Part shown: in pieces, positions 1-64,000 of the stretch
Numbering within the stretch: position 1 is the first letter of the stretch
Layout of the letters: each line of letters starts with the position of its first letter
NCBI GenBank assembly: GCA_005809105.1
Contig: SYLI01000021.1
Location: 245 to 64,244 of the forward strand
Source of the DNA: Verrucomicrobiales bacterium
GTDB taxonomy: Bacteria > Verrucomicrobiota > Verrucomicrobiia > Limisphaerales > UBA1100
DNA length: 64,000 bases
Reading direction: 5' to 3'
Program-made: the position numbers and the translations under genes
Notes under the pieces: generated by a model
Databases searched by the model: none
The model's input: only the letters and a program-made list of their open reading frames with translations
What the model was told of the DNA's origin: nothing

Positions 1-21
1 GCGGGCAAGGCCGGCAGCCAG

Positions 22-2208
22 ATGGCACTCGCAGCGGCTACTTCCGCATCGTCCAATTTGGATCGTGCGCTGCCCGCAGGTGGTTCCACGATGGCGGCTG
101 TAACGGCTGCGCGTGTGGCAAATCAGTCCCTCGCCACCAACTCCGCACCTGCGCGCCTGCCCACTGGATTGGGTGGGAAGCTGGCTGCCCTTGATCCGGT
201 TCAGCTTCCTTCGGCCGATGCTGTATCGGTGGCCACTGCGGCAGGTGCAACAACTTTGGAAGGATCACAGACCGGGGCTGAAAAGGGTCACTCACTCGCC
301 AAGGCGATACCCGGCGCGACGGCGTTGGCCGCAAAAGGTGCGACGAGTTCCGCCCAGACGGGCGCCGACTTGGCGGGCAAGGCGTCGGCGCCAGATTTGG
401 GTGTCCTAGTGGCGACCGGTGGCGGTGTACGCACGCAGAAAACGGCGACATTGAAACCTCAAGCCAATACTCTTTCGCCTGCCACGGGTGCCATGAACCA
501 GTTGGCGCAGGCGGTGGTGCTGGCGGGTTCGCAGCAGGTTTCGCTGGAGGGAATGCAGCCCAGCCTGGCACCCAGCGATTCGCTGGCTGGGGTTTCGTCG
601 GGCCAGGCAGTGAATCCCGCGGCGCCATCCGGGCGTGCAGGTGCGCAGGCAGGCGTGTCCGGTGGGGCATTGCTGGCGATGGTGGATCAGAGGCAGTTGG
701 CCGGCCTCACGATGGCTCCGGCGCAGTCGCTGCCCGCTTCCTCAGCGGGGATGCCCGGAGCGCTCCAACGATTTGCTCAATCTCAGCAGTCGGCGCCGGG
801 GTTGGATCTGCCCTCACTGACGCTGGAGAAGCCCGGCGGGCAATCGCTCGTCGTGGCCAAGGGCGACCAGCCCCTTCGCGCGTCCAGCGGAGGTGCAGGG
901 CCAGTTGCATCATCCTCTGTCTTACCGGCGGCAGGCGCGCCCATGGCGGCGCTGGGCCCGCCGGCCTCGGTGTTGGCGCGTGTGCAGGACATCCAGCTGG
1001 CGAAGGCCAATGCCGATGTGAGCCTTGGCTTTAATGCGCGGCCGATGGCGCAACTCTCCCCGGCCAATGACGTGTTGACCTTGCCCGACTTGGGCCTGCC
1101 CACGGGGCTGAAGCTGGAGGCGCCCTTGCGCGGTCCCGATCCCCTGGTGCTGCGGCACGACCCCAAGAAGCGCGTAGAGTTTATCGAGCGACTGGGAGGC
1201 AATCCCGAAACGGAAAAGGCGGTGATGCGCGCGCTGGACTGGTTTACGCGCAATCAGGAACCCAACGGCAGCTGGGATGGGCCGGGCGACCACGACGTGG
1301 CCGCGACGGGCATGGCCATGCTGGCGTACATGGGTTGGGGCGCCAAGCACACCGCGGCGGGGCCGTATCAGGCTTCGCTGGAGAAGGGGATCAACTGGAT
1401 GGTGCAGCATGTGGAGAAGGGCGGCGACCTGCGTCCCACCAAGGGCGGAAACCACATGTACGATCACGGCATCGCCGCCATCGCGATGGCGGAGGCCTAC
1501 AGCCTCACCAAGGACGCGCGCCTGCGCCCGGTGGTGGAGCGCATCGTTAAGTTCACCGCCGATGCTCAGAACCCGCGCACCGGCGGCTGGCGCTATCGCC
1601 CGGCCGGAGAGCAGGGCTACAACGACCGTGGCGACGTGTCTGTGACAGGGTGGCAGATCATGGCCCTCAAGAGCGCGGAGCTGGGCGGGATCCCCGTGCC
1701 CTCCCAGACCTTCGAGCGCGCGAAAGTTTTCATGGAGAGCGCGTCCGGCGGCCGCAACAAGGGCGTGTATGGGTATTACACTCCCAGCGATCCCACGCCC
1801 GCGATGGTGGCTGAGGGCATGTTTGTGCAGCAGTTGCTTGGAGTGCAGCCGACCCATCCGCGCATGGCAGAATCTGTTGCCTGGCTGGAGCGCGAGATGC
1901 CCTCACCGCACCAGGTGAGCTACAACTATTATTTCTGGTACTATGGCTGTCTGGCCATGCACCAGCATCAGGGGCAGACGTGGGAGCGCTGGAACGCGCG
2001 CCTTCAGCCCATCCTTCTGCGTGCGCAGATTGATCGGCCCAACCGCCCCGACCAGCACGGCAGCTGGGATCCGGTGGGCCAATGGGGCAGCAACGCCGGT
2101 CGCTGCGTGGTGACGGCAATGGCGGCGCTCTCCTTGGAAGTGTACTATCGCTACCTGCCGCTCTACACGCCGGCTTGGGCCGAAGCTCCTGCGGAGCAGC
2201 GAAAGTAA
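22..2208 (+). CDS. Envelope/secreted protein: ~370-aa Ala/Ser/Gly/Pro-rich low-complexity N-terminal half plus C-terminal prenyltransferase/squalene-oxidase-repeat (terpene-cyclase-like alpha/alpha toroid) domain; possibly 5'-partial
   Basis: 728-aa ORF. The frame is open from nt 1 to the ATG at 22, so the start may lie upstream of the window. The C-terminal part has recurring aromatic/Gly toroid-repeat motifs (NGSWDG, TGGWRY, DVSVTGWQIMAL, HGSWDPVGQWG). Confidence 0.7.
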   Translation: MALAAATSASSNLDRALPAGGSTMAAVTAARVANQSLATNSAPARLPTGLGGKLAALDPVQLPSADAVSVATAAGATTLEGSQTGAEKGHSLAKAIPGATALAAKGATSSAQTGADLAGKASAPDLGVLVATGGGVRTQKTATLKPQANTLSPATGAMNQLAQAVVLAGSQQVSLEGMQPSLAPSDSLAGVSSGQAVNPAAPSGRAGAQAGVSGGALLAMVDQRQLAGLTMAPAQSLPASSAGMPGALQRFAQSQQSAPGLDLPSLTLEKPGGQSLVVAKGDQPLRASSGGAGPVASSSVLPAAGAPMAALGPPASVLARVQDIQLAKANADVSLGFNARPMAQLSPANDVLTLPDLGLPTGLKLEAPLRGPDPLVLRHDPKKRVEFIERLGGNPETEKAVMRALDWFTRNQEPNGSWDGPGDHDVAATGMAMLAYMGWGAKHTAAGPYQASLEKGINWMVQHVEKGGDLRPTKGGNHMYDHGIAAIAMAEAYSLTKDARLRPVVERIVKFTADAQNPRTGGWRYRPAGEQGYNDRGDVSVTGWQIMALKSAELGGIPVPSQTFERAKVFMESASGGRNKGVYGYYTPSDPTPAMVAEGMFVQQLLGVQPTHPRMAESVAWLEREMPSPHQVSYNYYFWYYGCLAMHQHQGQTWERWNARLQPILLRAQIDRPNRPDQHGSWDPVGQWGSNAGRCVVTAMAALSLEVYYRYLPLYTPAWAEAPAEQRK

Positions 2209-2241
2209 GGGCGTCCTAGGCGCCTGCCACGCCCAGCCAAA

Positions 2242-3540
2242 TCACACACCCTTTGGCGTTGCCCAATGCTCGCGGTATTGGCGCCGCACCAGTTGATTGG
2301 CGGCATCATCCCCCACAACCTGCTCCTTCACGGGATCAAATTGCACCGTGCGTCCAACGCGGATGGCGATGTTGCCCAAGTGACAGAGAGAAGATGAAAG
2401 GTGGCCGATCTCGATGTCGGCGCGGGGGCGCGCACCACTCACGATGCACTCAAAAAAGTTGGCATGATGGGCGGGAAGATCCGGCCCGCCCGGGCCTGTC
2501 TTCACCACCTCGTTGCCCGCAAAGAGCTTCCAGCCACTCTTCTTGCCCAGAAGCATATGGCCCTTGGTGCCGTAGTAGGCGCAACCGTTCTCATGCCCTT
2601 CCAGCACGTAGGGCGACCAGATGCGCATCTCAAAAATAAGCTGGCGCGTGCGGCCCTTGGCGTCCGGGGCGTACTCGAAGAGCACATTCTGGGTGTCGGG
2701 CCACTGCATGTCGTCGTCAAAAAAGTACTTTCCCCCCATTGCGCAAATCCGCGACGGATGGGTCTCTACGCCCAGCCCCCAGCGCGCGATGTCGATGTCA
2801 TGCACCCCGTCGTTGCCAAAGTCGCCCGTGCCAAAGGCGTGCCACCAGCGCCAGATTCCCGGCAGCAGGTTGGGACGGAAAGGAACCATGGGCGCGGGTC
2901 CAATCCACGACTCGTAGTCCAGACTGGCGGGCGGCTGGCCCGGCTGCGACTTGCCGATGCTGCCGCGGCGCTGGCTGTTCCAGGCCTTGGCGACGAGGAT
3001 TTCGCCGATCGCGCCACCGTGCAGCAGATCCATCGCCTCGCGGATGCCCGCGGCACTGCGAGTCTGGGTGCCCATCTGCACCACGCACTGGTTGCGCCGG
3101 GCGCTTTCGATCATGAGCCTGCCCTCGCGCAGGTTGTGCGACGCGGGCTTCTCCACATACACATGCTTGCCGGCGTCGCAGGCGAGAATCGTGGCGGGCG
3201 CGTGCCAGTGGTCGGGCGTGGCGATGAACACCGCATCCACCGACTTGTCCTCCAGCACGCGGCGCAGGTCGCCCACGGCCTTGGGTGCCGCGCCCTTGAG
3301 CTTCTCGACGCTCCTGGCGGCCGCAGCCAGCCGGTTGGAATCCACATCGCACACGTAGGCGATGTCCACTTTGGGATTGGCGCCCAGCGCGCTCAGGTGC
3401 GCACTGCCCATGCCGCCGGGCCCAATGATGCCGACGGTAAAGCGGCCATTGACGTTGGCGGCGCGCCCAGCGGAGAACGTGGCCGCCGCTGCGGCGAAGG
3501 TTCCGGTGCGCTGGATGAACTGGCGGCGCGTGGTCTTCAT
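2242..3540 (-). CDS. Gfo/Idh/MocA-family NAD(P)-dependent oxidoreductase with twin-arginine (TAT) signal
   Basis: Start trimmed to MKTTRRQFIQRTGTFAAAAATFSAGRA (TAT motif RRQF). Rossmann motif GIIGPGGMGSAH; EKP motif (VYVEKP). Confidence 0.85.
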   Translation of the reverse strand: MKTTRRQFIQRTGTFAAAAATFSAGRAANVNGRFTVGIIGPGGMGSAHLSALGANPKVDIAYVCDVDSNRLAAAARSVEKLKGAAPKAVGDLRRVLEDKSVDAVFIATPDHWHAPATILACDAGKHVYVEKPASHNLREGRLMIESARRNQCVVQMGTQTRSAAGIREAMDLLHGGAIGEILVAKAWNSQRRGSIGKSQPGQPPASLDYESWIGPAPMVPFRPNLLPGIWRWWHAFGTGDFGNDGVHDIDIARWGLGVETHPSRICAMGGKYFFDDDMQWPDTQNVLFEYAPDAKGRTRQLIFEMRIWSPYVLEGHENGCAYYGTKGHMLLGKKSGWKLFAGNEVVKTGPGGPDLPAHHANFFECIVSGARPRADIEIGHLSSSLCHLGNIAIRVGRTVQFDPVKEQVVGDDAANQLVRRQYREHWATPKGV

Positions 3541-3544
3541 GAGG

Positions 3545-4495
3545 TCACTGCTTTCCAACCTTGGAGGACTTCCCGGCGGTGGGGAAACCGGGGGGGAGGG
3601 ACTGGGTCACCGCGCCGGTTGCCAGCCACTCGCAGGCGCGGTCCAGCGTGGCGAGGAATCCGACGCACTGCAGCGACTGGCCGTTCTCATGGCCCATCGG
3701 CGTGTGGAAGGTGATGCCCTTGCCGTAGCGGATGACCATCATCATGGGCTCGTGGCGCCGGGTCTTCTCGCACCAGGCCGTCGCCAGCACATCCATGTTT
3801 TCCGCGGGACCCCGCAGCGAGTCGTACAGCTCGTCCTGTGCGTGCTTCCATTGCGCGGGCATTCCCCGGGTGATGGGATGGTCGGCCTTGCGGATTTGCA
3901 CCACGAATTCATGCTGGGCCCCGTGGCTGCCGCCGGCGCCCTTGCTGGTGTCGCGCACCTCCTTGCCCTCGCCGTCATAGTACACGTACGGGCCGTGCTT
4001 CTCGGTACGGCCGCCCCAGCCGCCCAAGCCAATCATCTTGTTGTACTCGCCCCAGTTGGGAAACGAATTGTCGGCGGCGTGAACGCAAACAAAGCGGCCG
4101 CCCTCGCGCATGTATTTCTCAAAGGCGGTCTGGACGGGCGCGGGCCAGTCCTCGCCATTGTAGTTGCTCAACACCACGCCGTAGCGGGCGAAGTCCGGAC
4201 GAAACGCGTCCCATTTCGCCGCAAACTGTTTGCGAAGTTGTGCGGCGGCTGCTTCCGCCTTGGCCTTGAGTTCGGCACTCACCGCCTTGGGCGGCGAGGG
4301 CAGTTGCGCCGGCGTGGTGGCCACGTCCACCTGATAGCGGCCCGACCCTTCCAGCTGCGCCTTCATGAAAGGCGTCATCGCCTTCCAGTTGTGGTTGTTC
4401 TGCCCGTCCACAATCAACACTTTGATGGGGGCGGCGGCGGTTGAAACGCTGGCAGAGGCCAGCAACATGAGAAGCAGTTTTCCGATGGGGTTCAT
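3545..4495 (-). CDS. ThuA-domain (trehalose-utilisation-like, class I glutamine amidotransferase-like fold) secreted protein
   Basis: Signal peptide MNPIGKLLLMLLASASVSTAAA followed by IKVLIVDGQNNHNW... . Overall ThuA-like layout. Lies 4 nt upstream of the oxidoreductase gene on the same strand. Confidence 0.75.
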   Translation of the reverse strand: MNPIGKLLLMLLASASVSTAAAPIKVLIVDGQNNHNWKAMTPFMKAQLEGSGRYQVDVATTPAQLPSPPKAVSAELKAKAEAAAAQLRKQFAAKWDAFRPDFARYGVVLSNYNGEDWPAPVQTAFEKYMREGGRFVCVHAADNSFPNWGEYNKMIGLGGWGGRTEKHGPYVYYDGEGKEVRDTSKGAGGSHGAQHEFVVQIRKADHPITRGMPAQWKHAQDELYDSLRGPAENMDVLATAWCEKTRRHEPMMMVIRYGKGITFHTPMGHENGQSLQCVGFLATLDRACEWLATGAVTQSLPPGFPTAGKSSKVGKQ

Positions 4496-4564
4496 GGCTT
4501 GATTGAGGGTTTCATTGAAAGTGTAGAGCCCTGCCCCGACAGGCGCAACGGAGATTCTCCCATG

Positions 4565-6895
4565 TTAACGGAGAAGCGGGAGCATCCGCCGGGCCTCGTC
4601 CAGCAGGAAGTCCACGGACATGAAGGGCTCGTAACCCGCATGCCGCCAGCGGACACGGCCATTGGGGTCGATGAGCACGGTCGCATGAAGCGGCACCGAC
4701 TCAAAATCGTCATGGGCGCGGTAGGCTCTGAAGACCTTGAGTTCGCCGTCGCTGAGCATCCGGAACGGGAAGGGCCTGCGCTCGAGGATGGAGCCGGCAA
4801 ACGTCTGCTGGATGGCCGCGCCGTCATCGGGACTGATGGCGGCGATATCCACACCCAGCGCCGCAAACCGCGCGCTCGCCGCCGCGACTGCGTTGAGCTG
4901 GCCCATGCAGTGCGCGCAGCCGTTGCCCAGATAAAACACCAGCAGCAGCCCGCGACCACGGTGTTCCGCCAGTGAGTGCAAGGCACCCTTGCCATCGGGC
5001 AGCGTCCAGTCTGGAGCCGGCGTGGGCTGCCAGCGCAGGGGCCCGAGCGTTTCCATCTTAGGGAGCGCGCCCAAGTCCGGATGGGGCCCGCCTTTCAATC
5101 GCCAATCGTCCGGGAGATGGAGGGATTTGGCGATGGGATTGAGCCTCGCAAATGCCGGCGCGGCAGGATCCAGCCAAGGCGCGATTTGGCGCAGCTTCTG
5201 AAACGTGGACTGCGCCCCCGTTGCGTTCCCCGCCTCGTTGAGCACGTGTGCCTGGATGGCCAAGTGGCGCGCCTGATCGGGATTAGATTTAACGGACTGT
5301 TCGGCCAGCCGCATCGCCTCGGTGGCATTGCCCGCGCGCGAGTAGTAGAGCGCCTTGCGGTCGGGGGGAAGGTCTCCTCCTTTGGCCAGATGGGTGCGCG
5401 CCTCTTCCCATTGTCCGCTGGTCATGGCGCGGTGCAACTTGCATTCATGAATGGCTGGATCGAGCACGCGAAGGGCGTTGTCAAATGGGCGCTCGGCATT
5501 GCTGCGGGCGGCCGTCCACTCGGGCTGCTTTTTCCCGGCGGCCTTGGCGTCGGCCTCCGCCTTGTCGCCGGCGGCGGTCTTCTTCTTTTGCTGATCCTGC
5601 TGCGCACTTTCCAATTCGGAGAGCAGGCGCCCTGCGGTGTCCCGGTCGCCCTGCTGATTTCTCTGGAAGCGCGCGCACGCCAGGAGCCGCATCGCGGGGG
5701 TGCGCTCGGCAATGTCGCCCTCGGCGCGCAGGTAAGGCGTTCCCTCCAGAGCCAGTGCCTGGTTCCACAGCTCGTAGTGGGAGAGCAGCTCCATGAGATG
5801 GCGGCGGCCGTAGGCGTGGCTGGTGCGAGCGGGGATGGACCAGGTGCCGTTGGTGCGCACTTCGGGCAGGCGGGGCAGTTCCACCATGTTCTTCGCCAGC
5901 GCGATGGCGTCGCCCACACGCCCGGCAAAGCTCAGATTGCGCGTGAGCCATTCGTTGTTGTGCGCGTAATTGTGAATCTCATCGGGCAGAATGCCATCGC
6001 GCATCTGATAGGCATGATCTACGCGAGCGGAAGCCTCTTGCATCAGTGCTGCGTCGTGGTAGCGGTTGAGGCGCGAAAGGATGTGCCCGGGCATGTGCCA
6101 CATGTGGGCGATGCTGGGGCTGGAAGGGCCGCACTGGCCGACGGCTCCCAGCGCCTTCTTGGGTTCCTTGTAATCCCAGAGGTGAATCCGGTAGTGGTGG
6201 CACGGATGTAGCGGGTTCACCTTGAGGATGGAATCAATCTGGGCATCGACGACCTCATGCTGGCGGGCTCCCAGTTGGTTGTCGCTGTACTGCTGCAGCG
6301 CGAGAAACGCCTTGGCCTCGAGGTCTGCGGGGTGCTTCTCGGAAAGAGCCTGCAGCCCCTTGAGGTAGGCGGCATTGGCCTTTTTCTTGTCGGCAGCTTC
6401 TTCGCGGTGATAGGCCGCGAGCGCATCAATCCACATCTGTTCTCGTTCGCTGACACGGCCGCGGCCAGCGGCAGCCTTTGCAACGAACTCCTTGGCGCGT
6501 TTGCCATTCCCTCCGTTGGCCATCGCCAAGCCCCAATAGGCCATGACGCAGCCCGGATCACACAAGAGCACCTGGCGGAACGACCGCTCGGCTTCGAAGT
6601 ACCAGAAGCCGTGAAGTTGACCGACGCCTTGATTAAAGAACTGCTGGGCCTGTGTGTTCTGCGTGGTGATGGGAAAATGCACATCCCCACATCCACCCAT
6701 GAGGCGCGCCGCCTGCCGCGGGCCCTCGTTAAACGCAGCACCGTGCCACGCGTGGCCGGGCTGCGGCCCGGGTTGATCCACCGTCCTGGGAGGGAGGGGC
6801 GGGGTCGAAGGCGGCCCCTCCTGCGGCGAAACGCAGGCCGCAAAAAAAAGCGCGCCGCCAACCAACACCGCGAGCGATTCCCCAAAAGTCTTCAA
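4565..6895 (-). CDS. Lipoprotein with TPR-like helical repeat region fused to C-terminal thioredoxin-fold redoxin/AhpC-TSA domain (CxxC = CAHC)
   Basis: Lipobox-like LFFAAC near the N-terminus. Helical-repeat middle region. C-terminal LLLVFYLGNGCAHCMGQL...VLIDPNGRVRW is typical of redoxin domains. The TTG start overlaps the argC stop. Confidence 0.7.
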   Translation of the reverse strand: MKTFGESLAVLVGGALFFAACVSPQEGPPSTPPLPPRTVDQPGPQPGHAWHGAAFNEGPRQAARLMGGCGDVHFPITTQNTQAQQFFNQGVGQLHGFWYFEAERSFRQVLLCDPGCVMAYWGLAMANGGNGKRAKEFVAKAAAGRGRVSEREQMWIDALAAYHREEAADKKKANAAYLKGLQALSEKHPADLEAKAFLALQQYSDNQLGARQHEVVDAQIDSILKVNPLHPCHHYRIHLWDYKEPKKALGAVGQCGPSSPSIAHMWHMPGHILSRLNRYHDAALMQEASARVDHAYQMRDGILPDEIHNYAHNNEWLTRNLSFAGRVGDAIALAKNMVELPRLPEVRTNGTWSIPARTSHAYGRRHLMELLSHYELWNQALALEGTPYLRAEGDIAERTPAMRLLACARFQRNQQGDRDTAGRLLSELESAQQDQQKKKTAAGDKAEADAKAAGKKQPEWTAARSNAERPFDNALRVLDPAIHECKLHRAMTSGQWEEARTHLAKGGDLPPDRKALYYSRAGNATEAMRLAEQSVKSNPDQARHLAIQAHVLNEAGNATGAQSTFQKLRQIAPWLDPAAPAFARLNPIAKSLHLPDDWRLKGGPHPDLGALPKMETLGPLRWQPTPAPDWTLPDGKGALHSLAEHRGRGLLLVFYLGNGCAHCMGQLNAVAAASARFAALGVDIAAISPDDGAAIQQTFAGSILERRPFPFRMLSDGELKVFRAYRAHDDFESVPLHATVLIDPNGRVRWRHAGYEPFMSVDFLLDEARRMLPLLR

Positions 6896-8004
6896 AGCAA
6901 TCCGGCTGTCTCCTCAAACCCGCAGATCAGATTGAGGCTTTGGACGGCCTGTCCTCCGGCGCCCTTCACGATGTTGTCGATGGCACTCATCACCAGCAGC
7001 CGTCCGGTGCGCGGATCCAGTCGCCATGCGAGATCGAGAAAGTTGGTGCGCGCCACCTGCTTGGTATCGGGCAGCGCATCGCCGCAAAGGAGCCGCACGA
7101 AGGGTGCGTGCTCATAGGCGTTGTGATAGCAGCGGGTGATCCGCGCCGCCAATTCCGCCATTTCCAATTCCGTGTTGAAATGTTGTGCGGGCGCCAGATG
7201 CAGCGTGGTGAGGATGCCGCGACTCATGGGGATGAGGTGCGGGGTGAACTGCATGAGTACGGGCAAGCCCGCGGCCGCAGAGAGTTCCTGTTCCATTTCG
7301 GAGAGGTGGCGGTGCCGGGGCACGCTGTAGGGCCGCGCGCTCTCGTTGCACTCGACAAACAAATAGGGCAGTTCCGCCTTGCGCCCCGCACCGCTAACGC
7401 CGCTTAAGCTGGTGGCGATAATGCCCGTGGGTTTGACCAGTCCCTCACGCAGCAGAGGCAGCAGGGGCAGCAGCACGCTGGTGGGGTAGCAGCCGGGCGA
7501 CGCGACGAGCCGGGCGTTGCGGATGGCCGCCGCGTGAACCTCCGGCAGGCCATACACCGCCTCCGCCAGCAAATCCGGCGCGGGATGCGCCTGCCCATAA
7601 AATTGTTGGTAGACATCCGCCGACCGCAGTCGGAAGTCGGCCGAGAGATCGATGACTTTGCAGCCGCCATCCAACAGCGGCCGGGCGAACTCCGCTGCCA
7701 CTCCGTGGGGCAGGGCGAGGAACACCACAGACGCCGAAGCCATCAGATGTTCCGGCGTGGAATCGGTGAAGCGCAGAGACTTGGCGGCTGGATGCCCGGC
7801 AAACCACGGCAGCACCTGCGAGAGCGGCTTGCCGGCGTACTGGCGCGAGGTGAGTGCGCAAAGCTCCACATGCGGGTGCGCGAGCAGCAGGCGCACCAGC
7901 TCCTCGCCTGAGTAGCCCGAAGCTCCCACGACGGCGACACGAACCTTTTTGGCCGCGACAGGCACAGCGTTGTTCTCCGTTGTTTGCCGGGAAAATGAAA
8001 ACAA
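6892..8004 (-). CDS. argC: N-acetyl-gamma-glutamyl-phosphate reductase
   Basis: VAVVGASGYSGEELVRLL Rossmann N-terminus; catalytic-Cys motif ASPGCYPTS; 370 aa. Confidence 0.9.
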   Translation of the reverse strand: MFSFSRQTTENNAVPVAAKKVRVAVVGASGYSGEELVRLLLAHPHVELCALTSRQYAGKPLSQVLPWFAGHPAAKSLRFTDSTPEHLMASASVVFLALPHGVAAEFARPLLDGGCKVIDLSADFRLRSADVYQQFYGQAHPAPDLLAEAVYGLPEVHAAAIRNARLVASPGCYPTSVLLPLLPLLREGLVKPTGIIATSLSGVSGAGRKAELPYLFVECNESARPYSVPRHRHLSEMEQELSAAAGLPVLMQFTPHLIPMSRGILTTLHLAPAQHFNTELEMAELAARITRCYHNAYEHAPFVRLLCGDALPDTKQVARTNFLDLAWRLDPRTGRLLVMSAIDNIVKGAGGQAVQSLNLICGFEETAGLL

Positions 8005-8052
8005 AAAACCCGCGGGATAAGCCGCGGGTTCGAGACTTGATGACGCGTGCGG

Positions 8053-8454
8053 TTAACGCTTGCTGTACTGAAAGCGCTTGCGGGCACCGCGCTGGCCGTA
8101 CTTCTTGCGCTCGCGCTCGCGCGGATCGCGCGTCAGCAGACCCTCTGCCTTGAGTGCGGGCCGCAGTGTGGCGTCCACCTGCAGCAGAGCACGCGCAATG
8201 CCCAGACTCACCGCGACGGCCTGGCCGCTGGGGCCGCCGCCAATGACATTGACTCGGGCGTCAAATTTGTCGACCTGACCCGCTTCAACCAAGGGCCGCA
8301 TCGCGACGATGCGGTGATCCTCGACCGGAAAGTATCGCTGGAAAGGCCGACGGTTGATGGTGATCTTGCCGGTGCCCGACTTGAGCCGCACGCGCGCGCT
8401 CGCCGTCTTGCGACGGCCCGTGGCCAGAATTTCTCCCGTTTTCTTGTCGAGCAT
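8053..8454 (-). CDS. rpsI: 30S ribosomal protein S9
   Basis: GRRKTASARVRLKSGTGKITINRRP...; C-terminal KKYGQRGARKRFQYSKR. Confidence 0.95.
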   Translation of the reverse strand: MLDKKTGEILATGRRKTASARVRLKSGTGKITINRRPFQRYFPVEDHRIVAMRPLVEAGQVDKFDARVNVIGGGPSGQAVAVSLGIARALLQVDATLRPALKAEGLLTRDPRERERKKYGQRGARKRFQYSKR

Positions 8455-8455
8455 C

Positions 8456-8887
8456 TTAGTTCAGCGTCACAGGTTGCGGTTGCTGTGCGGCATAGGGATG
8501 GTCGCCACCCTTGAACACGCGCAGCTTGGTTAGCAGCCGATCGCTCAGGCGGTTTTTGGGAAGCATGCCCTTGACGGCATGCATCACCAGCCGCTCGGGA
8601 TGCGTGGCGCGCACTTGGGCCACCGTCTTGTACTTTTCACCACCACGCCAGCCCGAGTACGTCATGTACTCCTTATCCGTTTCCTTCCGGCCGGTGAGGC
8701 GAACCTTCTCGGCGTTGATCACCACGACAAAGTCGCCGGCGTCCAGATGAGGGGTGAAGATGGGTTTGTTGCGTCCTCGCAGGATGTTCGCCACGGCGCA
8801 CGCCAGACGGCCCAGAGATTTGCCGGTAGCGTCCACTAGGCGCCATTGGCGCCGCTGCAAGTCGATCTTTGGCAGGTAAGTCTTCAT
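8456..8887 (-). CDS. rplM: 50S ribosomal protein L13
   Basis: MKTYLPK...RQWRLVDATGKSLGRLA...HAVKGMLPKN. Start trimmed to the ATG at 8887. Lies 1 nt upstream of rpsI. Confidence 0.95.
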   Translation of the reverse strand: MKTYLPKIDLQRRQWRLVDATGKSLGRLACAVANILRGRNKPIFTPHLDAGDFVVVINAEKVRLTGRKETDKEYMTYSGWRGGEKYKTVAQVRATHPERLVMHAVKGMLPKNRLSDRLLTKLRVFKGGDHPYAAQQPQPVTLN

Positions 8888-8947
8888 GACCACTGAAAGC
8901 AAAGGGCGGCCAACCTAGCAAACCCGCATTCCAAGTCAACAGGCAAT

Positions 8948-10000
8948 TCAGTCGCCCTCCGGGGCGGGTGCTGCCGCCACCGTTTGGAGCCGCGCGCTCA
9001 GCACCTTTTCGATGCGGTTGAACCGCCGCAAGAGTTCGGGCAGCCGCTGCAGTGCCAGCAGTTGTCGCTTCATCTGTTTGTCCGGCTGCGCAGGCGTGCC
9101 GAACCATTTCTCGCCCGCGCCGATGTCGTGCATCACGCCGGATTGCGCGGCGATGGTGACATTGTCGCCGATGCGAAGGTGCCCCGCCAGCCCCACCTGG
9201 CCGGCGAGGATGACATGATGGCCCAGCTTGGTGCTGCCGGCGACGCCCGCCTGGGCCACCACCAGACAGTGGTCACCCGTGGACACGTTGTGCGCAATCT
9301 GGACGAGGTTGTCGATTTTCGTGCCCTTGCCAATCACCGTCGGACCCAGCGCGCCCCGGTCGATGGTGACATTCGCGCCAATCTCCACGTCGTCGTGAAT
9401 GACCACGTTGCCAATCTGCGGAACCTTGATGTGCCGGCCGCCTTCCTGCACATAGCCAAAGCCATCAGAGCCCACCACCGTGCCGGCGTGGATGCGCACG
9501 CGGTTTCCCAGCTCGGTGCGCGGATAGAGCGTCACGTTGTGAAAGATGGAACAGTCCTCGCCGATGGTGCATCCCTCATCCACGTAGTTGTTGCCGTGCA
9601 ACACCGAGCGCGCGCCCACCTGCACGTGGTCGCACACGATGACGTGGGCTCCGATGCACGCCTCGGGGTGCACCTGGGCCTTGGGGGAAATGAGGGCCGA
9701 GGGATGGATGCCGCGCGGCGGCTGCGGCTCTGGATAAAACAGCGGCACCACTTTGGCAAACGCGGTGCGCGCGCTGGCCACGCGGATGAGCACCTTGCGC
9801 TCGGAGACGAAGGGCTTGTCGATGATGATGGCGCTGGCGGCGCTTTGCTCGGCGCGCTCGAAGAAGGTCTTGTTCTCCGCAAAGGTGAGGTCACCGGCGC
9901 GGGCGCGGTCGGCGGCTTGAAACCCGGTGAGGGGCATGGTGGGGTCGCCCACCACCGTGCCGCCCAAAAGGGCGGCGATGTCTCCCACGGTGTATCGCAT
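8948..10000 (-). CDS. lpxD: UDP-3-O-(3-hydroxyacyl)glucosamine N-acyltransferase
   Basis: N-terminal MRYTVGDIAALLGG...; long run of hexapeptide (left-handed beta-helix) repeats; 350 aa. Confidence 0.9.
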   Translation of the reverse strand: MRYTVGDIAALLGGTVVGDPTMPLTGFQAADRARAGDLTFAENKTFFERAEQSAASAIIIDKPFVSERKVLIRVASARTAFAKVVPLFYPEPQPPRGIHPSALISPKAQVHPEACIGAHVIVCDHVQVGARSVLHGNNYVDEGCTIGEDCSIFHNVTLYPRTELGNRVRIHAGTVVGSDGFGYVQEGGRHIKVPQIGNVVIHDDVEIGANVTIDRGALGPTVIGKGTKIDNLVQIAHNVSTGDHCLVVAQAGVAGSTKLGHHVILAGQVGLAGHLRIGDNVTIAAQSGVMHDIGAGEKWFGTPAQPDKQMKRQLLALQRLPELLRRFNRIEKVLSARLQTVAAAPAPEGD

Positions 10001-10030
10001 GGCTAAAGCCTTCTAACGATGCGTCGGCGT

Positions 10031-10393
10031 TCAAACGCCGCGCGTGCTGATGATGGCGTTGCCCTCGCCGAGCACAACTACTTTCGGGTGCCAGGTGGTG
10101 GCAGCGCCCATGTCCATCCACGCAAAAGTCATTACCGTCAACCGGTCGCCCACGCTGCCGAGATGCGCCGTCGCGCCGTTGAGAATGATGGCCCGGCCGC
10201 CGTGCTCGCCTGGAATGGCATAGGTCTCAAAGCGGTTGCCATTGGCCAGATTGCCGCACAGCACCCGCTCATAGGGCAGCAGGCCGGCCGCCTTCATGAG
10301 TTCGGAGTCGATCGTCAGGCTGCCCTCGTAATTCACGTTGGAATCGGTGACCTGCGCGCGGTGAATCTTGGACTTGAGCAGGTGGACTTGCAT
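10031..10393 (-). CDS. panD: Aspartate 1-decarboxylase
   Basis: MQVHLLKSKIHRAQVTDSNVNYEGSLTID (self-processing G-S site); 120 aa. Confidence 0.95.
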   Translation of the reverse strand: MQVHLLKSKIHRAQVTDSNVNYEGSLTIDSELMKAAGLLPYERVLCGNLANGNRFETYAIPGEHGGRAIILNGATAHLGSVGDRLTVMTFAWMDMGAATTWHPKVVVLGEGNAIISTRGV

Positions 10394-10407
10394 CGTTGGT
10401 CGGTGCC

Positions 10408-10436
10408 TTGACTTGGCGAAGGCGCGCCAATATAAA
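10408..10436 (+). promoter_or_regulatory. Candidate sigma70-type promoter for the oxidoreductase gene at 10490
   Basis: TTGACT (10408-10413), 17-nt spacer, TATAAA (10431-10436). Lies in the divergent panD/oxidoreductase intergenic region, ~54 nt upstream of the ATG. Motif match only. Confidence 0.45.
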
Positions 10437-10489
10437 GGCCGCGCAACCTAATTCAACCCCTACTTTTCGCGTCCATTAGGATACCTCTC

Positions 10490-11653
10490 ATGAGCAGAAA
10501 AATTCGCTACGGCATGGTGGGCGGCGGTCGCGGGGCGTTCATCGGCGCCGTTCACCGTATTGCCGCCAACATGGATGGACAGATTGAGCTTAAGTGCGGC
10601 GCCTTCTCCAGCGATCCGGAGCGCAGCCGTGCCAGTGGCGCCGACCTTTTTCTGGATCCCGACCGGTGCTACGGCACATTCCAGGAGATGATCCGCGCCG
10701 AGGCCAAGCTGCCGGCCTCCCAGCGGATGGACTTTGTCGCCATCGTCACGCCAAACCATATGCACTTCCCACCGGCCAGGATGGCGCTGGAGAATGGCTT
10801 TCATGTGCTGAGCGACAAGCCCGCCACTTTCAACCTCGCCGAGGCCAAGGCGCTTGCCGCGCTGGTGAAAAAGACCGGCCTGCTCTATGGCCTAACCCAC
10901 AACTACACCGGCTACCCGCTGGTGAAGGAAGCGCGCGACATGGTTCGCGCCGGCAAGCTGGGGAAAATCCGCAAGGTGGTGGTGGAGTATCCGCAGGGGT
11001 GGCTGGCGACGCGGCTCGAAGCCACGGGGCAGAAACAGGCCGGCTGGCGCACCGACCCCAAGCGCAGTGGCGCCGCGGGTTCCATGGGTGACATTGGCAC
11101 CCACGCGGAGAATCTGGCGGAGTACGTCACCGGGCTGCATATCGAGGAATTGGCCGCCGACATCACAACCTTTGTGAAGGGCCGCAGGCTCGATGACGAC
11201 GGCAACGTGCTGCTGCGCTTCAAGGGCGGCGCAAAGGGAGTGCTGCACTGCTCGCAAATCTCCGTGGGCGAGGAGAACAACATCAACCTGCGCGTGTACG
11301 GCGAGAAGGGTGGCATTGAGTGGCACCAGAGAGAGCCCAACTCGATGCTCGTGAAATGGCAGGACCAGCCCATGCAGGTGTACCGCACGGCCAACGGCTA
11401 CCTCGGTGCGAACGCGAAGGCCGCCTCGCGCACGCCTCCGGCGCATCCGGAAGGCTATCTTGAGGCGTTTGCCAATCTGTACCGCAATTTTGCCAATGCC
11501 ATCCGTGCGCACAACGACGGGCGCAAGCCGGCCAGGGACGATGTGGCCAACGACTATCCCAAGATTGAGGATGGTGTGCGTGGCATGGCGTTTATTGAAG
11601 CGGTGCTGAAGTCCTCCAAGGCGAACGCTAGGTGGACAAAGCTGGGGGTGTAG
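10490..11653 (+). CDS. Gfo/Idh/MocA-family oxidoreductase (cytoplasmic type)
   Basis: IRYGMVGGGRGAFIGAVH N-terminal Rossmann motif; SDKP motif; 387 aa. Confidence 0.85.
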   Translation: MSRKIRYGMVGGGRGAFIGAVHRIAANMDGQIELKCGAFSSDPERSRASGADLFLDPDRCYGTFQEMIRAEAKLPASQRMDFVAIVTPNHMHFPPARMALENGFHVLSDKPATFNLAEAKALAALVKKTGLLYGLTHNYTGYPLVKEARDMVRAGKLGKIRKVVVEYPQGWLATRLEATGQKQAGWRTDPKRSGAAGSMGDIGTHAENLAEYVTGLHIEELAADITTFVKGRRLDDDGNVLLRFKGGAKGVLHCSQISVGEENNINLRVYGEKGGIEWHQREPNSMLVKWQDQPMQVYRTANGYLGANAKAASRTPPAHPEGYLEAFANLYRNFANAIRAHNDGRKPARDDVANDYPKIEDGVRGMAFIEAVLKSSKANARWTKLGV

Positions 11654-11665
11654 AGCCAACAAACC

Positions 11666-12199
11666 TCACTCTGGCAGACCAAGCCAAGCCAGCGGGAGCG
11701 ATCCAAACTTGTACTGGCAGTTCACGCTGTGGATGTAGTCCAGCACATCCTTGTAGCAGGGTTGCCGAAACCAATCGTTTAGCACGTAAACGTATTCGAC
11801 CCTCAGTCCAAGCCCAGCAACCAGTTTCTGGTATTGCTTCCTCTTGAAGTCGCAGGTCTGGAGCTTCTCATCCACGGAGCCTGCTACCTGTTGGTACTTC
11901 ACCTCGATGATGAAGAGGGTTTCCCGCACGATGACCAGCAGAGCGTCATCCGGCAGCAACTGCTTCGAAATCTTGGGTTCCCAATCTACGTCTTCCTCTT
12001 CCAAATAATTGTAGAAATCGTGCTTCCGAAAACAGCGGGCGACCAGTTCGCCTTTGAAGTAAACGCCCTTGCCGGCCTTGCCCGGTATGGGCTTCACTTC
12101 GTAGCCCGGCTTTGCAGCAAGCAAGTTTTGGAAATCCACTTCCTGCTCAAAGTCCAGCCCCGTGAGAGTATTGGCACCGCCGACGCCGCCCTCTTTCAT
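11666..12199 (-). CDS. Type II restriction endonuclease candidate, PD-(D/E)xK fold, 177 aa, specificity unknown
   Basis: Start trimmed to the ATG at 12199 (MKEGGVGGANTLTG...). That ATG forms an ATGA overlap with the stop of the frame-restored methyltransferase. Catalytic-like motif ...LLPDDALLVIVRETLFIIEVKYQ (PD...ExK). ~50% GC versus >60% in the flanks. Confidence 0.65.
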   Translation of the reverse strand: MKEGGVGGANTLTGLDFEQEVDFQNLLAAKPGYEVKPIPGKAGKGVYFKGELVARCFRKHDFYNYLEEEDVDWEPKISKQLLPDDALLVIVRETLFIIEVKYQQVAGSVDEKLQTCDFKRKQYQKLVAGLGLRVEYVYVLNDWFRQPCYKDVLDYIHSVNCQYKFGSLPLAWLGLPE

Positions 12200-13102
12200 G
12201 CGAAGCGGTCTCCTTCCTTCTGATCGGCCTCCCACTTGAGCCGTTGAATCGAGAGCTTGGTATGCGACTCGTCGAGTTCGATGCCGACGCAGTGACGCTT
12301 GGTGCGGACCGCCGTAACAGCGGTGGTACCGCCGCCCAAGAATGGGTCTAGCACCAAGTCGCCCTCTTTGGTGGAAGCGAGGATGCATCGCTCAATCAGC
12401 GCAACTGGCTTCTGCGTGGGGTGTTTGCCTAAACTTTTTTCGGGGGGGGGGGGGGTAAAATCGCCAGACGGTTTTCATCTGTTTCCCTGTGACACTTTTC
12501 ATTTCCTGGTAGTTGAAAAGGTGTTTGCTCTTCTCGTTCCTAGCGGTCCAGATGACCGTCTCGGTGGAATGGGTGAAGTAGCGGCAGGAGAGATTGGGCG
12601 GCGGGTTTGGCTTTTCCCAAGTGATGTCGTTCAGGATCTTGAAGCCGAGCTGCTGCATCGCATAGCCTATCGAGAGAATGACGTGGTGCGTGCCGCTGAC
12701 CCAGATGGTGCCGTTGGGCTTGAGGACGCGTTGGCAGCGGCGGAGCCATTCGAGGTTGAATTCATGGTTGAGTTCTGGCCCGCGCGACTTGTCCCAGGCG
12801 CCCTTGTCCACCTTCACCATCTTCCCGCCGTGGCAAGTGATGCCGCCGTTGGAAAGGAAGTAGGGCGGGTCGGCAAAAATCATGTCGAAGCGCCCCCCGG
12901 GATACTCGGCGTAAATGGCATCGAGCAGTTCGAGGCAGTTGCCGTGGTAAAGCCAGACGCCGCAGGCGTCGTCGTGATAGACGAGATTGGGTGGTGAAGA
13001 CGCGTCGTTGGGACTATCACCATCCGGATGAGCCGCAGGCTTCGCAGGAGCGGGGCGTGTGATGCGTCCGCGCTCACTGCGGCGAGTGGCTTTCTTCGGC
13101 AC
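12196..13102 (-). pseudogene. Beta-class (motif IV before motif I) DNA N6-adenine/N4-cytosine methyltransferase, frameshifted in a C14 (coding-strand) homopolymer; phase-variable gene or assembly error
   Basis: The N-terminal part (track ORF 12392..13102) carries FADPPYF (motif IV). After the tract, the +1 frame reads EKSLGKHPTQKPVALIERCILASTKEGDLVLDPFLGGGTTAV...* (HPTQKP plus AdoMet motif FxGxG) and ends at the TGA at 12196-12198. A tract of 13 or 16 C would give one 301/302-aa protein. Confidence 0.8.
12442..12455. repeat. G14 homopolymer (C14 on the coding strand) inside the methyltransferase gene
   Basis: Counted directly: 12441 c, 12442-12455 g x14, 12456 t. It is the longest homopolymer I saw in the window. 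Confidence 0.95.
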
Positions 13103-13171
13103 GAACGAGATCCATTGATCAGAAGGGCAGATCAGATCAAGTCGTCATTCTTGGCGGAGTCACACCTCAGC

Positions 13172-13199
13172 TTGCCACGAGGTTTCACTTCGCCATACT
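13172..13199 (+). promoter_or_regulatory. Weak candidate sigma70-type promoter upstream of the oxidoreductase gene at 13225
   Basis: TTGCCA (13172-13177), 16-nt spacer, CATACT (13194-13199), ~26 nt before the ATG. Motif match only. Confidence 0.3.
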
Positions 13200-13224
13200 C
13201 GCGGCCCGTTCTACGGAAGTCGAA

Positions 13225-14310
13225 ATGAGCACACTCAACTTCGCCATCATCGGCACCGGCGGCATCACGCTGCAAAACCACCTGCCCGGACTCGCGCTGT
13301 GCAAGGACGTGAAGGTCACGGCGCTGTGCGACGCCAATCCCGCCGCGCTCGAGGCCGCACGACAGCAGACCGGTGTCGCCATCACTTCCACGAAGTGGGA
13401 GGACATCATCGCGCGCGACGACGTGCATGCGGTGATCATCGCTACGCCCAATGTCTTTCATCCGCCCATCGCTATCACGGCCGCGCGCAGCGGCAAGCAT
13501 GTGCTCTCCGAGAAGCCGCTCGCGCTCAACGCCGCCGATGCCCGTGCGATGGCCGCCGAGGCCGACCGCGCCAACGTGCGGCACATGACGGCCTTTACCT
13601 ACCGCTTCGTGCCGGCGATGCGCTACCTGCATCACCTGATCCGGCGCGGCGATGCCGGGCGGATCTACCACTATCGCTCGTGTCGCCTGCAGGACTGGGG
13701 CACGCGCAGCGTCGGCTGGCGCATGCAGAAGAAGATGGCCGGCACCGGCGAGATCGGCGACATGCTCTCGCACCGGATTGATTTCGCGCGGCATCTTGTG
13801 AGCGAGTTCAAGCGGCTTGTGTCGAGCCTTGTGAACCACACGCCCCTCCGCGACGGCCAGCCGAATGACACCGACGACTGGGTCGGCCTGCTCGCGGAGT
13901 TTCAGTGTGGCGCGACGGGCGTCATGGAAAGCAGCAAGCTCGCCAGCGGCGTCAACGAAAGCTGGCGCAGCCCCGACCGCGTGGAGATCAACGGCAGCGA
14001 GGCGAGCTTTAGCTTCACGACGGGCTGCTGGAACGAGCTTCAGATGGGCAAGCTTGGTGGGCCCGGCATGAAGGCACTGCCCATTCCGCGTGAGTTCTAC
14101 GTGCTGCCCGGTTCGCCGCGCGACCCGGGCGTGGGCGATCCGCTCGTGAGTTTCCGCTACGATCAGGCCGTCGAGTTTGTGAACGCCATCCGCGAGCAGC
14201 GCCCCTGCTGCGTCACATTGCACGATGGCGCGCGGGCGCAGGCGGTGATTGATGCCGCAGTGACATCCGCCCAGACGCGCGGCTGGGTGGAACTGGGCGG
14301 CAGCGTGTGA
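13225..14310 (+). CDS. Gfo/Idh/MocA-family oxidoreductase
   Basis: LNFAIIGTGGITLQNHLP Rossmann motif; SEKP motif; 361 aa. Confidence 0.85.
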   Translation: MSTLNFAIIGTGGITLQNHLPGLALCKDVKVTALCDANPAALEAARQQTGVAITSTKWEDIIARDDVHAVIIATPNVFHPPIAITAARSGKHVLSEKPLALNAADARAMAAEADRANVRHMTAFTYRFVPAMRYLHHLIRRGDAGRIYHYRSCRLQDWGTRSVGWRMQKKMAGTGEIGDMLSHRIDFARHLVSEFKRLVSSLVNHTPLRDGQPNDTDDWVGLLAEFQCGATGVMESSKLASGVNESWRSPDRVEINGSEASFSFTTGCWNELQMGKLGGPGMKALPIPREFYVLPGSPRDPGVGDPLVSFRYDQAVEFVNAIREQRPCCVTLHDGARAQAVIDAAVTSAQTRGWVELGGSV

Positions 14311-14316
14311 CGCGGG

Positions 14317-15132
14317 TCAGGTGCTGAACGCTTTCTTCAGGTACTCCAGACTTCGCGTGGCGATGGCCTCGGGGCCTTCCTCAAACTTGAACACCTCCAC
14401 CGACACCACGCCCTCGTAGCCCACCTCGCGAAGGGCCGCGGCGATAGGCACAAAGTCCACCGCGCCAAATCCCGGCCCCTTCAGGTTCTCGTCGTTGGCG
14501 TGAAAGTAGGCAAATTTGCCACGGCTCTCGCGGATGATCTGCGGCACCGGCGCGCCCATGGAGCACATCGCCTTCACATCGAGGATGATTTGAAAGTGCG
14601 GGCTGCCAAACTGGCCAACGAAGCCGATGGCCTCGGTGTGGGTGTTGATGAAGTTGGTGTCAGCGGGCGAAAGCGGTTCGAGGCAAAGCACCACATCGCG
14701 TTCGGCCGCGTGGCCCACGGCCGCCTGAAACACCTCCGTGGCGCGCTGCCATCCCTGCAGGTAGGTGACGCCCTCCTCCAGATTGCGCTGGCGGGGCGAC
14801 CCCACAACGATGGCGCGCCCGCCCAGGTCTGCGCAGAAGTCCACGAGGTGTTTGAGGTAGTCGCCGGTGCGCTGGCGCGTTGCGTTGTCGGGGCAGGTGA
14901 GGTGGAGTCCCTCCGTCTGCGCCAGCACCCAGTGGATGCCTGAGATGAAGATTCCGTGATGTGCCGCTTGCTCCCGCGCATGGCGCCGGGCCGCAGCGGA
15001 AACATCGGTGACCTGCCGGGCCATCGTGAATGGTGCAATCTCCAGGGCGTCATAGCCGGCGCGCGCGACGTAGGCCATCGTGTCGTCCAGCGACCAGTCC
15101 GCGAAGATCTCGTTGCAGATGGCGAATTTCAT
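14317..15132 (-). CDS. Sugar phosphate isomerase/epimerase (xylose isomerase-like TIM barrel)
   Basis: MKFAICNEIF...GYDALEIAPF...; 271 aa; family-typical length and layout. Confidence 0.75.
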   Translation of the reverse strand: MKFAICNEIFADWSLDDTMAYVARAGYDALEIAPFTMARQVTDVSAAARRHAREQAAHHGIFISGIHWVLAQTEGLHLTCPDNATRQRTGDYLKHLVDFCADLGGRAIVVGSPRQRNLEEGVTYLQGWQRATEVFQAAVGHAAERDVVLCLEPLSPADTNFINTHTEAIGFVGQFGSPHFQIILDVKAMCSMGAPVPQIIRESRGKFAYFHANDENLKGPGFGAVDFVPIAAALREVGYEGVVSVEVFKFEEGPEAIATRSLEYLKKAFST

Positions 15133-15175
15133 GGACGATTTGTAAGGTCCGCCGCCAGAGTGCGTCGAGCCTGCG

Positions 15176-15385
15176 ATGAGACTTTTCTACACGGGCCCCG
15201 CGGTGAACACCGAGATGCTCGTGGTGATGCTGGAAAAACACGGCATCGCCGCCTCGCAGGCATTCGCCGGACCCTCGCTGCCCGGAGATGACGATTTAAG
15301 CCGCCCCGCCCACGTCTTCGTGCCCGAAACCGATTACGAACGCGCCCACCAGCTCTTCTACGCCCCGCGCGAGGACGAGCTTTAG
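15176..15385 (+). CDS. Small DUF2007-like (putative signal-transducing, PII-like fold) protein
   Basis: 69-aa ORF with good codon bias. The pattern ...TEMLVVMLEKHGIAA...HVFVPETDYERAHQLF resembles DUF2007 proteins. Confidence 0.45.
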   Translation: MRLFYTGPAVNTEMLVVMLEKHGIAASQAFAGPSLPGDDDLSRPAHVFVPETDYERAHQLFYAPREDEL

Positions 15386-15455
15386 CCTGCATCCCCATCC
15401 CAACCTCCAGTGGGGCAGGGGTGGACATCGGAAACGGGCGGGAGCGCCGCCCCGG

Positions 15456-16928
15456 TCACTTGCCAAAACACATCAGGTGCTTTTCGGTGCGCAGATAGAT
15501 ACGGCCATCCACGATGGCGGGCGTGGACATGACTCCCTCACCCATCTCGTTGCGGGCGACAACCTGCAGCGGCGCGCCGGCCTTGAAGACGGTGGCGATT
15601 CCGCTCTGGGAAATGGCGTAGATGTGGTCGCCTGCCGCCAGAAGGCTGGAGTAGTAGTCGCCCGTCGCGCCGAGTCGCTCGTCGCGAAAGAGGACGTTGC
15701 CCGATTTCGCATCGTAGCAGGTGACCATGCCGCCGCTTCGCACGGTGTAGAGGCGCCCCTGATGATGGAGCGGTGAGGCGATGTAGGGCAGGCTGCGGGT
15801 GTGCTTCCACACGATGTGGCTCTCGGAGAGATTGCCGCTGCCGCCCGGCCGGATGGCAAAGAGGGCGTTCTCTGCCTGCACAAACTGCTCGGCCATGCCT
15901 TCGTACTCAGCGCGGGTCACCGCCCCGTCCTTGTCGAGGTCAAATTGCGTGAAGCGGTCGCGGAAGGGGCCCGGCGGAAATTCTTCCTTGTCGAGCTTGC
16001 CGTCGCGATTCTTGTCCTGCTGCGCCATGAATTCCACAAAGGCAGGCACGACGATGCGGTCTCCCGCGTCACCGCCGATGTTCCAGCTGCCCACGAAGAG
16101 CAGCCCGTTTCCCGCGGCGGGCGAGGCGTTGGCTACACGCGCCAGGCCCCGCGAGCTCCAGAGCACCTGGCCGTTTTCAGGGTGATAGGAGGTCACCCTG
16201 ATGTTGCCATTGGCGATGATTTCCTCGCGGCCCTCGTTCTGCCAGAGGAACGGGGTTGAGAACCCGCGGCGATGCTCCGGTCTCGGCGTCTTCCAAACTT
16301 GGCGGCCGGTGCGCTTGTCCACCGCCAGCAGGAATGAATTGAGGTCGCCGTCGCACAACTGGATCACCCGGTCACCAGCAAGGATGGGCGAGCTTGAGGC
16401 GCCAAACTCCACGATGGGCGCGGGCAGCGGATGCCGCCAGAGTTCGCGGCCTTCGAAATCGTAGGCGAGCAGTCCGTACGATCCAAAGTACACGATGACC
16501 CGCTCGCCGTCGGTGCAGGCCGTGGGCGCGGCGGGATTGCTGATGCGGTGGGCCGCCTCGAGTTTTTCCGCGGGTGCGCTGCGGCTCCAGAGCAATTTGC
16601 CGGTGGATCGCCGTAACGCCAGCGTCACCAGCTTCTTGTCCTCCACACCGGTCAAAAAGAGATGGTCGCCCCAGATGACGGGAGAGGAATGTCCTGGCGG
16701 CAGTGCCGTGCTCCACAGCCGGTTGGTCTGCGGCCCGAAATGCACGGGGGCCGTCCCATTACCGACGGCGACGGCACTGGCGGAGGGGCCACGCAACTGC
16801 GGCCAGTTCGCCGCCTGTGCGTGCTGCGTGATGGCAAGGGCCACGACCCAGCGCAGCGCCCGCCATGCTGCAGTGCGCGGGCAGGTGTAAAATGCAGGGC
16901 GCAGTCGGGGGCATGGGGGAGTCATCAC
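15456..16928 (-). CDS. Secreted PQQ-like/BamB-like beta-propeller repeat protein with an inserted EF-hand pair
   Basis: N-terminal signal peptide. Repeated propeller-blade motifs (WS/WR, ...GDHLFLTG, ...GRLYTV, ...GRIYLRT). Two Ca-binding loops: DKNRDGKLDKEEF and DLDKDGAVTRAEY. Confidence 0.7.
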   Translation of the reverse strand: MMTPPCPRLRPAFYTCPRTAAWRALRWVVALAITQHAQAANWPQLRGPSASAVAVGNGTAPVHFGPQTNRLWSTALPPGHSSPVIWGDHLFLTGVEDKKLVTLALRRSTGKLLWSRSAPAEKLEAAHRISNPAAPTACTDGERVIVYFGSYGLLAYDFEGRELWRHPLPAPIVEFGASSSPILAGDRVIQLCDGDLNSFLLAVDKRTGRQVWKTPRPEHRRGFSTPFLWQNEGREEIIANGNIRVTSYHPENGQVLWSSRGLARVANASPAAGNGLLFVGSWNIGGDAGDRIVVPAFVEFMAQQDKNRDGKLDKEEFPPGPFRDRFTQFDLDKDGAVTRAEYEGMAEQFVQAENALFAIRPGGSGNLSESHIVWKHTRSLPYIASPLHHQGRLYTVRSGGMVTCYDAKSGNVLFRDERLGATGDYYSSLLAAGDHIYAISQSGIATVFKAGAPLQVVARNEMGEGVMSTPAIVDGRIYLRTEKHLMCFGK

Positions 16929-16987
16929 GGGCAGCAGAGTAGCCTGCGCCCGAAAATGCTCAACCCAAACCTCGCTGGCAACGCCGC

Positions 16988-18457
16988 TCAGGCGAGAATG
17001 GCCCGGATGGGGTGCTGCTCCTCGACGCCGGTGAGGCGCTGGTCAAGCCCCTGGAATTTGTAGCTGAATCGCCGGTGGTCAATTCCCAGGCAGTGCAGGA
17101 TCGTGGCGTTGAGGTCGTTCAAGTGCACCGGGTCCTTCACGATGTTGTAGCTGAAATCGTCCGTCTGACCGTGCGTGGTGCCACCACGGATGCCGCCGCC
17201 GGCCATCCAGATGCAGTAGTTGCGCGGGTGATGGTCGCGCCCGTAATTCTCGCGCGTGAGCGTGCCCTGCGAATAGACCGTGCGGCCGAATTCACCGCCC
17301 CAGATCACCAGTGTATCCTCCAGCAGGCCGATGCGCTTTAAGTCCTCCAGCAGCGCGTGCACCGGCTGGTCGGTGGCCTTGCACTGGCGGGTGATGTCAT
17401 TGGGCAGATTGCTGTGCTGATCCCAGCCTCGGTGGTTGATCTGCACCATGCGCACGCCACGCTCGGCCAGCCGCCGCGCCAATAGCGCGCAATAGGCGTA
17501 GCTGCCCGGGGTGCCCACCTCCGGGCCGTACATCTCGCGCGTCTCCTTCGGCTCCTTGGAAAGGTCGATCAGCTCCGGGACGCTGGTCTGCATGCGAAAC
17601 GCCATTTCATACTGAGCGATGCGCGCCAGCGTCTCCGGGTCGCCCAGCCTCTGATGATTGAGCTCGTTGAGCTGATTGAGGCCATCAAGCATGTCGCGGC
17701 GTGTGGCACTGTCCACCCCGGGAGGATTCTTGATGTACAGAACCGGGTCGCCCTTGTCGCGCAGCACCACTCCGGAATGTTTGCTAGAGAGGAAGCCCGA
17801 ACTCCACATGCGCGTGAAGAGCGCCTGACTGGGGTTGGGCACAAACGGGGTGAGCACCACGAAGCTGGGAAGGTCGCCGTTGACACTGCCCAGACCGTAC
17901 GAAAGCCAGGAGCCCAGGCTCGCCTTGCCCGGCACTTCCGTGCCCGTCATCAGAAAGGTGCAGGCCGGATCGTGGTTGATGGCGTTGGTGTGCACCGAGC
18001 GGATGAGCGCGATGTCGTCGGTGTTCTTCGCGGTGTGGGGAAGCAGTTCACTCACCCACATCCCGCAGTCGCCGTGCTGCGAGAATTTGAACTTCGAGGG
18101 TGCCACCGGAAAGCGCTGCTGGCCGCTGGTCATCGTCGTCAGGCGCTGGCCCATCCGTATCGACGCAGGCAGTTCCTCATTGAAGTGCTTCACGAGTCCC
18201 GGCTTGTGGTCCCAGAGGTCGATCTGCGAGGGCGCGCCATTCATGTGCAGGTAGATCACACGCTTGGCCTTGGGGGCAAAGTGAGGCAACTCCGGCAGCG
18301 ACGGGTGCACCGCCGAACCGTAATTGCGCCCGCCGCCCGTTGCGGCGCGCAGACCAGAGGGCATCATGGCCATGGTGAGCGCACCCATGCTCAGCCCGGC
18401 GCCGGCAAAGAACTGGCGTCGGGATTGGTGCAGTGCAATTTCTTGGAGGGGATTCAT
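16988..18457 (-). CDS. DUF1501-family (sulfatase/alkaline-phosphatase-like) protein with TAT signal
   Basis: Start trimmed to the ATG at 18457 ([27 protein letters not shown]). This ATG lies 5 nt downstream of the stop of the PSCyt/DUF1553 gene. C-terminal ...GGEFGRT...GRDHHP motifs are typical of DUF1501. Confidence 0.85.
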
Positions 18458-18462
18458 GGGCC

Positions 18463-21400
18463 TTAGTTCTTGGTCACCGTTTCGTCCAGGTTCAGGATCA
18501 GGTTCGCAATCATCGTGTACGCGGCCAGTTCCTGCGCTGGGAGTTCCGGCTTGGCGAGAGACTCGCCATACTTGAGCAGCTGCTCGGCAGCGGCCTTGTT
18601 CTGCGCGTAGCGCGCCAGCTGCCGATCGAGCGCCGCCTTCAAGATTGCCAACTCTGCGGGTGTGGGCGTGCGCGCTGTGGCGATGCGAAATCCCATCGCC
18701 AGCCGCCCTTCCGGCTGGGCACCGCCTTCGGTCAGCAGCCGCTGCGCCAGATTTCGCGCGGCCTCCATGTGCTGGATGTCGTTGAGAAGCTGCAACGCCT
18801 GCAGGGGCGTGTTGCTGCGGTCGCGTCGGGCGCAACTCTGCTCGCGGTTGGGGCCGTCAAACGTGGCCATGAAGGGCGGCGGGGCAGTGCGCTTGATGAA
18901 GGTGTAAAGACTGCGCCGGTACAGTGCCTCGCCGTGGTCCTGCACGTAATTGCGCGTGTTGCTGCTCTCAAATCCCACGGGCTCCCAGATGTTTTCCGGC
19001 TGATAGGGTTTGACACCCTTGCCGCCGAGTTTGGCCACGAGCAGCCCGCTGGTGAAGAGCGCGTTGTCGCGCAGCACTTCGGCATCGAGCCGGAAGCGAG
19101 GGCCGCGCGCGTAGAGGCGGTTGGCGGGATCGGCCGCGAGCGCCGAGGAGGTGACCCGCGAATCCTGCCGGTAGGTGGCGCTGGTGACGAGCAGGCGGAT
19201 CAGCGCTTTGGTGTCCCAACCCGACGCGACAAAGTGCCGCGCCAGCCAGTCCAGCAGTTCGGGGTGAGAGGGCGCCTCGCCCTGCGAACCAAAGTCGCCG
19301 CTGGTTTTCACCAAGCCCATGCCGAAGAGTTGCTGCCAGTAACGGTTCACCGCCACACGCGCCGTGAGCGGATGTTTTTCAGACATCATCCAGCGGGCCA
19401 AATCCAGCCTCGTGGGGTTGTTCGTGCTGGGCAGGGGCGGAAACACCGCAGGAACATTGCGGCCGACTTTTTCGCCAAGCTTGTTGTACTGGCCGCGCAC
19501 ATGCACAAACGTTTCGCGCGGCGCGGCCATTTCAGCCATCACCAAGGTGCTTGGTGCGGCCTTGTCCACTACGTCTCGCTTGTCCTGTGCATCCTTAAGC
19601 TGTGCCTTGGCCTGCGCGAGCACCGGCTGCGCAGCCGCATTGGCGACTTCGAGGTAGTGATCCAGCACGGTTTTCTGTTGCTCGGGGCTGCGCTTGGCTG
19701 CCGCGATTTTCAGAGCATTCTTGACGGGCGCGGGAAGGTCCTTGTTGTTTTTGATCTGTCGCTCCCATGCGGCCAGCGACCGCGCGGGGTCTTCCAACGG
19801 ATTGGTGATGGTGGTGATGCCGGCCTTGTCCCACGAGGCAGTGCCTCCGAATTGCGTGAAGGCCATTCCGTCAATTTTCGTTCCGGCGGCCAGACCCAGC
19901 TTGCTGGCGGAGATTTCCAGACGCACCCATTCGCCAACCTTGGGGAGGGGGCCCATCTGAAGTTTCTGCGTGGTGCCCTTCTGGCCATACGGGATGGCGT
20001 CGGCATCGCCCCAGTTGCCGCGGTGGTTCCAGCCGCCGATGTGGAATTGCAGCATCACGGCTTTGGGGGGATTGATGAGGTCCAGAAAAACGTACGCAAA
20101 GAGCTGGTCATTGGCGCCCACGACCAGCGGCTGGGTTGCGCTGGTGAAGAAATCCTGAGCCACCCCCGCGGCGGTTCGCTGGATGAATTTGCTTCCGGAG
20201 AGAGGCTTTAGGCCCGCGCCGGCCTCGGCAAACTTGAGCGGCTGAGTGTTGGGGTTCACGGCACCCTTGGCGCCAGCGGGGAATTCGTCGTCCACCCACA
20301 CGCGCTCCACGGGATCAGGCTTCGCATCGGGCGCCACCACGGGCTCGGCATATTTGATGGTGGCGATCGCCGCCGCGAGCTGCTGTCGGGCGGCGGCTAT
20401 CTTCTTGTCCAGCTCCTCCAGCTGCTGCTTCTGGTCGGGCGTGGCGAGTTTAAGAACCGGCGGAGTGAGGAGGATGTTGCCGTCCATCGCGGGATCGGCG
20501 GTGCTGTGGAAGAAAGAGAAGAGCGAGTAGAATTCCTTCTGCGAAATGGGGTCAAACTTGTGGTCGTGGCAGACGGCACAGCCCGCCGTCAGGCCCATCC
20601 ACACGGCGACCGTTGTGTCGGTGCGATCCACCGCGTACCGGAAGACGAATTCCTCGTTGATGGATCCGCCCTCGCTCGTGGTGACATTGCAGCGGTTGAA
20701 GCCCGACGCCACAATCTGATCGGTGGTGGCATTGGGCAGCAGGTCGCCAGCGATCTGCCATGTGGAAAATTGGTCGAAGGGCAGGTTCTGGTTGTATGCC
20801 TGAACGACCCAATCGCGATACGGCCAGATGGATCGCTCGTTGTCCAGATGCAGCCCGTGCGTGTCGCCGTAGCGGGCAAGGTCGAGCCAAAAACGGGCCA
20901 TGTGCTCGCCATAGCGGGGCGACTTCAGCAGGCGGTCCACCGCCTTTTCGTAAGCGTCGGGCGCAGCGTCGGCCAGGAATGCGTCGAGTTCAGCCAGTGT
21001 GGGCGGCAAGCCGGTAAGGTCGAAGCTCACGCGGCGCAGCAGGGTGGGCTTGTCGGCTTCGGCTGCGCTTGAGAGTTTCTGTGATTCGATGCGTGCGGCA
21101 ATGAACTGGTCCACCGGATTGCGCGCCCAGCGGGACTGGGCCACTACCGGCGGCGCGGGATTTGCCGGCGCAATGAACGCCCAGTGGGACTGATACGGGG
21201 CGCCTTCTTCGATCCAGCGCTTGATCACTGCCACCTGTGCGGCCGAGAGCGCCACGCCATGTTCGGGCGGCGGCATCTGCTCGCGCTTGTCGGTGTGGGT
21301 GATGCGCTTAAAGAGTTCGCTCTGCGCCGGATTCTTGGGTGTGATGACGCGTCGCCCGCCCTCACGAGCGGAGTAGATGCCTTCCTTCTCGTCCAGACGC

Positions 21401-21570
21401 AGTTTTCCCTTTCGCTTCTGCTCGTCGGGGCCGTGGCAGGCAAAGCAGTGGTTGGAGAGAATGGGACGCACCTCGCGGGCGAAATCCACCAGAGCCGCGC
21501 CTCGCGCAGGTGCATTCTGCAGCGCGACCAGGCACAGCCACACCCAAAGCGTCCGTTTCGGCAATGTCAT
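18463..21570 (-). CDS. PSCyt1/DUF1549/DUF1553 (planctomycete cytochrome c domain) protein
   Basis: Signal peptide; heme-binding CFACHGP near the N-terminus; 1035 aa; DUF1549/DUF1553-type architecture; immediately upstream of a DUF1501 gene (the classic pair). Confidence 0.85.
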
Positions 21571-21701
21571 CGTTGTCTAGGCTAGGAATCCAGCAGGGAG
21601 CATACAAGCCCGGAGTTTTTGACTGGCGCCTTCGAACGCCGATTCACCTCCATGGCGCTATTGTGCCGCGGCGAACAAGCTGGCACGCTCACCATTGTCG
21701 G

Positions 21702-23114
21702 ATGAATCCTTCGGAACGTGCCATGGCCTTGGCCGCTTCGCCGAGGCGTTCGCGGCGCGAGCTTCTTCGCGTCGGCTCGCTGGGCTTGTTGGGACTGTCT
21801 TGGGCGGGCCTCTTGCGCGGTCAGGCGGCCGCGCCGTCAAAGAGCGATGGATTTGGCCGCGCCAAGCGTTGCATCCTGCTTTTCATGTGGGGTGGCCCGG
21901 CGCATCAGGACACTTGGGACTTGAAGCCCGACGCGCCGCGCGAATTTCGTGGGGAATTCCGGCCCATTCCCACGGCCGTGCCGGGCATCCATATTTGCGA
22001 ACACTTTCCAAAGCTCGCCCGCCAAATGAGCCGGCTGTGTCTGGTGCGGTCGATGACGCATGACAACGGCGACCACACGGCGGCCACCAGTTATCTGCTC
22101 ACCGGCCAGCCGCCGGTGCGTGGCGGCGCGCTGCGCGAGCAATGGCCCCACATGGGCTCGGTGCTGGCGCAACTGGGCCGTGGCCGCGGCGCTCTGCCCC
22201 CTTTCGTTTCAATGCGGCCCAAGCTGGAGAATGACGTGCCTCGGTTTGTGGAGGAGAGCCAGGGCCAGTTTGCCGGCTGGCTGGGCGCCGCGCATGATCC
22301 CATGACCATTGATGCCGACCCCAGCCGCGCCGGCTATCAGGTTGCGGAGCTTGCGCTGCAGCCGGAGCTGAGCCTGCGCCGTCTGGCCGGACGACGCGAC
22401 CTCCGCGACGCGCTCGACCGGCGTCTGGCACACGCCGCCCCCGCCTTCGCGTCGCAGGACTCCCATTCGCGACGCGCCTACGAACTTTTAAGCGCCGCCG
22501 CCAGTGAGCGCGGCGCGTTCAATCTGGAGGAAGAGCCGCTGCGTTTGCGCGAGCGCTACGGGCTGCACCCGCACGGCCAGTCTGTGCTGCAAGCCCGGCG
22601 GCTCGTGGAGCGCGGCGTTCCGTTGGTCACGGTCTTCTGGCCCAATGACGGCACCAAAAACGTGAGCGTGTACTGGGATACGCACAGCCGCAATTTTTCA
22701 GACCTCAAGACGCGCCTCATGCCGCCGGCCGATCAGGCTTTCAGTGCGCTGCTTGATGACCTGCACGAGCGCCGCATGCTTGAGGACACGCTCGTGATCT
22801 GGACGGGCGAATTTGGTCGCACGCCGCGCGTGGGCCAGCGATCCAGTGATGCCGGTGCCGGTGCCGACGGACGCGACCACTGGGGCGGCTGCTTCACCTC
22901 CGTGCTGGCCGGGGCGGGCGTCAAGGGCGGGTTTGTGTACGGCAGCAGCGACAAGACTGCGGCGTATCCCGCGGAGAATCCTGTCGCGCCGCGCGACCTC
23001 ATCGCGACGGTGTACCATTTGATGGGCGTGCCCGAGGGACAGGTGCTGGCCGACATGGCAGGGCGCCCCCAGTTCGTGCGGCCCGGCAGCGCCCTGCGCG
23101 AATTGCTCGCCTAG
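21702..23114 (+). CDS. Second DUF1501-family protein with TAT-like signal
   Basis: Start trimmed to the ATG at 21702 (MNPSERAMALAASPRRSRRELLRVGSLGLLGL). Motifs GEFGRTPR and GRDHWG. Divergent from the PSCyt/DUF1553 gene. Confidence 0.8.
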   Translation: MNPSERAMALAASPRRSRRELLRVGSLGLLGLSWAGLLRGQAAAPSKSDGFGRAKRCILLFMWGGPAHQDTWDLKPDAPREFRGEFRPIPTAVPGIHICEHFPKLARQMSRLCLVRSMTHDNGDHTAATSYLLTGQPPVRGGALREQWPHMGSVLAQLGRGRGALPPFVSMRPKLENDVPRFVEESQGQFAGWLGAAHDPMTIDADPSRAGYQVAELALQPELSLRRLAGRRDLRDALDRRLAHAAPAFASQDSHSRRAYELLSAAASERGAFNLEEEPLRLRERYGLHPHGQSVLQARRLVERGVPLVTVFWPNDGTKNVSVYWDTHSRNFSDLKTRLMPPADQAFSALLDDLHERRMLEDTLVIWTGEFGRTPRVGQRSSDAGAGADGRDHWGGCFTSVLAGAGVKGGFVYGSSDKTAAYPAENPVAPRDLIATVYHLMGVPEGQVLADMAGRPQFVRPGSALRELLA

Positions 23115-24775
23115 CCGCGGGGTGTGGCGAGAAGGGCTTTTGCGTGACGGCGCGCCGCGTCGGACTTGCCGCCCAGCATGCGTGTGAGCTCCTCCACGCG
23201 CGCGTCCTCATTCAGCGCGTCGATGTGGGCGCTGGTGCGGCCCTCCTTCACACGTTTGGTCACGACAAAGTGAGTGTCGGCCGCCGCCGCCACCGGTGCC
23301 AAGTGGGTGATGCACAACACCTGCCGCTTGCGCCCGATCTGGCGCAGCTTGGCTCCCACGACATGCGCGGTTTCTCCGCCGACGTTGGCGTCCACCTCGT
23401 CGAACACGAGCACGGGAATCTCATCCTCGGCCGCCAGCACCGTTTTAAGCGCGAGCATCACCCGCGACATTTCACCGCTGGAAGCGATGGCGCGCAGCGG
23501 CCGCGCCGCCTCACCCGGGTTGGGTGCAAACTCAAACTCCACGCGATCGGTGCCCGTGAGCGTGGCGTCGGTGGGCTCCAAGGCGATGGCGAAGTGGCAC
23601 TGCGCAAAGCCCAAATCGGCCAGCTGGCGTTGGACCGCCTTGGAGAGGCGGGGAATGAGCGTCCTGCGTCGTGCCGTCAAGGCTGCGCCGGACTCGTTGA
23701 GCCTCACCTCAATGGCGGCCAGCTCGCCATTGAGCCGCGCCAGTTCGGCGTCGCGCGATTCCAACGTAGCAAGACGGGCGCGGGCATCGTCGCCAAACGC
23801 AATCACCTCGCCCAGAGTGGTGCCGTACTTTCGTTTAAGCGACTGGATGAGGCTCAGGCGCGCGTCCAGTTCGGCGAAGCGGGCCGGGTCGATCTCCACC
23901 CGATCAGCGTAGCGGGAGAGTTCTTGGTGCAGCTCGCGCAACTGCGCGGCGGCCTGCTGCTGGCATGCAAGCAGCGGTGCTGCGCCAGCATCGTGTTGGG
24001 CAATCGCCTGCAACGCGCGGCCCAGTGCACCGGATTGGTCGAGCAGCGAGGGTTCGCGCCCATCGAGAATGCCCAAGGCTTCCTGCGCGAGTTCCAAAAG
24101 CCGTGCGGCATTACCGGCGCGCGCGTGCGCTTCCAGCAGAGCGGCCTCCTCGTCGGCCCGTAAACGGGCACCCTCAATCTCTTGGGCCTGATGGCGCAGC
24201 ATATCCAGTTGCTGCGCGTAGGTGCGCTCATCCACGATGAGTGCGGCCTTGTCGTGCTCGTGGGCTTGCCGCTCTTGCAACAACGCAGCAAAGGCTGCAC
24301 GCGTAGATTCCAACGAGCCAAACGCGTCGAGGATGGCGAGCTGCTTGGCGGGATGGAGCAGCGACTGGTGATCGTGCGGGCCGTGGATATCCACCAGCCG
24401 GTCGCCCAGCGCAGCGAGCGTTTGCAGTGTGGTCGGCGAGCCGTTGATGAACTGACGGTTGGCGCCTGCGGCAGAGAGGGTGCGCTTGAGCGTCAACAGT
24501 CCTCCGTCACAAGGTTCCAATCCATGTGCCTCGAGAAACGCGCCAAGCCAGGAACCCAACGCCCCAGCCTCCAGCGTGGCCTCCACGGCGCAATGATCGG
24601 CACCGGTGCGGATGAGCGTGCGGTCGGCGCGCTGGCCAAGCACGAGATTGAGCGCACCAATCAAGATGGACTTGCCCGCACCCGTTTCGCCGGTGATGAC
24701 ATTGCAGCCCGGGCGCAGCTCCAGGGTGAGGTCGGTGACGATCGCGAGGTTCTTTATCCGCAGCGTCGCAAGCAT
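23111..24775 (-). CDS. recN: DNA repair protein RecN
   Basis: MLATLRIKNLAIVTDLTLELRPGCNVITGETGAGKSIL (Walker A); coiled-coil middle region; C-terminal SGGE signature (ASSGEMSRVMLAL) and Walker B (VLVFDEVD). Confidence 0.95.
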   Translation of the reverse strand: MLATLRIKNLAIVTDLTLELRPGCNVITGETGAGKSILIGALNLVLGQRADRTLIRTGADHCAVEATLEAGALGSWLGAFLEAHGLEPCDGGLLTLKRTLSAAGANRQFINGSPTTLQTLAALGDRLVDIHGPHDHQSLLHPAKQLAILDAFGSLESTRAAFAALLQERQAHEHDKAALIVDERTYAQQLDMLRHQAQEIEGARLRADEEAALLEAHARAGNAARLLELAQEALGILDGREPSLLDQSGALGRALQAIAQHDAGAAPLLACQQQAAAQLRELHQELSRYADRVEIDPARFAELDARLSLIQSLKRKYGTTLGEVIAFGDDARARLATLESRDAELARLNGELAAIEVRLNESGAALTARRRTLIPRLSKAVQRQLADLGFAQCHFAIALEPTDATLTGTDRVEFEFAPNPGEAARPLRAIASSGEMSRVMLALKTVLAAEDEIPVLVFDEVDANVGGETAHVVGAKLRQIGRKRQVLCITHLAPVAAAADTHFVVTKRVKEGRTSAHIDALNEDARVEELTRMLGGKSDAARRHAKALLATPRG

Positions 24776-24801
24776 CGCAATAGATTGGCGCTCACTCTGC
24801 C

Positions 24802-25617
24802 GTGTCTGCTAGCGTCCCGCAAAAGAAAATCCCGATGGCATTCGCGTTCACTTTTCTCGGCACAGGCACGTCTCAGGGAGTTCCGGTCATCGGGGGTGAG
24901 TACCCGGCGGCGTTTCTGTCCAATTCCAAAAATCACCGCACCCGCTCATCCATCTATGTGGAGACCGACGCGGTGCGGCTTTTGGTGGACACGACGCCGG
25001 ATCTGCGCACTCAAGCCCTACGCGAAGGCATCCGCCGCGTGGACGCGGTGCTCTTTACTCATTCGCACGCAGACCACGTGATGGGGCTAGATGACTGCCG
25101 CCGGTTCTGCGAGATGAACGGTCGGCCCATGCCCGTGTATGCCGATCCGCGCACGATGGCGGACCTGCGGCGCGTGTATGACTACGCGTTCGACCCAGGC
25201 CCCAAGCCACACGGCTACTTCGTGCCCGAGCCGCACAAAATCACCGGCGTGTTCACCGTGGGTGACCTGCAAGTCACGCCGCTGCCGCTTCCCCACGGGC
25301 GCATGGGATCCACGGGTTTCCTTTTCACGCAGGCGGGCGTCGCGCGCCTGGCCTACTGCAATGATTGCAAGGAGGTGCCTGCGCCGGTGGTGGAGTTGAT
25401 CCGTGGAGTGGAAGTGGCCGTGCTTGACGCGCTACGTCCGCAGCCACACTGGACCCACATGAGTCTGGACGAAGCACTGACGGCCGCGCGGCGCATCCAA
25501 GCCGCTCGTACGTACCTGACTCACTTGACGCACTTCTACGACCACGACGCCAGCCAGGCCGAGTTGCCCGGCGGGGTGTGGCTGGCGTGGGATGGCCTGC
25601 GCGTGCAGGGCGGCTAG
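24802..25617 (+). CDS. MBL-fold metallo-hydrolase (PhnP-like phosphodiesterase family)
   Basis: [13 protein letters not shown]...; HSHADHVMG (HxHxDH). An alternative start ATG at 24835 (MAFAFTF) is possible. Confidence 0.75.
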
Positions 25618-25650
25618 GGCAGGGCGGCGGTTCCCATTCTCACTACGCCA

Positions 25651-26700
25651 CTACGCGCCCATCGCGTCCTCGAAGGAACCGGCGGCAATCGGAAAGCAGA
25701 GGTGGTCGCGCACGTAGGCGATTCCATCGGCGCTCGTGGCGTCGCCGTCGCGGTAGTTGCTCTCCGCCTCCACGATGAGCGGCGCGGAGGTCGCGTGCAT
25801 TGCCTCGCAGTAGCGCTTGGGATAGCCGATGTGGATCAGCGTCTCCGCATAGCGCGTCAGATTCAAGTCGCCCGTGGCCAGATCGGTGAACTGCATCGCA
25901 CGGCGGCGCCAGTTGCCCTCCATCTTGCGCAACGGCACCCCGGCGTGAAGGGTGTAGTTCTTCACGTGACAGGCCATGACGCGGTCGCGAACGGCAGGGT
26001 GGGTGAAGCGCGTCTCCCAGTCCTCGCCCTCCCAGCAGTGCGAGGGGTCGGCGTTCACCGCCAGGCACTTGTCGCCATCGCAGAGTTCCACCAGCAATCC
26101 AAAGTCTTCCGCGCACGACGCGGCCGTGCCCGGATGGATTTCATGCGCGAGATAAATCCCAAGCTGGTTGGCGTGCTCGCGCAGCCGACGGGTCTTTCCC
26201 GCAAAACGCTCCCGGCCCTCCTTCATCAGGTCGTAGCCCGGCCCCGCCCAGAATCCCCACGGATAGCCGGTGGCCAGTTCCCATCCGAAGGCGACGCCCC
26301 AGAACATGGGCATCACTTTCGCATCGAGCTCCGCCGCCAGATCCATCAGGCGCAGCAGATAATCCTCGTACCACTTCTCCAGTTCCTTGGGGGACTTGGC
26401 CTGGTTGGGACCGTGGATGAAAGGATGGCCGCTCTTGGTGCCGCTCCACACGCTGGTGTGAACCCAGAAGGGACAGTGCGCGGAAATGCCGTCGAGGTGC
26501 AGGCCGTGCTTTTCAAACGCCTCGCGGATTTTTTTTGCCGGCTTGAACTTCGCGCCGTCGGAACCGTCAGCCTCAATCATGTAGTTCGAAGGCTGCGCGC
26601 CGCCCGCGCCGGACTTCTTGGCAAATGCCAGGAATTTGTCCAAGCCCTTGGGACCGTGCTGCGCGCCTTCGAGGCTGGAATGAAACGTCGATTTGGCCAT
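25651..26700 (-). CDS. Xylose isomerase-like TIM-barrel protein (sugar phosphate isomerase/epimerase family)
   Basis: Start trimmed to the ATG at 26700 (MAKSTFHSSLEG...). The 120 upstream codons of the track ORF are R/P/S-rich junk. 349 aa; HEIHPGT and other family-like motifs. Confidence 0.65.
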   Translation of the reverse strand: MAKSTFHSSLEGAQHGPKGLDKFLAFAKKSGAGGAQPSNYMIEADGSDGAKFKPAKKIREAFEKHGLHLDGISAHCPFWVHTSVWSGTKSGHPFIHGPNQAKSPKELEKWYEDYLLRLMDLAAELDAKVMPMFWGVAFGWELATGYPWGFWAGPGYDLMKEGRERFAGKTRRLREHANQLGIYLAHEIHPGTAASCAEDFGLLVELCDGDKCLAVNADPSHCWEGEDWETRFTHPAVRDRVMACHVKNYTLHAGVPLRKMEGNWRRRAMQFTDLATGDLNLTRYAETLIHIGYPKRYCEAMHATSAPLIVEAESNYRDGDATSADGIAYVRDHLCFPIAAGSFEDAMGA

Positions 26701-26821
26701 GGTGACGGTTTTTGGTTCGATGGGTGCGGGATGAATACCGGGGAACCACGCCAAGGGCAAAACAAATTTGGTTGCCCTCTGAGGATTGGCAGGGCCAGTG
26801 GGAGATGAAGCAAAATAGGAG

Positions 26822-27790
26822 CTACGGCTTGGATCGCGCAGCCTTGATCTTGGCGCGCTCGGCTTCAGCGTTGATGCGGATCCACGAATGCCAGCCCTTC
26901 TCGAACATGGCGACACCGCTGGGCCACTTGGAATTGAGCGTGACGGCAAACGCTGCTTCCGGGGGTGTTGACGATACCTGACTGCGGTGCACGGCTTCGG
27001 CCATGATTTCCTGCGGCCAGTTGACCCCCGCGCGCTCGCCCGACTTGATAAAGAAATCAAACACCGACCAGCCGATGTCGTAGCCCATGCCGATGTCGCC
27101 GCCGAACATTTTTTCCCACACCTTGTAATCGTCAGAGATCAGATACTTGGTCATGTCGGGAAGCTTGCCCTCGGATCGAAGCTGATCGAGCTTGAGCCAG
27201 CGCATCTGCTGATCGCGCCCCACGGGCAGGAGCTCTCCGGTCTGCGAATTCTGCTTGAGCCATGCCGGTGCCTCGCCCAGCCAGTCGGCGCTGCCTTCGA
27301 TCATCCAAAAAGGCAGCTGGCCAAACATGGCATCCATGATGGCGTGGCAGCCTTCGTGTTGCATGGTGGGAAGAAGCCGCCAGGCCGCCTCCTGCCGCCA
27401 CGTGACGATCTCCTTTCCGCGCGGGCTGAAGTAGCCCAGCATGCGCTTGTCGATTTGCTTGTTGTACTTCTGCACGGAGTACTTCTCGTAGTCCTCAAAG
27501 CGGCCGAACACGCGGTAGCGGATGACAAAGGCGCTGGGGACTCGCTGGCGAAACGCCTGTTGATGGGCCGAGACGAGATTGGTGAGCCCGTAGTTCACCG
27601 CGTAAATCATCTCGGGCTTGAGATCATAATCATGCACGGCAAACTTGGCCAGTCCCGTGCCTCGAAAGTCTTCGCCCCGCAACATCTCACGGGTGATTTC
27701 AGCCGCCTCTACCGGCCTCCCCAATCCCAGTTGAAGCAACGCCAGTGCAAGGCAGAAGAAAACCTGCTCAAAACGCTTGCGGGGTGACAT
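26822..27790 (-). CDS. Secreted HExxH protein, DUF1570-like putative MA-clan metallopeptidase domain
   Basis: Start trimmed to the ATG at 27790 (MSPRKRFEQVFFCLALALLQLGLGRPVEA signal). Motif QHEGCHAIMDAMFGQLPFWMIEGSADWLGE (HExxH ... EG.A). Confidence 0.55.
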   Translation of the reverse strand: MSPRKRFEQVFFCLALALLQLGLGRPVEAAEITREMLRGEDFRGTGLAKFAVHDYDLKPEMIYAVNYGLTNLVSAHQQAFRQRVPSAFVIRYRVFGRFEDYEKYSVQKYNKQIDKRMLGYFSPRGKEIVTWRQEAAWRLLPTMQHEGCHAIMDAMFGQLPFWMIEGSADWLGEAPAWLKQNSQTGELLPVGRDQQMRWLKLDQLRSEGKLPDMTKYLISDDYKVWEKMFGGDIGMGYDIGWSVFDFFIKSGERAGVNWPQEIMAEAVHRSQVSSTPPEAAFAVTLNSKWPSGVAMFEKGWHSWIRINAEAERAKIKAARSKP

Positions 27791-27893
27791 GAGTCGATTC
27801 AATCCTCTGGGCCGAACATCGCGCAGAAGGACGCGGGTGTAAAGGCTATAGAGGCCCATGCCGCAGAGGTCCGCTCGTCGCAATGCAATCCTC

Positions 27894-28700
27894 ATGGAGA
27901 CTTTTTACGATACGCACGCGCATCTAACCTCGCCGGACTTTGCCAACGATCTTCCTCAGGTGCTGGAACGCGCTGAGGCGTCCGGCGTCCGCCGTGTGGT
28001 GGTCATCGGCACCGACCTTGAGAGCAGCCGCCATGCGATCGAGTTAAGCGAAGCCCATGAGTCGTTGTATGCCGTCGTGGGATGGCATCCCAATGATCTG
28101 GGCGAAGCCCCCGACGATGTGCGCGCCTCACTGCGGCCGCTTTGTGATCATAGGAAGGTCGTCGCTCTGGGGGAAACCGGACTGGACCACCATCGCATGC
28201 CCAGCACGCGCGGCGGTAGCGCGGCCGACGATGCCTGTTTGAAGGATCGGCAGGAGCGCGTCTTTCGCCAGCACCTGGAACTGGCGTGCGAAATGGGCCT
28301 CAACTGCGTGATTCACCAGCGCGACGCGTTGCGGCCGACGCTGGACATACTCGCCGAGTATCAGGGCCGCGTGCGTGGCCAGCTTCACTGCTTCGTGGAC
28401 GGACCTGAAGACATGCAGCGCGTGCTCTCCTTGGGTTCGCTCGTGAGTTTCACGGGGGTGGCGACCTTCAAGAACGCCGCGCTCGTGAGGGAGACGGCGG
28501 CCGCCGTGCCGCTGGGGAGTTTCATGCTGGAAACCGACTGCCCCTATCTGGCGCCCGCGCCCCACCGGGGCAAACGCTGCGAGCCCGCGCACGTGCGTCT
28601 TATCGCCGAGGCGCTCGCACAAGCCCGCCAATGCACGGTGAGCGAACTCTCGCAGGGCACCTGCGCCGCTGCTCATGGATTTTTTCGTGGATGGTCCTGA
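27894..28700 (+). CDS. tatD: TatD-family metal-dependent hydrolase/DNase
   Basis: Start trimmed to METFYDTHAHL (HxH motif). ...GETGLDHH..., ...NCVIHQRDA..., ...ETDCPYLAP. Confidence 0.9.
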   Translation: METFYDTHAHLTSPDFANDLPQVLERAEASGVRRVVVIGTDLESSRHAIELSEAHESLYAVVGWHPNDLGEAPDDVRASLRPLCDHRKVVALGETGLDHHRMPSTRGGSAADDACLKDRQERVFRQHLELACEMGLNCVIHQRDALRPTLDILAEYQGRVRGQLHCFVDGPEDMQRVLSLGSLVSFTGVATFKNAALVRETAAAVPLGSFMLETDCPYLAPAPHRGKRCEPAHVRLIAEALAQARQCTVSELSQGTCAAAHGFFRGWS

Positions 28701-28990
28701 AGCGCCATCAGTGCCGATGCCACCGCCTTAGGCGTCATGCCGACAATCAGAACCACTTTGCGGCGGGCCGTATGGCCGCGTGCGATCACCACCGCGTGGC
28801 GCGGACAATCCAGCCACTCCGTCAAGCATCGCACCAAGGCGAGGTTGGCTGCATGCTCCACAGGCGGTGCTGTAACTTTGATCTTCAGAGCATCGCCGCG
28901 AACCATGGCCACGGTGTTGCGCGAGGCGCGCGGCTGCAGCCACACCGTGATCGAGGCGCCGAGAGGATGACCTGTCACCCAGCTCTCCAT
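28673..28990 (-). CDS. DUF167 (YggU) family protein
   Basis: ITVWLQPRASRNTV...LKIKVTAPPVEHAANLALVRCL...; 105 aa; lies directly downstream of a YggT-like gene, as in many bacteria. Confidence 0.75.
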   Translation of the reverse strand: MESWVTGHPLGASITVWLQPRASRNTVAMVRGDALKIKVTAPPVEHAANLALVRCLTEWLDCPRHAVVIARGHTARRKVVLIVGMTPKAVASALMALQDHPRKNP

Positions 28991-28994
28991 GACA

Positions 28995-29861
28995 TCAGCG
29001 CCAGACCAAGTGGAAGATTCGGTTCATCCGTTCCGGAGTCAGCAGCAGCGTGAGTCCGTAGGCCAGAAGGAGGCCTGCCGCAGGCGCAAAGTCGATGCGG
29101 TTCCAGCGCAGCGGCAGCCAGCGTAGCGGCCTCAGAAGCTGGGTTCCCGCCACCTCGATGTTCTTCCAGAACGCGAATCCGCCGAAATAAATGTAGGTCG
29201 AGAGCAGATGCAGCCCCAGCACGGCCATGGCCAGCCACGCAACCGGACGAAGACCCGTAAGCGCGGTCGCGCAACCGATGCGGACCAGCTTGGCATCGGA
29301 AGTTGGCGCGGGCAGCACGTCGAGCCGACGGAACCACCACGCCAGCCCCCACTGCGCCGCAACGGCCAGTGCGAGTATCAGCAGGGCCAGCAGCCAAACG
29401 GGAAGCCGATGAAGCCAGCCAAACTGTGCGGCCAGCCTCTGGTTCCAGAGGCGGGCTTCGGAGGTCGCGGGTTGGATTGCTAAAACCAACACCAGGCAGA
29501 ATCCGAAGGGCACGAGCCATTGCACGAAGCTGGCGATGGAGAATGCCAGCTGCAATTCCAAGCTTGCCCACGGAAACACGAGTGAGAGGCGGGCCTCGTC
29601 ACCGGGATGAAACTGCGCCAGCGACAGGCGCGCCTCCCAGCCGGTGTGCGGGATGGCCTGCTGGTAAAACACGGCGCGCAGAATCAACAGCACCGCGAGC
29701 AATCCCAGCAGGAACGCCCAGCGCCCCATGCGCCAGCCCAGATGACTCTGGCGCGAGGTGGAGCGCCGCGCTGTGCCCGAGGATCCTTGGGAAGTCTGTG
29801 CGCGCCACATGGCCCAAAGCAGCAGCGCGGCGAGATTGAGAGTCCAGTGTAAAAAGCCCAT
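28995..29861 (-). CDS. Polytopic membrane protein with C-terminal YggT-like domain
   Basis: Start trimmed to the ATG at 29861 (MGFLHWTLNLAALLLW), because the longer ORF overlaps sucD. Multiple TM helices. C-terminal LLRPLRWLPLRWNRIDFAPAAGLLL resembles the YggT signature. Confidence 0.5.
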   Translation of the reverse strand: MGFLHWTLNLAALLLWAMWRAQTSQGSSGTARRSTSRQSHLGWRMGRWAFLLGLLAVLLILRAVFYQQAIPHTGWEARLSLAQFHPGDEARLSLVFPWASLELQLAFSIASFVQWLVPFGFCLVLVLAIQPATSEARLWNQRLAAQFGWLHRLPVWLLALLILALAVAAQWGLAWWFRRLDVLPAPTSDAKLVRIGCATALTGLRPVAWLAMAVLGLHLLSTYIYFGGFAFWKNIEVAGTQLLRPLRWLPLRWNRIDFAPAAGLLLAYGLTLLLTPERMNRIFHLVWR

Positions 29862-29880
29862 GGCCCCGATGCCACAGGGG

Positions 29881-30780
29881 CTACAGCATTTTGAGGAGGG
29901 TGTCAGCCATTTCTGAAGGGGTGGCGGCGACACCAATGCCCGCCTCGCGAAATGCGGCCATCTTGGCTTCCGCCGTCCCTTTGCCCCCGCTGACAATGGC
30001 GCCGGCGTGTCCCATGCGGCGTCCGGGCGGGGCGGTCGCCCCTGCGATGAATCCCGCGACAGGCTTGGTGCCGTGCCGTGCAATCCATGCGGCGGCCTCC
30101 TCCTCGGCACTGCCGCCGATCTCGCCAATCATGATGATCGCCTTCGTTTCGGGATCGGCCATGAAGAGCTTGATGACATCCAGATGCGACGTGCCGTTGA
30201 CCGGGTCGCCGCCGATGCCCACGCAGGTGCTCTGACCCACCCCGCGTGTGGTGAGCTGCCACACCGCCTCGTAGGTGAGTGTGCCGCTTCGCGAGACCAC
30301 GCCGATGCCCCCGCGTTTGTGGATGTACCCCGGTGCGATCCCGATCCGGCACCCGCCGTGGGAATCCTTTCCCTCGCCGGGCGTGACGATGCCCGGACAA
30401 TTGGGCCCGATGAGCCGGGTCTTTTTGCCTTCCATCGCGCGCCTGACCCTCACCATGTCGTTGACCGGGATGCCCTCGGTGATGGCCACCACCAGTTCCA
30501 GTCCGGCGCCGACACCTTCCAGAATAGCATCGGCCGCGAAGGCCGGGGGCACGAACACGGCGCTCACGCTCGCGCCGGTCTCTTGCGCGGCCTGCGCCAC
30601 GGTGTCAAACACCGGCACGCGACGTCCGGCGTGCTCGAAAATCTGTCCGCCCGTGCCGGGCGTGACGCCCGCGACGATCTGCGTGCCGTAGTCCAGCGAG
30701 AGTTGCGCGTGCCGGCCGCCGAAGCTGCCAGTGATGCCCTGAACGAGCACCTTCGAATCGGGTTGAACTAGGATGGACAT
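29881..30780 (-). CDS. sucD: Succinate--CoA ligase (ADP-forming) alpha subunit
   Basis: [18 protein letters not shown]...; phosphohistidine-loop motif GHAGAIV; 299 aa. Confidence 0.95.
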
Positions 30781-30789
30781 GGGAATCGG

Positions 30790-31992
30790 TCAGGTGAGAG
30801 CGGCTCGCACGGCTTTCTGCGCCGCGTCGGCCATGCTATCGCCGGCGATGATGGACACGCCGCTTTCCGCCAAAGTCTGTCGGCCCGCGGTGACATTGTT
30901 GCCCTCCAGTCGCACCACGAGCGGCAGCTTGAGCCCCGTCTCCTTCACCGCAGCCACGATGCCGGTGGCGATGACATTGCAATCCATGATGCCGCCAAAG
31001 ATGTTGACGAAGATCGCCTTCACATGGGGGTCGGAGAGGATGATCTTGAACGCTGCGGAGACCTGCTCCTTGCTCGCGCCGCCGCCCACGTCGAGGAAGT
31101 TTGCCGGACTGCCGCCGTAGTGCTGAATAATGTCCATCGTGGCCATGGCCAGCCCGGCGCCGTTGACGAGACACGCGATCGATCCGTCGAGCTTGATGTA
31201 GTTGAGATTGAAGCGGCTCGCCTCGATTTCCAGCGGCGACTCCTCGTTAAGGTCGCGCATCGCCAAGAGATCGGCGTGCCGGAAAAGCGCATTATCATCC
31301 AGACTGATCTTGGCGTCCACCGCCATCACGGCCTCGCCGTCGCCGGACTGCACCACGCACAGCGGATTGATCTCCACCAGCGTGCAGTCGCATTCCCACC
31401 ACGTGCGGTACACGGCTGCGATGAGCTTGCAGGCTTGGCTGAAAAGCTCGCCCTTAAATCCCAGTGCCGAGGCGACGTTGCGCGCATTGTACGGCTGAAG
31501 CCCCACTGCCGGGTCGATGTGCTCCCTGATGATTTTCTCCGGAGTGCGGGAGGCGACCTCCTCGATGTCCATCCCGCCTTCGGTGCTAGCCATGATGAGT
31601 GGCCGCCCGCACGCGCGGTCCAGCAGTACGGCCAGATAATACTCCTTGCGAATGGTCTCGGCCGCGGCCACCAAAAGTGTGTTCACACGGCGTCCCTCCG
31701 CGCCAGTCTGCTTGGTGACAAGCACGTTGCCCAACATCGAGCCGGCCAGTGTGCATACCTCGTCGGCGGACTTCGCCAACCGGACGCCTCCCTTGAATCC
31801 GTCCTTAAACACACCCTTGCCGCGGCCACCGGCGTGGATCTGCGCCTTGACCACGGCCAGTCCATGGCCCGTGCCGAAGATGGCCTGCGCCGCGTCTGCA
31901 ACCTCGGCCGAGGAAGTGCAGGGTTGTCCCGCAGGGACAGCCACGCCGTGGCGTTTGAGGAGTTGCTTGGCTTGAAATTCGTGGAGGTTCAT
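30790..31992 (-). CDS. sucC: Succinate--CoA ligase (ADP-forming) beta subunit
   Basis: [12 protein letters not shown]...[14 protein letters not shown]...; 400 aa; 9 nt upstream of sucD. Confidence 0.95.
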
Positions 31993-32046
31993 GAGGGGAC
32001 GATTTGCACCAGCCGGAGGCGGTACCCATTCAATAAGGCTGCGTGC

Positions 32047-33183
32047 TCACCGCTGATCCAGCGGCGTCACCTTGAGGTCCGTGGGCCCCGTGTAGATGGA
32101 CTGCGGCCGGATGAGCCGGTTGTCGGCGAGCTGCTCAAGCACGTGCGCCGTCCAGCCGCTCGTGCGTGAGATGGCAAAAATGGGGGTGAACAAATCGGTG
32201 GGGATGCCCAGCGAATAATACACGGTGGCGGAGTAGAAATCGACGTTGGCGTGCAGCGATTTCTTTTCGAGCATCAGGGCGGCAATGCGCTCGCTCATCT
32301 GGATCCACTTGGGTTCGCCCAGCTTGGCGGAGAGCACCTGCGCCATGCGTTTTAGGTGCGGCGCGCGGGGATCGAGCACCTTGTACACGCGGTGACCAAT
32401 GCCCATGATTTTCTTTTTCTGCGCCAGACAGTCGGCGACGTAGGCATCCACCCTGTCCAACGAGCCCACCTCCTGCAGCATCTTGATGACGCCTTCGTTG
32501 GCGCCGCCGTGCAGCGGGCCCTTGAGCGTGCCGATAGCCGAGGTGATGGCCGAATACATGTCCGACAGGGTGGCGATCGTGACGCGCGCGCTGAACGTGG
32601 ACGCGTTCATGCCGTGGTCGGCGTGCAGCACGTAGCAGACATCCATGGTGTCCACCATCTCGCGCGAGGGCTTCTCCCCGTTGATCATCCACAGGAAGTT
32701 GGCAGCCTCACCCAGCTGGGGATCCTGAGGCACGAGGGGCTTGCCCTGGCGCAGCCGGTGAAAATGCGCCGTGCACACGGGGATCTGCGCAATGAGCTTG
32801 ATTGCCTTGCGCCGCTGCGCGTCCATCGAGTCCTGATCTCGCGAGGTGTCAAAACAGCCCAGCGCCGACACCACCGTGCGCAGCGCATGCATGGGCGGCG
32901 TGTCCTTGGGCAGCGTGTGCAGGATGTCTAGAACGCCCTTCGGCAGATCGCGCGACTCCACCAGCTGCTGCCGCAGGTCGGCGAGCTCGCGTCGGTTGGG
33001 CAAGTGGTCGCGGTGCAGCAGGTGCACCACCTCCTCGAAGGTGACCTTGCCCGCCAGCTCGTTGATATTGTAGCCGCAGTAGATGAGCTCGCCCACATCC
33101 CCGCGGACATCGCTCAGCGTGGTGCGGGCGGCCACCACGCCCTCGAGTCCTTTGGCGGCGGCATCAGGGGCGGGAGTGCTCAT
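32047..33183 (-). CDS. gltA: Citrate synthase (short, ~378-aa type)
   Basis: ...LHADHGMNASTF..., ...GIGHRVYK..DPRA... catalytic motifs; upstream of sucCD on the same strand. Confidence 0.9.
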   Translation of the reverse strand: MSTPAPDAAAKGLEGVVAARTTLSDVRGDVGELIYCGYNINELAGKVTFEEVVHLLHRDHLPNRRELADLRQQLVESRDLPKGVLDILHTLPKDTPPMHALRTVVSALGCFDTSRDQDSMDAQRRKAIKLIAQIPVCTAHFHRLRQGKPLVPQDPQLGEAANFLWMINGEKPSREMVDTMDVCYVLHADHGMNASTFSARVTIATLSDMYSAITSAIGTLKGPLHGGANEGVIKMLQEVGSLDRVDAYVADCLAQKKKIMGIGHRVYKVLDPRAPHLKRMAQVLSAKLGEPKWIQMSERIAALMLEKKSLHANVDFYSATVYYSLGIPTDLFTPIFAISRTSGWTAHVLEQLADNRLIRPQSIYTGPTDLKVTPLDQR

Positions 33184-33341
33184 GGTGCAGGGTTTTTTTA
33201 TCGCAAAAATGAGCGGCCAATCTAGGAGTCGGGTGCGGGGGCGTCAAGTGTTCGCGCCCCAAGAAATGCACTGCGCCGCATTTGGCTTGAACGTCATGTG
33301 GGGCAGGGACAGAGTCCGCGCGCGGCCCGCGCACCCCTCAA

Positions 33342-34151
33342 GTGAATTCCGCTAGGCAACCCATCGGCGTCTTTGATTCGGGCATTGGCGGGCTCACCGT
33401 CGTCCGGCAGCTCCGGCGGCTGTTGCCGCGGGAGGATCTGGTGTATCTGGGCGACACCGCGCGCGTGCCCTACGGAAGCAAGTCGCCTGAGACCGTGATC
33501 CGCTACGCCTGCGAGGACACGCGGTTTCTAATGCGGCGCGGAGTCAAGGCCGTCGTCGTGGCCTGCAACACGGCTTCGGCGTGGGCGCTGGAGACGCTCA
33601 CCCAGCGTTTCGACGTCCCCGTTTTCGGAGTCATCCTGCCCGGCGCGCGCGCCGCGCTCAAGGCCACGCGCCAAGGTCGCATCGGCATCCTCGGCACCCA
33701 CGCCACCATTCGCAGCATGGCCTATCACAAGGCCATTCTTGCGCGCGATGACACCCTGCATCTCTACGCCCGCGCCTGCCCGCTCTTGGTGCCGCTGGTC
33801 GAGGAGGGCTGGGTGGACCACGCCGTGACGCGCGCGGTGTTGCGCGACTACCTGCGGCCGCTGCTGCGCCGGCGCATCGACACGCTGGTGCTGGGATGCA
33901 CGCACTACCCGCTGCTCAAGGACGCCATCGCGCGCGTTGCTGGCCGCGGCGTGCGCCTCGTGGATTCGGCCGAAGCCTGTGGCGCCTTCGTGCGCGAGCG
34001 GCTGGCGCACCTGCGGCTGCTGGAGACACGCCGGCGTCGCGCGGGGGTCATCCACGCCTTTGTCACCGACGAAGTCGAGCGATTTGAAATGGTGGCGGCG
34101 CGGTATCTGGGCGAGCCCCCGGGCCCCGTGCAGCGCGTCCCCTTGGACTAG
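33342..34151 (+). CDS. murI: Glutamate racemase
   Basis: IGVFDSGIGGLTV; ACNTASA and GCTHYPLL catalytic-Cys motifs; GTG start. Confidence 0.9.
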   Translation: MNSARQPIGVFDSGIGGLTVVRQLRRLLPREDLVYLGDTARVPYGSKSPETVIRYACEDTRFLMRRGVKAVVVACNTASAWALETLTQRFDVPVFGVILPGARAALKATRQGRIGILGTHATIRSMAYHKAILARDDTLHLYARACPLLVPLVEEGWVDHAVTRAVLRDYLRPLLRRRIDTLVLGCTHYPLLKDAIARVAGRGVRLVDSAEACGAFVRERLAHLRLLETRRRRAGVIHAFVTDEVERFEMVAARYLGEPPGPVQRVPLD

Positions 34152-34861
34152 GCACGGTCGACGCGTCGGATGGCGCGGAACACGAGAAAGAGCTCATCGC
34201 CAACGCGTCGCATGGAGCGCAGCCGGAAGGCGGCGGCCGATGCGAGAGTCAACGCGCCGCTCCCGTCGGCAATGGTGGGCGCGCGCGCGCCGCCGAACAC
34301 GAGCGGACTGATGGTGAGGTGCAGCTCGTCAACCAGCCCCGCAGAAATGAGCGCGCTGTTGAGTTCACCGCCACCCTCACACAGCAGGCGGCGCACACGC
34401 CACTTGCGGCTCAACCAAGAGAGCGCCTTCTCCCAATCAATGCGTTCGCGACCGCACACCACCATGGCGTCCGCCAACGAACGAAGCCGGCGCAATCGGG
34501 CGGCATCGGCGCGAGAGGTGGTGATGACTAGGACGGGCGAGAACTGGCGCTTGAACAGGGCCGCATCGGGCGAAAGCGTGCCCGCGCCGGAGGCCACGAC
34601 GCGCAGATTGTATTCCGCAAGCCCGCGCCGCACGCGCATCCGGCGATAGCGCACGGGGCCGGGCCCCAAATCAATGGGCTGCGAATCGGCCGTGCGCGCA
34701 CCGCACAGCACGGCGTCGGCCGTGGCGCGCAGGGAGAGCAGGTGCGCATGATCGCGCGCGCTGCCAAAGGTGGCCACCGCTCGGTTGGCTGTGGCGATCT
34801 TGCCATCGGCCGTCATCGCCATGTTGATCAGAACGAAGGGACGGGGCGCGCGGCGTTTCAT
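34148..34861 (-). CDS. RibD C-terminal-domain / dihydrofolate-reductase-like pyrimidine reductase
   Basis: Start trimmed to the ATG at 34861 (MKRRAPRPFVLINMAMTADGKIA), which makes an ATGA overlap with the queA stop. ...CEGGGELN... motif. Confidence 0.7.
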   Translation of the reverse strand: MKRRAPRPFVLINMAMTADGKIATANRAVATFGSARDHAHLLSLRATADAVLCGARTADSQPIDLGPGPVRYRRMRVRRGLAEYNLRVVASGAGTLSPDAALFKRQFSPVLVITTSRADAARLRRLRSLADAMVVCGRERIDWEKALSWLSRKWRVRRLLCEGGGELNSALISAGLVDELHLTISPLVFGGARAPTIADGSGALTLASAAAFRLRSMRRVGDELFLVFRAIRRVDRA

Positions 34862-35967
34862 TGGATCAACATGGCGTCGCCGTAGCTGAAGAACCGGTAC
34901 TCTCGCTGCACCGCTTGGTTGTAGCAATCCAACAGCCGCGCGCGTCCGGCCGTGCCGCCGGGCTCTGTGAAGGCGCAGGCGAGCATCAGCAGCGTGGACT
35001 GGGGAAGGTGAAAATTGGTGATCAAGGCATCAACGGCGCGAAACTCGAACGGGGGATGGATGAAGATCTCGGTTTCGCCGCTTCCGGCGACGAGTCGCCC
35101 ACCATGCTGGTGCGCCACGGTTTCTAGCACGCGCAGCGTGGTAGTGCCCACGGCAACGATGCGGCGGCCAGCCTGCCGGGTGCGTTGAATCGCGTCGGCC
35201 GCGCGCGCAGAGAGATCGAACGATTCCCGATGCATACGATGCGCCGCCAATGTGGGGGCCGTCATCGGCGCGAAGGTTCCGTGCCCGACGTGCAGCGTTA
35301 CGAAGCAATGATCCACGCCACGGCTTGTCAGCGCTTTCAAGAGGGAGGATGTAAAATGCAGGCCGGCGGTGGGTGCGGCGCAGGAGCCCGGGTGCTGCGC
35401 GAACACCGTTTGATAGCGGCCCCGGTCGGCGCGCTGGGGAAAGTGGGAATCGCGGCGAATATATGGTGGCAAGGGTACTTCACCCAGCCGGTGCAGGTGC
35501 CCTCGCAGGCTGCCATCACATTGGAATTGGAAAAGGCAGCGGCCGTCGGGCTCTTTCTGGAGCAGGAGGGCGCGGACACGAGTGCGCCGGCCAGTCGTGC
35601 CCAGCATGTCCAGAGCATCACCGGGGCGCATGCGCTTGGCAGGACGCAATAGCGTCCACCAAATGTTTTCGGACTGCTCGCGCAGCAGAAAGACCTCAGC
35701 CTTCCCGCCGGAGGCTGTTTTTACACCTCGCAGGCGCGCAGGGATGACCCGCGTGTCATTGAGCACCAGCAAGTCTCCCGGGCGCAGATGGTGGGGCAGG
35801 GTGTGGAAGCGTTCATGGCTGACTCGTCCGCTGGCGCGATCCAGAACGAGTAGCCGGGATTGATCGCGCCGGTGTGCGGGGCGCTGGGCGATGAGCGCCG
35901 GGGGCAGGGCGTAGTCGAAATCTGCCGCCGTCAGTTCAAAGCCAAGCCTTTGTGGTGGAGCAGCCAT
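34858..35967 (-). CDS. queA: S-adenosylmethionine:tRNA ribosyltransferase-isomerase
   Basis: FDYALPPALIAQRPA..RDQSRLLV...; LPPYI; TVGTTTLRVLE; 369 aa. Confidence 0.95.
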   Translation of the reverse strand: MAAPPQRLGFELTAADFDYALPPALIAQRPAHRRDQSRLLVLDRASGRVSHERFHTLPHHLRPGDLLVLNDTRVIPARLRGVKTASGGKAEVFLLREQSENIWWTLLRPAKRMRPGDALDMLGTTGRRTRVRALLLQKEPDGRCLFQFQCDGSLRGHLHRLGEVPLPPYIRRDSHFPQRADRGRYQTVFAQHPGSCAAPTAGLHFTSSLLKALTSRGVDHCFVTLHVGHGTFAPMTAPTLAAHRMHRESFDLSARAADAIQRTRQAGRRIVAVGTTTLRVLETVAHQHGGRLVAGSGETEIFIHPPFEFRAVDALITNFHLPQSTLLMLACAFTEPGGTAGRARLLDCYNQAVQREYRFFSYGDAMLIQ

Positions 35968-36072
35968 TGCCTCACTGCGATTTAGACATTCCCGGCGACA
36001 TCACGCCAGAGGTCTTATTCAAATCATTGATTACAAATGTGATACAAGAGTTTGTGAATCACCATTACAGCG

Positions 36073-36108
36073 AAAGTGAAATAAAGTGTTGCACTGTGTG
36101 TCGAAGTG
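36073..36108 (+). promoter_or_regulatory. Putative MraZ operator: four direct hexamers at exact 10-bp spacing in an AT-rich region upstream of mraZ
   Basis: AAAGTG (36073-78), AAAGTG (36083-88), ACTGTG (36093-98), GAAGTG (36103-08). The GTG cores sit at 36076/36086/36096/36106. Embedded in the only markedly AT-rich intergenic stretch here (~35990-36125). The last box ends 25 nt before the mraZ ATG. Confidence 0.5.
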
Positions 36109-36132
36109 GGTTAATAGTTCAACCAAGTTGCT

Positions 36133-36597
36133 ATGGCCGTGAAGGGTGCCAATGTGCCTGTTTACTACAATTCGCTCTACCGACATGGGGTGGATGCGAA
36201 GCGTCGTGTACAGATTCCGGCCAAATGGCGGCCTGCCGAGAAGGGTTTTGAATTTACGCTCATCGTCTGGCCCAAATCGGCTCATGGCACCTGCTTGCGA
36301 GTATTGCCGCCCGAACAGATGGCCAAGCTGATGCGCGACATTGACGCGATGAGTAATGACGATCCCAACAAGGTGGTGCTCAAGCGCTTCATCGGCAGCG
36401 AATCGATCCAGGTGGCGCTGGACAGTGCCGGCCGGATTTGCATCCCGGAGGCCATGTCGAAGGCGGCTGGGGTGGAAAATGAAGCCATGCTCGTGGGGTT
36501 GCTGGATCGCTTTGAGGTGTGGTCGCCGGTGAGGTACGAAATGGCATCGAAGGCCGACCGCGGAATGGCCGGCGCCGCCTTCAAGATGATGGAGTAA
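36133..36597 (+). CDS. mraZ: Transcriptional regulator MraZ
   Basis: Two SpoVT/AbrB-like halves with the DxxxR motif (GVDAKRRVQIPAKWR ... ALDSAGRICIPEAM); 154 aa; first gene of the dcw cluster. Confidence 0.9.
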   Translation: MAVKGANVPVYYNSLYRHGVDAKRRVQIPAKWRPAEKGFEFTLIVWPKSAHGTCLRVLPPEQMAKLMRDIDAMSNDDPNKVVLKRFIGSESIQVALDSAGRICIPEAMSKAAGVENEAMLVGLLDRFEVWSPVRYEMASKADRGMAGAAFKMME

Positions 36598-36808
36598 CGC
36601 GGTGCCGTGCGATGTGTGGCCACCATGGAATTTATCAAGACAGAGCCAAGGGGGTGCGCGGTGGCGGGGTCCTTCGGCCCGGCCATTGCGTTCTAGGTAA
36701 TGCCACAGAGGCCGGTTGGTTGATCAGGGTGCCTGCCCTGACAGCCAGCCGGCCTTGGGCAAACTTGCTTTTGGTTGCGCGAGCAGCCGGGGGAGGGGGC
36801 GAATTGTA

Positions 36809-39800
36809 GTGCGTGTATCAACGCAATTAAGGCGGTGGATACGGCGCGCGGCGGCGCTGGTGACCATGGCGCTGGCGTTGGGTGCGCCGCCGGCGCAGGC
36901 CTTCACCCTCATCGGGCCTCCCAACCCGGCCGCGTTTGATTGGGCCACCTACTTCACCTTTGCCGCCCTTCCGGCCGCACCCACGATGCCCGGCGGCGGC
37001 GCCGCGGCTCAGCAGGGTTCGCTTAACTTCGTGGACCCACTGGGTTGGCCGGTGCCGGTGAAGGAGTTCTACCGGTGGAATTTCCCCGAACTCACCTACG
37101 CCTTTGACAGCTCGTTCATCCGTTTCTTTGGCCACCATGGCATGCAGGCGGTGCACAATTCCTTCCGGGTGCTCAATGATTATTTTGAACCGGAGGACGC
37201 GGCGTACGATGGCGTCAGCACCCTGGATTTGCTGCGGCAGTACGACCAGCACTTTTCCACATGGCGCTTTAATCCCTCGGCCAACGTGGGAAACGTGACC
37301 GACATGCAGACCCTCGTCACGGGCCTGCTGGTCAATCACATGGGATTGGGCAATCCCCATCGCTACTGCTACGTCATTCGGGACATCATCAACTACCTCG
37401 CAAACGACACGACTTCGCGGGGCGATTTCCACGTCACCCTGCGAAACTACGACCCCTTCACCTACCACCCCTCGGCCGTCATCAATGGGGTCAATCACAG
37501 CTACTACATCTACTCCAATCCGGCCTACGTCGCTGGCGCGGGCGGCGCGCGCCCAGCCGTGTTCGATGCCGTTGAGTACGCCGTCAGCAGCGACAATGAG
37601 TTTAGCGCCGTTGCGGCCATCCGCGACGTGATCAACTTTGGCGGGTTGCCCTGGCCGCAGGTGGCCCCCACGGTGTTCCGCACGCCCGGCGTCTTCTTTA
37701 CCCCCGAAGACTCGCGCAACAAGCCTGCGATCAATACCACAAGCACCGTGCGGGACCAGCCCAGGCACACGTTGACCTACGACGATGCTGGCGGCCTGCG
37801 CTATCTCTATCGCACCAACAACGTGGTGTTCGAAAGACTCGATGCTTCGGTCACGCTGGTCACCCTGGCAAACATGAACCCCCCGCCGCGCACCACCGGC
37901 ATCCCCCCGGCCGTTCCTCCCAACTCTCCATTTAACACCCCGCAGGTGCGGACCATCACGGGGTTGGTGGCCGCCACCATCACACCCGCCAACAGCGCCA
38001 CGGGCAGTATCCGGCCGCAGGTGACCACCATCGTCCGCGACGGACTGCGCGGTGGCATCAACAAGATCCGATTCAACTACCTTCCCTATGATTCGCTGCT
38101 GGGGAGCGCCTATCACACCAACAACAGTGTCTGGACGGATGTCTTCATCACCAACGCGCTCCCGACGGACATCGTGCCCGCCAATCCCCCATTCTTTAGC
38201 CAGGTGGTGCAGCGCACCACCACCCGGCCCGATATCATCTTCATCGCGCAGGATCTCGGCGTGGCGGGCAACGTGCTGCCGGTGATCCAAATCCCGGACA
38301 CCGCCAACTGGGACAACTCCATGATTGCGAGCAACACCCAGCAGGGCGCCGCTGGACGGTACATGGGGCCGGGCGTGATCCGCCCTCCGGCTGCGACCTC
38401 GATTCAATACATCTTCACCACGCGCGCGCCTTTCCATCAGGTCGTCTGGTCGGGCCAGCAAGGCATCGAGGGGAACATGGTGACTCAATTTCAGTGGGGC
38501 TGGATCACCAACACCGGCCCCAATGACTTCATCCGCTTCCCCGAGGCGGACATCACGCAACCCGAAGGAGTCGTCGCGCCCAGCGGCGTGGTGCCGGAAA
38601 TGACGGCGTTGTCTGTGCTCGACGGCAGCCAGAACATCTTCACTTCGCCTTCCACCAGCTACAACATCGACCGCACCCTGGACACGCTCATCATCTACGG
38701 CCGACGCTTGGACACGGTGAGCCAGATTCGAATTCTGGACCACAACACCACCGTCGCCGGCAAGTATCGGGAACTGCAAGCGATTGACGCCCGGCGGCAC
38801 ATCATGAGCGACCAGCAAATCGTGCTCTCGCCCGGAACGCTCAATGAAAAAACCGTGTCGCCCTCCACAGGCACGTGGTACCGGCGGATCAGCCTTGTCA
38901 ACTCGCGAGGCGAAAGCGTCTCGGAGCTGCTCTACAAGATTCGGGATGGCCGCCCGCTCATCCATGCCACCCAGTACGACGGCTTGCCGCTCAATACCAC
39001 CAAGAGCCTCGTCATCACGGGCAGCGGGTTCAGGACGGCGAACGGCAACGTGAACCAGATCTGGTTCTTCGATGACAACAACGGCACCAACAACGCCCTG
39101 GATCCGGACACGGGCACGGGCGTCTTTCCAATCCCCATCGCCATATTGGACATCAATGCCACCAGCGCGTACGTCGCGCCCAGCGGTGTGGGAGCGAGGA
39201 ACACCGACATCGTCATCACCGACAACTCCATCTATCTGCCTCCCCACATGATCAGCGACGGCCTCTTCATTCCTGGCGGGCTCCCCGCCACGTTTGGCTC
39301 CTTCGGGTTTGGCACCTTGGGACAGGGAAACAACATGGCGCGTAGCGACGGCAACAGCACCGACGTCACCGTCCTGCTCTTTACCAAGCACATTCGGGTG
39401 GCCATCAACAACAGCCTTACCGGTCAGCCCAACGCCAACGTCATCATCAGTCCGGCGCGGCCCACCGTTCAGGGGTTCACGCAAATTGGCGTGGGGGGTG
39501 AACGCAACTCGACCGCGCCGGGAGTGGGCGGCGAGCCCACCTTCCCCATCATCACCGATGTGTTTACCAACGCCACCTTGCCGGGTGCGCCCGTGACGGT
39601 TGCCGATGCCAACCGGACGTGGCTGCGCGGCACCGATGCAGACACGCTCACCATCCGCGGCCGTGGGCTGGACTTGGCCGTCGCCATCGAATTTGTGGAC
39701 GGGCTGGGCAATTCCATCCAATCCACCGATGCCGTCGGCCTGCCGCCGCAGCCCGTCTCGCTGCGGCAAAACGCCAACCCCAGCACGCTGGCGACGGGGG

Positions 39801-40000
39801 TCACCATCGTGCCGCAGGCCGTCGTGGGGTCACGCGACGCCTACGAAATCCGCATCAGTCCGGTGACCTTCGGCATGAATGGCAACGCGCTCTTTGACTC
39901 GGCCGCCAGCACCAATCCCAACCAGCTGCGCCGGGTGGTGATCCGCACGCCTTTCGGGACGGCCATCGCGCCTGTCAGCACGTACCTGATGATTCAGTAG
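36809..40000 (+). CDS. Large secreted protein (~1063 aa from a GTG start) of unknown function; C-terminal half with at least 3 Ig-like (IPT/TIG-like) segments
   Basis: One continuous ORF (track 36716..40000). Proposed GTG start at 36809 is preceded by GGGAGGGGG. Signal peptide RVSTQLRRWIRRAAALVTMALALGAPPAQA|F. Asn/Thr/Pro/Ile-rich composition. IPT-like strings TLIIYGRRLDTVSQIRILD, SLVITGSGFRTANGNVNQIWFFD, TLTIRGRGLDLAVAIEFVD. Ends 12 nt before rsmH. Confidence 0.75.
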   Translation: MRVSTQLRRWIRRAAALVTMALALGAPPAQAFTLIGPPNPAAFDWATYFTFAALPAAPTMPGGGAAAQQGSLNFVDPLGWPVPVKEFYRWNFPELTYAFDSSFIRFFGHHGMQAVHNSFRVLNDYFEPEDAAYDGVSTLDLLRQYDQHFSTWRFNPSANVGNVTDMQTLVTGLLVNHMGLGNPHRYCYVIRDIINYLANDTTSRGDFHVTLRNYDPFTYHPSAVINGVNHSYYIYSNPAYVAGAGGARPAVFDAVEYAVSSDNEFSAVAAIRDVINFGGLPWPQVAPTVFRTPGVFFTPEDSRNKPAINTTSTVRDQPRHTLTYDDAGGLRYLYRTNNVVFERLDASVTLVTLANMNPPPRTTGIPPAVPPNSPFNTPQVRTITGLVAATITPANSATGSIRPQVTTIVRDGLRGGINKIRFNYLPYDSLLGSAYHTNNSVWTDVFITNALPTDIVPANPPFFSQVVQRTTTRPDIIFIAQDLGVAGNVLPVIQIPDTANWDNSMIASNTQQGAAGRYMGPGVIRPPAATSIQYIFTTRAPFHQVVWSGQQGIEGNMVTQFQWGWITNTGPNDFIRFPEADITQPEGVVAPSGVVPEMTALSVLDGSQNIFTSPSTSYNIDRTLDTLIIYGRRLDTVSQIRILDHNTTVAGKYRELQAIDARRHIMSDQQIVLSPGTLNEKTVSPSTGTWYRRISLVNSRGESVSELLYKIRDGRPLIHATQYDGLPLNTTKSLVITGSGFRTANGNVNQIWFFDDNNGTNNALDPDTGTGVFPIPIAILDINATSAYVAPSGVGARNTDIVITDNSIYLPPHMISDGLFIPGGLPATFGSFGFGTLGQGNNMARSDGNSTDVTVLLFTKHIRVAINNSLTGQPNANVIISPARPTVQGFTQIGVGGERNSTAPGVGGEPTFPIITDVFTNATLPGAPVTVADANRTWLRGTDADTLTIRGRGLDLAVAIEFVDGLGNSIQSTDAVGLPPQPVSLRQNANPSTLATGVTIVPQAVVGSRDAYEIRISPVTFGMNGNALFDSAASTNPNQLRRVVIRTPFGTAIAPVSTYLMIQ

Positions 40001-40012
40001 TGCAGCCCATGA

Positions 40013-40912
40013 TTGCCCGTGTCCAACTTTGCGCACAAACCGGTCCTGCTCGCCGAGGTCCTCGCTACGTTGGGCCCGAGCGAGGGGGGGCGGATGGTGG
40101 ATGGCACGCTTGGCGGGGCGGGCCACGCCGAAGCCATTTTACAGGCCAGCCAATCAGGCTGGCTTGGGGGGTGCGACCGGGACGGGGCGGCGATTGGCGC
40201 TGCCCTGTCCCGACTCAAACCTTATGCCCACCGATGCGACTTGCGCCGAGGCACGTTTGCCGAGCTGCCCGAATGGATCGAGCCGGGAAGCGTGGATGGC
40301 GTGTTGTTGGACTTGGGAGTGAGTTCGCCGCAGTTGGATCACCCCGAACGCGGTTTTAGTTTTCAACATGACGGCCCGTTGGACATGAGAATGGATGATC
40401 GCCAAAACCTGACGGCGGCCGAGGTGGTGAACACAATGGACGAGCCGCGGCTCTCATCGCTGTTTTGGGAATTGGGCGAGGAACGCGAGTCGCGGAAACT
40501 GGCGCGGGGAATCGTGCGCGAGCGCCAGTCGCAACACTTCGCGACTACCGGAGAGCTAGCCAGCCTCATCGAGCGCCTCTCGCCGCGCCGGGGGCGCCGG
40601 CTGCATCCGGCCACGCGCGTATTTCAGGCGCTGCGTATGTATGTGAACGACGAAGTGGGACTGCTTGAGCGCGGCCTGCCCGCGGCTGCGTCTCTCTTGC
40701 GCCCTGGTGGCCGACTGGCGGTGATCACCTTTCATTCGCTGGAAGGCCGGATTGTGAAAGCATTTGGAGACGCCGCGAGCAAGGCGTCGCCTCCGACCTT
40801 GGGCTGGGTGCGCCGCAAGGTGATTCAACCGGGGGACGCCGAACTGGATGAGAATCCGCGGGCCCGAAGCGCTTGCTTGCGAGTGCTTCAAAAGAGCCAG
40901 GGGGAACCATGA
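40013..40912 (+). CDS. rsmH: 16S rRNA (cytosine1402-N4)-methyltransferase
   Basis: HKPVLLAEVL...VDGTLGGAGHAEAIL...LLDLGVSSPQLD...GFSF..DGPLDMRM...ITFHSLE. TTG (40013) or GTG (40019) start. Confidence 0.92.
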   Translation: MPVSNFAHKPVLLAEVLATLGPSEGGRMVDGTLGGAGHAEAILQASQSGWLGGCDRDGAAIGAALSRLKPYAHRCDLRRGTFAELPEWIEPGSVDGVLLDLGVSSPQLDHPERGFSFQHDGPLDMRMDDRQNLTAAEVVNTMDEPRLSSLFWELGEERESRKLARGIVRERQSQHFATTGELASLIERLSPRRGRRLHPATRVFQALRMYVNDEVGLLERGLPAAASLLRPGGRLAVITFHSLEGRIVKAFGDAASKASPPTLGWVRRKVIQPGDAELDENPRARSACLRVLQKSQGEP

Positions 40913-43044
40913 CGCCAAGAGAACTTGTCAACCATGGCCGTAGAGGTGGCCCCCTGCTGGCATTGATCCCGATGGTGGTGGGCGCGGCATTGAGTCCCAT
41001 GGGGCAGGAACACCCACTCATTGGCGACATCGCCGGGCATCAGCAGCGGCCGCAAATGGTGCTGGGAGCCAAGGGCGGTCTCGTCGTCTGGCAGCATGAA
41101 TCGGAGAGCAGCAAGGGCGAACATGTGATGGTGCAGGCGCTCAACGCCGATGGCGTGGGCACGGGAATTCCCATCCGGATGAGCACGGCCACCGACGGGA
41201 GGATGGAACGCCATCCGCGCGGGGCCCTGCTGCCTGATGGCAACGCGGTGGTGGTCTGGGAAGCCGGCACGCGCGCCAATCGCGAAATCTACCTAAGGTT
41301 GCTGGCGCCTAACTTCACCTTTCTCACGCCTGAGGTGAGGGTGAACACCCGACAGGCCGGCAATCAACACATGCCGGCGCTGGCGGTGTTAAACGACGGC
41401 ACCATCGTGGTGCTGTGGCGCAGCGACCTTGCCGATGGCAGCCACGGCGGCGTCATGGGTCAGCTCCTCAATGCTCAGGCAGCCAAGCTGGGAGGGGAGT
41501 TCACCGTGCACCAGAGCGCGCAGTCCAATCAGTCCCAGCCCGCGGTGGCGCCCTTGAAGAATGGCGGATTCGTGGCCGCATGGATTTCGGAAACGGTGAA
41601 CGGCCAGACGCCGGAAGGCGCACCCAACATCAAGGGCAACGTGTTCGGGCGCGTGTTTAACGCACAGGGAGCTCCCGCACCGGACGAAAAGCGACTCAAC
41701 GGGGTGGAGGGCCTTTGCTCCGCTCCCACCCTCGCCGCGATGGAGGAGGGGTTCCTTCTCGCGTGGGTTCAGGTGGATGAAAAGACGATGAGCAATCAGG
41801 AGGACATCTGGGTGAGACGATTTGGTGCCGATGGCACGGCTACCGGCGACGGAGCACGTCACAACAAACTTACCGTCGGCCGACAAAGCGCGCCGACGCT
41901 ATCGGTGAACGGGGCCGATGCGCTGGTGGCATGGCAATGCGAGGTGCGTCAGACCGCCAGCTACGAGGTGCATGGCAGGCTCTTGTCCGGGGGCGCGGAA
42001 TTCCGAATCAACAACCGCGTGCTTTACCACCAACGGCAACCCACCGCAGCGGTTGATGCCGCGGGAAACCATCATGTCGCGTGGGTGGATTCCGTGAGGG
42101 ATCGGCACGCCATCTTGTCGGCACGCAGTTATAGTGGCGCCGCGGACAAGGATGTGACGGCCCTTGCCGATGTCAGTTATGAGGGTGAAGGTGCCGACGG
42201 CGTCATGCTGGCCGGACAGGTTGTGAAGCAAAAGGATCCTGGAGCAGAGGAAATCTCGGCGCGTGCAGCCGTCCAGAGAGAAGCGGCGGAAGGCGCGGCC
42301 GATCAGCAGGCAGCCCAAGCTGCCGCCATCGCACAGGCTGCCGCTGGACGCGCGGCCACGGGTATTCTGATGGGCGTTGCACAGGGCGCGACCGGGGGCA
42401 CGGCAGAGGCGTCGAAATCGCCACTCGCTGGTGCTGTGGCCGGCCAGCGGTTGCCGGGCGACAGTGCGGCACAAACGGCGCTCGCCAGTGCTGCGCGTAA
42501 GGGAGCTGCGATTACCGGAGGCATCGCGCGTCTCAACACTTCACGATCCGCGACGGCGTCGAGCACCGCTTCAAACCTGCGGAATATCGTGGCCCAATCG
42601 CGCGCCAGCGCGGTGGCATTGTCGCCTGCCGTGACGAGGTCGGGATATGTCGATCCCAAGGCGGGATCCGCCACGCCCTCGCGCATTCCCGCGTCTACCA
42701 AAGCAACAACGAGCCGGGCTGAGCCCGCCCGTTCGCAAGCCCGCACCAGTGCGCCCGGTGCGAGCGCGGCGGCAAGGTTAAGCACCGCCCGGGCGGCGGC
42801 CGCCACGAGCTCAGGTGCAGCGCGCGCCGTGCCGGCCGTGCAGGCGTCGCTCGTGGGCTCAGGCAAAAATCTCCAGCTGCAGTGGAACACCGTTTCCGGA
42901 GGCAAGTATCAGGTGCAAGGGTCGCCCGATCAGCGGACTTGGCAAAACGTCGGGGCGGTGCGCACGGGCGCTGGAGCGGCTGATTCGGTGCCGGTGGATG
43001 CAGCGGGCAATCTGAGATTCTTCCGGGTGTCCAAGAACAACTAA
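40909..43044 (+). CDS. Exported 711-aa protein: seven tandem ~50-55-aa beta-propeller-like repeats, ~200-aa Ala/Ser-rich linker, small C-terminal beta-sandwich-like domain (…LQLQWNTVSGGKYQVQ…LRFFRV)
   Basis: The ATG at 40909 overlaps the rsmH TGA (ATGA). N-terminal RRGGPLLALIPMVVGAAL signal/anchor. Repeat consensus Q..P.vA.L.dG..vV.W ... i.GrlF.a.G...g.EF.VN seen 7 times (aa ~43-410). The stop at 43044 lies 1 nt before the ftsL-like GTG. Confidence 0.8.
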   Translation: MTPRELVNHGRRGGPLLALIPMVVGAALSPMGQEHPLIGDIAGHQQRPQMVLGAKGGLVVWQHESESSKGEHVMVQALNADGVGTGIPIRMSTATDGRMERHPRGALLPDGNAVVVWEAGTRANREIYLRLLAPNFTFLTPEVRVNTRQAGNQHMPALAVLNDGTIVVLWRSDLADGSHGGVMGQLLNAQAAKLGGEFTVHQSAQSNQSQPAVAPLKNGGFVAAWISETVNGQTPEGAPNIKGNVFGRVFNAQGAPAPDEKRLNGVEGLCSAPTLAAMEEGFLLAWVQVDEKTMSNQEDIWVRRFGADGTATGDGARHNKLTVGRQSAPTLSVNGADALVAWQCEVRQTASYEVHGRLLSGGAEFRINNRVLYHQRQPTAAVDAAGNHHVAWVDSVRDRHAILSARSYSGAADKDVTALADVSYEGEGADGVMLAGQVVKQKDPGAEEISARAAVQREAAEGAADQQAAQAAAIAQAAAGRAATGILMGVAQGATGGTAEASKSPLAGAVAGQRLPGDSAAQTALASAARKGAAITGGIARLNTSRSATASSTASNLRNIVAQSRASAVALSPAVTRSGYVDPKAGSATPSRIPASTKATTSRAEPARSQARTSAPGASAAARLSTARAAAATSSGAARAVPAVQASLVGSGKNLQLQWNTVSGGKYQVQGSPDQRTWQNVGAVRTGAGAADSVPVDAAGNLRFFRVSKNN

Positions 43045-43045
43045 C

Positions 43046-43390
43046 GTGAACCAGAAAAAAAACTCATCCCTGCGATTTGTTCCGGCGGTCAAGGCCGCAT
43101 TAATTTGCCTCGTCACCTGTGCGCTGGGCCTAGGCTATGTGTGGCAGAAACAACAAATCTCAAAACTGGGCGAGGAGATGAAGAAGCGTGAGGAACGCCT
43201 GGGCACATTGCGGCAGGAGAACAAGCGTTTCAATGACATCCTTGCCCAGCTCAAGTCTCCTCAAACGCTGGACCAGATGGCTCGTGAATGGCGACTCAAT
43301 CTGGAGGCACCCAAGCCTCAACAAGTCGTGGTGGCAACGGAGCCGGCGTCGGAAAATCCCGCCAGGACTGTCCACGCGGCCCGCCGTTGA
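43046..43390 (+). CDS. ftsL: FtsL-like cell division protein (single TM helix + coiled coil)
   Basis: 114 aa; TM segment AVKAALICLVTCALGLGYVW followed by a heptad-like segment QQISKLGEEMKKREERLGTLRQENKRFNDILAQL; canonical position before ftsI; GTG start. Confidence 0.7.
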   Translation: MNQKKNSSLRFVPAVKAALICLVTCALGLGYVWQKQQISKLGEEMKKREERLGTLRQENKRFNDILAQLKSPQTLDQMAREWRLNLEAPKPQQVVVATEPASENPARTVHAARR

Positions 43391-45276
43391 TGTCTCGTCC
43401 TCCCATCGCGCGTTCGGATTCACTGCCTCCCCGGGCTGGAAGGGGCTGGCTTCTCAGTTTCGCATGCTTGCTCCTCGCCTGCTACGGCGCACTGGCCTAC
43501 CGGCTGGTGGATCTTCAGATCCTCCGCCATGCGCAGTTGCGCGAGGTGGCCAGCGACCACACCACGCGCACCGTTATTTCTGAGCCGCGACGTGGCGACA
43601 TCTTCGACTCCCATGGCAATAAACTCGCCACGAGCGTGTTTGTAAAAACGGTGTGCGCCGACCCCTCTCTGTTGGGGCGGCATCACGCTGAGGTGGCCCG
43701 CGCACTGGCACCTGTGCTCAAGCTTGATTCTCTCGAGCTTGAAGCCCGCCTCAAGCCGGCATTGCGACAGAGCGCGTCGGGCCAGCTTCGTACCAATCGC
43801 TATGTGGTGCTGCGACGGAAGGTGAAGCCGGAGATGTGGGAAGCCGTGAAGAAGACTTTGGCGACCCTGCCGCTTTCCGGTGAGCCAGCGCGGCCGGCCG
43901 GGGAACTCCGGCAATACTTTGCCGCGCTTCGCAGGCACGCCATCTTTGCCGATCCTGTGGAGGATCAGGAGCGGATTTACCCATCAGGGGCGCTAGCGGC
44001 GCATGTTCTGGGTTTTGTGGCTGGAGACGAACATGCGGGCAGGGAAGGGGTCGAGGCGGCGCTTGATACGCACCTCACGGGCGCGCGCGGGTGGCGCGTC
44101 ATCCAGACCGATGCGCGCAAGCGCGAGAAGGTGGAGCATCGGGTGCAGGACATTCCCGCGCGCAATGGTCTCAATGTCGTGTTGACGCTCGACGCAGGCG
44201 TGCAGAACATCGCCGAGACGGAGCTGGCCGCCGCTGTTAAAAAACATCAACCTCAGGGCGCGACCGTCATCGTGATGCGTCCAGCCACAGGCGACATCTT
44301 GGCGATGGTCAATGCGCCGTCCTTCGATCCCAATCGCCCGGGTGATTTTGACGCTGCGCAACGCCGCAATCGTGCCGTCACCGACTTGTCTGAACCCGGA
44401 TCCACCTTCAAGATCGTTCCCATCGCCGCCGCTCTCAATCAGGGCAAGACCACGCTGGCCAACCAGTTTCATTGCGGCGACGGGCAGTTTCCCTACGCCG
44501 GCAGAGTGCTGCACGATCATCATCCCTACGGGCTGCTCAGCGTCGAGGGCATCATCACCAAGTCCTCGAACATTGGAGCGGCCAAGGTGGGGATGCTGCT
44601 GGGTGCACCCCTGCTGCACCAGTACATCCACGACTTTGGCTTCGCGCGCAAATCGGGCATCCAGCTTCCCGGCGAGGTCGCCGGCGTGGTGCATCCTTTG
44701 GCGAGGTGGAATGCGCTGTCCATCACGCGCCTGCCCATGGGGCATGAGATGAGCGCCACGCCGTTGCAGATGGTGATGATGATGGGCGCCATCGCCAACC
44801 GCGGCCAGCTGATGCAGCCGCGGCTGGTGGATCATCTGGCCAACGACGAGGGTCAGGCGGTGGTGCGCTTTGGCGCCAAAGTGGTGAGGCAGGTGATCAA
44901 ACCCGAGACGGCCTTACAGATGACGCGCGCGTTAAAGACGGTCGTCGGGCCAGAGGGCACGGCCAAGGGAGCGCGGCTGCCCTACCACTCGGTTGCGGGC
45001 AAGACGGGCACGGCCCAGAAGCCAGGCCCTGGCGGGTACCTGCCCGGCAAGTATTACTCGTCCTTCATCGGATTTTTTCCTGCCGACTCGCCTGAAGTGT
45101 GTATCTTGGTCTCCATGGATGAGCCGCAGGGGGAATACTACGGAGGCGTCGTTGCCGCGCCGGTGTTTAAGGCCATCGGCGAGCGCGTGGCTGCGTATCT
45201 GGCCATCAAGCCCGACTTGAATCCGGACGCCAGCCTAGTTTCAGCCGACGAGAAAGCCCGCGCGCGCCGTCCCTGA
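43390..45276 (+). CDS. ftsI: Peptidoglycan D,D-transpeptidase FtsI (class B PBP)
   Basis: Start trimmed to the ATG at 43390 (TGATG overlap with the ftsL stop). TM anchor WLLSFACLLLACYGALAY. Motifs STFK (GSTFKIV), SSN (KSSNIG), KTGT (GKTGTAQ). Confidence 0.92.
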   Translation: MSRPPIARSDSLPPRAGRGWLLSFACLLLACYGALAYRLVDLQILRHAQLREVASDHTTRTVISEPRRGDIFDSHGNKLATSVFVKTVCADPSLLGRHHAEVARALAPVLKLDSLELEARLKPALRQSASGQLRTNRYVVLRRKVKPEMWEAVKKTLATLPLSGEPARPAGELRQYFAALRRHAIFADPVEDQERIYPSGALAAHVLGFVAGDEHAGREGVEAALDTHLTGARGWRVIQTDARKREKVEHRVQDIPARNGLNVVLTLDAGVQNIAETELAAAVKKHQPQGATVIVMRPATGDILAMVNAPSFDPNRPGDFDAAQRRNRAVTDLSEPGSTFKIVPIAAALNQGKTTLANQFHCGDGQFPYAGRVLHDHHPYGLLSVEGIITKSSNIGAAKVGMLLGAPLLHQYIHDFGFARKSGIQLPGEVAGVVHPLARWNALSITRLPMGHEMSATPLQMVMMMGAIANRGQLMQPRLVDHLANDEGQAVVRFGAKVVRQVIKPETALQMTRALKTVVGPEGTAKGARLPYHSVAGKTGTAQKPGPGGYLPGKYYSSFIGFFPADSPEVCILVSMDEPQGEYYGGVVAAPVFKAIGERVAAYLAIKPDLNPDASLVSADEKARARRP

Positions 45277-45278
45277 CG

Positions 45279-46769
45279 ATGAGACTCTCGGTGCTGCTGG
45301 ATGCACTGCAGCCGCGTAGTCACCACTTTGCGCCCGACGTGGAATGCCGCGGGCTGGCGTATGATTCGCGCTGCGTCACTCCGGGGATGATCTTTTTTGC
45401 GCTCCCCGGGGCGCGCGTGGATGGCGCGCGCTTTGCCGCGCAGGCCGTCTCCCAGGGCGCCGTCGCCGTCGTGACGGAGTCGGACGCACCGCTGCCATCT
45501 GGCATCCCCCACATCCGCGTGGACAGCGCCCGTCAGGCGCTGGCCCGCGCCGCGGCCGCGTTCCATGGGCACCCCAGTCGCGCGCTGCGGCTCATCGGCG
45601 TGACGGGCACGAACGGCAAGACCACCGTGGCCTATTTGGTGCGCCACCTTCTTACCGCCGCGGGCGTCCGAACCGGGATGCTGGGCACCGTCGAATATGA
45701 CACGGGCAACCGCGTCCTTCCCGCACACCGCACCACGCCCGAGTCGTTGGATCTGCAGCAGCTCTTTGCAACCATGCGCGATTCGGGCTGTGGGGCCTGC
45801 GTCATGGAGGTAAGCTCGCACGCTCTTTGCCAGCATCGGGTGGAGGGTGTTGAGTTTCATGCGGCGGCGTTCACCAATCTCACGCGCGACCACTTGGATT
45901 ACCACGGCGACATGGAGGCTTATTTCGCCGCCAAGTGCCGGCTTTTTAACCAGATGACCACGCCTGCGGCCGGGGGCGCCGCCGTCATCAACGCCGACGA
46001 TCCGTACGGTGAACGGCTTGGGCAGGCGCTGGCACCCCACGCGGTTTTAACATTTGGGCTGTCACCTCAGAGCGCGCTGCGCGCAGACGTTCTTGAATTG
46101 GGTGCTGAGACCACCCGGTTGCGCGTGAGTTTTCCAAGAGGTGCAGAGATGGAACTGAGCTTCCCTCTCATCGGTCGGCACAACGTCAGCAATGGCTTGG
46201 CCGCCTTGGGCCTTGGGCTGGCGATGGGCGTGGACATTGCCACACTGCAGCGCGCGATGGAACAGGCGCCGCCCGCGCCGGGCCGCTTGCAGCCGGTGTC
46301 CTGCGGACAGCCCTTTGGCGTCTTTGTCGACTATGCGCACACCGACGACGCGCTGCGACAGGTGTTGGCCACGTTGCGCGAAGTAACGCGCGGGAGGCTC
46401 CACCTGATGTTTGGTTGTGGCGGCGACCGCGACGCAGGCAAGCGCCCGCGCATGGGTGCCGTCGCCGCTGCAGGTGCCGACACCACGCTCATCACCAGTG
46501 ACAATCCGCGCAGCGAATCGCCCGAAGAAATTGCCAGGCAAATCGCCGAGGGCTACCGGCAGGTGCGCGGCGATGGATGCGACGAGGAGTTGGACCGCTC
46601 GCGCGCCATCGACCAGATCCTTCGGCGGGCGCAACCCGGTGACACCGTGCTGCTGGCGGGCAAGGGGCATGAGACGTATCAGGAATATCAGGAGGCCGGC
46701 GAGCGCATCGCCGCGCCCTTCGATGACCGGGTTCATGCCGCGGCCACGCTGCGCCATCTGGGCTCCTGA
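45279..46769 (+). CDS. murE: UDP-N-acetylmuramoyl-L-alanyl-D-glutamate--2,6-diaminopimelate ligase
   Basis: GVTGTNGKTT P-loop; DNPR motif (SDNPRSE), typical of mDAP-adding MurE; 496 aa. Confidence 0.92.
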   Translation: MRLSVLLDALQPRSHHFAPDVECRGLAYDSRCVTPGMIFFALPGARVDGARFAAQAVSQGAVAVVTESDAPLPSGIPHIRVDSARQALARAAAAFHGHPSRALRLIGVTGTNGKTTVAYLVRHLLTAAGVRTGMLGTVEYDTGNRVLPAHRTTPESLDLQQLFATMRDSGCGACVMEVSSHALCQHRVEGVEFHAAAFTNLTRDHLDYHGDMEAYFAAKCRLFNQMTTPAAGGAAVINADDPYGERLGQALAPHAVLTFGLSPQSALRADVLELGAETTRLRVSFPRGAEMELSFPLIGRHNVSNGLAALGLGLAMGVDIATLQRAMEQAPPAPGRLQPVSCGQPFGVFVDYAHTDDALRQVLATLREVTRGRLHLMFGCGGDRDAGKRPRMGAVAAAGADTTLITSDNPRSESPEEIARQIAEGYRQVRGDGCDEELDRSRAIDQILRRAQPGDTVLLAGKGHETYQEYQEAGERIAAPFDDRVHAAATLRHLGS

Positions 46770-46772
46770 ACC

Positions 46773-48149
46773 GTGGAGCCTCGCAGCCTCCAATTTCTTG
46801 CCGATGCGTCGGGCGGCGTCCTTTTGCAGGGCGCGGGCAGCGCGCGTTGCGCGGGCGTGACCACCGATTCGCGCAGGGTCAAGCCCGACGAGCTCTTTGT
46901 CGCGTTGCAAGGCGACCGGTTTGACGGGCACGACTTTGTTGCGCAAGTTGCTGCTGCCGGGGCAGGGGGTGTGATGATTTCACGCGACCTCGCTCTGCCT
47001 GCGGGCTGCGCGGTGGTTCGGGTGGACGACACGCGCAGGGCACTCGGACGCATCGCCGCCGCCTACCGGAGCCAGTTCGACCTGCCCGTGATCGGCATCG
47101 CCGGTTCCAACGGAAAGACCAGCACCAAGGAATTGCTCGCATGGGTGCTGCGAGAGTCCATGCCGGTGCTGTGGAGTGAGGCCAGCTTTAACAATGACAT
47201 CGGTGTTCCGCTGACGTTGCTGCGCCTTGAATCGGCGCACCGTGCCGCCGTGCTGGAGCTGGGCACCAACCACCCCGGCGAACTGCGCCCGCTCATTCTC
47301 ATGGCGCAGCCGCAGTGGGGCATCCTCACCTCCATCGGGCGCGAGCATCTCGAGCATTTCGGAGACCTTGAAGGCGTGGCCCGCGAGGAGGGCGTGCTGG
47401 CTGAATTGTTGCCAGAGCGTGGAAAACTTTTCCTGTACGGTGACAGCCCTTGGAGCAACACCATCGCGGAGAGGAGCAGCGCCCCTGTGGTGAGAGCCGG
47501 ATGGACCGGCGTCAACGACTGGCGCGCTCGCGACATTGTAGTGGACCATCACGGGATTACATTTACCGCCGAGGGGCCGGCGCGGCAGGCCTGCGGCGCG
47601 TACCGGCTTCAGCTGGTTGGACGCCATCACGTGACCAACGCGCTTCTCGTCATCGCTCTGGCCGCCGAGCTCGGACTGACCCACGGCGCCATTGCGCAGG
47701 GACTCTCACAATGCCCTCCCGCCCCGGGGCGCCTGCAACGGCGCGAGGTTCGCCGGATCCGTATTCTGGACGACACCTACAACGCCAATGCCGACTCGAT
47801 CCGTGCCGCACTGGCGACGCTGGGGGAAATGGAGTGCCATGGAAAGCGCATCGCCGTCGTGGGTGATTTTGCCGAACTGGGATCGCACACCTCAGAGGCC
47901 CAGGCTGAAGCGGGCCGCGCCGCGGCCGAGGCACGGGTGGATGTGTTGCTGGCGGTGGGTGCGCAGGCGTCGGGCACGGCCGCGGCGGCACGGGCGGCAG
48001 GTGTCCGCCACGTCCACGAATTGATGGACAATGGGGAGGCCGCCCGGCGGCTTCGTGACTGCGCGCAGCCCGGCGACGTCATCCTTCTTAAAGCCTCGCG
48101 CGCTGCGCGGCTTGAGGAGGTGCTGGCCGCGTTCGCCCGCGAGGATTGA
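46773..48149 (+). CDS. murF: UDP-N-acetylmuramoyl-tripeptide--D-alanyl-D-alanine ligase
   Basis: GIAGSNGKTSTKE P-loop; Mur ligase three-domain length (458 aa); GTG start 3 nt after murE. Confidence 0.9.
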   Translation: MEPRSLQFLADASGGVLLQGAGSARCAGVTTDSRRVKPDELFVALQGDRFDGHDFVAQVAAAGAGGVMISRDLALPAGCAVVRVDDTRRALGRIAAAYRSQFDLPVIGIAGSNGKTSTKELLAWVLRESMPVLWSEASFNNDIGVPLTLLRLESAHRAAVLELGTNHPGELRPLILMAQPQWGILTSIGREHLEHFGDLEGVAREEGVLAELLPERGKLFLYGDSPWSNTIAERSSAPVVRAGWTGVNDWRARDIVVDHHGITFTAEGPARQACGAYRLQLVGRHHVTNALLVIALAAELGLTHGAIAQGLSQCPPAPGRLQRREVRRIRILDDTYNANADSIRAALATLGEMECHGKRIAVVGDFAELGSHTSEAQAEAGRAAAEARVDVLLAVGAQASGTAAAARAAGVRHVHELMDNGEAARRLRDCAQPGDVILLKASRAARLEEVLAAFARED

Positions 48150-48176
48150 TCGCCTTGTAGGGCAACCCCGGAAAGG

Positions 48177-49370
48177 ATGTTTTATTATCTCAGCCAGCTT
48201 CCGGCATGGATTGCCCAGCGGGGTCATCCTGACTGGGCCGACGCGCTCTCCGGATTGCGCGTGTTCCAGTACGTCTCCTTCCGCGTGGCCGGCGCGGCCG
48301 TGACGGCGCTCTTGCTGAGCCTCTGGCTGGGGCCGCGCGTGATTGAATGGCTGCGGGGCCTGCGGGTGCGGCAGGACTATGAGGACCGCGCGCGCGAGAT
48401 GGGCGGCATCACCGCGGATGGCATCAGCAAGCGCGGCGTGCCGACGATGGGCGGGTTGCTGATCGTGGGCGCGATTGATCTCACGGCGCTGTTGTGGGCC
48501 CAGTGGAACCCGCTAGTTTCGCTGACGCTGGGCGCCATGCTGGTGCTCTGCCTGCTGGGTTTCTACGATGACTATTCGAAAATCACCCGGCAACAATCCG
48601 GCGGCGTCCGGGCCGCGGTGAAGCTGGCGGTGCAACTGGCACTGGCGCTTCTTGTGGGGCTCTATCTCTGGCATCTGCCCATGAATAGCGAACTCCCCGG
48701 CGCCGGCGGCCGCGGGATCGAGATGCACAACCTAGTTTCCACCATCATGGTGCCCTTCGCCAAACACCCGGTGCTGACGGGCGCGGGCGCGCTGGGCCTG
48801 CTGCTGACGGTGCTGACGATTGTCGGCAGCTCCAACGCCGTCAATCTGACCGACGGCCTGGACGGCCTGGCCATCGGCAGCACGGCCATCGTGTCGATGG
48901 TGTTCCTGGTCTTTACCTACATCGCCGGCCACCACGATCAGGCCGCGTACCTCAACATTCCCCACGTCCCCGGCGCGGGCGATCTTGCGGTCGTCTGCGC
49001 AGCGATGATCGGCGCGAGCTTCGGATTTCTCTGGTTCAACTGCCACCCCGCGCAGGTGTTCATGGGGGACACCGGCTCCCTAGCGTTGGGCGGCGCGCTG
49101 GGCCTCATCGCGGTGCTGATTCACCAGCCCTTCGTGCTGCTCATTGGCGGCGGCGTTTTTGTGATGGAGGCCCTGTCGGTGCTGCTTCAGCGTGGCTGGT
49201 TCAAATACACGCGTCTGAAGACCGGCGAAGGTCGGCGACTGCTTCTGATGTCGCCGCTGCACCACCACTTTCAGAAACTGAACTGGCACGAAAATCAGGT
49301 GGTGATCCGGTTCTACATCATCGGTGTCCTCTTCGCCGTTCTGGCGCTGGCAACATTGAAACTGCGCTAA
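48177..49370 (+). CDS. mraY: Phospho-N-acetylmuramoyl-pentapeptide transferase
   Basis: ~10 TM helices; motifs NAVNLTDGLDGLA, GDTGSLALGG, PLHHHF. Confidence 0.95.
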   Translation: MFYYLSQLPAWIAQRGHPDWADALSGLRVFQYVSFRVAGAAVTALLLSLWLGPRVIEWLRGLRVRQDYEDRAREMGGITADGISKRGVPTMGGLLIVGAIDLTALLWAQWNPLVSLTLGAMLVLCLLGFYDDYSKITRQQSGGVRAAVKLAVQLALALLVGLYLWHLPMNSELPGAGGRGIEMHNLVSTIMVPFAKHPVLTGAGALGLLLTVLTIVGSSNAVNLTDGLDGLAIGSTAIVSMVFLVFTYIAGHHDQAAYLNIPHVPGAGDLAVVCAAMIGASFGFLWFNCHPAQVFMGDTGSLALGGALGLIAVLIHQPFVLLIGGGVFVMEALSVLLQRGWFKYTRLKTGEGRRLLLMSPLHHHFQKLNWHENQVVIRFYIIGVLFAVLALATLKLR

Positions 49371-49374
49371 AACG

Positions 49375-50802
49375 ATGAGCGTGTGGACGGGTAAACACGT
49401 GTTGGTGGCCGGCCTGGGTGCCAGCGGTCAGGCCGCGATAAGGTTGCTGCAGGCCGAAGGTGCCTCCGTAACGGGCGCCGACTCAGCCGACAATGAGTCG
49501 TTGCGCCGGGCCACCCGACCCTTTGCCGAAGCCGGTGCGACCATCCGTCTGGGAGCCACAGGTGCAGTGGGGCCTGACTGGCCCAAGTTCGACCAAGTGG
49601 TGGTCAGCCCTGGCATTGCACTGACGCATCCCATCATCACAGGATTGCGCGCCCGCGATGTGCCCGTGATGGGAGAGCTGGAGTTGGGCTATCGCCACTC
49701 GCGCTGCCGCAATGTCGCCATCACCGGTACCAACGGGAAGACCACCACCACTGAACTCGTCGCGGCGGTGTTAAACGGTTCGCAGCGCCGCACCATTGCC
49801 TGCGGCAACATCGGCCTGCCGCTGTGTGAGGTCGCGCTGCAAAGCGGTGATCTGGACTATCTCACCATCGAGGTGAGCTCGTTTCAGTTGGAAACCATCG
49901 AGTACTTCCGGCCGGCGGTGGCGGTGCTGATGAATCTGACGCAGGATCATTTGGACCGGCACGCGACGATGGCCCAGTACACGCATGCCAAGGCGCGGCT
50001 CTTTGGCAACCAGCAGGTGTTTGACAGGGCCGTGGTGCAGTACGAAGCCTTGGAGCAACTCAAGGCGCTGGGGATCGCGCCTGCCGCGCGCACCATCACT
50101 TTTAGTGCGCGCAAATCGGAGGCCGATCTCCATCTGGACCGGTCGCTGCTGGTGAGTCGGCTACCCGATTGGAGCGGTCCTTTGCTGGACATGAACCGGT
50201 GCCGATTGCGGGGGCGCCACAACGCGGAAAATCTGATGGCGACGCTGGCGGTGGGGCGGCACTTGGGTTTGCCGCTGGCGGAGATGCTGCCGGTGTTGGA
50301 ACGATTTGAGCCTGCGCAGCATCGGTGCGAATGCGTCGGCGAAGTGGCCGGCGTGCATTATTACAATGATTCCAAGGGCACCAACGTGGACGCGCTTCGA
50401 AATGCACTCGAAGCGATGCCCGAAGGGCCGGGAGGGCGCGCCAATGTGTGGCTCATTGCCGGCGGCATGGACAAGGGGCTGGAGTTTCACGATGTCGGGC
50501 CGCTCCTGGCAGAGCGAGCCAAGGGCGTGTTCCTCATCGGTCAGGCGCGCGAAAAAATGCGCGCTGCCTGGGGTTTATTTGCCGCTTGCACTCTGGCGGA
50601 TTCGCTGGCAGATTCCGTGTCAGTAGCAGGGAGGAAGGCAACCCCGGGAGACGTGGTGCTGCTGTCGCCCGCCTGTGCGAGTTTCGACATGTTCGAAAAC
50701 TACAAGGCACGAGGGCAGGCGTTCCGCGAACTCGTCGAGCTCTGGGGCAGACAATCGGGTGACACGGCGTGGGGCTGTCCACAGGACGCCAATAAGTCGT
50801 GA
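49375..50802 (+). CDS. murD: UDP-N-acetylmuramoylalanine--D-glutamate ligase
   Basis: VLVAGLGASGQAA N-terminus; ITGTNGKTTTTE P-loop; 475 aa. Confidence 0.9.
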   Translation: MSVWTGKHVLVAGLGASGQAAIRLLQAEGASVTGADSADNESLRRATRPFAEAGATIRLGATGAVGPDWPKFDQVVVSPGIALTHPIITGLRARDVPVMGELELGYRHSRCRNVAITGTNGKTTTTELVAAVLNGSQRRTIACGNIGLPLCEVALQSGDLDYLTIEVSSFQLETIEYFRPAVAVLMNLTQDHLDRHATMAQYTHAKARLFGNQQVFDRAVVQYEALEQLKALGIAPAARTITFSARKSEADLHLDRSLLVSRLPDWSGPLLDMNRCRLRGRHNAENLMATLAVGRHLGLPLAEMLPVLERFEPAQHRCECVGEVAGVHYYNDSKGTNVDALRNALEAMPEGPGGRANVWLIAGGMDKGLEFHDVGPLLAERAKGVFLIGQAREKMRAAWGLFAACTLADSLADSVSVAGRKATPGDVVLLSPACASFDMFENYKARGQAFRELVELWGRQSGDTAWGCPQDANKS

Positions 50803-50917
50803 CACAAAGGAATTTCCCTTGCCGCCCTGAGCCGCTATGAAGAGCTCGGTTCAAGGAGTGGGAAGTGTGGAGTCAACCAAGGAGAAGGAGAAACCAGACT
50901 AATCGCAAGGAGACCAT

Positions 50918-51820
50918 ATGCAACACCCCAACCCCAACATTCCGCCCGGGATGGCTCTGGAGAAAGCCAGCCGCAGTCGTTCCAAGATGCGTGTCGCCGT
51001 CGTGCTCATCGTGCTGCTGCACGTGGCGCTCTTCAGCGGAATCCTCTTCAACGCATGCAGCCAGAAGAGCGATGAAGCCAAGAACGCGCTCCCGCAGAAA
51101 ATCAACGTTGCCGAAAACAACCAGCCGCCTGCTTTGCCGCCCCCTGATGCGGGAGGCGGTGCAGTAGTGCCGCTGGCCGGCGGTGCCGGCGGTGGAATCG
51201 CGACTGGTGGCAGTCTGCCCTTGCCGCTGCCTGGCGCCGGATCGGCCGCCACAACTCTGCCTCCCGCTGGTGCAGCCACGGGAGGTGCCACGGGAGGATT
51301 GACTTCGCTTCCCACGCCTGGCGCGAACACACCCTCAGGCACACCTGCAGCTTCTGGCTCCACCTCCACGCCGCCTGTGGCCACGGCCGCCGAGCACACC
51401 ATTCAGTCAGGTGACAACTTCTACGTTCTCGCCAAGAAATATGGAGTCGGCTTTAAGCAGATCCAGGACGCCAATCCCAACGTGGCGCCCACCAAATTGC
51501 AGATTGGCCAGAAGGTTCAAATCCCAGCAGCCCTCCCCAAACCGGCCTCAACGGGCACAGGAGGCACAGGGTCTGCCGCGAGTTCCGGCGCATCGGCCGC
51601 CTCGGATGGTTATGTCGTGAAGAAAGGCGACAACCTAAGCCTCATCGCAAAGCGCTTTGGAACCACCGTGAAGGCGTTGCGTCAGGCCAACAACCTGCAG
51701 TCCGAGCGGCTCATGCCAGAGCAAAAGTTGAAACTTCCGGCGGGCGCAAAGTTTTCAACGCCCTCGGGGACACCTGCCACGCCCAGTGCCTCCGGCCCGG
51801 CCACTCCAGGTGCCGAATAG
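50918..51820 (+). CDS. Membrane-anchored protein with Pro/Gly/Ala-rich linker and two LysM peptidoglycan-binding domains
   Basis: AAGGAGA RBS before the ATG at 50918. TM helix VAVVLIVLLHVALFSGILF. LysM 1: HTIQSGDNFYVLAKKYGVGFKQIQDANPNVAPTKLQIGQKVQIP. LysM 2: YVVKKGDNLSLIAKRFGTTVKALRQANNLQSERLMPEQKLKLP. Confidence 0.85.
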   Translation: MQHPNPNIPPGMALEKASRSRSKMRVAVVLIVLLHVALFSGILFNACSQKSDEAKNALPQKINVAENNQPPALPPPDAGGGAVVPLAGGAGGGIATGGSLPLPLPGAGSAATTLPPAGAATGGATGGLTSLPTPGANTPSGTPAASGSTSTPPVATAAEHTIQSGDNFYVLAKKYGVGFKQIQDANPNVAPTKLQIGQKVQIPAALPKPASTGTGGTGSAASSGASAASDGYVVKKGDNLSLIAKRFGTTVKALRQANNLQSERLMPEQKLKLPAGAKFSTPSGTPATPSASGPATPGAE

Positions 51821-51910
51821 GTGAACGAAGTCAACCGACCTTGCCCACTCCGGACGCGGCCGGCATCCAGCGGCACGTTCCGGAGTGGTTGCTTTTGACA
51901 CCGGCCTAAA

Positions 51911-53044
51911 ATGAAATGGGCCACCACCATTCTGGTTGCCGCGGTCGCCGGACTGATGGCACTGGGCATGGTGATCCTCTACAGCGCCAGCATGGCCCAG
52001 ACCGGCCCGCGCTACCTGCTGATGCAAATGGCTTGGGGCGGGCTGGGGCTTCTCGCCTGCATGGCGGCCACCGTGGTGGATTACCGCCGCCTGCAGACCT
52101 TCGCATGGCCACTGCTTGCGGTGACGCTGCTGTTGCTCATCCTCGTGCTGATTCCCGGAATCGGCGTCGAACGCAATGGCGCGCGCCGCTGGTTCAATCT
52201 CGGACCCATGCACTTTCAACCTTCAGAACTGGCGAAGGTGGGCTTGATCGTGGCGCTGGCGGCGTACGGTGCTCGGTTCCAGGCGCGCATGCACGAATTA
52301 AAGCGCGGCCTGCTCATCCCGGGCATCGTCTTGGCCGTGGCGCTGGGGTTGATTTTCAGGGAGCCTGACTTCGGAACGACCCTGCTGCTGGCGGCCGTCA
52401 GCGTGATGGTGCTGCTGGTGGCCGGCGCAGACTGGCGCTATCTGGTGCCACCTGCATTGGCTGGCGCGGCCCTTTTTGCGCTCGCGGTGTTTAACGATCC
52501 CGTGCGCATGAAGCGGATCATGGCGTTCCTGCATCCAGACGAGCACAAGGCCGACGCCGGTTTTCAGGCCTATCACGCGATGCTCGCGCTTGGATCCGGC
52601 GGCACCACCGGCTTGGGGTTGGGAAATGGCCGGCAGAAGCTGGGCTTCGTGCCGGAGCACCACACCGATTTCATCTTCTCCATCGTTGGCGAGGAATTGG
52701 GCGTGGCGGCGACCCTCGCAGTCGTGGTGGCCTTCATGGCCATTGTCGCCTGCGGACTCTTCATCTCGTGGCGCAGCGGGAACCGCTTTGGGCAACTGCT
52801 GGGCTGCGGCCTCACGTTCCTCATCGGTCTGCAGGCGTTCATTAACATCGGCGTGGTCACGAGTGCCCTGCCCAACAAGGGGCTGCCGCTGCCCTTCATG
52901 AGCTACGGCGGTTCGAGTCTCTTTGTGATGCTCGGCGTCGTGGGACTGCTGCTCAGCATTGCCAGTCGGGCATCCGAATCCGCGCCGGCGCAAGCCCCCT
53001 CGACAGTGGCCGTTTCGGAAAATCCATTCGCCGAGGCGCCATGA
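51911..53044 (+). CDS. ftsW: Peptidoglycan glycosyltransferase FtsW (SEDS family)
   Basis: Polytopic membrane protein; motifs FQPSELAK, TDFIFS.VGEELG, GLPLPFMSYGGSS. Confidence 0.92.
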   Translation: MKWATTILVAAVAGLMALGMVILYSASMAQTGPRYLLMQMAWGGLGLLACMAATVVDYRRLQTFAWPLLAVTLLLLILVLIPGIGVERNGARRWFNLGPMHFQPSELAKVGLIVALAAYGARFQARMHELKRGLLIPGIVLAVALGLIFREPDFGTTLLLAAVSVMVLLVAGADWRYLVPPALAGAALFALAVFNDPVRMKRIMAFLHPDEHKADAGFQAYHAMLALGSGGTTGLGLGNGRQKLGFVPEHHTDFIFSIVGEELGVAATLAVVVAFMAIVACGLFISWRSGNRFGQLLGCGLTFLIGLQAFINIGVVTSALPNKGLPLPFMSYGGSSLFVMLGVVGLLLSIASRASESAPAQAPSTVAVSENPFAEAP

Positions 53045-54204
53045 TGCCCACCTCACACGCCGCGCCGCGCGTTCACATTGTCTGTGGTGGCACCGGGGGA
53101 CACTTTTTCCCGGGCGTGGCGGTGGCGCGCGAGTTGCAACGGGCGGGCGTCATCGTGACCCTGTTGATTTCAGAAAAGCGAGTCGACCAGCAAGCCGCCC
53201 AGTCACAGGGCGACCTCGAAATATGCGAACTGCCTGCGGTGTCGTGGCAGACACGCGCGCCATGGAGGTTTCTCAATGGGTTGATTCGTTCTCTGAGGAA
53301 GGTGCGAACTCTTCAACTCCACCAACGGCCCGATGCCGTGCTTGCGATGGGCGGATTTACTAGCGTCGCGCCGGTGCTAATGGCGCGGGCGGCCGGGGTT
53401 CCCGTTTTCCTCCACGAATCCAACGCCATTCCCGGCCGCGCCAACCGCTGGCTGGCGCCGTTGGCGCATCAAGTGTTCGTGGGATTTGAAAGCGCACGCC
53501 ATCGATTTCTGCACACGCACGTTGAGGTCACCGGCACGCCCGTCCGCGACGCTTTTTTTACCGCGACGTGCGAAGCCAGCCGCGTGGGGCTAGGGCTGGA
53601 CGCCGGGCGTCCCGTGCTCCTCATCATGGGAGGCAGCCAAGGCGCGCGAGCCATCAACCACCGGGCACTGGCGGTTCTGCCGGCGCTTTTGAAAGCATGG
53701 CCCTCGTTGCAGTTCCTGCACCTGTGCGGCGGAGGCGATGGCGAGGAGGCGCGGGTGCGCGCGGCCTATGAGGCGCAGGGAGCCACGGCACGTGTGCATG
53801 AGTTTCACGCCGACATGCCCTTGGTGTTGGCTGCGGCGGACGTGGCGGTTGGCAGGGCAGGGGCCTCATCGCTGGCGGAACTGGCGGCCGCGCGATTGCC
53901 CTCGGTGCTCATTGCTTTACCCACGGCCGCGGACGACCACCAGCGGTACAACGCGCGAGAATTTGAAAGACGCGGTGCCGCGCGGATGGTTGAACAATCG
54001 GCAGGTCCAGAGGAGCTGGCCCAAGCGCTGTGCCAGTTGCTTGCGAACCGGGCGCCCGTCCGTGCAGCCCTCGCGGGCATGGCGGCACCTCGAGCCGCGG
54101 CACAGGTCGCCGCACACATTCTGTCCTGCGTTCGGCCGCAGCGTTCGGCCAACGCGCCACAAACATGGAACGACCCGACACTTTGGTCCCCCATTACGGC
54201 CTGA
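53041..54204 (+). CDS. murG: UDP-N-acetylglucosamine--N-acetylmuramyl-(pentapeptide) pyrophosphoryl-undecaprenol GlcNAc transferase
   Basis: IVCGGTGGHFFPGVAVARE; GRAGASSLAELAA; ATGA overlap with the ftsW stop. Confidence 0.92.
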   Translation: MMPTSHAAPRVHIVCGGTGGHFFPGVAVARELQRAGVIVTLLISEKRVDQQAAQSQGDLEICELPAVSWQTRAPWRFLNGLIRSLRKVRTLQLHQRPDAVLAMGGFTSVAPVLMARAAGVPVFLHESNAIPGRANRWLAPLAHQVFVGFESARHRFLHTHVEVTGTPVRDAFFTATCEASRVGLGLDAGRPVLLIMGGSQGARAINHRALAVLPALLKAWPSLQFLHLCGGGDGEEARVRAAYEAQGATARVHEFHADMPLVLAAADVAVGRAGASSLAELAAARLPSVLIALPTAADDHQRYNAREFERRGAARMVEQSAGPEELAQALCQLLANRAPVRAALAGMAAPRAAAQVAAHILSCVRPQRSANAPQTWNDPTLWSPITA

Positions 54205-56513
54205 CGACCACCGACCGCGGAGAGCTCGCGCGTTGGATCGAAACGACCGACGCGCCCGTGTACCTGCTGGGCGCGGGAGGCTGCGGCATGAGCGCCTTGG
54301 GACATCTGCTGCTTGACCATGGTCTATGCGTGTGTGGTTCCGACGCGCGTTCGACGGCTGCCCTACGACAGCTCTCCGGGCGCGGCGCGGATTTGCGAGA
54401 AGGACACGAGGCTGCGCATCTGCTGGCACATCGCCCTGGGTTGGTGGTGTATTCTTCGGCCATCCGGCTCGACAATCCCGTGATGATCCAAGCGCAACGC
54501 GCCGGCTTGCGGCTAGCCCGCCGCGCGACCGTGCTCGCCGCACTAATGGAAGGACGCCGTGGTGTGTGTGTGGCCGGCATGCACGGGAAAACCACGACGA
54601 CTGGACTGCTGGCGCACGCCTTACGCGAACTGGGTGCGGATCCTGGATACGCCGTCGGTGGGTTGGTGGCCGAGTGGGATCGCCCGGCGCGCCTGCGCGG
54701 CGGGGATCGTTTCATGGTGGTGGAAGCGGACGAAAGCGACGGCACCCTTCTCGAATTTCGCCCGGAACAGGCACTCATCCTCAATGTGGACGAGGAACAT
54801 CTGGATTACTTCGCCGACCTTGCGGCCGTGTGCCGGGAATTTGAAACCTTCGCTTCGCAGGTGCGCGGGCCGCTCTTCTATTGCGCCGATGATGCGCGTT
54901 TGGTGGCGATGTTCGCGAACCGGCAGGGTGCGATCTCATTTGGCTTCAACTTGGCCGCCCACTATCGCGTAGAGCCGCGCCCGCCTGCCACTGACGGTGC
55001 GGCGCCCTTCGACTTGTGGCACCAGGGCGTATTGCTGGCGACGATCACCCTTAAGCTCGCAGGAGAGCAGAACATGTCTAATGCGGCCGGCGTGGCCGCC
55101 TTCCTGCATCAGAACGGATTTGACGCGCAGCAGATTTCAGCGGCCTTGGGCTCCTTTGGAGGCGCGATGCGCCGCCAGCAAACCCTCTATCGAAGCGCCC
55201 AACTCACCGTGATGGATGACTACGCTCATCATCCTCGCGAGATCGAGGCCACGCTTAAAGCCATGCGCAGCCGGCATCACGGCCGCCTGCTGGTGGCCTT
55301 CCAGCCCCATCGCTACACGCGCACCCAGCATCTTCTCAAGGACTTTGCGCGCTGCTTTTCCGGCGCTGACGCCGTGTGGATCACCGAGGTCTATGCCGCC
55401 AGCGAGCCCGTGATTCCCGAGGTCAACGGCCGGCGCTTGGCCGAGGCCGTGTCCGCGCAGGGGGTTCCGTCTGTCTTTGTGGCGACGCTGGCCCAGTTGC
55501 GCGAGCAAGTGTCCATCGCCATGCGGCCGGGCGACATGGTACTGTTTCTCGGGGCGGGAGACATCACCCAAGCGGCGCACCAACTGGCGATGCAAGCGGC
55601 CTTGAATGAAAGCAGCGTGGCGGCGGCGCTGCGCGGACTACTCTCGCCTGCCTCCGCCCTGCGCGAGCACGAGCCCATGTCCCGGCGCACCACGCTGCAC
55701 GTGGGGGGAGCGGCCGACGTGTTTGTGGAACCGGCATCCGAGGCAGACCTGGCGGCCGCGCTGGCCTGTTGCAATGCCCGCGCCGTGCCGGTGTTCCTGC
55801 TGGGGCGCGGTTCCAATCTGCTGGTGAAAGACGGCGGCATTCGCGGCGTGGTGATCCACCTTGGGGCGCCGGTGTTTTCCGGAATGGATGTGTGCGGCGA
55901 GAGGATTTACTGCGGTGCCGGTGTGCGACTCAAGCATCTGGCCCACGAAGCGCGCAAATGCGGTCTGGCTGGGTTTGAATTTCTGGAAGGCATCCCCGGC
56001 AACCTAGGCGGCGCACTGAGGATGAATGCGGGCGCCATGGGCTCTGAGATATTTGGCTTGGTGGAATCCGTCCGCGTGATGAGCTTGTCCGGAGAGATCG
56101 AGGATCTGACTCGCGATCAGTTGGGAGCGCAATACCGACACTGCCCCGCGCTGAAAGAAAAGGTGGCGCTGGGCGCCGTGCTCCGGGGCAGGGTGGACTC
56201 CCCCGGCGCTGTGGCCGAACGCATGCGATCATTCAGCCAGAAGCGCCACGATTCCCAGCCGGGAGCCAAGAGCGCCGGTTGCATTTTCAAAAACCCTCTT
56301 GAATGTCCCGCCGGCCGGCTTGTGGACGAACTGGGGCTCAAAGGCACGCGTGTGGGGGGGGCCGCCGTGTCCGAGGTGCATGGCAATTTCATCGTCAACG
56401 AGGGGAATGCCACGGCGCAGAATGTGCTCGACCTCATTGCGCTCATTCAGGCAAGTGCCCGTGCCGAGCGCCACATCGAGCTTTGCACCGAAGTGCAGAT
56501 CATCGGTGAGTAG
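54165..56513 (+). CDS. murC: Bifunctional MurC-MurB fusion: UDP-N-acetylmuramate--L-alanine ligase (N-terminal ~470 aa) + UDP-N-acetylenolpyruvoylglucosamine reductase (C-terminal ~300 aa)
   Basis: Start trimmed to the ATG at 54165 (40-nt overlap with murG; later TTG/CTG starts are possible). MurC: GAGGCGMSALG, GMHGKTTTTG, DDYAHHP. MurB from ~nt 55600: RRTTLHVGGAADVFVEP, GRGSNLLV, GIPGNLGGALRMNAGA, SAGCIFKNP. No stop codon between the two halves. Confidence 0.9.
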   Translation: MERPDTLVPHYGLTTTDRGELARWIETTDAPVYLLGAGGCGMSALGHLLLDHGLCVCGSDARSTAALRQLSGRGADLREGHEAAHLLAHRPGLVVYSSAIRLDNPVMIQAQRAGLRLARRATVLAALMEGRRGVCVAGMHGKTTTTGLLAHALRELGADPGYAVGGLVAEWDRPARLRGGDRFMVVEADESDGTLLEFRPEQALILNVDEEHLDYFADLAAVCREFETFASQVRGPLFYCADDARLVAMFANRQGAISFGFNLAAHYRVEPRPPATDGAAPFDLWHQGVLLATITLKLAGEQNMSNAAGVAAFLHQNGFDAQQISAALGSFGGAMRRQQTLYRSAQLTVMDDYAHHPREIEATLKAMRSRHHGRLLVAFQPHRYTRTQHLLKDFARCFSGADAVWITEVYAASEPVIPEVNGRRLAEAVSAQGVPSVFVATLAQLREQVSIAMRPGDMVLFLGAGDITQAAHQLAMQAALNESSVAAALRGLLSPASALREHEPMSRRTTLHVGGAADVFVEPASEADLAAALACCNARAVPVFLLGRGSNLLVKDGGIRGVVIHLGAPVFSGMDVCGERIYCGAGVRLKHLAHEARKCGLAGFEFLEGIPGNLGGALRMNAGAMGSEIFGLVESVRVMSLSGEIEDLTRDQLGAQYRHCPALKEKVALGAVLRGRVDSPGAVAERMRSFSQKRHDSQPGAKSAGCIFKNPLECPAGRLVDELGLKGTRVGGAAVSEVHGNFIVNEGNATAQNVLDLIALIQASARAERHIELCTEVQIIGE

Positions 56514-56606
56514 TCCATCGGCCGCACGCGGGTGCGTTTGGCGGTCATAAAAGGATTTCCTTCTTCCGGCCTTTAAGTTACGGTTCGTCCCAAGGGAGGG
56601 GAGGGA

Positions 56607-57524
56607 TTGGCGGGAAGTTTTCACATCACCGTATTTGCTGGCGGTCCCAGTGCGGAGCACGATGTTTCGCTCAGAAGCGGAGCGGCGGTGGCGCGCGCAT
56701 TGCGGGCTGTGGGGCATGAGGTTTCTGAGGTGAATCCACGCGGGCCAGGCTGGCGTTTGCCGCCAGGAACCGACGCGGTGTTCCTCGCATTGCATGGCGC
56801 CTACGGCGAGGACGGTCAGGTGCAGGCGGAACTCGATGCGGCGAATGTGACTTATACCGGTTCGGATGCCGAGGCCAGCCGGGTGGCCTTCGACAAGGCG
56901 CTGGCCAAGTCACGTTTCGAGGCCGCTGCCGTGCCGACGCCACGTTGGGAGGTGTTAAATGACGCCCATGCGCCCATGCCCGAAGCGCTGCGGCTGCCCT
57001 TGGTGCTCAAGCCCGTCTGCCAGGGCTCGAGCATCGGTCTTCAATTTGTCGCGCGGCAGGAGCAGTGGCCGGCGGCCCTGCGCGAGTGCCTCCGGCATGG
57101 CGAGCGCGTGCTCTGCGAGGAGCAGGTCTGCGGCCGCGAAATCACCGTGGGCGTCTTAGGTGAGTTGCCGCTGCCGCTGGTCGAGATCCGCCCCAGGAAT
57201 GGAGCCTATGATTACCACAACAAGTACTCCAAAGGTGCCACCGAGTATTTCTGCCCGGCGGATTTTGACGGACCGACGTCGCTGCGCCTCCAGTCGATTG
57301 GTCTGGCCGCGTTCCATTGCGTGGGCGCGAGAGACTTCGGCAGGGTTGATCTGATTGTTCCGGAAGATGGGGTGCCGAGGGTGCTGGAGGTCAATACGCT
57401 GCCAGGGATGACTGAGACCAGCCTGTTCCCCAAGGCGGCTGCGGCTGCGGGAATGGGATTTGAATCGCTCTGCGATCGGATGGTGAACCTGGCGCTGGCG
57501 CGAGCCGCAAACCGCGTGCAATGA
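56607..57524 (+). CDS. ddl: D-alanine--D-alanine ligase
   Basis: ITVFAGGPSAEHDVSLRSG; HGAYGEDGQVQ; ATP-grasp C-terminus with EVNTLPGMT; TTG start preceded by GGGAGGGGAGGG. Confidence 0.9.
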   Translation: MAGSFHITVFAGGPSAEHDVSLRSGAAVARALRAVGHEVSEVNPRGPGWRLPPGTDAVFLALHGAYGEDGQVQAELDAANVTYTGSDAEASRVAFDKALAKSRFEAAAVPTPRWEVLNDAHAPMPEALRLPLVLKPVCQGSSIGLQFVARQEQWPAALRECLRHGERVLCEEQVCGREITVGVLGELPLPLVEIRPRNGAYDYHNKYSKGATEYFCPADFDGPTSLRLQSIGLAAFHCVGARDFGRVDLIVPEDGVPRVLEVNTLPGMTETSLFPKAAAAAGMGFESLCDRMVNLALARAANRVQ

Positions 57525-58477
57525 CCATGTGGAACGCCCCGCGCAACCGTCGACGCCACCGCCAGTCGCTGCTGGATGTGAAGCTGAGTTTAGGCGAGAT
57601 CCGGCGCGCGCGTTGGGTGGTTGCATCTCGATTGGGCGGTGTTCTCCTCGGGGCGGCGCTCCTCTTCTTCGGTGTTTGGCGCGGTGGCGAATGGCTCCTG
57701 CAACGGCTCTTTTACAACAATGGCGCGTTCGCCATCCGCACAGTGGACCTTCGCACCGATGGCCGGCTCTCCGAGGCCCAGCTGCACGCCTGGGCGGATG
57801 TGAAACCCGGCGAAAATCTCTTCGGGCTGGATTTGCTGCGCGTCAAACGCAACCTGGAGGCCGTGCCCGCCATCAGCTCGGCTGCCGTGGATCGCGTGTT
57901 GCCCGACACGTTGAGAGTGCGTGTGGTGGAGCGCCGGCCGGTGGCGCAGGTGCTGGTGTACCGGCGCCGCGCCGAGGGGGACTACGTGCGGCTGCTCTAT
58001 CAGATGGACGGTGATGGTTACGTGATGGAACCCTCCCCGGCGCCCGAGCAGCTCTCGCAGGGCGTGTCGTGGCTGCCGCTCTTCACGGGAATCGAACCGG
58101 GCCTGCTGCTGCCCGGACGCGCCGTGCACCAGCCGCAAGTTCACGCCGCGCTCGAACTGCTCCAGCAGTTTGACCGCTCGCCGATGGCCGGCTTGGTGCA
58201 GCTCCAACAGGTGGAGGTGTCCGCGCCGCTCACCCTCATGGTGCGCACCTGGCAGGGTGCCGAGGTCACGCTGGGGCTGACACAACTGGACCGGCAACTG
58301 CGGCGCTGGCGGTTCATCCACGATTACGGACGGGAGCATCGTCGCGTTCCGGCGACCTTGGATCTCTCCATCAAGAACAACCTGCCGGTGCGCTGGCAGG
58401 AACCGGGAAGTCCGCCCGCCCCCGTCCCCGCCAAGGGGCCGGCGCGCGCCGCGGCGCGTCCACGACCCAATGTTTGA
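57521..58477 (+). CDS. ftsQ: Cell division protein FtsQ (TM anchor + POTRA)
   Basis: ATGA overlap with the ddl stop. TM segment LGGVLLGAALLFFGVW. POTRA-like FAIRTVDLRTDGRLSEAQLHAWADVKPGENLFGLDL. Canonical position. Confidence 0.8.
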   Translation: MTMWNAPRNRRRHRQSLLDVKLSLGEIRRARWVVASRLGGVLLGAALLFFGVWRGGEWLLQRLFYNNGAFAIRTVDLRTDGRLSEAQLHAWADVKPGENLFGLDLLRVKRNLEAVPAISSAAVDRVLPDTLRVRVVERRPVAQVLVYRRRAEGDYVRLLYQMDGDGYVMEPSPAPEQLSQGVSWLPLFTGIEPGLLLPGRAVHQPQVHAALELLQQFDRSPMAGLVQLQQVEVSAPLTLMVRTWQGAEVTLGLTQLDRQLRRWRFIHDYGREHRRVPATLDLSIKNNLPVRWQEPGSPPAPVPAKGPARAAARPRPNV

Positions 58478-59693
58478 CGACAAACTCATCGTAGCCGGGC
58501 TCGAGATCGGCACCTCCAAAGTCTGCGTGGTGGTGGGCGAGGCGGCGCCGGGCAGCCCGCTCAACGTCCTCGGTGCCGGCACCGTGCCTTCGCGCGGCGT
58601 GCTTAAAGGTGAAATTGTGAACCCGGGCGCGGCGGGCGAGGATATTCGCCGCGCCGTGGCGGAGGCTGAATCGGTGGCGGATGCCGAGATTGGTAGCGTT
58701 TTCCTCGCCGTCACCGGGGCGCACGTTCACAGCTTCAACCATCACGGGATGCTCCAGATTGCGGCGCCGGCCCACGTCATCGGCGAGGAGGACGTCGAAC
58801 AGGTGATCACCAGCGCCAACGCCGTCAACGTCCCGGCGGACCACACGGTCATCCACACCGTGCGCCAGCATTTCCACGTGGATAACCATGACGGAGTGGT
58901 GTCGCCGGTGGGAATGGCGGGGTCGCGGCTGGAGCTTGATATGCACGTCATTCACGGGCGCAGCCACCGGCTTCAAAACCGGATCAGGCTGGTGCGTGGT
59001 CTGCAGATGGAGGTGGAGGCGGTGGTGTTCAGTGGACGCGCCTCCGCGCTGGCCGTGCTTACTTCCGATCAATGCCAGCAGGGCGCGCTGCTGGTGGATC
59101 TGGGGGCGGGCGTCACGGAGTATGCGCTCTATCTTGGGGGCGTGCCGCGCCACTCGGGCGTGTTGCCCGTGGGCGGCGACCATCTCACCAACGACATCGC
59201 CTTGGGGTTGAAAGTCACCCCCCATCGCGCCGAGCAGCTTCGGCGTGATCACGGTCGGGTGGGGCCGGCTCCCATCCCCGACGGTGGCCCCATCACCCTT
59301 CCCAGTGAAATCGGATTCGTCGCCCGCACTGTCAGCGTGGGTGCGCTCAACCGGATTCTTCATGCGCGGCTCATGGAAATGCTGCAGCTCATCCGTCAGG
59401 ATCTGGCGCGCGCCGGTGTGCTGGGTGCGTTTCAGGGCAGCGTGTACCTGACCGGGGGCGTGGCGCAGACGGCGGGACTGAGCGCATTGGCGGAGCACGT
59501 GTTCCAACTCCCCGCCACGGTCGCTTCCAGCCAGGCCGCCGGAGGCGTGAAAGACATCCTCGATCGGCCCGAGTACAGCACCGCGGTCGGTCTGGTGGAA
59601 TACGGGATGCGTCACATGGCCACCGGTGGCCGGGGCAACCGGCTGGCGGAACTCTTCCGGGGCTGGAAGCGGAGAATCTTTTCCACCACCTGA
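58470..59693 (+). CDS. ftsA: Cell division protein FtsA (actin-like ATPase)
   Basis: IVAGLEIGTSKVCVVVGE phosphate-1 motif; LVDLGAGVTE; GGDHLTNDIA; LTGGVAQTAGL; 8-nt overlap with ftsQ. Confidence 0.92.
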   Translation: MFDDKLIVAGLEIGTSKVCVVVGEAAPGSPLNVLGAGTVPSRGVLKGEIVNPGAAGEDIRRAVAEAESVADAEIGSVFLAVTGAHVHSFNHHGMLQIAAPAHVIGEEDVEQVITSANAVNVPADHTVIHTVRQHFHVDNHDGVVSPVGMAGSRLELDMHVIHGRSHRLQNRIRLVRGLQMEVEAVVFSGRASALAVLTSDQCQQGALLVDLGAGVTEYALYLGGVPRHSGVLPVGGDHLTNDIALGLKVTPHRAEQLRRDHGRVGPAPIPDGGPITLPSEIGFVARTVSVGALNRILHARLMEMLQLIRQDLARAGVLGAFQGSVYLTGGVAQTAGLSALAEHVFQLPATVASSQAAGGVKDILDRPEYSTAVGLVEYGMRHMATGGRGNRLAELFRGWKRRIFSTT

Positions 59694-59697
59694 AATC

Positions 59698-60873
59698 ATG
59701 ATCGACCTTCACAGCCTCTCCGAAGCCACCTTGGCGCCGCCCTTGCCGGTTCGCGTGCTCGTGGTCGGCGTGGGGGGGGGCGGCGGCGTGATGGCCGAAG
59801 AGCTGGCGCAAGCCGGTCACCTCCCGGCAGAATTCCTCGCGGTGGATTCGGACACTCAGGCGTTGCAACGGCATGGTCGCTCGGCGCGGCTGGCGGTGGG
59901 TGGCCGCCTCACGCGCGGGTTGGGTTGCGGTGGTGACGCCGTGCTGGCTCGGCGCTGTGCCGAGTCCAGCCGCAAATCGCTGGCCAAACATTTGGAAGGC
60001 GCGGACGTTGTCGTGCTGCTGGCGGGATTGGGTGGAGGGATGGGAACGGGCGGCTCGAGTGCCATCGCAGAGATGGCGGGTGAATCCGGTGCGCTCACGC
60101 TGGCCATGGTGGCGTTGCCTTTCGATTTTGAGGGGCTGCGTGTCGATCTGGCACGGGCGGGACTGGAAAAGCTTCTGGGGGCCGCCGACAGCGTGATCTG
60201 CTTTCCCAACCAGAGGGTGATTGACCTTCAGAACGAGGAACGCACGGCTCGGGAGACGTTCGCGGCGGCAAACGAGATCATCCATCAGGGTGTGCGGGCG
60301 ACGGCACGCCTTCTGCGCGCCGACGGAATTCTCAATGTAGGATTGGCCGATCTGCGCGCCTCGCTCCGAGGGCAGCGTGCCAGCAGCGTGCTGGCGCATG
60401 TGGAGGCCGAAGGCGAAGCTCGCCACCAGGAGATTTTGAACAAACTACTGGCGCACGCCGCGATGGAGTCGGGACATGCATTGCATACCGCCAGTGCGGT
60501 GGTGGTGAGCCTGGTGGGCGGGCCCGAGCTTTCGGCGACTGAGATTGACCGCCTCTCACGGCAAATCTCGGCTCAGTGTCCCGGAGCGAAAGTGATGTTT
60601 GGAGCCTCGGTGGAGGACGCTTCGAGAGGGCGTCTAGGCCTCACCGTCATTGCCTCGCGCCCGTGGGAGGCACCACGCACGACGGCGTCGCCGGCTTCTG
60701 CAACCAGCTCTTCCGCCGCGGCGCCGCGGCATCGAGCCGCGCAGCGTCACCAACAGCAACTGGCGTTGGAACCCGTCTCCAAGGGACGATTTGAAAAGGC
60801 TGAACGAACGCTGTACCACGGCGAGGATCTGGATGTGCCTGCCTACATCCGCCACAACGTGGTTCTGGACTAG
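59698..60873 (+). CDS. ftsZ: Cell division GTPase FtsZ (sequence-divergent)
   Basis: Start trimmed to the ATG at 59698, 4 nt after ftsA. VVGVGGGGGV, tubulin signature GLGGGMGTGGS, PFDFEG, T7-like NVGLADL, and conserved C-terminal peptide DLDVPAYIRH. Confidence 0.88.
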   Translation: MIDLHSLSEATLAPPLPVRVLVVGVGGGGGVMAEELAQAGHLPAEFLAVDSDTQALQRHGRSARLAVGGRLTRGLGCGGDAVLARRCAESSRKSLAKHLEGADVVVLLAGLGGGMGTGGSSAIAEMAGESGALTLAMVALPFDFEGLRVDLARAGLEKLLGAADSVICFPNQRVIDLQNEERTARETFAAANEIIHQGVRATARLLRADGILNVGLADLRASLRGQRASSVLAHVEAEGEARHQEILNKLLAHAAMESGHALHTASAVVVSLVGGPELSATEIDRLSRQISAQCPGAKVMFGASVEDASRGRLGLTVIASRPWEAPRTTASPASATSSSAAAPRHRAAQRHQQQLALEPVSKGRFEKAERTLYHGEDLDVPAYIRHNVVLD

Positions 60874-60897
60874 CCACACGGCAGTGGGCTCTCTGCC

Positions 60898-62121
60898 ATG
60901 TCCGCGCTGACGCTGTGCTTGTTGATCCTCTCGGCGGGTGCGGCTTTTTTTTTCGCACTGGCAGAGACGGCGCTGGTGACCCTGGGCAACGCGCGCCTGC
61001 AGAAAGTTCAGGCGCGGCTTCCCGAGCGGGGCGCGTGCATCCGGCGGCTTCTGGCCGCGCCGCACGATCTCCTGGCCGCCATCTCGCTGGGCAACACGCT
61101 GGCGCACGGCCTTCTGATCGCGCTGGTCTGGATGGAGCGTTCCCGGTGGAACCACTGGTCGGGCTGGCTGGCGCTGGCCCTCGCGGCGCTGGCGCTGCTC
61201 ATCTTCTGCGAGGTGGTGCCCAAGACTCTGGCGGTCCGGCGCCCGCAGTTCTGGGCCCCCGTGGTCGCGCCGTGGACTCTCCAGCTCGTGCGCGTCACCT
61301 CGCCCGTGCGGTCGGTGGCGCAGTTTCTCAACGGCTACTGGCTGCGACTGCTGCCGCAACTGGTGACTCCGTACACCCCGCTCACCGAGGAGGAATACAA
61401 GGAGCTCCTGGAACTGGCCTGCCAACAGGGCACGTTGGGCATCTCGGAGAAGGAGATCATTCTGCAGATCCTCCATCTGGACCAGCGCAAGGTGGGCGAG
61501 CTGATGCGGCCGCGCTCGCAGATGGCCTGCGTTTCCGACGAGCTGACGCCCCAGGAGATGACGGCGGCCGCGCGCAAATTCCAGCACCATCACCTGCCGG
61601 TGTACGACGAATCCCCGGACAACATCGTCGGGATTCTGAACACGGTCCGGCTGCTGGCCAATCCCCGTCTGGAACTCCACGAGGTGATGGACTTCCCCTC
61701 CTTCGTGCCCGAGGACATGAACCTGCTCGACCTGCTCCGCAACTTTCAGCGCACCCGTCAGGACATCGCCATCGTGCTGGACGAATTCGGTGACACCGCC
61801 GGCATGGTGACCATGGAAGACATCCTGGCCGATGTCATCGGCGCCTCGCGCCGGAGCGCACGCGCGGGCGGGTTCCTGATGGAAACACTGGGCCATGGCA
61901 AGTGGAGGCTGAGCGGGGCCCTGGGGCTGGAGGATTTTCGGCGCGAATACCCGCGGCTCATCATCCCGCCGGGCGTGGACACGGTGGGAGGACTGCTGGC
62001 CGTGTGCATGGACGAGGTGCCGCCCGCGGGCAGCAAGATTCAGCACAGCGGCCTGCGATTCACCGTGGTGGAGGCCGACGAGCGGCGCGTCAAGGAAGTG
62101 CTGGCGGAGGCGGCGCCATGA
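60898..62121 (+). CDS. CNNM/HlyC/CorC-family protein (DUF21 membrane domain + CBS pair + CorC_HlyC C-terminal domain)
   Basis: N-terminal TM domain with FFFALAETALV; CBS region VGELMRPRSQM...; IAIVLDEFGDTAGMVTMEDILADVIG; C-terminal domain ...WRLSGALGLEDFRREY...GLRFTVVEADERRVKEV. Confidence 0.85.
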   Translation: MSALTLCLLILSAGAAFFFALAETALVTLGNARLQKVQARLPERGACIRRLLAAPHDLLAAISLGNTLAHGLLIALVWMERSRWNHWSGWLALALAALALLIFCEVVPKTLAVRRPQFWAPVVAPWTLQLVRVTSPVRSVAQFLNGYWLRLLPQLVTPYTPLTEEEYKELLELACQQGTLGISEKEIILQILHLDQRKVGELMRPRSQMACVSDELTPQEMTAAARKFQHHHLPVYDESPDNIVGILNTVRLLANPRLELHEVMDFPSFVPEDMNLLDLLRNFQRTRQDIAIVLDEFGDTAGMVTMEDILADVIGASRRSARAGGFLMETLGHGKWRLSGALGLEDFRREYPRLIIPPGVDTVGGLLAVCMDEVPPAGSKIQHSGLRFTVVEADERRVKEVLAEAAP

Positions 62122-63152
62122 ACGGGCTGCTGGCGGCCGTCACTGCCTCTGATTGGCGCGAACTGGCCGTGCCCATTCTGGCGGTGCTGGGGGTGTGCCT
62201 GCTGGTCTCCTTTTTCCTGTCGGGCATGGAGACGGGGCTTTTTGAAATGAGCCGCCTGCGGCTGCGCCGGATGATGCGCGAGGGCAACCCGCGCGCGGCG
62301 CGCCTGCAGGCGTTTCTCGACGATCCAGAGGATTGCCTGTGGACCATCCTGGTCGGCAATGTGCTGGCCAATTTTCTGGCCGTGCTGCTGGTGCTCTTGC
62401 TGCTGCACGAGGTGCTGGGCTGGGGCGCGCGGCCCGGGCGGTTTTGGGCGGTGTTCATCCTGGGCGGCTTGGGCTATTACACGCTCTTTGAGCTGCTGCC
62501 CAAGATGCTCTTTCGCCAGTATCCCAACCGCCTCTGCCTGCTGCTCTCCCGCCCGTTTGCGGTGGTGCACGCGCTGCTGCGGCCGCTGGTGTGGATCCTG
62601 CGCCTCATCTCGCGCCTCATCCTCGCCTCCACGGGCGGGCGCGCGGCGTCGAGCCGGCTCTTTGGCGACCGCGAGGAGCTGCGCCAGGTGATGCAGGAAT
62701 CCAGCGCCGGACTGACGGCTGATGAGCGCGTGATGATTGACCGCGTGTTGGATCTGCAAAACATCCCCGTGCGTGCCATCGTGAGCCCCCTGCGCCCAGG
62801 CGAGCCGGCGATGGTGGACACCCCGGTGGCCCAAGTGGTCCATCTCACTGCCGACGAACTGCAGATTCACTTTCCGGTCTGGACGCGCGCGGGGGACCGG
62901 CTGCGCGTGGCCGGCGTGGTCAACGTGCGCCAGTTGGCCTTTCTGCCCGAAGCCGGGCAGCACCAGCCCGTCGCCGGACTGCTCGAATCGGCGCTCTTCA
63001 TGGACGAGGATGCGCGGCTGGAATCGCTCCTGCGGGCCATGCAGCGCAGCGGCCAGCGGGTGGTGATTGTCCTGGATCGCAGCCGGAGGGAGATCGGCAT
63101 GGTGCGGCTGGCGGACATTCTGGGCACGGTGTTTGGCAAGCTGGGCAGGTGA
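62118..63152 (+). CDS. CNNM/CorC-family paralog (DUF21 + CBS pair, apparently lacking the CorC_HlyC domain)
   Basis: Start trimmed to the ATG at 62118 (ATGA overlap with the upstream stop). FFLSGMETGLFEMSRLRLRR; CBS-like VRAIVSPL... and VVIVLDRSRREIGMVRLADILG; 344 aa. Confidence 0.8.
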   Translation: MNGLLAAVTASDWRELAVPILAVLGVCLLVSFFLSGMETGLFEMSRLRLRRMMREGNPRAARLQAFLDDPEDCLWTILVGNVLANFLAVLLVLLLLHEVLGWGARPGRFWAVFILGGLGYYTLFELLPKMLFRQYPNRLCLLLSRPFAVVHALLRPLVWILRLISRLILASTGGRAASSRLFGDREELRQVMQESSAGLTADERVMIDRVLDLQNIPVRAIVSPLRPGEPAMVDTPVAQVVHLTADELQIHFPVWTRAGDRLRVAGVVNVRQLAFLPEAGQHQPVAGLLESALFMDEDARLESLLRAMQRSGQRVVIVLDRSRREIGMVRLADILGTVFGKLGR

Positions 63153-63155
63153 TGC

Positions 63156-64000
63156 ATGGGTGCGGAATTCTGGATCGCAATCTCGCTCAAGGTGCTGGCC
63201 GTTCTCGTGCTGGTTTTCTTGAACGGCTTCTTCGTCGCGGCGGAGTTTGCGCTGGTGAAGCTGCGCAGCACGCAGCTGGACGGGCTGGTGGCCAGCGGCA
63301 GCCGGCGCGCCCGCCGGGTGCGCAAAATCCTGGCCAATCTCGACGCCTACCTGAGCGCCTGCCAGCTGGGGATCACGCTGGTGAGCCTCGGGCTGGGATG
63401 GATTGGCGAGCCGGTATTCAGGGATCTGCTGCGTCCGCTCTTTGACATGAGGCTGGGGGATGGCCAGCCGCTGCTTGCCGATGGCAGCCCTTGGCGCGGG
63501 TGGATTTCCTTCGGCTTTGGCTTCACGCTCATCACCACCCTTCACATCACGGCGGGCGAACAAGCGCCCAAGTGGCTGGCCATCCAGCGGCCTCTGGCCA
63601 CGAGCCTGGGAGTGGCGCACCCGCTGCATTGGTTTTACCGCGCGGCCTACCCCTTCATCTGGCTGCTCAACCGCATGGCGCTTTCAATGCTCTCGATGGC
63701 GGGTTTGGAGACGACCGGCGGGCACGAGCACGGCGTTTCGGAGGAGGAACTGCGCGCCTTGCTGATCCACCAGAGCGGCCGCAGCGCGAAGTTTGGCCGC
63801 GACCTCGTCTTCAACGCATTTGACCTCAAGCATCGGGTGGCCCGCGAGGTGATGCGTCCACGGCGCGAAATCGTCGGGCTCGACACCGAAGCGGGGATGG
63901 ACGAGTGCCTGGCCACGGCCGAGCGCACCCGCTACTCGCGTCTGCCCCTTTGCGAGAAGGGCAATCTCGACGCCACGCTGGGTGTCGTGCACATCAAGGA
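63156..64000 (+). CDS. Third CNNM/HlyC/CorC-family paralog, 3'-partial (runs off the window); not present in the supplied ORF track
   Basis: I translated the frame starting at the ATG at 63156 by hand to nt 64000 with no stop: MGAEFWIAISLKVLAVLVLVFLNGFFVAAEFALVKLRSTQLD...LSACQLGITLVSLGLGWIGEP...GEQAPKWLAIQ...VAREVMRPRREIVGLD...RYSRLPLCEKGNLDATLGVVHIK (DUF21, then the start of the CBS region). Confidence 0.85.
   Translation, partial: MGAEFWIAISLKVLAVLVLVFLNGFFVAAEFALVKLRSTQLDGLVASGSRRARRVRKILANLDAYLSACQLGITLVSLGLGWIGEPVFRDLLRPLFDMRLGDGQPLLADGSPWRGWISFGFGFTLITTLHITAGEQAPKWLAIQRPLATSLGVAHPLHWFYRAAYPFIWLLNRMALSMLSMAGLETTGGHEHGVSEEELRALLIHQSGRSAKFGRDLVFNAFDLKHRVAREVMRPRREIVGLDTEAGMDECLATAERTRYSRLPLCEKGNLDATLGVVHIK

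What the first reader, a model, noticed from the sequence alone, without database searches (positions are those of the whole stretch)
36073..60873. Complete dcw cluster with three extra extracytoplasmic-protein genes wedged into it: candidate lineage-specific periplasmic divisome/peptidoglycan module
Gene order read from the sequence: mraZ - [1063-aa secreted Ig-like protein] - rsmH - [711-aa 7-repeat propeller-like protein] - ftsL - ftsI - murE - murF - mraY - murD - [TM + 2xLysM protein] - ftsW - murG - murC::murB - ddl - ftsQ - ftsA - ftsZ.

The junctions are extremely tight:
- big protein to rsmH: 12-nt gap
- rsmH/propeller: ATGA overlap
- propeller to ftsL: 1-nt gap
- ftsL/ftsI: TGATG overlap
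- ftsI to murE: 2 nt; murE to murF: 3 nt
- ftsW/murG: ATGA overlap
- murG/murC: overlap
- ddl/ftsQ: ATGA overlap
- ftsQ/ftsA: 8-nt overlap
- ftsA to ftsZ: 4 nt

In canonical dcw clusters, mraZ-rsmH-ftsL-ftsI and murD-ftsW are contiguous. Here all three extra genes encode proteins with a signal peptide or membrane anchor, so they act in the same compartment as FtsL/FtsI/FtsW/FtsQ. None matches a divisome component I recognise. PVC bacteria are known for remodelled division machinery, so co-transcribed envelope proteins inside the cluster are strong candidates for undescribed division or septal-PG factors.
Basis: partly seen in the sequence, partly recalled or inferred. Interest (0 to 1): 0.8.

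Follow-up and report, generated by a model that had tools for sequence, protein, structure and literature searches.

The report
Verrucomicrobial division operon with three extras
A complete cell-division/cell-wall operon of a Pedosphaera-like verrucomicrobium carries three real, conserved extra envelope genes: a wall-binding LysM protein found at the same spot in distantly related Verrucomicrobiota, and a pair of secreted proteins copied from a pilus/secretin operon. All three are candidates for a division role, but none is shown to have one.

Summary
Window 36133-60873 is a complete, tightly packed dcw operon with three extra genes at the stated junctions.

The "one lineage-specific periplasmic module" reading is only partly right. 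The three inserts have three different ages and two different origins.

- **INS3 (murD|ftsW).** It has an N-terminal anchor, an invariant lipobox-like Cys and two LysM domains. It sits at exactly this junction in all 9 distinct clusters that reach it, including lineages whose FtsI is only 35-48% identical (one is an Opitutaceae MAG). It is the best candidate for a wall or division factor, but it is not specific to this lineage.
- **INS1 (mraZ|rsmH) and INS2 (rsmH|ftsL).** INS1 is a secreted 1063-aa protein with a novel N-domain and Ig/IPT domains. INS2 is a 7-bladed beta-propeller with a linker and a small beta-sandwich. Each forms a single clade of dcw-resident copies. INS1 is in about two dozen related dcw loci; INS2 is in only one of the two subclades.
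- **Origin of the pair.** Their relatives are an adjacent gene pair. That pair lies downstream of PilM-Amuc_1100-TPR/secretin operons in every case where enough flank was available. The N-domain family has at least 806 clusters and no Pfam model.

So the dcw copy is a captured, specialised duplicate of a secretin-linked extracytoplasmic pair. Function remains inferred.

The parts
36074..36108 (+). Four (A/T)GTG(G) repeats at 10-nt spacing just upstream of mraZ, inside a conserved TTGACC...ATAAAGTGT block. Likely the Pmra promoter with the MraZ operator.
   Evidence: The pattern occurs once in the window, against 0 expected. The block is conserved upstream of mraZ in L001, L003, L005, L010 and L011. 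The MraZ-operator assignment is inferred from what is known in E. coli.
36133..36597 (+). mraZ
   Evidence: Pfam MraZ, E 1.9e-13.
36656..36691 (+). Conserved 16-bp hairpin in the mraZ-INS1 spacer. A conserved GCCAAGGGGG motif begins at 36645.
   Evidence: 8 of 16 pairs show compensatory changes across 7 distinct sequences. 94.6% of cells are paired, against 33-54% in the slid controls. Function unknown.
36809..40000 (+). INS1: secreted 1063-aa protein. Signal peptide (residues 1-31), novel conserved N-terminal region (residues about 72-590, window 37022-38578), then tandem Ig/IPT-like domains (residues about 597-1063, window 38597-39997).
   Evidence: No Pfam, NCBIfam or PDB sequence hit. AF2 pLDDT 79.7, pTM 0.81. 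Foldseek matches only Ig/IPT/FnIII arrays. 84 homologue clusters. The dcw copies form a single clade.
40013..40912 (+). rsmH (mraW)
   Evidence: Pfam Methyltransf_5, E 5.7e-96.
40909..43044 (+). INS2: 711-aa protein. N-terminal hydrophobic signal or anchor, 7-bladed beta-propeller (residues 28-410, window 40990-42138), Ala/Ser-rich disordered linker (residues 423-640), and a C-terminal ~65-aa beta-sandwich (residues 645-711, window 42841-43041).
   Evidence: AF2. Foldseek best matches are 7-bladed propeller CAZymes at about 10% identity. The C-terminal domain gives a weak profile hit to a discoidin domain, E 0.004. The dcw copies form a single clade.
43046..43390 (+). ftsL
   Evidence: Weak DivIC/FtsL hits. 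35-77% identical to the gene at the same position in relatives.
43390..45276 (+). ftsI
   Evidence: Pfam PBP_dimer + Transpeptidase.
45279..50802 (+). murE (45279-46769), murF (46773-48149), mraY (48177-49370), murD (49375-50802)
   Evidence: Pfam.
50918..51820 (+). INS3: 300-aa LysM protein. Conserved translated N-terminal peptide (M-x-x-P-N-P...G, basic), a ~21-aa hydrophobic segment ending in invariant [A/G]-Cys47 (51056-51058), a Pro/Gly/Ala-rich linker, LysM1 (51392-51526) and LysM2 (51611-51739).
   Evidence: Pfam LysM, E 3.7e-29, two domains. Alignment A3. Shine-Dalgarno sequence and synonymous changes in the N-terminal extension. Same junction in all 9 distinct clusters that reach it.
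51911..54204 (+). ftsW (51911-53044), murG (53041-54204)
   Evidence: Pfam.
54030..56513 (+). murC-murB fusion. The ORF opens at 54030; the likely start overlaps the end of murG.
   Evidence: Pfam Mur_ligase / _M / _C plus FAD_binding_4 / MurB_C in one ORF. This fusion is known for Verrucomicrobia (PMC4803751).
56607..60873 (+). ddl (56607-57524), ftsQ (57521-58477), ftsA (58470-59693), ftsZ (59698-60873)
   Evidence: Pfam.

Best explanation
The region is the complete dcw operon of a Pedosphaera-like verrucomicrobium. It is probably transcribed from a conserved promoter/MraZ-operator block upstream of mraZ. It carries three genuine extra genes, acquired at three different times.

**(1) INS3, between murD and ftsW.** This is an N-terminally anchored LysM x2 protein; a lipobox-like invariant Cys suggests a lipoprotein. 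It is a fixture of dcw clusters in distantly related Verrucomicrobiota.
- Most likely mechanism (inferred): it is tethered to a membrane on the periplasmic side and binds glycan strands through its LysM domains.
- It would then act beside FtsW/FtsI as a wall-binding scaffold or tether. This resembles FtsN, or the LysM part of NlpD/DipM, in layout only. It has no SPOR and no LytM domain.

**(2) INS1 and INS2, on either side of rsmH.** These are a specialised duplicate of a two-gene module made of a beta-propeller protein and an 'N-domain' protein.
- In other loci the two genes are adjacent. Wherever enough flank is available, they lie just downstream of the PilM-Amuc_1100-x-TPR/secretin (PilQ-type) operon.
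- The duplicate was captured in the common ancestor of this order-level clade. INS1 carries about 470 residues of Ig/IPT-like domains that the ~511-aa operon forms lack.
- INS2 was either added in one subclade or lost in the other.
- Most likely mechanism (inferred): both are Sec-exported and form an extracytoplasmic complex at the envelope or cell surface. Their synthesis is coupled to growth and division through the dcw promoter.
- A direct role in septal peptidoglycan synthesis is possible but has no positive evidence.
For: **Shown**
- Gene content, order and junctions.
- INS1 at mraZ|rsmH in every related dcw locus examined, and INS3 at murD|ftsW in every locus that reaches it.
- Distant INS3 homologues (29-45% identity) lie exactly between murD and ftsW in clusters whose FtsI is 48%, 35% and 39% identical to the window's. 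One of these is an Opitutaceae MAG.
- Invariant [A/G]-Cys after the hydrophobic segment, and classic short lipoprotein signals in some members.
- The N-terminal extension of INS3 is translated.
- The dcw copies of INS1 and of INS2 each form one clade in NJ trees.
- 22 of the 24 non-dcw INS2-like genes in the tree lie next to an INS1-like gene.
- A conserved operon, PilM-Amuc_1100-X270-TPR/secretin-INS2like-INS1Nlike-X1000, appears in L006, L007, L099 and L100. It appears partially in L050, L073, L079/L080 and L094.
- A ~514-aa N-domain protein on the short contig L098 is again preceded by an INS2-like gene.
- The N-domain family has 806 clusters at E<=1e-3.
- One MAG carries both a dcw copy and a paralogue.
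- Against the closest relative, INS1 is 75% identical (C-terminal residues 450-1063 only, because that contig is cut), INS2 62% and INS3 66%. The Mur enzymes are 65-73% identical.
- No terminator-like sites in the intergenic gaps of 35800-52000. The upstream promoter/operator block is conserved.

**Literature**
- Amuc_1098 is an abundant outer-membrane TPR+secretin PilQ (PMC4960237).
- LysM genes are drawn in verrucomicrobial murB/C neighbourhoods (PMC4803751).
- VSP_RS19445 is scored essential in V. spinosum. Its locus tag falls between mraY and murG, and it was not found in the ortholog tables (PMC12283558).
Against: - No experiment, and no transcript or localisation data.
- INS1 and INS2 have no recognisable PG-binding, divisome or enzymatic domain.
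- INS2 is dispensable in a whole subclade (L003, L009, L010, L011, L029).
- Paralogues in non-division contexts show that the fold family is not intrinsically a division factor.
- Whether INS3 is cleaved and lipidated is unknown. Its conserved cytoplasmic N-terminal motif argues that the N-terminus is retained or has its own role.
- The identity of VSP_RS19445 as the INS3 orthologue is inferred from locus-tag order only.
- Physical interaction between INS1 and INS2 is inferred from gene adjacency only.
- The trees are simple NJ trees on partial domains, without support values.
Confidence: 0.6

Rival explanations
1. One reading: all three inserts together form a dedicated periplasmic divisome / septal-peptidoglycan module that acts with FtsL/FtsI/FtsW/FtsQ.
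For: - Tight translational coupling of INS1 and INS2 to rsmH and ftsL.
- Stable junction positions down to 40% (INS1) and 29% (INS3) identity.
- The dcw copies are distinct clades, so they are specialised paralogues rather than random passengers.
- INS1 is conserved about as well as the Mur enzymes against the closest relative.
Against: - The three genes have three different phyletic distributions: INS3 is broader than INS1, which is broader than INS2.
- INS2 is absent from a whole subclade that keeps the rest of the cluster.
- INS1 and INS2 descend from a secretin-operon pair and have no PG-related domain.
Confidence: 0.2
2. INS1 and INS2 are passengers. They are surface, adhesin or pilus-associated proteins that merely use the strong, growth-coupled dcw promoter. 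Only INS3 has a wall function.
For: - Relatives are consistently linked to PilM-Amuc_1100-secretin operons, or to polysaccharide genes.
- The domain make-up is typical of surface proteins: Ig/IPT arrays, a beta-propeller, and a CBM-like beta-sandwich.
- INS2 has been lost, or was never gained, in a subclade.
Against: - The position of INS1 has been fixed for a long time, across lineages with 40% identity.
- Overlapping stop/start codons with rsmH and ftsL suggest selected co-expression, not mere tolerance.
Confidence: 0.3
3. INS3 is an outer-membrane lipoprotein that tethers the outer membrane to peptidoglycan (Pal/Lpp-like). INS2 is its periplasmic beta-propeller partner (TolB-like). Together they would be an analogue of Tol-Pal for outer-membrane constriction.
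For: - Lipobox-like Cys, with no Asp at position +2 in the alignment.
- PG-binding LysM domains.
- A beta-propeller protein in the same operon.
- The resemblance to Tol-Pal rests on prior knowledge, not on a test here.
Against: - No sequence or profile similarity to TolB or Pal.
- INS2 is absent from most lineages that have INS3.
- INS2's conserved partner is INS1-like, not INS3.
Confidence: 0.08
4. The extra ORFs are artefacts or recent mobile insertions.
For: GC content is slightly lower (0.60-0.63) and GC skew is negative across INS1.
Against: - Dozens of independent assemblies carry intact orthologues at the same junctions.
- The structure predictions are confident.
- No homologue of a mobility gene was seen next to any dcw copy in the tblastn and called-gene tables.
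Confidence: 0.01

Closest known systems
Canonical dcw cluster, in its verrucomicrobial form with fused murB/C (PMC4803751; PMC12283558; Pilhofer 2008, cited from memory, not readable here)
   Same: The same 16 gene products in the canonical order, with murC and murB fused into one ORF. Overlapping or near-touching genes. mraZ comes first, behind a conserved promoter/operator block.
   Different: Three additional genes at mraZ|rsmH, rsmH|ftsL and murD|ftsW. A conserved hairpin lies in the mraZ-INS1 spacer.
FtsN (bitopic, SPOR domain) and the LysM+LytM division proteins NlpD, DipM and ActS
   Same: INS3 has the same general layout: a short basic N-terminus, a membrane anchor or lipobox, a long Pro-rich linker, and C-terminal PG-binding domains. 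It is encoded among the septal PG synthesis genes.
   Different: No SPOR domain and no LytM/M23 domain. NCBIfam hits to DipM, NlpD and ActS cover the LysM domains only and score far below the curated cut-offs.
YneA of Bacillus (TM + single LysM; SOS division inhibitor)
   Same: The same minimal architecture of a membrane anchor plus LysM. There is a weak NCBIfam hit (32.7 bits against a cut-off of 60).
   Different: INS3 is three times longer and has two LysM domains. It is constitutively placed in the dcw operon and conserved across distantly related Verrucomicrobiota. Nothing suggests an inhibitor role.
Amuc_1100 / PilQ (Amuc_1098) type IV pilus-like gene cluster of Akkermansia and other Verrucomicrobiota (PMC4960237)
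   Same: Relatives of INS2 and INS1 are the two genes directly downstream of PilM-Amuc_1100-x-TPR/secretin in L006, L007, L099 and L100. They follow a secretin gene in L050, L073, L079/L080 and L094.
   Different: The window's copies sit in the dcw operon, split by rsmH. INS1 has extra Ig/IPT domains. The papers I could search do not describe these downstream genes.
Periplasmic or pilus beta-propeller proteins TolB and PilY1
   Same: INS2 is an exported beta-propeller protein, encoded next to division genes (like tolB functionally) or next to pilus genes (like pilY1).
   Different: No sequence, profile or top-50 Foldseek match to either. INS2 has 7 blades built from an RTX-protein-type repeat, plus a long disordered linker and a beta-sandwich.

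Membership tests
dcw (division and cell wall) cluster | [quoted passage not shown] | tested here: met
   Pfam assignments and coordinates. FtsL is called by position and weak hits only.
LysM domain proteins (PF01476) | One or more LysM domains above the Pfam gathering score | tested here: met
   INS3 scores 100.8 bits against a cut-off of 20.9, with two domains.
NlpD / DipM / ActS (LysM + LytM division factors) | C-terminal LytM (Peptidase_M23) domain | tested here: not met
   No M23 hit in Pfam. NCBIfam DipM, NlpD and ActS hits cover the LysM domains only and are far below cut-off.
FtsN | C-terminal SPOR domain on a bitopic membrane protein | tested here: not met
   No SPOR hit in Pfam or NCBIfam. 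Only the overall layout is similar.
Bacterial lipoproteins | Signal peptide ending in a lipobox, [LVI][ASTVI][GAS]-Cys | tested here: inconclusive
   Cys preceded by A or G is invariant in 18/18 homologues, and some have classic short signals such as ...LTLSAC. In the window the box is F-N-A-C, after a 24-aa conserved n-region. No dedicated predictor was available.
Beta-propeller fold | Six to eight four-stranded blades arranged around an axis | tested here: met
   AF2 pLDDT is about 90 over residues 28-410. Seven sequence repeats. Foldseek E about 1e-9 to 7-bladed PL42, GH145 and PL24/25 propellers, TM up to 0.65.
TolB | TolB N-terminal domain plus a PD40-type 6-bladed propeller | tested here: not met
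   No Pfam or NCBIfam hit. Not among the top Foldseek matches.
PilY1 / PilC pilus tip adhesins | PilY1-type C-terminal propeller (Pfam Neisseria_PilC) | tested here: not met
   No Pfam hit. Not in the top 50 Foldseek matches.
Secretin-operon accessory pair (unnamed family defined here: INS2-like propeller + INS1 N-domain protein) | Homologous propeller gene and N-domain gene, adjacent, downstream of PilM-Amuc_1100-TPR/secretin | tested here: inconclusive
   Homology is met: INS1 N-domain E 1e-24 to 1e-33, and INS2 E 1e-37 to 1e-51, against the operon copies. Context is not met for the window's copies, which sit in dcw and are split by rsmH. They form a separate clade.
Ig-like / IPT-TIG domain surface proteins | Tandem Ig-like beta-sandwich domains | tested here: met
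   Foldseek matches to plexin IPT3-6 and to other tandem Ig/FnIII arrays for the C-terminal half of the INS1 model. No Pfam model reaches threshold.

The most novel reading that the evidence does not exclude
Verrucomicrobiota lack a described FtsN/Tol-Pal-type late-division apparatus. They may use instead a dcw-encoded LysM lipoprotein (INS3, possibly the essential VSP_RS19445 of V. spinosum). In Pedosphaera-like lineages there would also be an envelope complex (INS1 + INS2) recruited from the accessory proteins of the pilus/secretin machine.

Together these would form a new kind of extracytoplasmic division module linking septal PG synthesis to the outer layers. One sub-hypothesis rests on the report that verrucomicrobial PG is de-N-acetylated (PMC12283558). 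In that case the LysM domains could mark only nascent, still-acetylated glycan at the septum.
Probability: 0.12. Interest if true: 0.85.

Novelty: new variant of a known kind. Interest (0 to 1): 0.55.

Why it matters
[quoted passage not shown] Verrucomicrobiota are now being developed as the FtsZ-using reference for it (PMC12283558). Three points follow.

- **A concrete candidate for a missing divisome or wall factor.** A LysM protein fixed between murD and ftsW in distantly related Verrucomicrobiota is such a candidate. It may correspond to an unassigned essential gene in the V. spinosum cluster, and it can be tested directly in V. spinosum or Akkermansia.
- **A rare case of operon growth.** The INS1/INS2 result shows a highly constrained operon acquiring genes by duplication from a pilus/secretin operon.
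- **A large, unnamed family.** The analysis defines a two-gene family with at least 806 50%-identity clusters and no Pfam model. It accompanies the medically studied Amuc_1100/PilQ cluster type.

All functional statements remain genomic inference.

Tried and rejected
**Searches that gave nothing useful**
- Pfam, NCBIfam and PDB sequence/profile searches for INS1 (full length and N-domain alone): nothing. The single PDB hit, a kinase at E 0.0025, is a chance match.
- Foldseek of the whole INS1 model reports only the Ig-like half.

**Ideas I could not test or that failed**
- I noted from memory that INS1's 'L-T-x-D-D-A-G-G-L-x-Y-L-Y' resembles the C-terminal helix motif of matrixin-type metalloproteases. 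There is no HExxH motif and no profile support. It is an untested lead, not a claim.
- The ~1000-aa gene downstream of the secretin-operon pair is not related to INS1.
- X509, the upstream partner of the type-B paralogues, is not related to INS2.
- The small ORFs called between mraZ and rsmH in INS1-less lineages (263, 75 and 134 aa) are unrelated to INS1 and to each other. They may not be genes.
- A small ORF overlapping the spacer hairpin was rejected, because the reading frame is not conserved between the window and L005.

**Tool and access limits**
- The genome-contig scan with FtsI returned only four related loci, so breadth had to come from the protein searches and the metagenome scan.
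- Pilhofer 2008 could not be read.
- No paper combines LysM + murD + ftsW + dcw.
- Rfam and tRNA scans of the window were empty.

Full report
**1. The observation**

The ORF map and the Pfam scans confirm a complete dcw cluster on the + strand, from mraZ (36133-36597) to ftsZ (ends 60873). It includes a single ORF that fuses MurC and MurB domains.

Three further ORFs sit inside the cluster:
- INS1, 36809-40000
- INS2, 40909-43044
- INS3, 50918-51820

- a 12-nt gap from INS1 to rsmH
- an ATGA overlap at rsmH/INS2
- a 1-nt gap from INS2 to ftsL
- a TGATG overlap at ftsL/ftsI

The wider gaps are mraZ to INS1 (211 nt), murD to INS3 (115 nt) and INS3 to ftsW (90 nt). In the scanned stretch 35800-52000, none of the gaps contains a terminator-like site, and the region has fewer such sites than shuffled sequence.

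Upstream of mraZ lies a block with a TTGACC hexamer and four (A/T)GTG(G) repeats at 10-nt spacing (36074-36108; 0 expected by chance). The block is conserved in relatives. By analogy with E. coli, it probably holds the operon promoter and the MraZ operator; this is an inference.

The closest genome match is a Pedosphaera sp. MAG from Lake Baikal, with FtsI 82% identical. The rest of the window carries typical PVC families such as PSCyt1/PSCyt2/PSD1 and DUF1501.

**2. INS3, the LysM protein**

Pfam finds two LysM domains and nothing else. NCBIfam gives only LysM-level hits to DipM, NlpD, ActS and YneA, all far below their cut-offs. INS3 therefore belongs to none of those families.

The alignment of 18 homologues shows four features:
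- a conserved N-terminal peptide (M-x-x-P-N-P...G, then basic residues)
- a ~21-residue hydrophobic segment
- an invariant Cys always preceded by Ala or Gly
- a Pro/Gly/Ala-rich linker of variable length, followed by two or three LysM domains

Some members have a textbook lipoprotein signal (MSDRPRLVLVLSLLVLLTLTLSAC). The N-terminal extension is translated. A Shine-Dalgarno sequence precedes the first ATG, and relatives differ by synonymous changes while keeping P-N-P. INS3 is thus an N-terminally anchored periplasmic LysM protein and probably a lipoprotein. Why its cytoplasmic-side n-region is conserved is unexplained.

Its position is remarkably stable. It lies between murD and ftsW in every Pedosphaera-like cluster that reaches that junction (L003, L005, L008, L009, L010, L011). 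It is also there in three distant clusters (L015, L016, L017). FtsI in those three is only 48%, 35% and 39% identical to the window's. One of them is an Opitutaceae MAG.

The literature adds two points:
- A 2016 paper on the MurB/C fusion marks 'LysM-containing protein coding genes' in its figure of verrucomicrobial murB/C neighbourhoods, without comment (PMC4803751).
- In the V. spinosum TraDIS study, locus tag VSP_RS19445 falls between mraY (RS19455) and murG (RS19435), beside the re-tagged murD and ftsW. It is scored essential, and my search did not find it in the ortholog tables with E. coli or P. limnophila.

RS19445 may be the INS3 orthologue, but I could not retrieve the sequence to check.

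**3. INS1 and INS2**

*INS1.* It has a Sec signal peptide (RR...AQA|F). Its model is confident (pLDDT 79.7, pTM 0.81). The C-terminal half is a string of Ig/IPT-like domains, with plexin IPT and other Ig/FnIII arrays as the best Foldseek matches. The N-terminal ~520 residues match nothing in Pfam, NCBIfam or PDB sequences. This region contains many invariant Asp, Asn, His, Arg and Glu residues. They may mark a binding or catalytic site; this is an inference.

*INS2.* It has four parts:
- an N-terminal hydrophobic segment
- a confident beta-propeller (residues 28-410, seven repeats)
- a ~220-residue Ala/Ser-rich disordered linker
- a ~65-residue beta-sandwich

The propeller matches 7-bladed carbohydrate-active enzymes, but only at the level of the general fold (about 10% identity). 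Its repeat also occurs in RTX-type proteins. The beta-sandwich has a weak profile match to a discoidin domain.

**4. Where the relatives of INS1 and INS2 live**

INS1 homologues fall into three contexts:
- Type A: mraZ-INS1-rsmH, about two dozen loci, at least 40% identical.
- Type B: an unrelated 509-aa gene, then INS1-like, beside polysaccharide genes and sometimes ftsK.
- Type C: INS2-like, then INS1-like. This pair lies behind a secretin gene in every type-C locus with enough upstream flank.

NJ trees place all dcw INS1 copies in one clade, sister to types B and C. All dcw INS2 copies likewise form one clade. The deepest split within the dcw INS1 clade separates an INS2-less group (L003, L009, L010, L011, L029) from the INS2-bearing rest. 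INS2 was therefore gained or lost once.

Of the 24 non-dcw INS2-like genes in the tree, 22 lie next to an INS1-like gene.

An exhaustive search with the INS1 N-domain finds 806 clusters at 50% identity. Most are ~450-520-aa proteins without any Pfam domain. I could look up three of them:
- Two lie in the operon PilM-Amuc_1100-X270-TPR/secretin-[INS2-like]-[N-domain protein]-[~1000-aa protein] (L099 and L100). This is the same arrangement as in L006 and L007.
- The third lies on a short contig and is again preceded by an INS2-like gene.

The TPR+secretin gene has the architecture of Akkermansia PilQ/Amuc_1098, the most abundant outer-membrane protein of that organism (PMC4960237). One marine MAG carries both a dcw copy and a type-B paralogue.

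**5. Interpretation**

The three inserts are real and conserved, but they are not one module. INS3 is old and broad, INS1 is younger, and INS2 is younger still or has been lost in part of the clade.

INS3 is the credible wall or division candidate. It has PG-binding domains and a membrane tether, it keeps a fixed place beside ftsW, and it may be essential in V. spinosum. It resembles FtsN and NlpD/DipM in layout but fails their defining features, having no SPOR and no LytM domain.

INS1 and INS2 are a specialised duplicate of a secretin-operon gene pair. Adjacency in many divergent loci argues that the two proteins work together. Their domains look like those of envelope or surface proteins.

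Their long residence in the dcw operon, with overlapping stop/start codons, argues for selected co-expression with division genes. So does conservation comparable to the Mur enzymes against the closest relative. None of this shows a division function.

I put about 0.6 on the overall account. That confidence is high for the anatomy and evolutionary origin, and low for mechanism.

**6. Novelty and score**

The dcw cluster and the murB/C fusion are known. LysM genes in these neighbourhoods have been drawn but never analysed. I found no description of the INS1/INS2 family, of its link to the Amuc_1100/PilQ operon, or of its capture into dcw.

This is a new variant of a known kind, with testable candidates. 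Interest is 0.55.

Noticed in passing
window 36645-36700 (hairpin 36656-36691), mraZ-INS1 spacer: A conserved GCCAAGGGGG motif is followed by a 16-bp hairpin with strong covariation. 8 of 16 pairs show compensatory changes across 7 distinct sequences, and 94.6% of cells are paired against 33-54% in the slid controls. It is present in many INS1-bearing lineages. It is absent from INS1-less clusters (L015-L017) and from some INS1 loci. There is no T-run after it, and no Rfam match. It may be an attenuator, a processing site or a protein-binding site controlling expression downstream of mraZ.
   Followed up: partly
window 36074-36108 and the conserved block 36040-36130: Four (A/T)GTG(G) repeats with 10-nt periodicity lie next to a TTGACC hexamer just upstream of mraZ. 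The block is conserved in relatives. It is a candidate MraZ operator and dcw promoter.
   Followed up: partly
L006, L007, L099, L100 (loci; e.g. L099 1496-14607): A conserved seven-gene operon: PilM(FtsA-like)-Amuc_1100-X270-TPR/secretin-propeller protein-N-domain protein-~1000-aa protein. In three of the four loci (L006, L007, L100) it is followed by a giant DUF5122/Calx-beta protein. The last three operon genes have no Pfam family. The N-domain family alone has at least 806 clusters at 50% identity.
   Followed up: partly
L001 16305-16835 (and L002): In one lineage an extra 176-aa ORF lies between INS2 and ftsL. It consists of two copies of INS2's C-terminal beta-sandwich domain (tblastn 42-48% identity), with weak discoidin / galactose-binding hits.
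   Followed up: no
L004 / L051 and about 18 metagenome loci (type B): A third INS1 paralogue subfamily (~1250 aa) is always preceded by an unrelated 509-aa protein without a Pfam family. It is followed, on the opposite strand, by a polysaccharide biosynthesis gene. In L004 and L051 ftsK lies just upstream.
   Followed up: no
window 16988-23114: A PSCyt1/PSCyt2/PSD1 gene (18463-21570, - strand) is flanked by two DUF1501 genes (16988-18835, - strand; 21510-23114, + strand). This is the typical planctomycete/verrucomicrobial gene set of unknown function.
   Followed up: no
window 15456-16928 (- strand): A BamB-like PQQ_2 beta-propeller protein that also carries EF-hand motifs.
   Followed up: no
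window 11666-13102 (- strand): An N6/N4 DNA methylase (12392-13102) lies next to a 240-aa ORF without a Pfam hit. This may be a restriction-modification pair.
   Followed up: no
PMC12283558 Data S5 (V. spinosum): VSP_RS19445 is scored essential and was not found in the ortholog tables with E. coli or P. limnophila. Its locus tag falls between mraY and murG in the mraW cluster. VSP_RS19495, near mraW, is also scored essential. The identities of both are not given in the paper.
   Followed up: partly

What the first reader, a model, noticed from the sequence alone, without database searches (positions are those of the whole stretch)
36809..40000. ~1063-aa secreted protein of unknown function inserted between mraZ and rsmH
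mraZ and rsmH are normally adjacent. Here a 3.2-kb ORF separates them and ends only 12 nt before rsmH.

The sense frame has a GGAGG-type RBS, a GTG start and a convincing signal peptide (cleavage around AQA|F). Its composition is Asn/Thr/Pro/Tyr/Ile-rich.

The C-terminal ~460 aa (nt ~38588-39985) contain at least three segments with IPT/TIG-like Ig-fold signatures: xLxIxGxGF/L....v.f (TLIIYGRRLDTVSQIRILD; SLVITGSGFRTANGNVNQIWFFD; TLTIRGRGLDLAVAIEFVD).

The middle ~220 aa and the N-terminal ~320 aa match nothing I can name with confidence. A large periplasmic or surface protein at this position has not, to my knowledge, been described.
Basis: partly seen in the sequence, partly recalled or inferred. 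Interest (0 to 1): 0.75.

Follow-up and report, generated by a model that had tools for sequence, protein, structure and literature searches.

The report
Exported protein gene inside division operon
A real, conserved gene for a large exported protein of an undescribed family sits between mraZ and rsmH in one clade of uncultured aquatic Verrucomicrobiota, and it is a spare copy of a gene that normally lies beside the pilus-type secretin cluster.

Summary
A 1063-codon gene ("X", 36809-40000, + strand) lies between mraZ and rsmH at the start of a complete dcw cluster. It is coding: GC3 is 0.83 and pN is far below pS. It has a signal peptide whose cleavage site, A-x-A|F-(S/T)-L-(L/I)-G-P, is nearly invariant in 113 relatives.

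All 30 related loci with at least 40% identity keep X at this junction wherever the contig reaches. Relatives of 36% identity or less lie elsewhere. On an RsmH+FtsI tree the X-bearers form one clade, with at least one nested loss. The sister clade carries a different small ORF at the same junction.

X has two parts. A ~565-aa head matches no Pfam, NCBIfam or PDB entry but belongs to a family of 1091 clusters. A ~470-aa tail consists of tandem Ig-like sandwiches.

A second unknown exported protein ("Y", 40909-43044) sits between rsmH and ftsL. Outside dcw, Y-like and X-head genes form an adjacent pair directly downstream of the verrucomicrobial pilM / Amuc_1100 / secretin cluster. This held even when loci were sampled through Y.

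Best reading: a duplicated envelope or surface module captured by the MraZ-controlled operon. The mechanism is inferred, not shown.

The parts
36074..36108 (+). Four (A/C)(A/T)GTG boxes at an exact 10-nt period (36074, 36084, 36094, 36104) just upstream of mraZ. Candidate MraZ operator of the operon promoter.
   Evidence: The same array, preceded by a TTGAC hexamer, is conserved upstream of mraZ in relatives of both clades. The operator role rests on published MraZ-box arrangements and was not tested here.
36133..36597 (+). [quoted passage not shown]
   Evidence: PF02381 E 1.9e-13 and TIGR00242 E 6e-24. 66-76% identical to MraZ in 100+ related loci.
36645..36690 (+). Conserved leader element: GCCAAGGGGG box (36645-36654) followed by a 14-bp hairpin (arms 36657-36670 and 36677-36690, loop 36671-36676).
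   Evidence: Present after mraZ in every clade-A locus, including the three that lack X. RNAalifold finds a 14-pair stem with 6 compensatory pairs. 97% of cells pair against 33-47% in slid controls, and 0/500 shuffles reach the covariation score. No Rfam match.
36790..36800 (+). Shine-Dalgarno-like GGGGGAGGGGG, 8 nt upstream of the GTG start of X.
   Evidence: read directly from the sequence.
36809..36901 (+). X signal peptide (aa 1-31, MRVSTQLRRWIRRAAALVTMALALGAPPAQA), with cleavage predicted before Phe32.
   Evidence: The A-x-A|F site and the n/h regions are conserved across 113 family members. There is no Cys, so no lipobox. SignalP was not available.
36902..38593 (+). X 'head' (aa ~32-595): a globular alpha/beta plus beta-rich domain of an undescribed family. 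Motifs include FxLxGP, YRWNxPxLTYAFDxSF, NxDPxT, LTxDDxGGLRYLY, PDIxFxAxDLG, GPG and WGxxxxxTNxP.
   Evidence: Matches the head-family HMM at E 3.7e-111. 1091 clusters at E<=1e-3, most of them 450-520-aa head-only proteins. AF2 with 75 sequences gives pTM 0.80 and pLDDT 76. Best Foldseek hit in PDB is E 0.6, and nothing in BFVD. No Pfam match in any of 75 members.
38594..39997 (+). X 'stalk' (aa ~596-1063): about four tandem Ig-like beta-sandwich domains.
   Evidence: AF2 pLDDT ~80-90, all beta. Foldseek PDB hits: LILRB3 7e-7, KIR, titin FN3, MpAFP RII 4p99, plexin IPT3-6 5l7n. The stalk HMM hits orthologues strongly and paralogue stalks as repeated units.
40013..40912 (+). rsmH (mraW), starting 12 nt after the X stop codon.
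   Evidence: PF01795 E 5.7e-96 and TIGR00006 E 2e-89. Junction sequence.
40909..43044 (+). Y: a second unknown exported protein (711 aa). It has an N-terminal hydrophobic segment, at least six ~55-aa propeller-like 'VVW' repeats, a ~210-aa Ala/Ser-rich linker and a small C-terminal beta domain. Its ATG overlaps the rsmH stop codon (ATGA).
   Evidence: No Pfam family. The propeller is related to the N-termini of RTX-type calcium-binding proteins. The C-terminal domain weakly resembles CBM32/discoidin modules (E 4e-4). Y-like genes sit directly upstream of X-head genes at non-dcw loci.
43046..43390 (+). ftsL-like gene, starting 1 nt after the Y stop codon. The rest of the dcw cluster follows.
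   Evidence: Weak DivIC/FtsL matches. ftsI, murE, murF, mraY, murD, ftsW, murG, murC-murB fusion, ftsQ and ftsA are confirmed downstream.

Best explanation
What X is. X is a Sec-exported envelope or surface protein with no recognisable catalytic site. A ~565-aa globular head of an undescribed Verrucomicrobiota family is carried on a stalk of about four Ig-like domains.

Where the family normally lives. The head family occurs as a gene pair (Y-like beta-propeller protein, then X-head protein) immediately downstream of the pilM / Amuc_1100 / secretin (type IV pilus-like) cluster.

What happened here. [quoted passage not shown]

How it probably works. X is most likely transcribed from the MraZ-controlled promoter and translated in tight series with rsmH, Y and ftsL. 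The cell would then make this exported X/Y module in step with cell-wall synthesis and division.

Shown: the gene is real and under purifying selection; it has export signals; the two-part architecture; strict synteny; the operon-like packing; and the X/Y pairing next to secretin clusters.

Inferred: co-transcription; physical or functional cooperation between X and Y; final location (periplasm or cell surface); any use of the secretin; and what the head binds.
For: Gene reality and selection.

Export signal: conserved in 113 sequences.

Architecture.

Synteny: all 22 loci with >=40% identity from genomes and protein look-ups, plus 8 more from the metagenome scan, have X flanked by mraZ and/or rsmH. 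All relatives at <=36% identity lie outside dcw.

Clade structure.

Operon packing: gaps of 12, -4 and 1 nt; 3-30 nt in orthologues; no + strand terminator between mraZ and ftsL.

MraZ-box array upstream of mraZ.

Pairing. Y-like genes lie directly upstream of X-like genes in L023, L031, L041, L043 and L044. In the reciprocal test, three distant Y homologues all lie in a cluster reading PilM_2 - Amuc_1100 - unknown - Secretin - (exonuclease) - Y-like - next gene. That next gene is an X-head member in the two loci with DNA (E 3e-127 and 1e-90). L023 and L043 also start with a secretin. One MAG carries both a secretin-linked pair (L023) and the dcw copy (L015).

Cluster identity: the Amuc_1098-1102 cluster is described as a type IV pili cluster with a PilQ secretin (PMC5332112, PMC10688800).
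Against: - There are no expression data. The 211-nt gap before X could hold its own promoter or an attenuator, since a conserved hairpin sits there.
- X and Y are separated by rsmH here, and their order is reversed (X then Y) compared with the secretin-linked pairs (Y then X).
- Y is missing from the orthologue subclade at 40-42% identity (L004, L015, L017, L019).
- X and Y are both missing from three loci of the same clade (L048, L057, L065; one of them, L057, is nested in the tree). The module is therefore dispensable.
- The largest paralogue group sits beside a metallo-beta-lactamase-fold / ABC transporter / ZnuA group and a polysaccharide cluster, with no Y-like gene. The pairing is frequent but not universal.
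- Neighbourhood to a secretin does not show that X uses it.
- The head has no known fold or ligand.
Confidence: 0.55

Rival explanations
1. Hitch-hiker. X is an ordinary surface or adhesin-like protein with no functional tie to division. The mraZ|rsmH junction is simply a tolerated insertion site in this group. Once inserted, the gene is held in place by the strong order constraint on the dcw cluster and benefits from a steady promoter.
For: The sister clade carries a different, unrelated small ORF at the same junction. X-less loci occur within the X clade. Paralogues function in unrelated neighbourhoods. The Ig-like stalk is typical of surface proteins.
Against: X has been retained with strong purifying selection across a clade whose X proteins have diverged to 40% identity. 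Spacing to rsmH is kept at 3-30 nt in all orthologues. A second gene from the same module (Y) was inserted independently one gene further down, also with coupled spacing. Two linked insertions into the same operon are harder to explain as accidents.
Confidence: 0.25
2. Dedicated periplasmic division or peptidoglycan-remodelling factor. For example, a catalytically dead metallopeptidase-like head could regulate cell-wall hydrolases, by analogy with the degenerate LytM factors EnvC and NlpD (analogy from general knowledge).
For: X lies inside the dcw operon with coupled spacing. The top Foldseek hits for the head are all matrixin catalytic domains, over ~40 residues at rmsd ~2.5 A. BFVD shows the same for baculovirus metalloproteases. 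Motifs such as LTYAFD and LTxDDxGGLRYLY recall matrixin strand 1 and helix C.
Against: Those Foldseek matches have E 0.6-3. hhalign against MMP-13 gives probability 1.2%, and its score of 19.2 is reached by 2 of 40 shuffled controls. No HExxH or HxxEH motif is present. X was lost in a nested lineage. The family's main homes are secretin and polysaccharide neighbourhoods, not cell-wall loci.
Confidence: 0.15
3. Artefact: a chance long ORF in GC-rich DNA, or a mis-assembled or pseudogenised insert.
For: At 63% GC both strands carry ~1000-codon ORFs here. One orthologous locus (L022) has X split into pieces.
Against: GC3 of 0.83 is seen in the + frame only. There are 38 full-length orthologues with 150+ invariant columns, and pN is far below pS. 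The same gene is found on independent contigs from many samples.
Confidence: 0.01

Closest known systems
Amuc_1098-Amuc_1102 'type IV pili' cluster of Akkermansia muciniphila (PilQ secretin, Amuc_1100, PilM/FtsA-like Amuc_1101)
   Same: In other Verrucomicrobiota, homologous clusters (Pfam PilM_2, Amuc_1100, Secretin) are followed directly by a Y-like gene and an X-head gene. All the products carry export signals, as reported for the Akkermansia cluster (PMC5332112).
   Different: X is not homologous to any of the five described proteins. The downstream Y/X genes are not mentioned in the papers I read. In A. muciniphila itself the neighbouring genes Amuc_1082-1096 are iron-transport genes (PMC12552655). 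The copy studied here sits in the dcw operon, not beside a secretin.
Lineage-specific extra genes inside dcw clusters (e.g. MG_223 between mraW and ftsZ in Mycoplasma genitalium, PMC8475190; others recalled from memory, such as the Neisseria dca genes)
   Same: A non-canonical gene embedded co-directionally in an otherwise conserved division and cell-wall operon, and inherited vertically within a clade.
   Different: Here the extra genes are a 1063-aa and a 711-aa exported protein, placed at the very 5' end (mraZ|rsmH and rsmH|ftsL). They are paralogues of a pair linked to a pilus/secretin cluster. I found no report of this arrangement.
Tandem Ig-like / FN3 / IPT stalks of surface proteins (LILRB3 6grt, titin FN3, MpAFP region II 4p99, plexin IPT3-6 5l7n)
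   Same: The C-terminal ~470 aa fold into consecutive beta-sandwiches that superpose on these chains (Foldseek E 7e-7 to 1e-4).
   Different: Sequence identity is 6-12%. No Pfam Ig, TIG, FN3 or Big model matches. No membrane anchor or sorting signal is visible at either end of the stalk.
Matrixin (M10A) metallopeptidase catalytic domain
   Same: Local similarity of one strand plus helix (about 40 residues, rmsd ~2.5 A) and of a DDxxGxxxLY-type helix motif (sequence inspection).
   Different: There is no zinc-binding HExxHxxGxxH motif. The order of secondary-structure elements differs in the model. The profile comparison is not better than shuffled controls. X is not a member.
Secreted beta-propeller N-domains of RTX 'calcium-binding proteins' (comparison for Y)
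   Same: The Y repeat region aligns with them at E 1e-12 to 1e-24 (P0282, P0283, P0286).
   Different: Y has no RTX (PF00353) repeats. It carries an Ala/Ser linker and a small discoidin-like C-terminal domain instead.

Membership tests
Member of the dcw (mra) operon | Same strand, inside the cluster, short or overlapping junctions, no terminator | tested here: met
   Order is mraZ-X-rsmH-Y-ftsL-ftsI-murE.... Gaps are 12, -4 and 1 nt. No + strand terminator-like site between mraZ and ftsL.
Member of the dcw (mra) operon | Position conserved in relatives | tested here: met
   30 loci have X between mraZ and rsmH. All paralogues at <=36% identity lie elsewhere.
Member of the dcw (mra) operon | Co-transcription with mraZ and rsmH | not testable with these tools
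   Needs RNA-seq or metatranscriptomes. A conserved hairpin lies in the 211-nt gap.
Sec / signal peptidase I exported protein | Basic n-region, hydrophobic h-region, small residues at -3 and -1, no lipobox Cys | tested here: met
   The sequence is MRVSTQLRRWIRRAAALVTMALALGAPPAQA|F. The pattern is conserved in 101 of 110 relatives. The single Cys is at residue 187. No dedicated predictor was available.
IPT/TIG domain (Pfam PF01833) | Match to the family HMM | tested here: not met
   0 Pfam families at E<=0.1 for X.
IPT/TIG domain (Pfam PF01833) | Ig-like beta-sandwich fold in tandem | tested here: met
   AF2 pLDDT 80-90 for aa 595-1063. Foldseek hits include plexin IPT3-6, but equally LILR, KIR and FN3 chains.
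Matrixin / metzincin peptidase | HExxHxxGxxH zinc site | tested here: not met
   No HExxH or HxxEH motif in X.
Matrixin / metzincin peptidase | Significant profile or fold similarity over the catalytic domain | tested here: not met
   hhalign probability is 1.2%, and 2 of 40 shuffles score as high. Foldseek E is 0.6-3 over ~40 columns only.
Undescribed 'X-head' family (A|FSLLGP ... WGSFDGSTNxP) | Full-length match to a profile built from the 450-520-aa head-only members | tested here: met
   E 3.7e-111, profile positions 10-452 of 523. The alignment shows shared motifs along the whole head.
Undescribed 'X-head' family (A|FSLLGP ... WGSFDGSTNxP) | Adjacent Y-like gene | tested here: inconclusive
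   In the window Y is one gene away (rsmH lies between) and the order is inverted. Direct adjacency is seen in L023, L031, L041, L043, L044, L126 and L127. It is absent from the largest paralogue group and from L045.
Type IV pilin / pseudopilin | Short basic leader, G|F(T/S)L(I/L)E, then a hydrophobic helix; Pfam N_methyl | tested here: not met
   The A|FTLIG motif follows the hydrophobic segment rather than preceding it. Gly replaces Glu at +5. No PF07963 hit.
Common adhesin or glycosidase families | Any Pfam or NCBIfam catalytic or adhesin domain | tested here: not met
   0 hits for X. 0 consistent hits in 75 head-family members or in 15 other relatives.

The most novel reading that the evidence does not exclude
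X and Y could be parts of a previously unrecognised envelope apparatus of PVC bacteria. In this reading, a new-fold head on an Ig-like stalk works with a beta-propeller partner, in concert with the PilQ-type secretin or Amuc_1100 pilus-like machine. In this clade the apparatus would have been wired into the MraZ regulon, so that outer-envelope or surface assembly is physically or temporally coupled to septal peptidoglycan synthesis.
Probability: 0.12. Interest if true: 0.85.

Novelty: new variant of a known kind. Interest (0 to 1): 0.58.

Why it matters
The first genes of the dcw operon (mraZ-rsmH-ftsL-ftsI) are among the most rigidly ordered genes in bacteria. A clade that has kept two large exported proteins threaded between them is therefore unusual, and it shows that this region can take on lineage-specific envelope functions.

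The work also brings to light a large protein family (about 1100 clusters at 50% identity) with no annotation and no structural relative. It gives that family its first functional handle: it is exported, it pairs with a beta-propeller protein, and it is linked to the pilM / Amuc_1100 / secretin cluster that makes the best-known surface structure of Verrucomicrobiota.

If X and Y do connect that machinery to division, this would bear on how PVC bacteria coordinate outer-envelope assembly with cell-wall growth. If they do not, the case is still a clean example of operon capture of a duplicated accessory module.

Tried and rejected
1. Named families. Pfam and NCBIfam on X, Y, paralogues and 75 head-only members gave nothing consistent. 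The precomputed tags PF28405 and PF25852 on a few paralogues could not be reproduced with the local Pfam copy.

2. PDB sequence profiles. X orthologues and the head family gave only noise: RNA ligase E 2.3, a TTR ancestor E 0.09.

3. Matrixin idea. It was raised by motifs and by the Foldseek top hits. hhalign is not better than shuffles and there is no zinc site, so it is rejected as membership.

4. Glycoprotein idea. N-x-S/T sequons number 14 against 10.6 +/- 2.9 expected, which is not enriched. Four D/E-x-N-x-S/T sites in the stalk are conserved in 25-29 of 38 orthologues; I note this but did not follow it up.

5. Viral origin. No BFVD structural match.

6. Known RNA in the mraZ-X gap. No Rfam family. 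No sigma-70 consensus promoter was found in 35900-43500, although the scan is crude.

7. Are the ~510-540-aa ORFs upstream of the main paralogue group Y-like or X-like? Neither; they form a separate 'U' family.

8. Is the ~1000-aa gene after the secretin-linked pair related to the X stalk? No hit.

9. Pilin-type processing of the A|FTLIG motif. Rejected on topology.

10. Antisense ORF 36827..39769. Rejected as a shadow ORF.
Full report
OBSERVATION

A 3.2-kb ORF lies between mraZ and rsmH. I call it X. Its best start is the GTG at 36809, 8 nt after a GGGGGAGGGGG box. This gives 31 residues before an invariant Phe, as in the orthologues. The public gene call (ATG 36866, 1044 aa) would leave a 12-residue leader.

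X stops at 39998-40000, 12 nt before the rsmH TTG.

The ORF is not a GC artefact:
- GC at codon positions 1/2/3 is 0.57/0.48/0.83.
- Related loci are 40-57% identical in this frame but only 27-28% in the antisense frame.
- At 70-84% amino-acid identity, pN is 0.11-0.19 while pS is 0.74-0.77.
- The 980-codon minus-strand ORF (36827..39769) is a shadow ORF.

WHAT THE PROTEIN LOOKS LIKE

X matches nothing in Pfam or NCBIfam, and nothing in the PDB by sequence profile.

The N-terminus is a textbook signal peptide, MRVSTQLRRWIRRAAALVTMALALGAPPAQA|F. The site A-x-A|F-(S/T)-L-(L/I)-G-P is almost invariant in 38 orthologues and 75 more distant relatives. The only Cys is at residue 187, so X is not a lipoprotein.

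An exhaustive profile search found 1091 clusters (50% identity level) at E<=1e-3. Most are 450-520-aa proteins that cover the whole first ~600 residues of X, from the signal peptide to a WGxxxxxTNxP motif. None of them has a Pfam family.

X is therefore this 'head' plus a ~470-aa C-terminal extension.
- With 38 close sequences, AlphaFold modelled only the extension well: pLDDT 80-90, all beta. Foldseek matched it to chains of tandem Ig-like, FN3 or IPT domains: LILRB3, KIR, titin, an ice-adhesin stalk and plexin IPT3-6.
- With 75 head-only relatives, the head model reached pTM 0.80. It has no significant match in the PDB (best E 0.6) or among viral models.
- The weak top hits are all matrixin catalytic domains over ~40 residues. 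I tested that lead. hhalign against MMP-13 gives probability 1.2%, and its score is reached by 2 of 40 shuffles. X has no HExxH motif. The head is best called an undescribed fold.

IS THE POSITION CONSERVED?

Yes. Orthologues at 57%, 54% and 40% identity all lie between mraZ and rsmH, with the same upstream genes (queA, ribD-like, murI, citrate synthase).

A tblastn survey of 43 loci showed that all 22 with at least 40% identity are flanked by mraZ and/or rsmH wherever the contig reaches. Every relative at 29-36% identity lies elsewhere. All hosts are Verrucomicrobiota MAGs of the Limisphaerales/Pedosphaera type, mostly marine or lake samples. Single genomes hold one orthologue plus several paralogues.

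A metagenome scan seeded with MraZ gave 80 more loci with MraZ 66-76% identical to the window's. The junction has three states:
- X is present (8 loci).
- rsmH follows mraZ after ~140 nt, with ftsL right after rsmH, so neither X nor Y is present (L048, L057, L065).
- A 510-905-nt gap holds a different conserved small ORF (MSLGRLLTxGKSLxGL...LPKFGxxKNPF...VQGELSLDxVKVV).

An RsmH+FtsI neighbour-joining tree separates an X-bearing clade from a small-ORF clade. The X-less L057 is nested inside the X clade. The tree has no bootstrap support. It is backed by the leader element described below, which L048, L057 and L065 share with the L003-type X-bearers. X was therefore gained once, inherited vertically, and lost at least once.

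OPERON CONTEXT

Upstream of mraZ there are four (A/C)(A/T)GTG boxes at an exact 10-nt period (36074-36108). In relatives they are preceded by TTGAC. The array is conserved in both clades, and it is arranged like published MraZ operators.

Downstream of mraZ, every locus of the X clade, including those without X, has a GCCAAGGRGG box and a 14-bp hairpin (window 36645-36690). The hairpin has 6 compensatory pairs. 97% of cells pair, against 33-47% in slid controls, and 0/500 shuffles reach its covariation score. It matches no Rfam family. X was therefore inserted between this older leader element and rsmH.

From X onward the genes are packed tightly. X to rsmH is 12 nt (3-30 nt in orthologues). 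The rsmH stop overlaps the next start (ATGA). The next junction is 1 nt. No + strand terminator-like site lies between mraZ and ftsL. Co-transcription is thus likely but not shown.

THE SECOND INSERT AND THE PAIRING

Between rsmH and ftsL lies another unknown gene, Y (40909-43044, 711 aa). It has an N-terminal hydrophobic segment, at least six ~55-residue 'VVW' repeats, a ~210-aa Ala/Ser-rich linker and a small C-terminal beta domain.
- The repeat region is related to the N-terminal domains of RTX-type calcium-binding proteins.
- The C-terminal domain weakly resembles discoidin-type carbohydrate-binding modules (E 4e-4).

Y is present in most orthologous loci but absent from the subclade at 40-42% identity.

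Outside dcw, Y-like genes sit directly upstream of X-like genes in L023, L031, L041, L043 and L044.

To avoid sampling bias I searched from Y instead. Three distant Y homologues on long contigs all lie in the same cluster: PilM_2 - Amuc_1100 family - unknown - secretin - (5'-3' exonuclease) - Y-like - next gene - ~1000-aa protein - giant Calx-beta protein. In the two loci with DNA, the 'next gene' is an X-head member (E 3e-127 and 1e-90). L023 and L043 also begin with a secretin. L023 and the dcw copy L015 come from the same MAG.

The PilM / Amuc_1100 / secretin cluster corresponds to Amuc_1098-1102 of Akkermansia muciniphila. That cluster is described as a type IV pili cluster whose products are abundant envelope proteins (PMC5332112, PMC10688800). 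I found nothing published on the downstream Y-like and X-head genes.

The largest paralogue group (~1250 aa) has a different conserved setting. It is preceded by a metallo-beta-lactamase-fold protein, an unknown 'U' protein and sometimes an ABC/FtsX/ZnuA transporter, and it faces a polysaccharide-synthesis cluster.

INTERPRETATION

The best-supported reading is that X is an exported head-and-stalk envelope or surface protein that works with Y. This pair would be a duplicate of a module normally encoded next to the pilus-type secretin cluster. In one aquatic clade it was captured by the MraZ-controlled dcw operon, so that it is made together with the cell-wall and division machinery.

The following are inferences: co-transcription, cooperation with Y, final location, and any use of the secretin.

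Against a core division role:
- X and Y have been lost in some lineages.
- An unrelated gene sits at the same junction in the sister clade.
- The family's main neighbourhoods are not cell-wall loci.

Against a pure hitch-hiker:
- Selection on X is strong.
- Coupled spacing is conserved.
- Two genes of the same module were inserted one gene apart.

COMPARISON AND NOVELTY

Lineage-specific extra genes in dcw clusters are known (for example MG_223 in Mycoplasma, PMC8475190). This is a new variant of that kind rather than a new kind.

What is new:
- the size and exported nature of the inserts, and their position at the most conserved end of the operon;
- the X-head family itself, with about 1100 clusters, no annotation and no structural relative;
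- the family's link to a Y-like propeller protein and to the Amuc_1100/secretin cluster.

LIMITS
- All hosts are uncultured.
- There are no expression, localisation or interaction data.
- The tree is a simple NJ tree without support values.
- The signal peptide was judged by hand.
- The head model is only moderately confident (pLDDT 76).
- The head could not be searched against AFDB or as separate domains.

Noticed in passing
window 40909-43044 (+): A second unknown exported protein (Y, 711 aa) lies between rsmH and ftsL. It has propeller-like repeats, an Ala/Ser linker and a small discoidin-like C-terminal domain. Its start codon overlaps the rsmH stop codon (ATGA).
   Followed up: yes
window 36645-36690 (+): A conserved GCCAAGGRGG box plus a 14-bp covarying hairpin lie downstream of mraZ. 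The element is present in all loci of the clade, including those lacking X, and matches no Rfam family. In X-less loci it is followed by GGGCCC and a T-run, so it may be an attenuator or a processing site.
   Followed up: partly
window 36074-36108 (+): Four (A/C)(A/T)GTG boxes at an exact 10-nt spacing lie upstream of mraZ. They are conserved in relatives, where a TTGAC hexamer precedes them. This is probably the MraZ operator.
   Followed up: partly
L049 3373-4029; L058 4771-5493; L070 5372-6022; L098 5448-6038; L119 5466-6080 and many others: In the sister clade a different conserved small ORF (~160-290 aa) fills the mraZ|rsmH junction. It begins MSLGRLLTxGKSLxGL...RY...LPKFGxxKNPF, ends VQGELSLDxVKVVxNDL, and has no signal peptide. 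It starts 2-10 nt after the mraZ stop codon. Its function is unknown.
   Followed up: partly
window 36827-39769 (-): A 980-codon antisense ORF overlaps X. It is Gly/Val/Arg-rich and is only 27-28% conserved where X is 40-57% conserved. It is a shadow ORF.
   Followed up: yes
window 54030-56513 (+): murC and murB are fused into one 827-aa ORF (Mur ligase domains plus FAD_binding_4 and MurB_C). The same fusion is reported for Verrucomicrobium spinosum (PMC12283558).
   Followed up: partly
L005 976-4065 (-): A 1029-aa FtsK-family protein carries a guanylate/adenylate cyclase domain (PF00211) between the 4TM and motor domains. It lies next to a cNMP-binding protein.
   Followed up: no
L005 4243-5772; L006 1268-2902; L007 4159-5757; also L025, L028, L030, L034, L037, L042: A conserved unknown 'U' protein (509-544 aa, with HPISxSxAxVNVRE at the N-terminus and WGHIHTR near the C-terminus) accompanies the main X-paralogue group. 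It occurs with a metallo-beta-lactamase-fold protein and sometimes an ABC/FtsX/ZnuA transporter.
   Followed up: partly
L001 12305-12835 (+); L020 6654-7169 (+): A small gene (~175 aa) made of two copies of Y's C-terminal domain lies between Y and ftsL in some orthologous loci. It is absent from the window.
   Followed up: no
L022 5001-7749: The X orthologue appears split into at least two ORFs (5553-5972 and 6277-7749). This could be a frameshift, a pseudogene or an assembly error.
   Followed up: no
window X residues 756-760, 781-785, 847-851, 933-937: Four D/E-x-N-x-S/T sequons in the stalk are conserved in 25-29 of 38 orthologues, although sequons overall are not enriched. Paralogues lie next to pglF/pglC/pglE-like genes.
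   Followed up: partly
L126 10237-13245; L127 10508-13510; L044 5903-9163; L043 6348-10181: A conserved unknown protein of ~1000-1280 aa, and then a giant Calx-beta/DUF5122 protein of 2200-3300 aa, follow the secretin-linked Y-like/X-head pair.
   Followed up: no

Follow-up and report, generated by a model that had tools for sequence, protein, structure and literature searches.

Few gene orders of bacteria are as conserved as mraZ-rsmH-ftsL-ftsI, and in the window analyzed here (the whole stretch of 64,000 nucleotides from Verrucomicrobiales bacterium contig SYLI01000021.1) this segment was interrupted between rsmH and the ftsL-like gene by a gene for a large exported protein, here called T. 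The locus raises the question of whether T is a division protein or an envelope protein of another kind. On balance, and by a modest preference, T was judged to be a Sec-exported binding protein of the cell surface or envelope, paired with a second protein, U, and co-opted into dcw expression, and not a core division protein. The genes and junctions of the cluster were as follows.

36133-36597, + strand: mraZ, the first gene of the cluster (Pfam MraZ on orthologous genes)
36716-40000, + strand: gene U, an exported protein of about 1050-1094 aa in the mraZ/rsmH interval (homologs beside T; AF2 and Foldseek)
40013-40912, + strand: rsmH (mraW), 16S rRNA methyltransferase (Methyltransf_5, E=6e-96; TIGR00006, E=2e-89)
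40909-43044, + strand: gene T, an exported protein of 711 aa (ORF and junctions; intact orthologs; no Pfam family)
40909-40912, + strand: ATGA, start of T overlapping the rsmH stop, with translational coupling (sequence)
43042-43048, + strand: stop TAA of T, 1-nt spacer and GTG start of the FtsL-like gene (sequence)
43046-43390, + strand: FtsL-like bitopic protein of 114 aa (position; sub-threshold models)
43390-45276, + strand: ftsI, PBP3-type transpeptidase (Pfam Transpeptidase and PBP_dimer)

The identity of rsmH was certain. The 114-aa protein is probably FtsL-like, judging from its position and from sub-threshold matches to DivIC (E=1e-4) and to FtsL models (E of about 2e-3 to 5e-3); its ortholog also matched DivIC weakly. 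The start of ftsI is likely the ATG at 43390, which overlaps the ftsL stop (TGATG), and in the longer ORF the alignments of ftsI orthologs started only at residues 45-52. T was co-oriented with its neighbors and tightly spaced inside the dcw operon. Its ATG at 40909 overlapped the rsmH stop TGA at 40910-40912, and a single nucleotide separated its TAA (43042-43044) from the GTG at 43046, both as the preliminary description had read them. From mraZ to ftsI, sites resembling promoters or terminators did not exceed chance. The cluster of the window also held a second inserted gene, U, which the preliminary description had overlooked, and a third extra envelope gene, coding for a LysM protein.

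The tight packing of T was not peculiar to this genome, as about eight or nine distinct lineages related to it also kept T in the rsmH-ftsL interval. The spacing from rsmH to T was -7 to +41 nt in the orthologous loci, and the spacing of +1 or +2 from T to ftsL recurred in loci L001 and L010. Intact T orthologs had 650-822 aa and 25-61% identity, and the domain order of T was signal peptide, seven-bladed propeller, linker and C-terminal module. These data supported T as a genuine gene, conserved and coding for an exported protein. The closest ortholog was 58-61% identical, versus 76-82% for rsmH, ftsL and ftsI, and such faster divergence would be expected of a surface protein. The parts of T were delimited as follows.

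40909-40989, + strand: putative Sec-type signal peptide, about residues 1-27, cleavage near the GAA-LS junction (ortholog alignment)
40999-42153, + strand: predicted seven-bladed beta-propeller domain, about residues 31-415 (repeat statistics, invariant Trp, AF2, Foldseek)
42181-42837, + strand: Ala/Ser/Thr/Arg-rich basic disordered linker, residues 425-643 (pLDDT below 50)
42838-43041, + strand: C-terminal beta module of about 68 aa, ending R-[FY]-[FY]-R-V (pLDDT 70-83 with beta strands; alignment; HMM)

In all aligned T orthologs a hydrophobic core preceded small residues at -3/-1, which points to a cleavable Sec-type signal peptide at the N-terminus. The RR-containing segment had been described earlier as a signal or anchor; the signal was retained, while the Tat and anchor readings were dropped because the RR was not conserved in the orthologs. 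T was also rejected as a lipoprotein because the signal peptide had no lipobox Cys, and the NCBIfam model NF053835 (PDIAV motif-containing lipoprotein) reached only 17.3 bits (E=0.0024) against its cut-off of 90 bits.

The seven repeat strings proposed in the preliminary description were all found in T where it had placed them. Self-BLAST of the N-terminal domain detected no internal repeats, and their assessment required alignment statistics computed unit by unit. Pairwise local alignment of the seven units gave a mean score of 36.8, versus 20.4 +/- 0.86 for shuffled units (z = 18.9), and none of 300 shuffles reached the real score, which bore out the repeats as real. Seven Trp residues (W61, W117, W170, W225, W286, W342 and W392) were invariant in 16 family members, spaced by 50-61 residues and each preceded by a conserved Q-x-x-P. 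The AF2 model of residues 30-415 was an all-beta block with pLDDT mostly 80-95, in which DSSP gave seven groups of four strands; the blade count is taken from this strand pattern and is thus a prediction. In Foldseek, the best PDB matches of the propeller were the seven-bladed PL42 and GH145 structures (target-normalized TM 0.60-0.66), a similarity at the level of the fold only. The closed propeller suggested earlier was therefore supported as a predicted fold, in which the N-terminal strand probably closes blade 7. The best structural neighbors were carbohydrate-active enzymes and not adhesins, an observation that runs against a surface-binding reading of T.

The stretch of about 200 aa rich in Ala, Ser, Thr and Arg was present as described, with low AF2 confidence. 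Residues 445-645 contained 32% Ala, 12% Ser, 8% Thr and 8% Arg, and the net charge of the linker in T-type orthologs was +4 to +37. Its composition was conserved, while its identity was 5-20% in most orthologs and 46% in the closest (P0002). The terminal domain of about 65 aa also matched its earlier description, appearing in the AF2 model as a small beta domain. T ended in LRFFRVSKNN, and W16, G21, Y24, W35 and R63 of the module alignment (A3) were invariant. The statement that this terminal pattern is common in secreted PVC proteins was not confirmed: the module HMM matched the extreme C-terminus of T proteins, and in about 0.66 Mb of verrucomicrobial DNA it found only T-family proteins and one tandem mini-protein. 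A large homology search with the module alignment returned only 228 candidates, mostly fragments, and was uninformative. The module was marginally similar to a discoidin/CBM32 half-domain (4zxe, chitosan-binding; E=7e-4), and the match to F5_F8_type_C was sub-threshold.

Beyond this marginal similarity, searches of T against Pfam, NCBIfam and PDB sequences, as single sequence or profile and whole or by domain, gave nothing significant; the N-terminal 440 aa had no Pfam match at E <= 10, and no similarity to TolB, PD40 or divisome families was detected. The relatives of the blades were found by an exhaustive phmmer search, which returned 24,285 cluster representatives at a cut-off of E <= 1e-3, of which 3,460 reached E <= 1e-30. 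Many were proteins of 2,000-7,900 aa with 10-37 repeat stretches and E-values down to 0. Pfam recognized only export or anchor modules in the sampled relatives (RTX, T9SS Por_Secre_tail, dockerin, cadherin and DUF4214), and it held no model for the propeller repeat in either T or the giant relatives. The blades of T were directly homologous to the uncurated "Q-x-x-P ... G-G-F-V-V-x-W" repeat of giant secreted RTX/T9SS/dockerin proteins. Unlike these giants, T combined one closed seven-blade set with a Sec signal peptide, had its own linker and T-specific C-terminal module, and contained no RTX (HemolysinCabind), T9SS (Por_Secre_tail), dockerin or cadherin modules.

The second inserted gene, U, had a signal peptide at its N-terminus, and its true start lay somewhere in 36716 to about 36866. 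U had no match in Pfam or NCBIfam, and its profile had no matches among PDB sequences; AF2 and Foldseek suggested that its C-terminal half is a chain of Ig/IPT/FN3-like domains. The FTLIG at its mature N-terminus bore a superficial likeness to a prepilin site, but this was rejected because position -1 was Ala, Glu was missing at +5, and the segment was predicted as a beta strand and had no hydrophobic helix. Wherever the flank of a T locus was long enough, a U homolog adjoined T or was separated from it only by rsmH. T and U are a conserved verrucomicrobial gene pair. U paralogs also adjoined genes for surface-glycan synthesis.

The commonest and phylogenetically deepest context of T was downstream of a PilM/Amuc_1100/secretin cluster. 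Among 30 species-level loci, 26 were secretin-linked, with T-U directly downstream of the Amuc_1100-type cluster (PilM/Amuc_1101, Amuc_1100, Amuc_1099 and PilQ/Amuc_1098), one was of the dcw type and three were other; the survey used one peptide pattern that missed T proteins like that of the window, so that 26:1 overstates the rarity of the dcw form. The order was PilM-Amuc_1100-p264-p514-secretin-(5'-3' exonuclease)-T-U on the same strand, and both deep T clades occurred in this context. The products of the Amuc_1100-type cluster are proteins of the outer membrane and surface (PMC4960237; PMC10688800), and in Akkermansia its PilQ is an outer-membrane secretin of high abundance (PMC4960237). 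In A. muciniphila, Amuc_1096 lies inside the Amuc_1082-1096 region, reported to be induced together with iron-uptake clusters, so that this organism gives no information on T or U. We found no published account of T or U as part of the Amuc_1100-type cluster, and for Verrucomicrobiota the literature searches turned up neither T nor U, nor any gene inserted into the rsmH-ftsL interval. In contrast to those clusters, T of the window lay in the dcw cluster, no pil or secretin genes were found within the 64 kb, and T had no pilin features; its link to a secretin thus rests on relatives. The presence of T-U beside a pilus-type secretin cluster in most relatives makes a cell-surface component more likely than a division protein.

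T in the dcw cluster was limited to one Pedosphaera-like clade. The dcw-type U was monophyletic in 100/100 bootstraps and comprised two clades, one with T (81/100) and one without it (100/100). In all three loci of the T-lacking sister clade the order was mraZ-U-rsmH-ftsL-ftsI, with rsmH and ftsL adjacent.

Two known kinds of exported propeller were compared with T. TolB is the periplasmic propeller of the division-linked Tol-Pal system, and T resembled it as an exported propeller with a possible tie to envelope constriction, being encoded with division genes here. However, T had seven blades instead of six, another domain order, a long disordered linker and a family context mostly outside division clusters, and it was rejected as a TolB member since it had no TolB_N or PD40 match in Pfam or NCBIfam. 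PilY1/PilC proteins are propeller-containing type IV pilus adhesins, likewise exported, roughly seven-bladed and genetically associated with type IV pilus genes. In T, however, the propeller was N-terminal and not C-terminal, no vWA domain was present, and the neighbors of the family were PilM-PilQ genes and not minor pilins; membership was rejected, with no Pfam PilC/PilY1 match and none among the top 50 structural matches.

The placement of T could also mean that T, with U, is a genuine division or septal-envelope accessory in this lineage, a periplasmic or outer-membrane-tethered propeller scaffold like TolB or CpoB, which we consider unlikely. Such a protein would coordinate the FtsLBQ/FtsI complex with what happens at the outer membrane or in the peptidoglycan, and its position and coupling to ftsL would give stoichiometric co-production. 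The overlapping and 1-nt junctions of T, continued by the overlap of ftsL with ftsI, agree with this, as do the persistence of the arrangement across lineages with FtsI 55-82% identical, the recruitment of both T and U to separate sites of one operon and the LysM gene in the cluster. The reported installation of type IVa pilus machinery at future division sites in P. aeruginosa (PMC5285504) offers a conceptual bridge only. However, the majority of the T family lies outside dcw clusters, the sister clade retains U but lacks T at the rsmH-ftsL junction, the repeat family is extracellular elsewhere, no divisome family resembles T, and T diverges faster than the adjoining division genes; the divisome reading was not sustained. 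A bolder proposal, which appears quite unlikely, makes T and U lineage-specific envelope components that would couple assembly of a secretin or pilus-like apparatus to division, physically or temporally. Recruitment into mraZ-ftsI would have been stepwise, T would act at the septum or new pole as a TolB-like scaffold, and FtsL synthesis would be mechanically coupled to T translation.

It is very unlikely that T is a carbohydrate-active enzyme or lectin whose propeller would cleave or bind a surface glycan, an exopolysaccharide or peptidoglycan glycan strands. The top Foldseek matches were the PL42 rhamnose-glucuronate lyase (7esl), GH145 (5mum, 5mvh, 5muk), PL24 ulvan lyase (6byt), sialidases, GH93 and the lectin CV39L, and PL42, GH145 and PL24 had the overall fold in common with T at target-normalized TM 0.45-0.66. 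The CBM32/discoidin-like module, a sub-threshold match to the endo-glycanase EglC model in a giant relative and the glycan-synthesis neighbors of U paralogs point the same way. But T was only 8-13% identical to these structures, with no family-level match and none to CAZy-related Pfam or NCBIfam models, most of its invariant residues were blade-periodic and hence look structural, not suggesting a single active site, and any seven-bladed propeller would retrieve such entries. Equally improbable is that T and U are passengers that settled in tolerant intergenic sites of an operon with strong expression and are kept by inertia, so that the dcw position would be functionally meaningless. The T family did occur in at least three unrelated contexts, tandem arrays included, and the sister clade had no T in an otherwise unchanged cluster. 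Nevertheless, genes inserted into the mraZ-ftsI segment should carry a cost, the junctions were compact and overlapping in several lineages, two linked genes occupied two separate sites of one operon, and dcw-type U was monophyletic and long-lived.

The favored reading remains that of a surface or envelope protein co-opted into dcw expression. After signal-peptide cleavage, the N-terminal strand would close the seven-bladed propeller, which would be the ligand-binding part. The basic disordered tether of about 200 residues would join the propeller to the C-terminal beta module, which most likely docks T on a partner or the outer membrane, and T may cooperate with U, the large exported Ig-like-chain protein. 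The ancestral home of T-U was probably immediately downstream of an Amuc_1100-type PilM...PilQ secretin (type IV pilus-like) cluster; in the Pedosphaera-like lineage, the mraZ/rsmH junction would have taken up U and the rsmH/ftsL junction T. The capture of T would bring dcw co-transcription and a translational chain from rsmH through T and ftsL to ftsI. A likely consequence is that production of the surface component would keep pace with the growth and division of the envelope, while translation of FtsL would depend on ribosomes that finish T. Two further points go against this reading: dcw placement and tight coupling were kept in lineages with FtsI only about 55-62% identical, which suggests selection for location and not mere tolerance, and the use of at least two insertion points (mraZ/rsmH and rsmH/ftsL) hints at repeated recruitment of linked genes.

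Two large exported-protein genes, long kept at two separate junctions, make this locus a natural experiment on how the dcw cluster tolerates or exploits cargo. The propeller protein T and the Ig-chain protein U form a newly defined, previously unnamed verrucomicrobial pair, whose synteny with the Amuc_1100/PilQ cluster is of wide interest because of Akkermansia, and the abundant propeller repeat, with more than 24,000 cluster representatives, still has no curated family model. If T-U has no link with division, it is still a useful annotation target; if it does link the biogenesis of a surface apparatus with division, this would be new cell biology of the PVC bacteria.

The gene under study (T) and its large partner gene (U) occupied two junctions of the cell-division (dcw) cluster:

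36716-40000, + strand: U, about 1050-1094 aa, with a signal peptide, between mraZ and rsmH
40909-43044, + strand: T, an ORF of 711 aa, between rsmH and the FtsL-like gene

The ATG of T shared the sequence ATGA (40909-40912) with the rsmH stop codon, and its own stop codon TAA (43042-43044) was followed by one base and then the GTG that opens the FtsL-like gene (114 aa), as the preliminary description had stated. Each of the seven repeats that it quoted was found in place, as were its Ala/Ser/Thr/Arg-rich region and its LRFFRV at the C-terminus, where the protein ends in LRFFRVSKNN. The ftsL stop and the probable ftsI start formed an overlapping TGATG (43388-43392). A longer ftsI ORF was listed from 43288; since orthologue alignments started at its residues 45-52, that position is an improbable start. 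The assignments of rsmH and ftsI were unambiguous, while the FtsL-like identity was suggested by position, size and weak matches to DivIC/FtsL models. Promoter- or terminator-like sites between mraZ and ftsI did not exceed chance expectation, and start and stop codons that overlap or abut one after another implied co-transcription and coupled translation. Since the FtsL GTG lies only one base past the T stop, FtsL synthesis would probably depend on ribosomes that complete T.

Very long ORFs antisense to U, T and ftsI, such as that of 980 aa at 36827-39769 (- strand) opposite U, were unsupported as genes and are a usual by-product of coding sequence with about 63% G+C. Two other genes of the window were observed nearby:

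50918-51820, + strand: 300-aa protein with two LysM domains, between murD and ftsW, the third non-canonical gene in the dcw cluster of the window
54030-56513, + strand: murC-murB fusion ORF, 827 aa as listed, with Mur ligase domains, FAD_binding_4 and MurB_C

Since the listed start of the fusion overlapped murG, translation probably begins further downstream; a murC-murB fusion has been reported for Verrucomicrobium spinosum (PMC12283558).

The repeats of T were not detected by self-BLAST. The mean pairwise local alignment score of the seven units was 36.8 (20.4 +/- 0.86 after shuffling; z = 18.9), and a 16-member family alignment revealed seven invariant Trp residues spaced 50-61 residues apart, each preceded by Q-x-x-P; as judged from the sequences, the repeats are real. 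An AlphaFold2 model, for which the 16-sequence alignment was the input, divided the protein into three parts:

residues about 30-415: propeller region, all-beta, seven groups of four strands, block pLDDT mostly 80-95
residues 425-641: linker, pLDDT below 50, of low confidence and consistent with disorder
residues 646-710: C-terminal domain, a small beta domain, pLDDT 70-83

In the model, the ring of blades is probably closed by the conserved N-terminal strand. A Foldseek search of the model against the PDB returned propellers, with the seven-bladed PL42, GH145 and PL24 enzymes at the top (target-normalised TM 0.60-0.66 for the best matches) and six-bladed sialidases ranking next, which agreed with the seven blades proposed earlier. 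The identity was 8-13% in all of these matches, and the agreement is thus at the level of the fold and not of family membership. The N-terminus appeared to be a Sec-type signal peptide, in which the RR noted previously was not conserved, and lipoprotein status was ruled out because the lipobox was absent. Comparison of orthologues showed that the propeller and the C-terminal module were conserved, whereas the linker retained only its composition and net positive charge.

No Pfam or NCBIfam model covered the T repeat. When residues 39-424 of T were searched exhaustively with phmmer, 24,285 cluster representatives matched, 3,460 of them at E <= 1e-30 and many 2,000-7,900 aa long with 10-37 matched stretches. 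The modules that Pfam identified in the sampled relatives were all of export or anchoring type (RTX nonapeptide repeats, T9SS sorting tail, dockerin, cadherin and DUF4214). The breadth of these matches and the nature of the modules argue that the blade type of T is a very common, uncurated module of extracellular proteins. That the C-terminal pattern is common in secreted PVC proteins, as had been supposed, was not confirmed: the HMM of the C-terminal module (about 65 aa), run against the window and 43 loci, matched nothing but the very end of T-family proteins, with one exception. This was an extra gene between T and ftsL in one relative's locus (L041, 14305-14835), encoding a 176-aa protein with a signal peptide and two tandem C-terminal modules, which shows by its composition that the module can be an autonomous unit. 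A wider homology search with the module was uninformative, and similarity to a CBM32/discoidin module (profile match, marginal at E=7e-4) and sub-threshold F5/8-type-C matches were only hints.

A genome survey with the T alignment yielded 30 species-level loci, nearly all from Verrucomicrobiota, with the closest T (62% identity) in a Pedosphaera sp. MAG. The contexts were as follows:

26 of 30 loci: PilM - Amuc_1100 - p264 - p514 - secretin - (5'-3' exonuclease) - T - U
1 of 30 loci: dcw-type
3 of 30 loci: arrays or short contigs

Because the one pattern used in the survey does not match T sequences like that of the window, the 26:1 ratio is biased; the U alignment, in an independent scan, gave 16 dcw-type loci among 80. 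The order mraZ-U-rsmH-T-ftsL-ftsI was present in about eight or nine distinct lineages, where FtsI was 55-82% identical to that of the window and the junctions were compact (-7 to +41 nt). The PilM to PilQ genes correspond to the type IV pilus-like cluster of Akkermansia, where PilQ (Amuc_1098) ranks first in abundance among the outer-membrane proteins (PMC4960237, PMC10688800). In most secretin-linked loci (L006, L009, L012-L014, L016-L018, L020-L022, L024-L034, L036-L040), an exonuclease of about 290 aa (5_3_exonuc_N / 5_3_exonuc) was conserved between the PilQ-type secretin and T, much as rsmH lies between U and T in dcw-type loci. A third unannotated protein, of about 1000 aa and without a Pfam match (p1000/p1002), followed T-U in one type of secretin-linked locus (T5; L005, L006, L022-L040) and was itself followed by very large DUF5122/Calx-beta proteins in L005 and L006; no homologue of p1000/p1002 was found in the window. 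Tandem T paralogues with long-form U (about 1350-1550 aa) were seen in L019, L020, L043 and L007, for example as exo-T-U-T-T-U, a sign that the pair has been amplified locally in some marine Verrucomicrobiota.

U had no Pfam or NCBIfam match. Its C-terminal half was predicted to be a chain of Ig/IPT/FN3-like sandwiches, and its N-terminal half (about 500 aa) gave no structural match. Wherever the sequence flanking T was long enough, a U homologue adjoined T, and U is therefore the constant genomic partner of T. The pairing was one-way, as many long-form U paralogues occurred without T. Those at L063, L070, L077, L078 and L089 lay between a ZnuA/MacB-like transporter and surface-glycan genes (DegT aminotransferase, CapD/PglF-like dehydratase and Bac_transf sugar transferase), and this setting is a third conserved context of the U family.

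In a neighbor-joining tree of T propellers, built without support values, the dcw copies formed essentially one clade that branched from within secretin-linked and arrayed copies, and a second, deep clade was wholly secretin-linked. The dcw-type U was monophyletic (100/100 bootstraps) and fell into two clades, one with T (81/100) and one without it (100/100). All three loci examined in the latter had the order mraZ-U-rsmH-ftsL-ftsI, including one that was forecast from the U tree and then borne out. This monophyly and split indicate that U entered the cluster once, and that T was afterwards either gained once or lost once. With U and T at separate junctions, no fewer than two rearrangements are needed.

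Four features together point to T as a surface or envelope binding protein working with U: its repeats belong to a family of extracellular affinity, a tether joins its binding domain to a terminal module, its partner carries an Ig chain, and its dominant synteny is with a secretin cluster. Both genes were captured into the dcw operon in the lineage of the window. A role as a true divisome component, which the preliminary description had implied, would also fit the long time that the dcw order has lasted and the way in which two linked genes joined it step by step, but this role is now unlikely: the dcw placement is absent from most of the T family, T is missing from the dcw cluster of the sister clade, and T has no similarity to division proteins. 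Even less probable is an enzyme or lectin role of the propeller, although the seven-bladed fold of the model is common to PL42, GH145 and PL24 enzymes.

The fold and domain logic of T and the operon are of known kinds; no name for either family was present in the sources searched, and the literature search returned no paper on either of them or on this dcw variant. T-U is a newly defined pair of genes with a link to the Amuc_1100/PilQ cluster and a mechanism that is still putative, and the arrangement is a clean, conserved exception to the textbook gene order.
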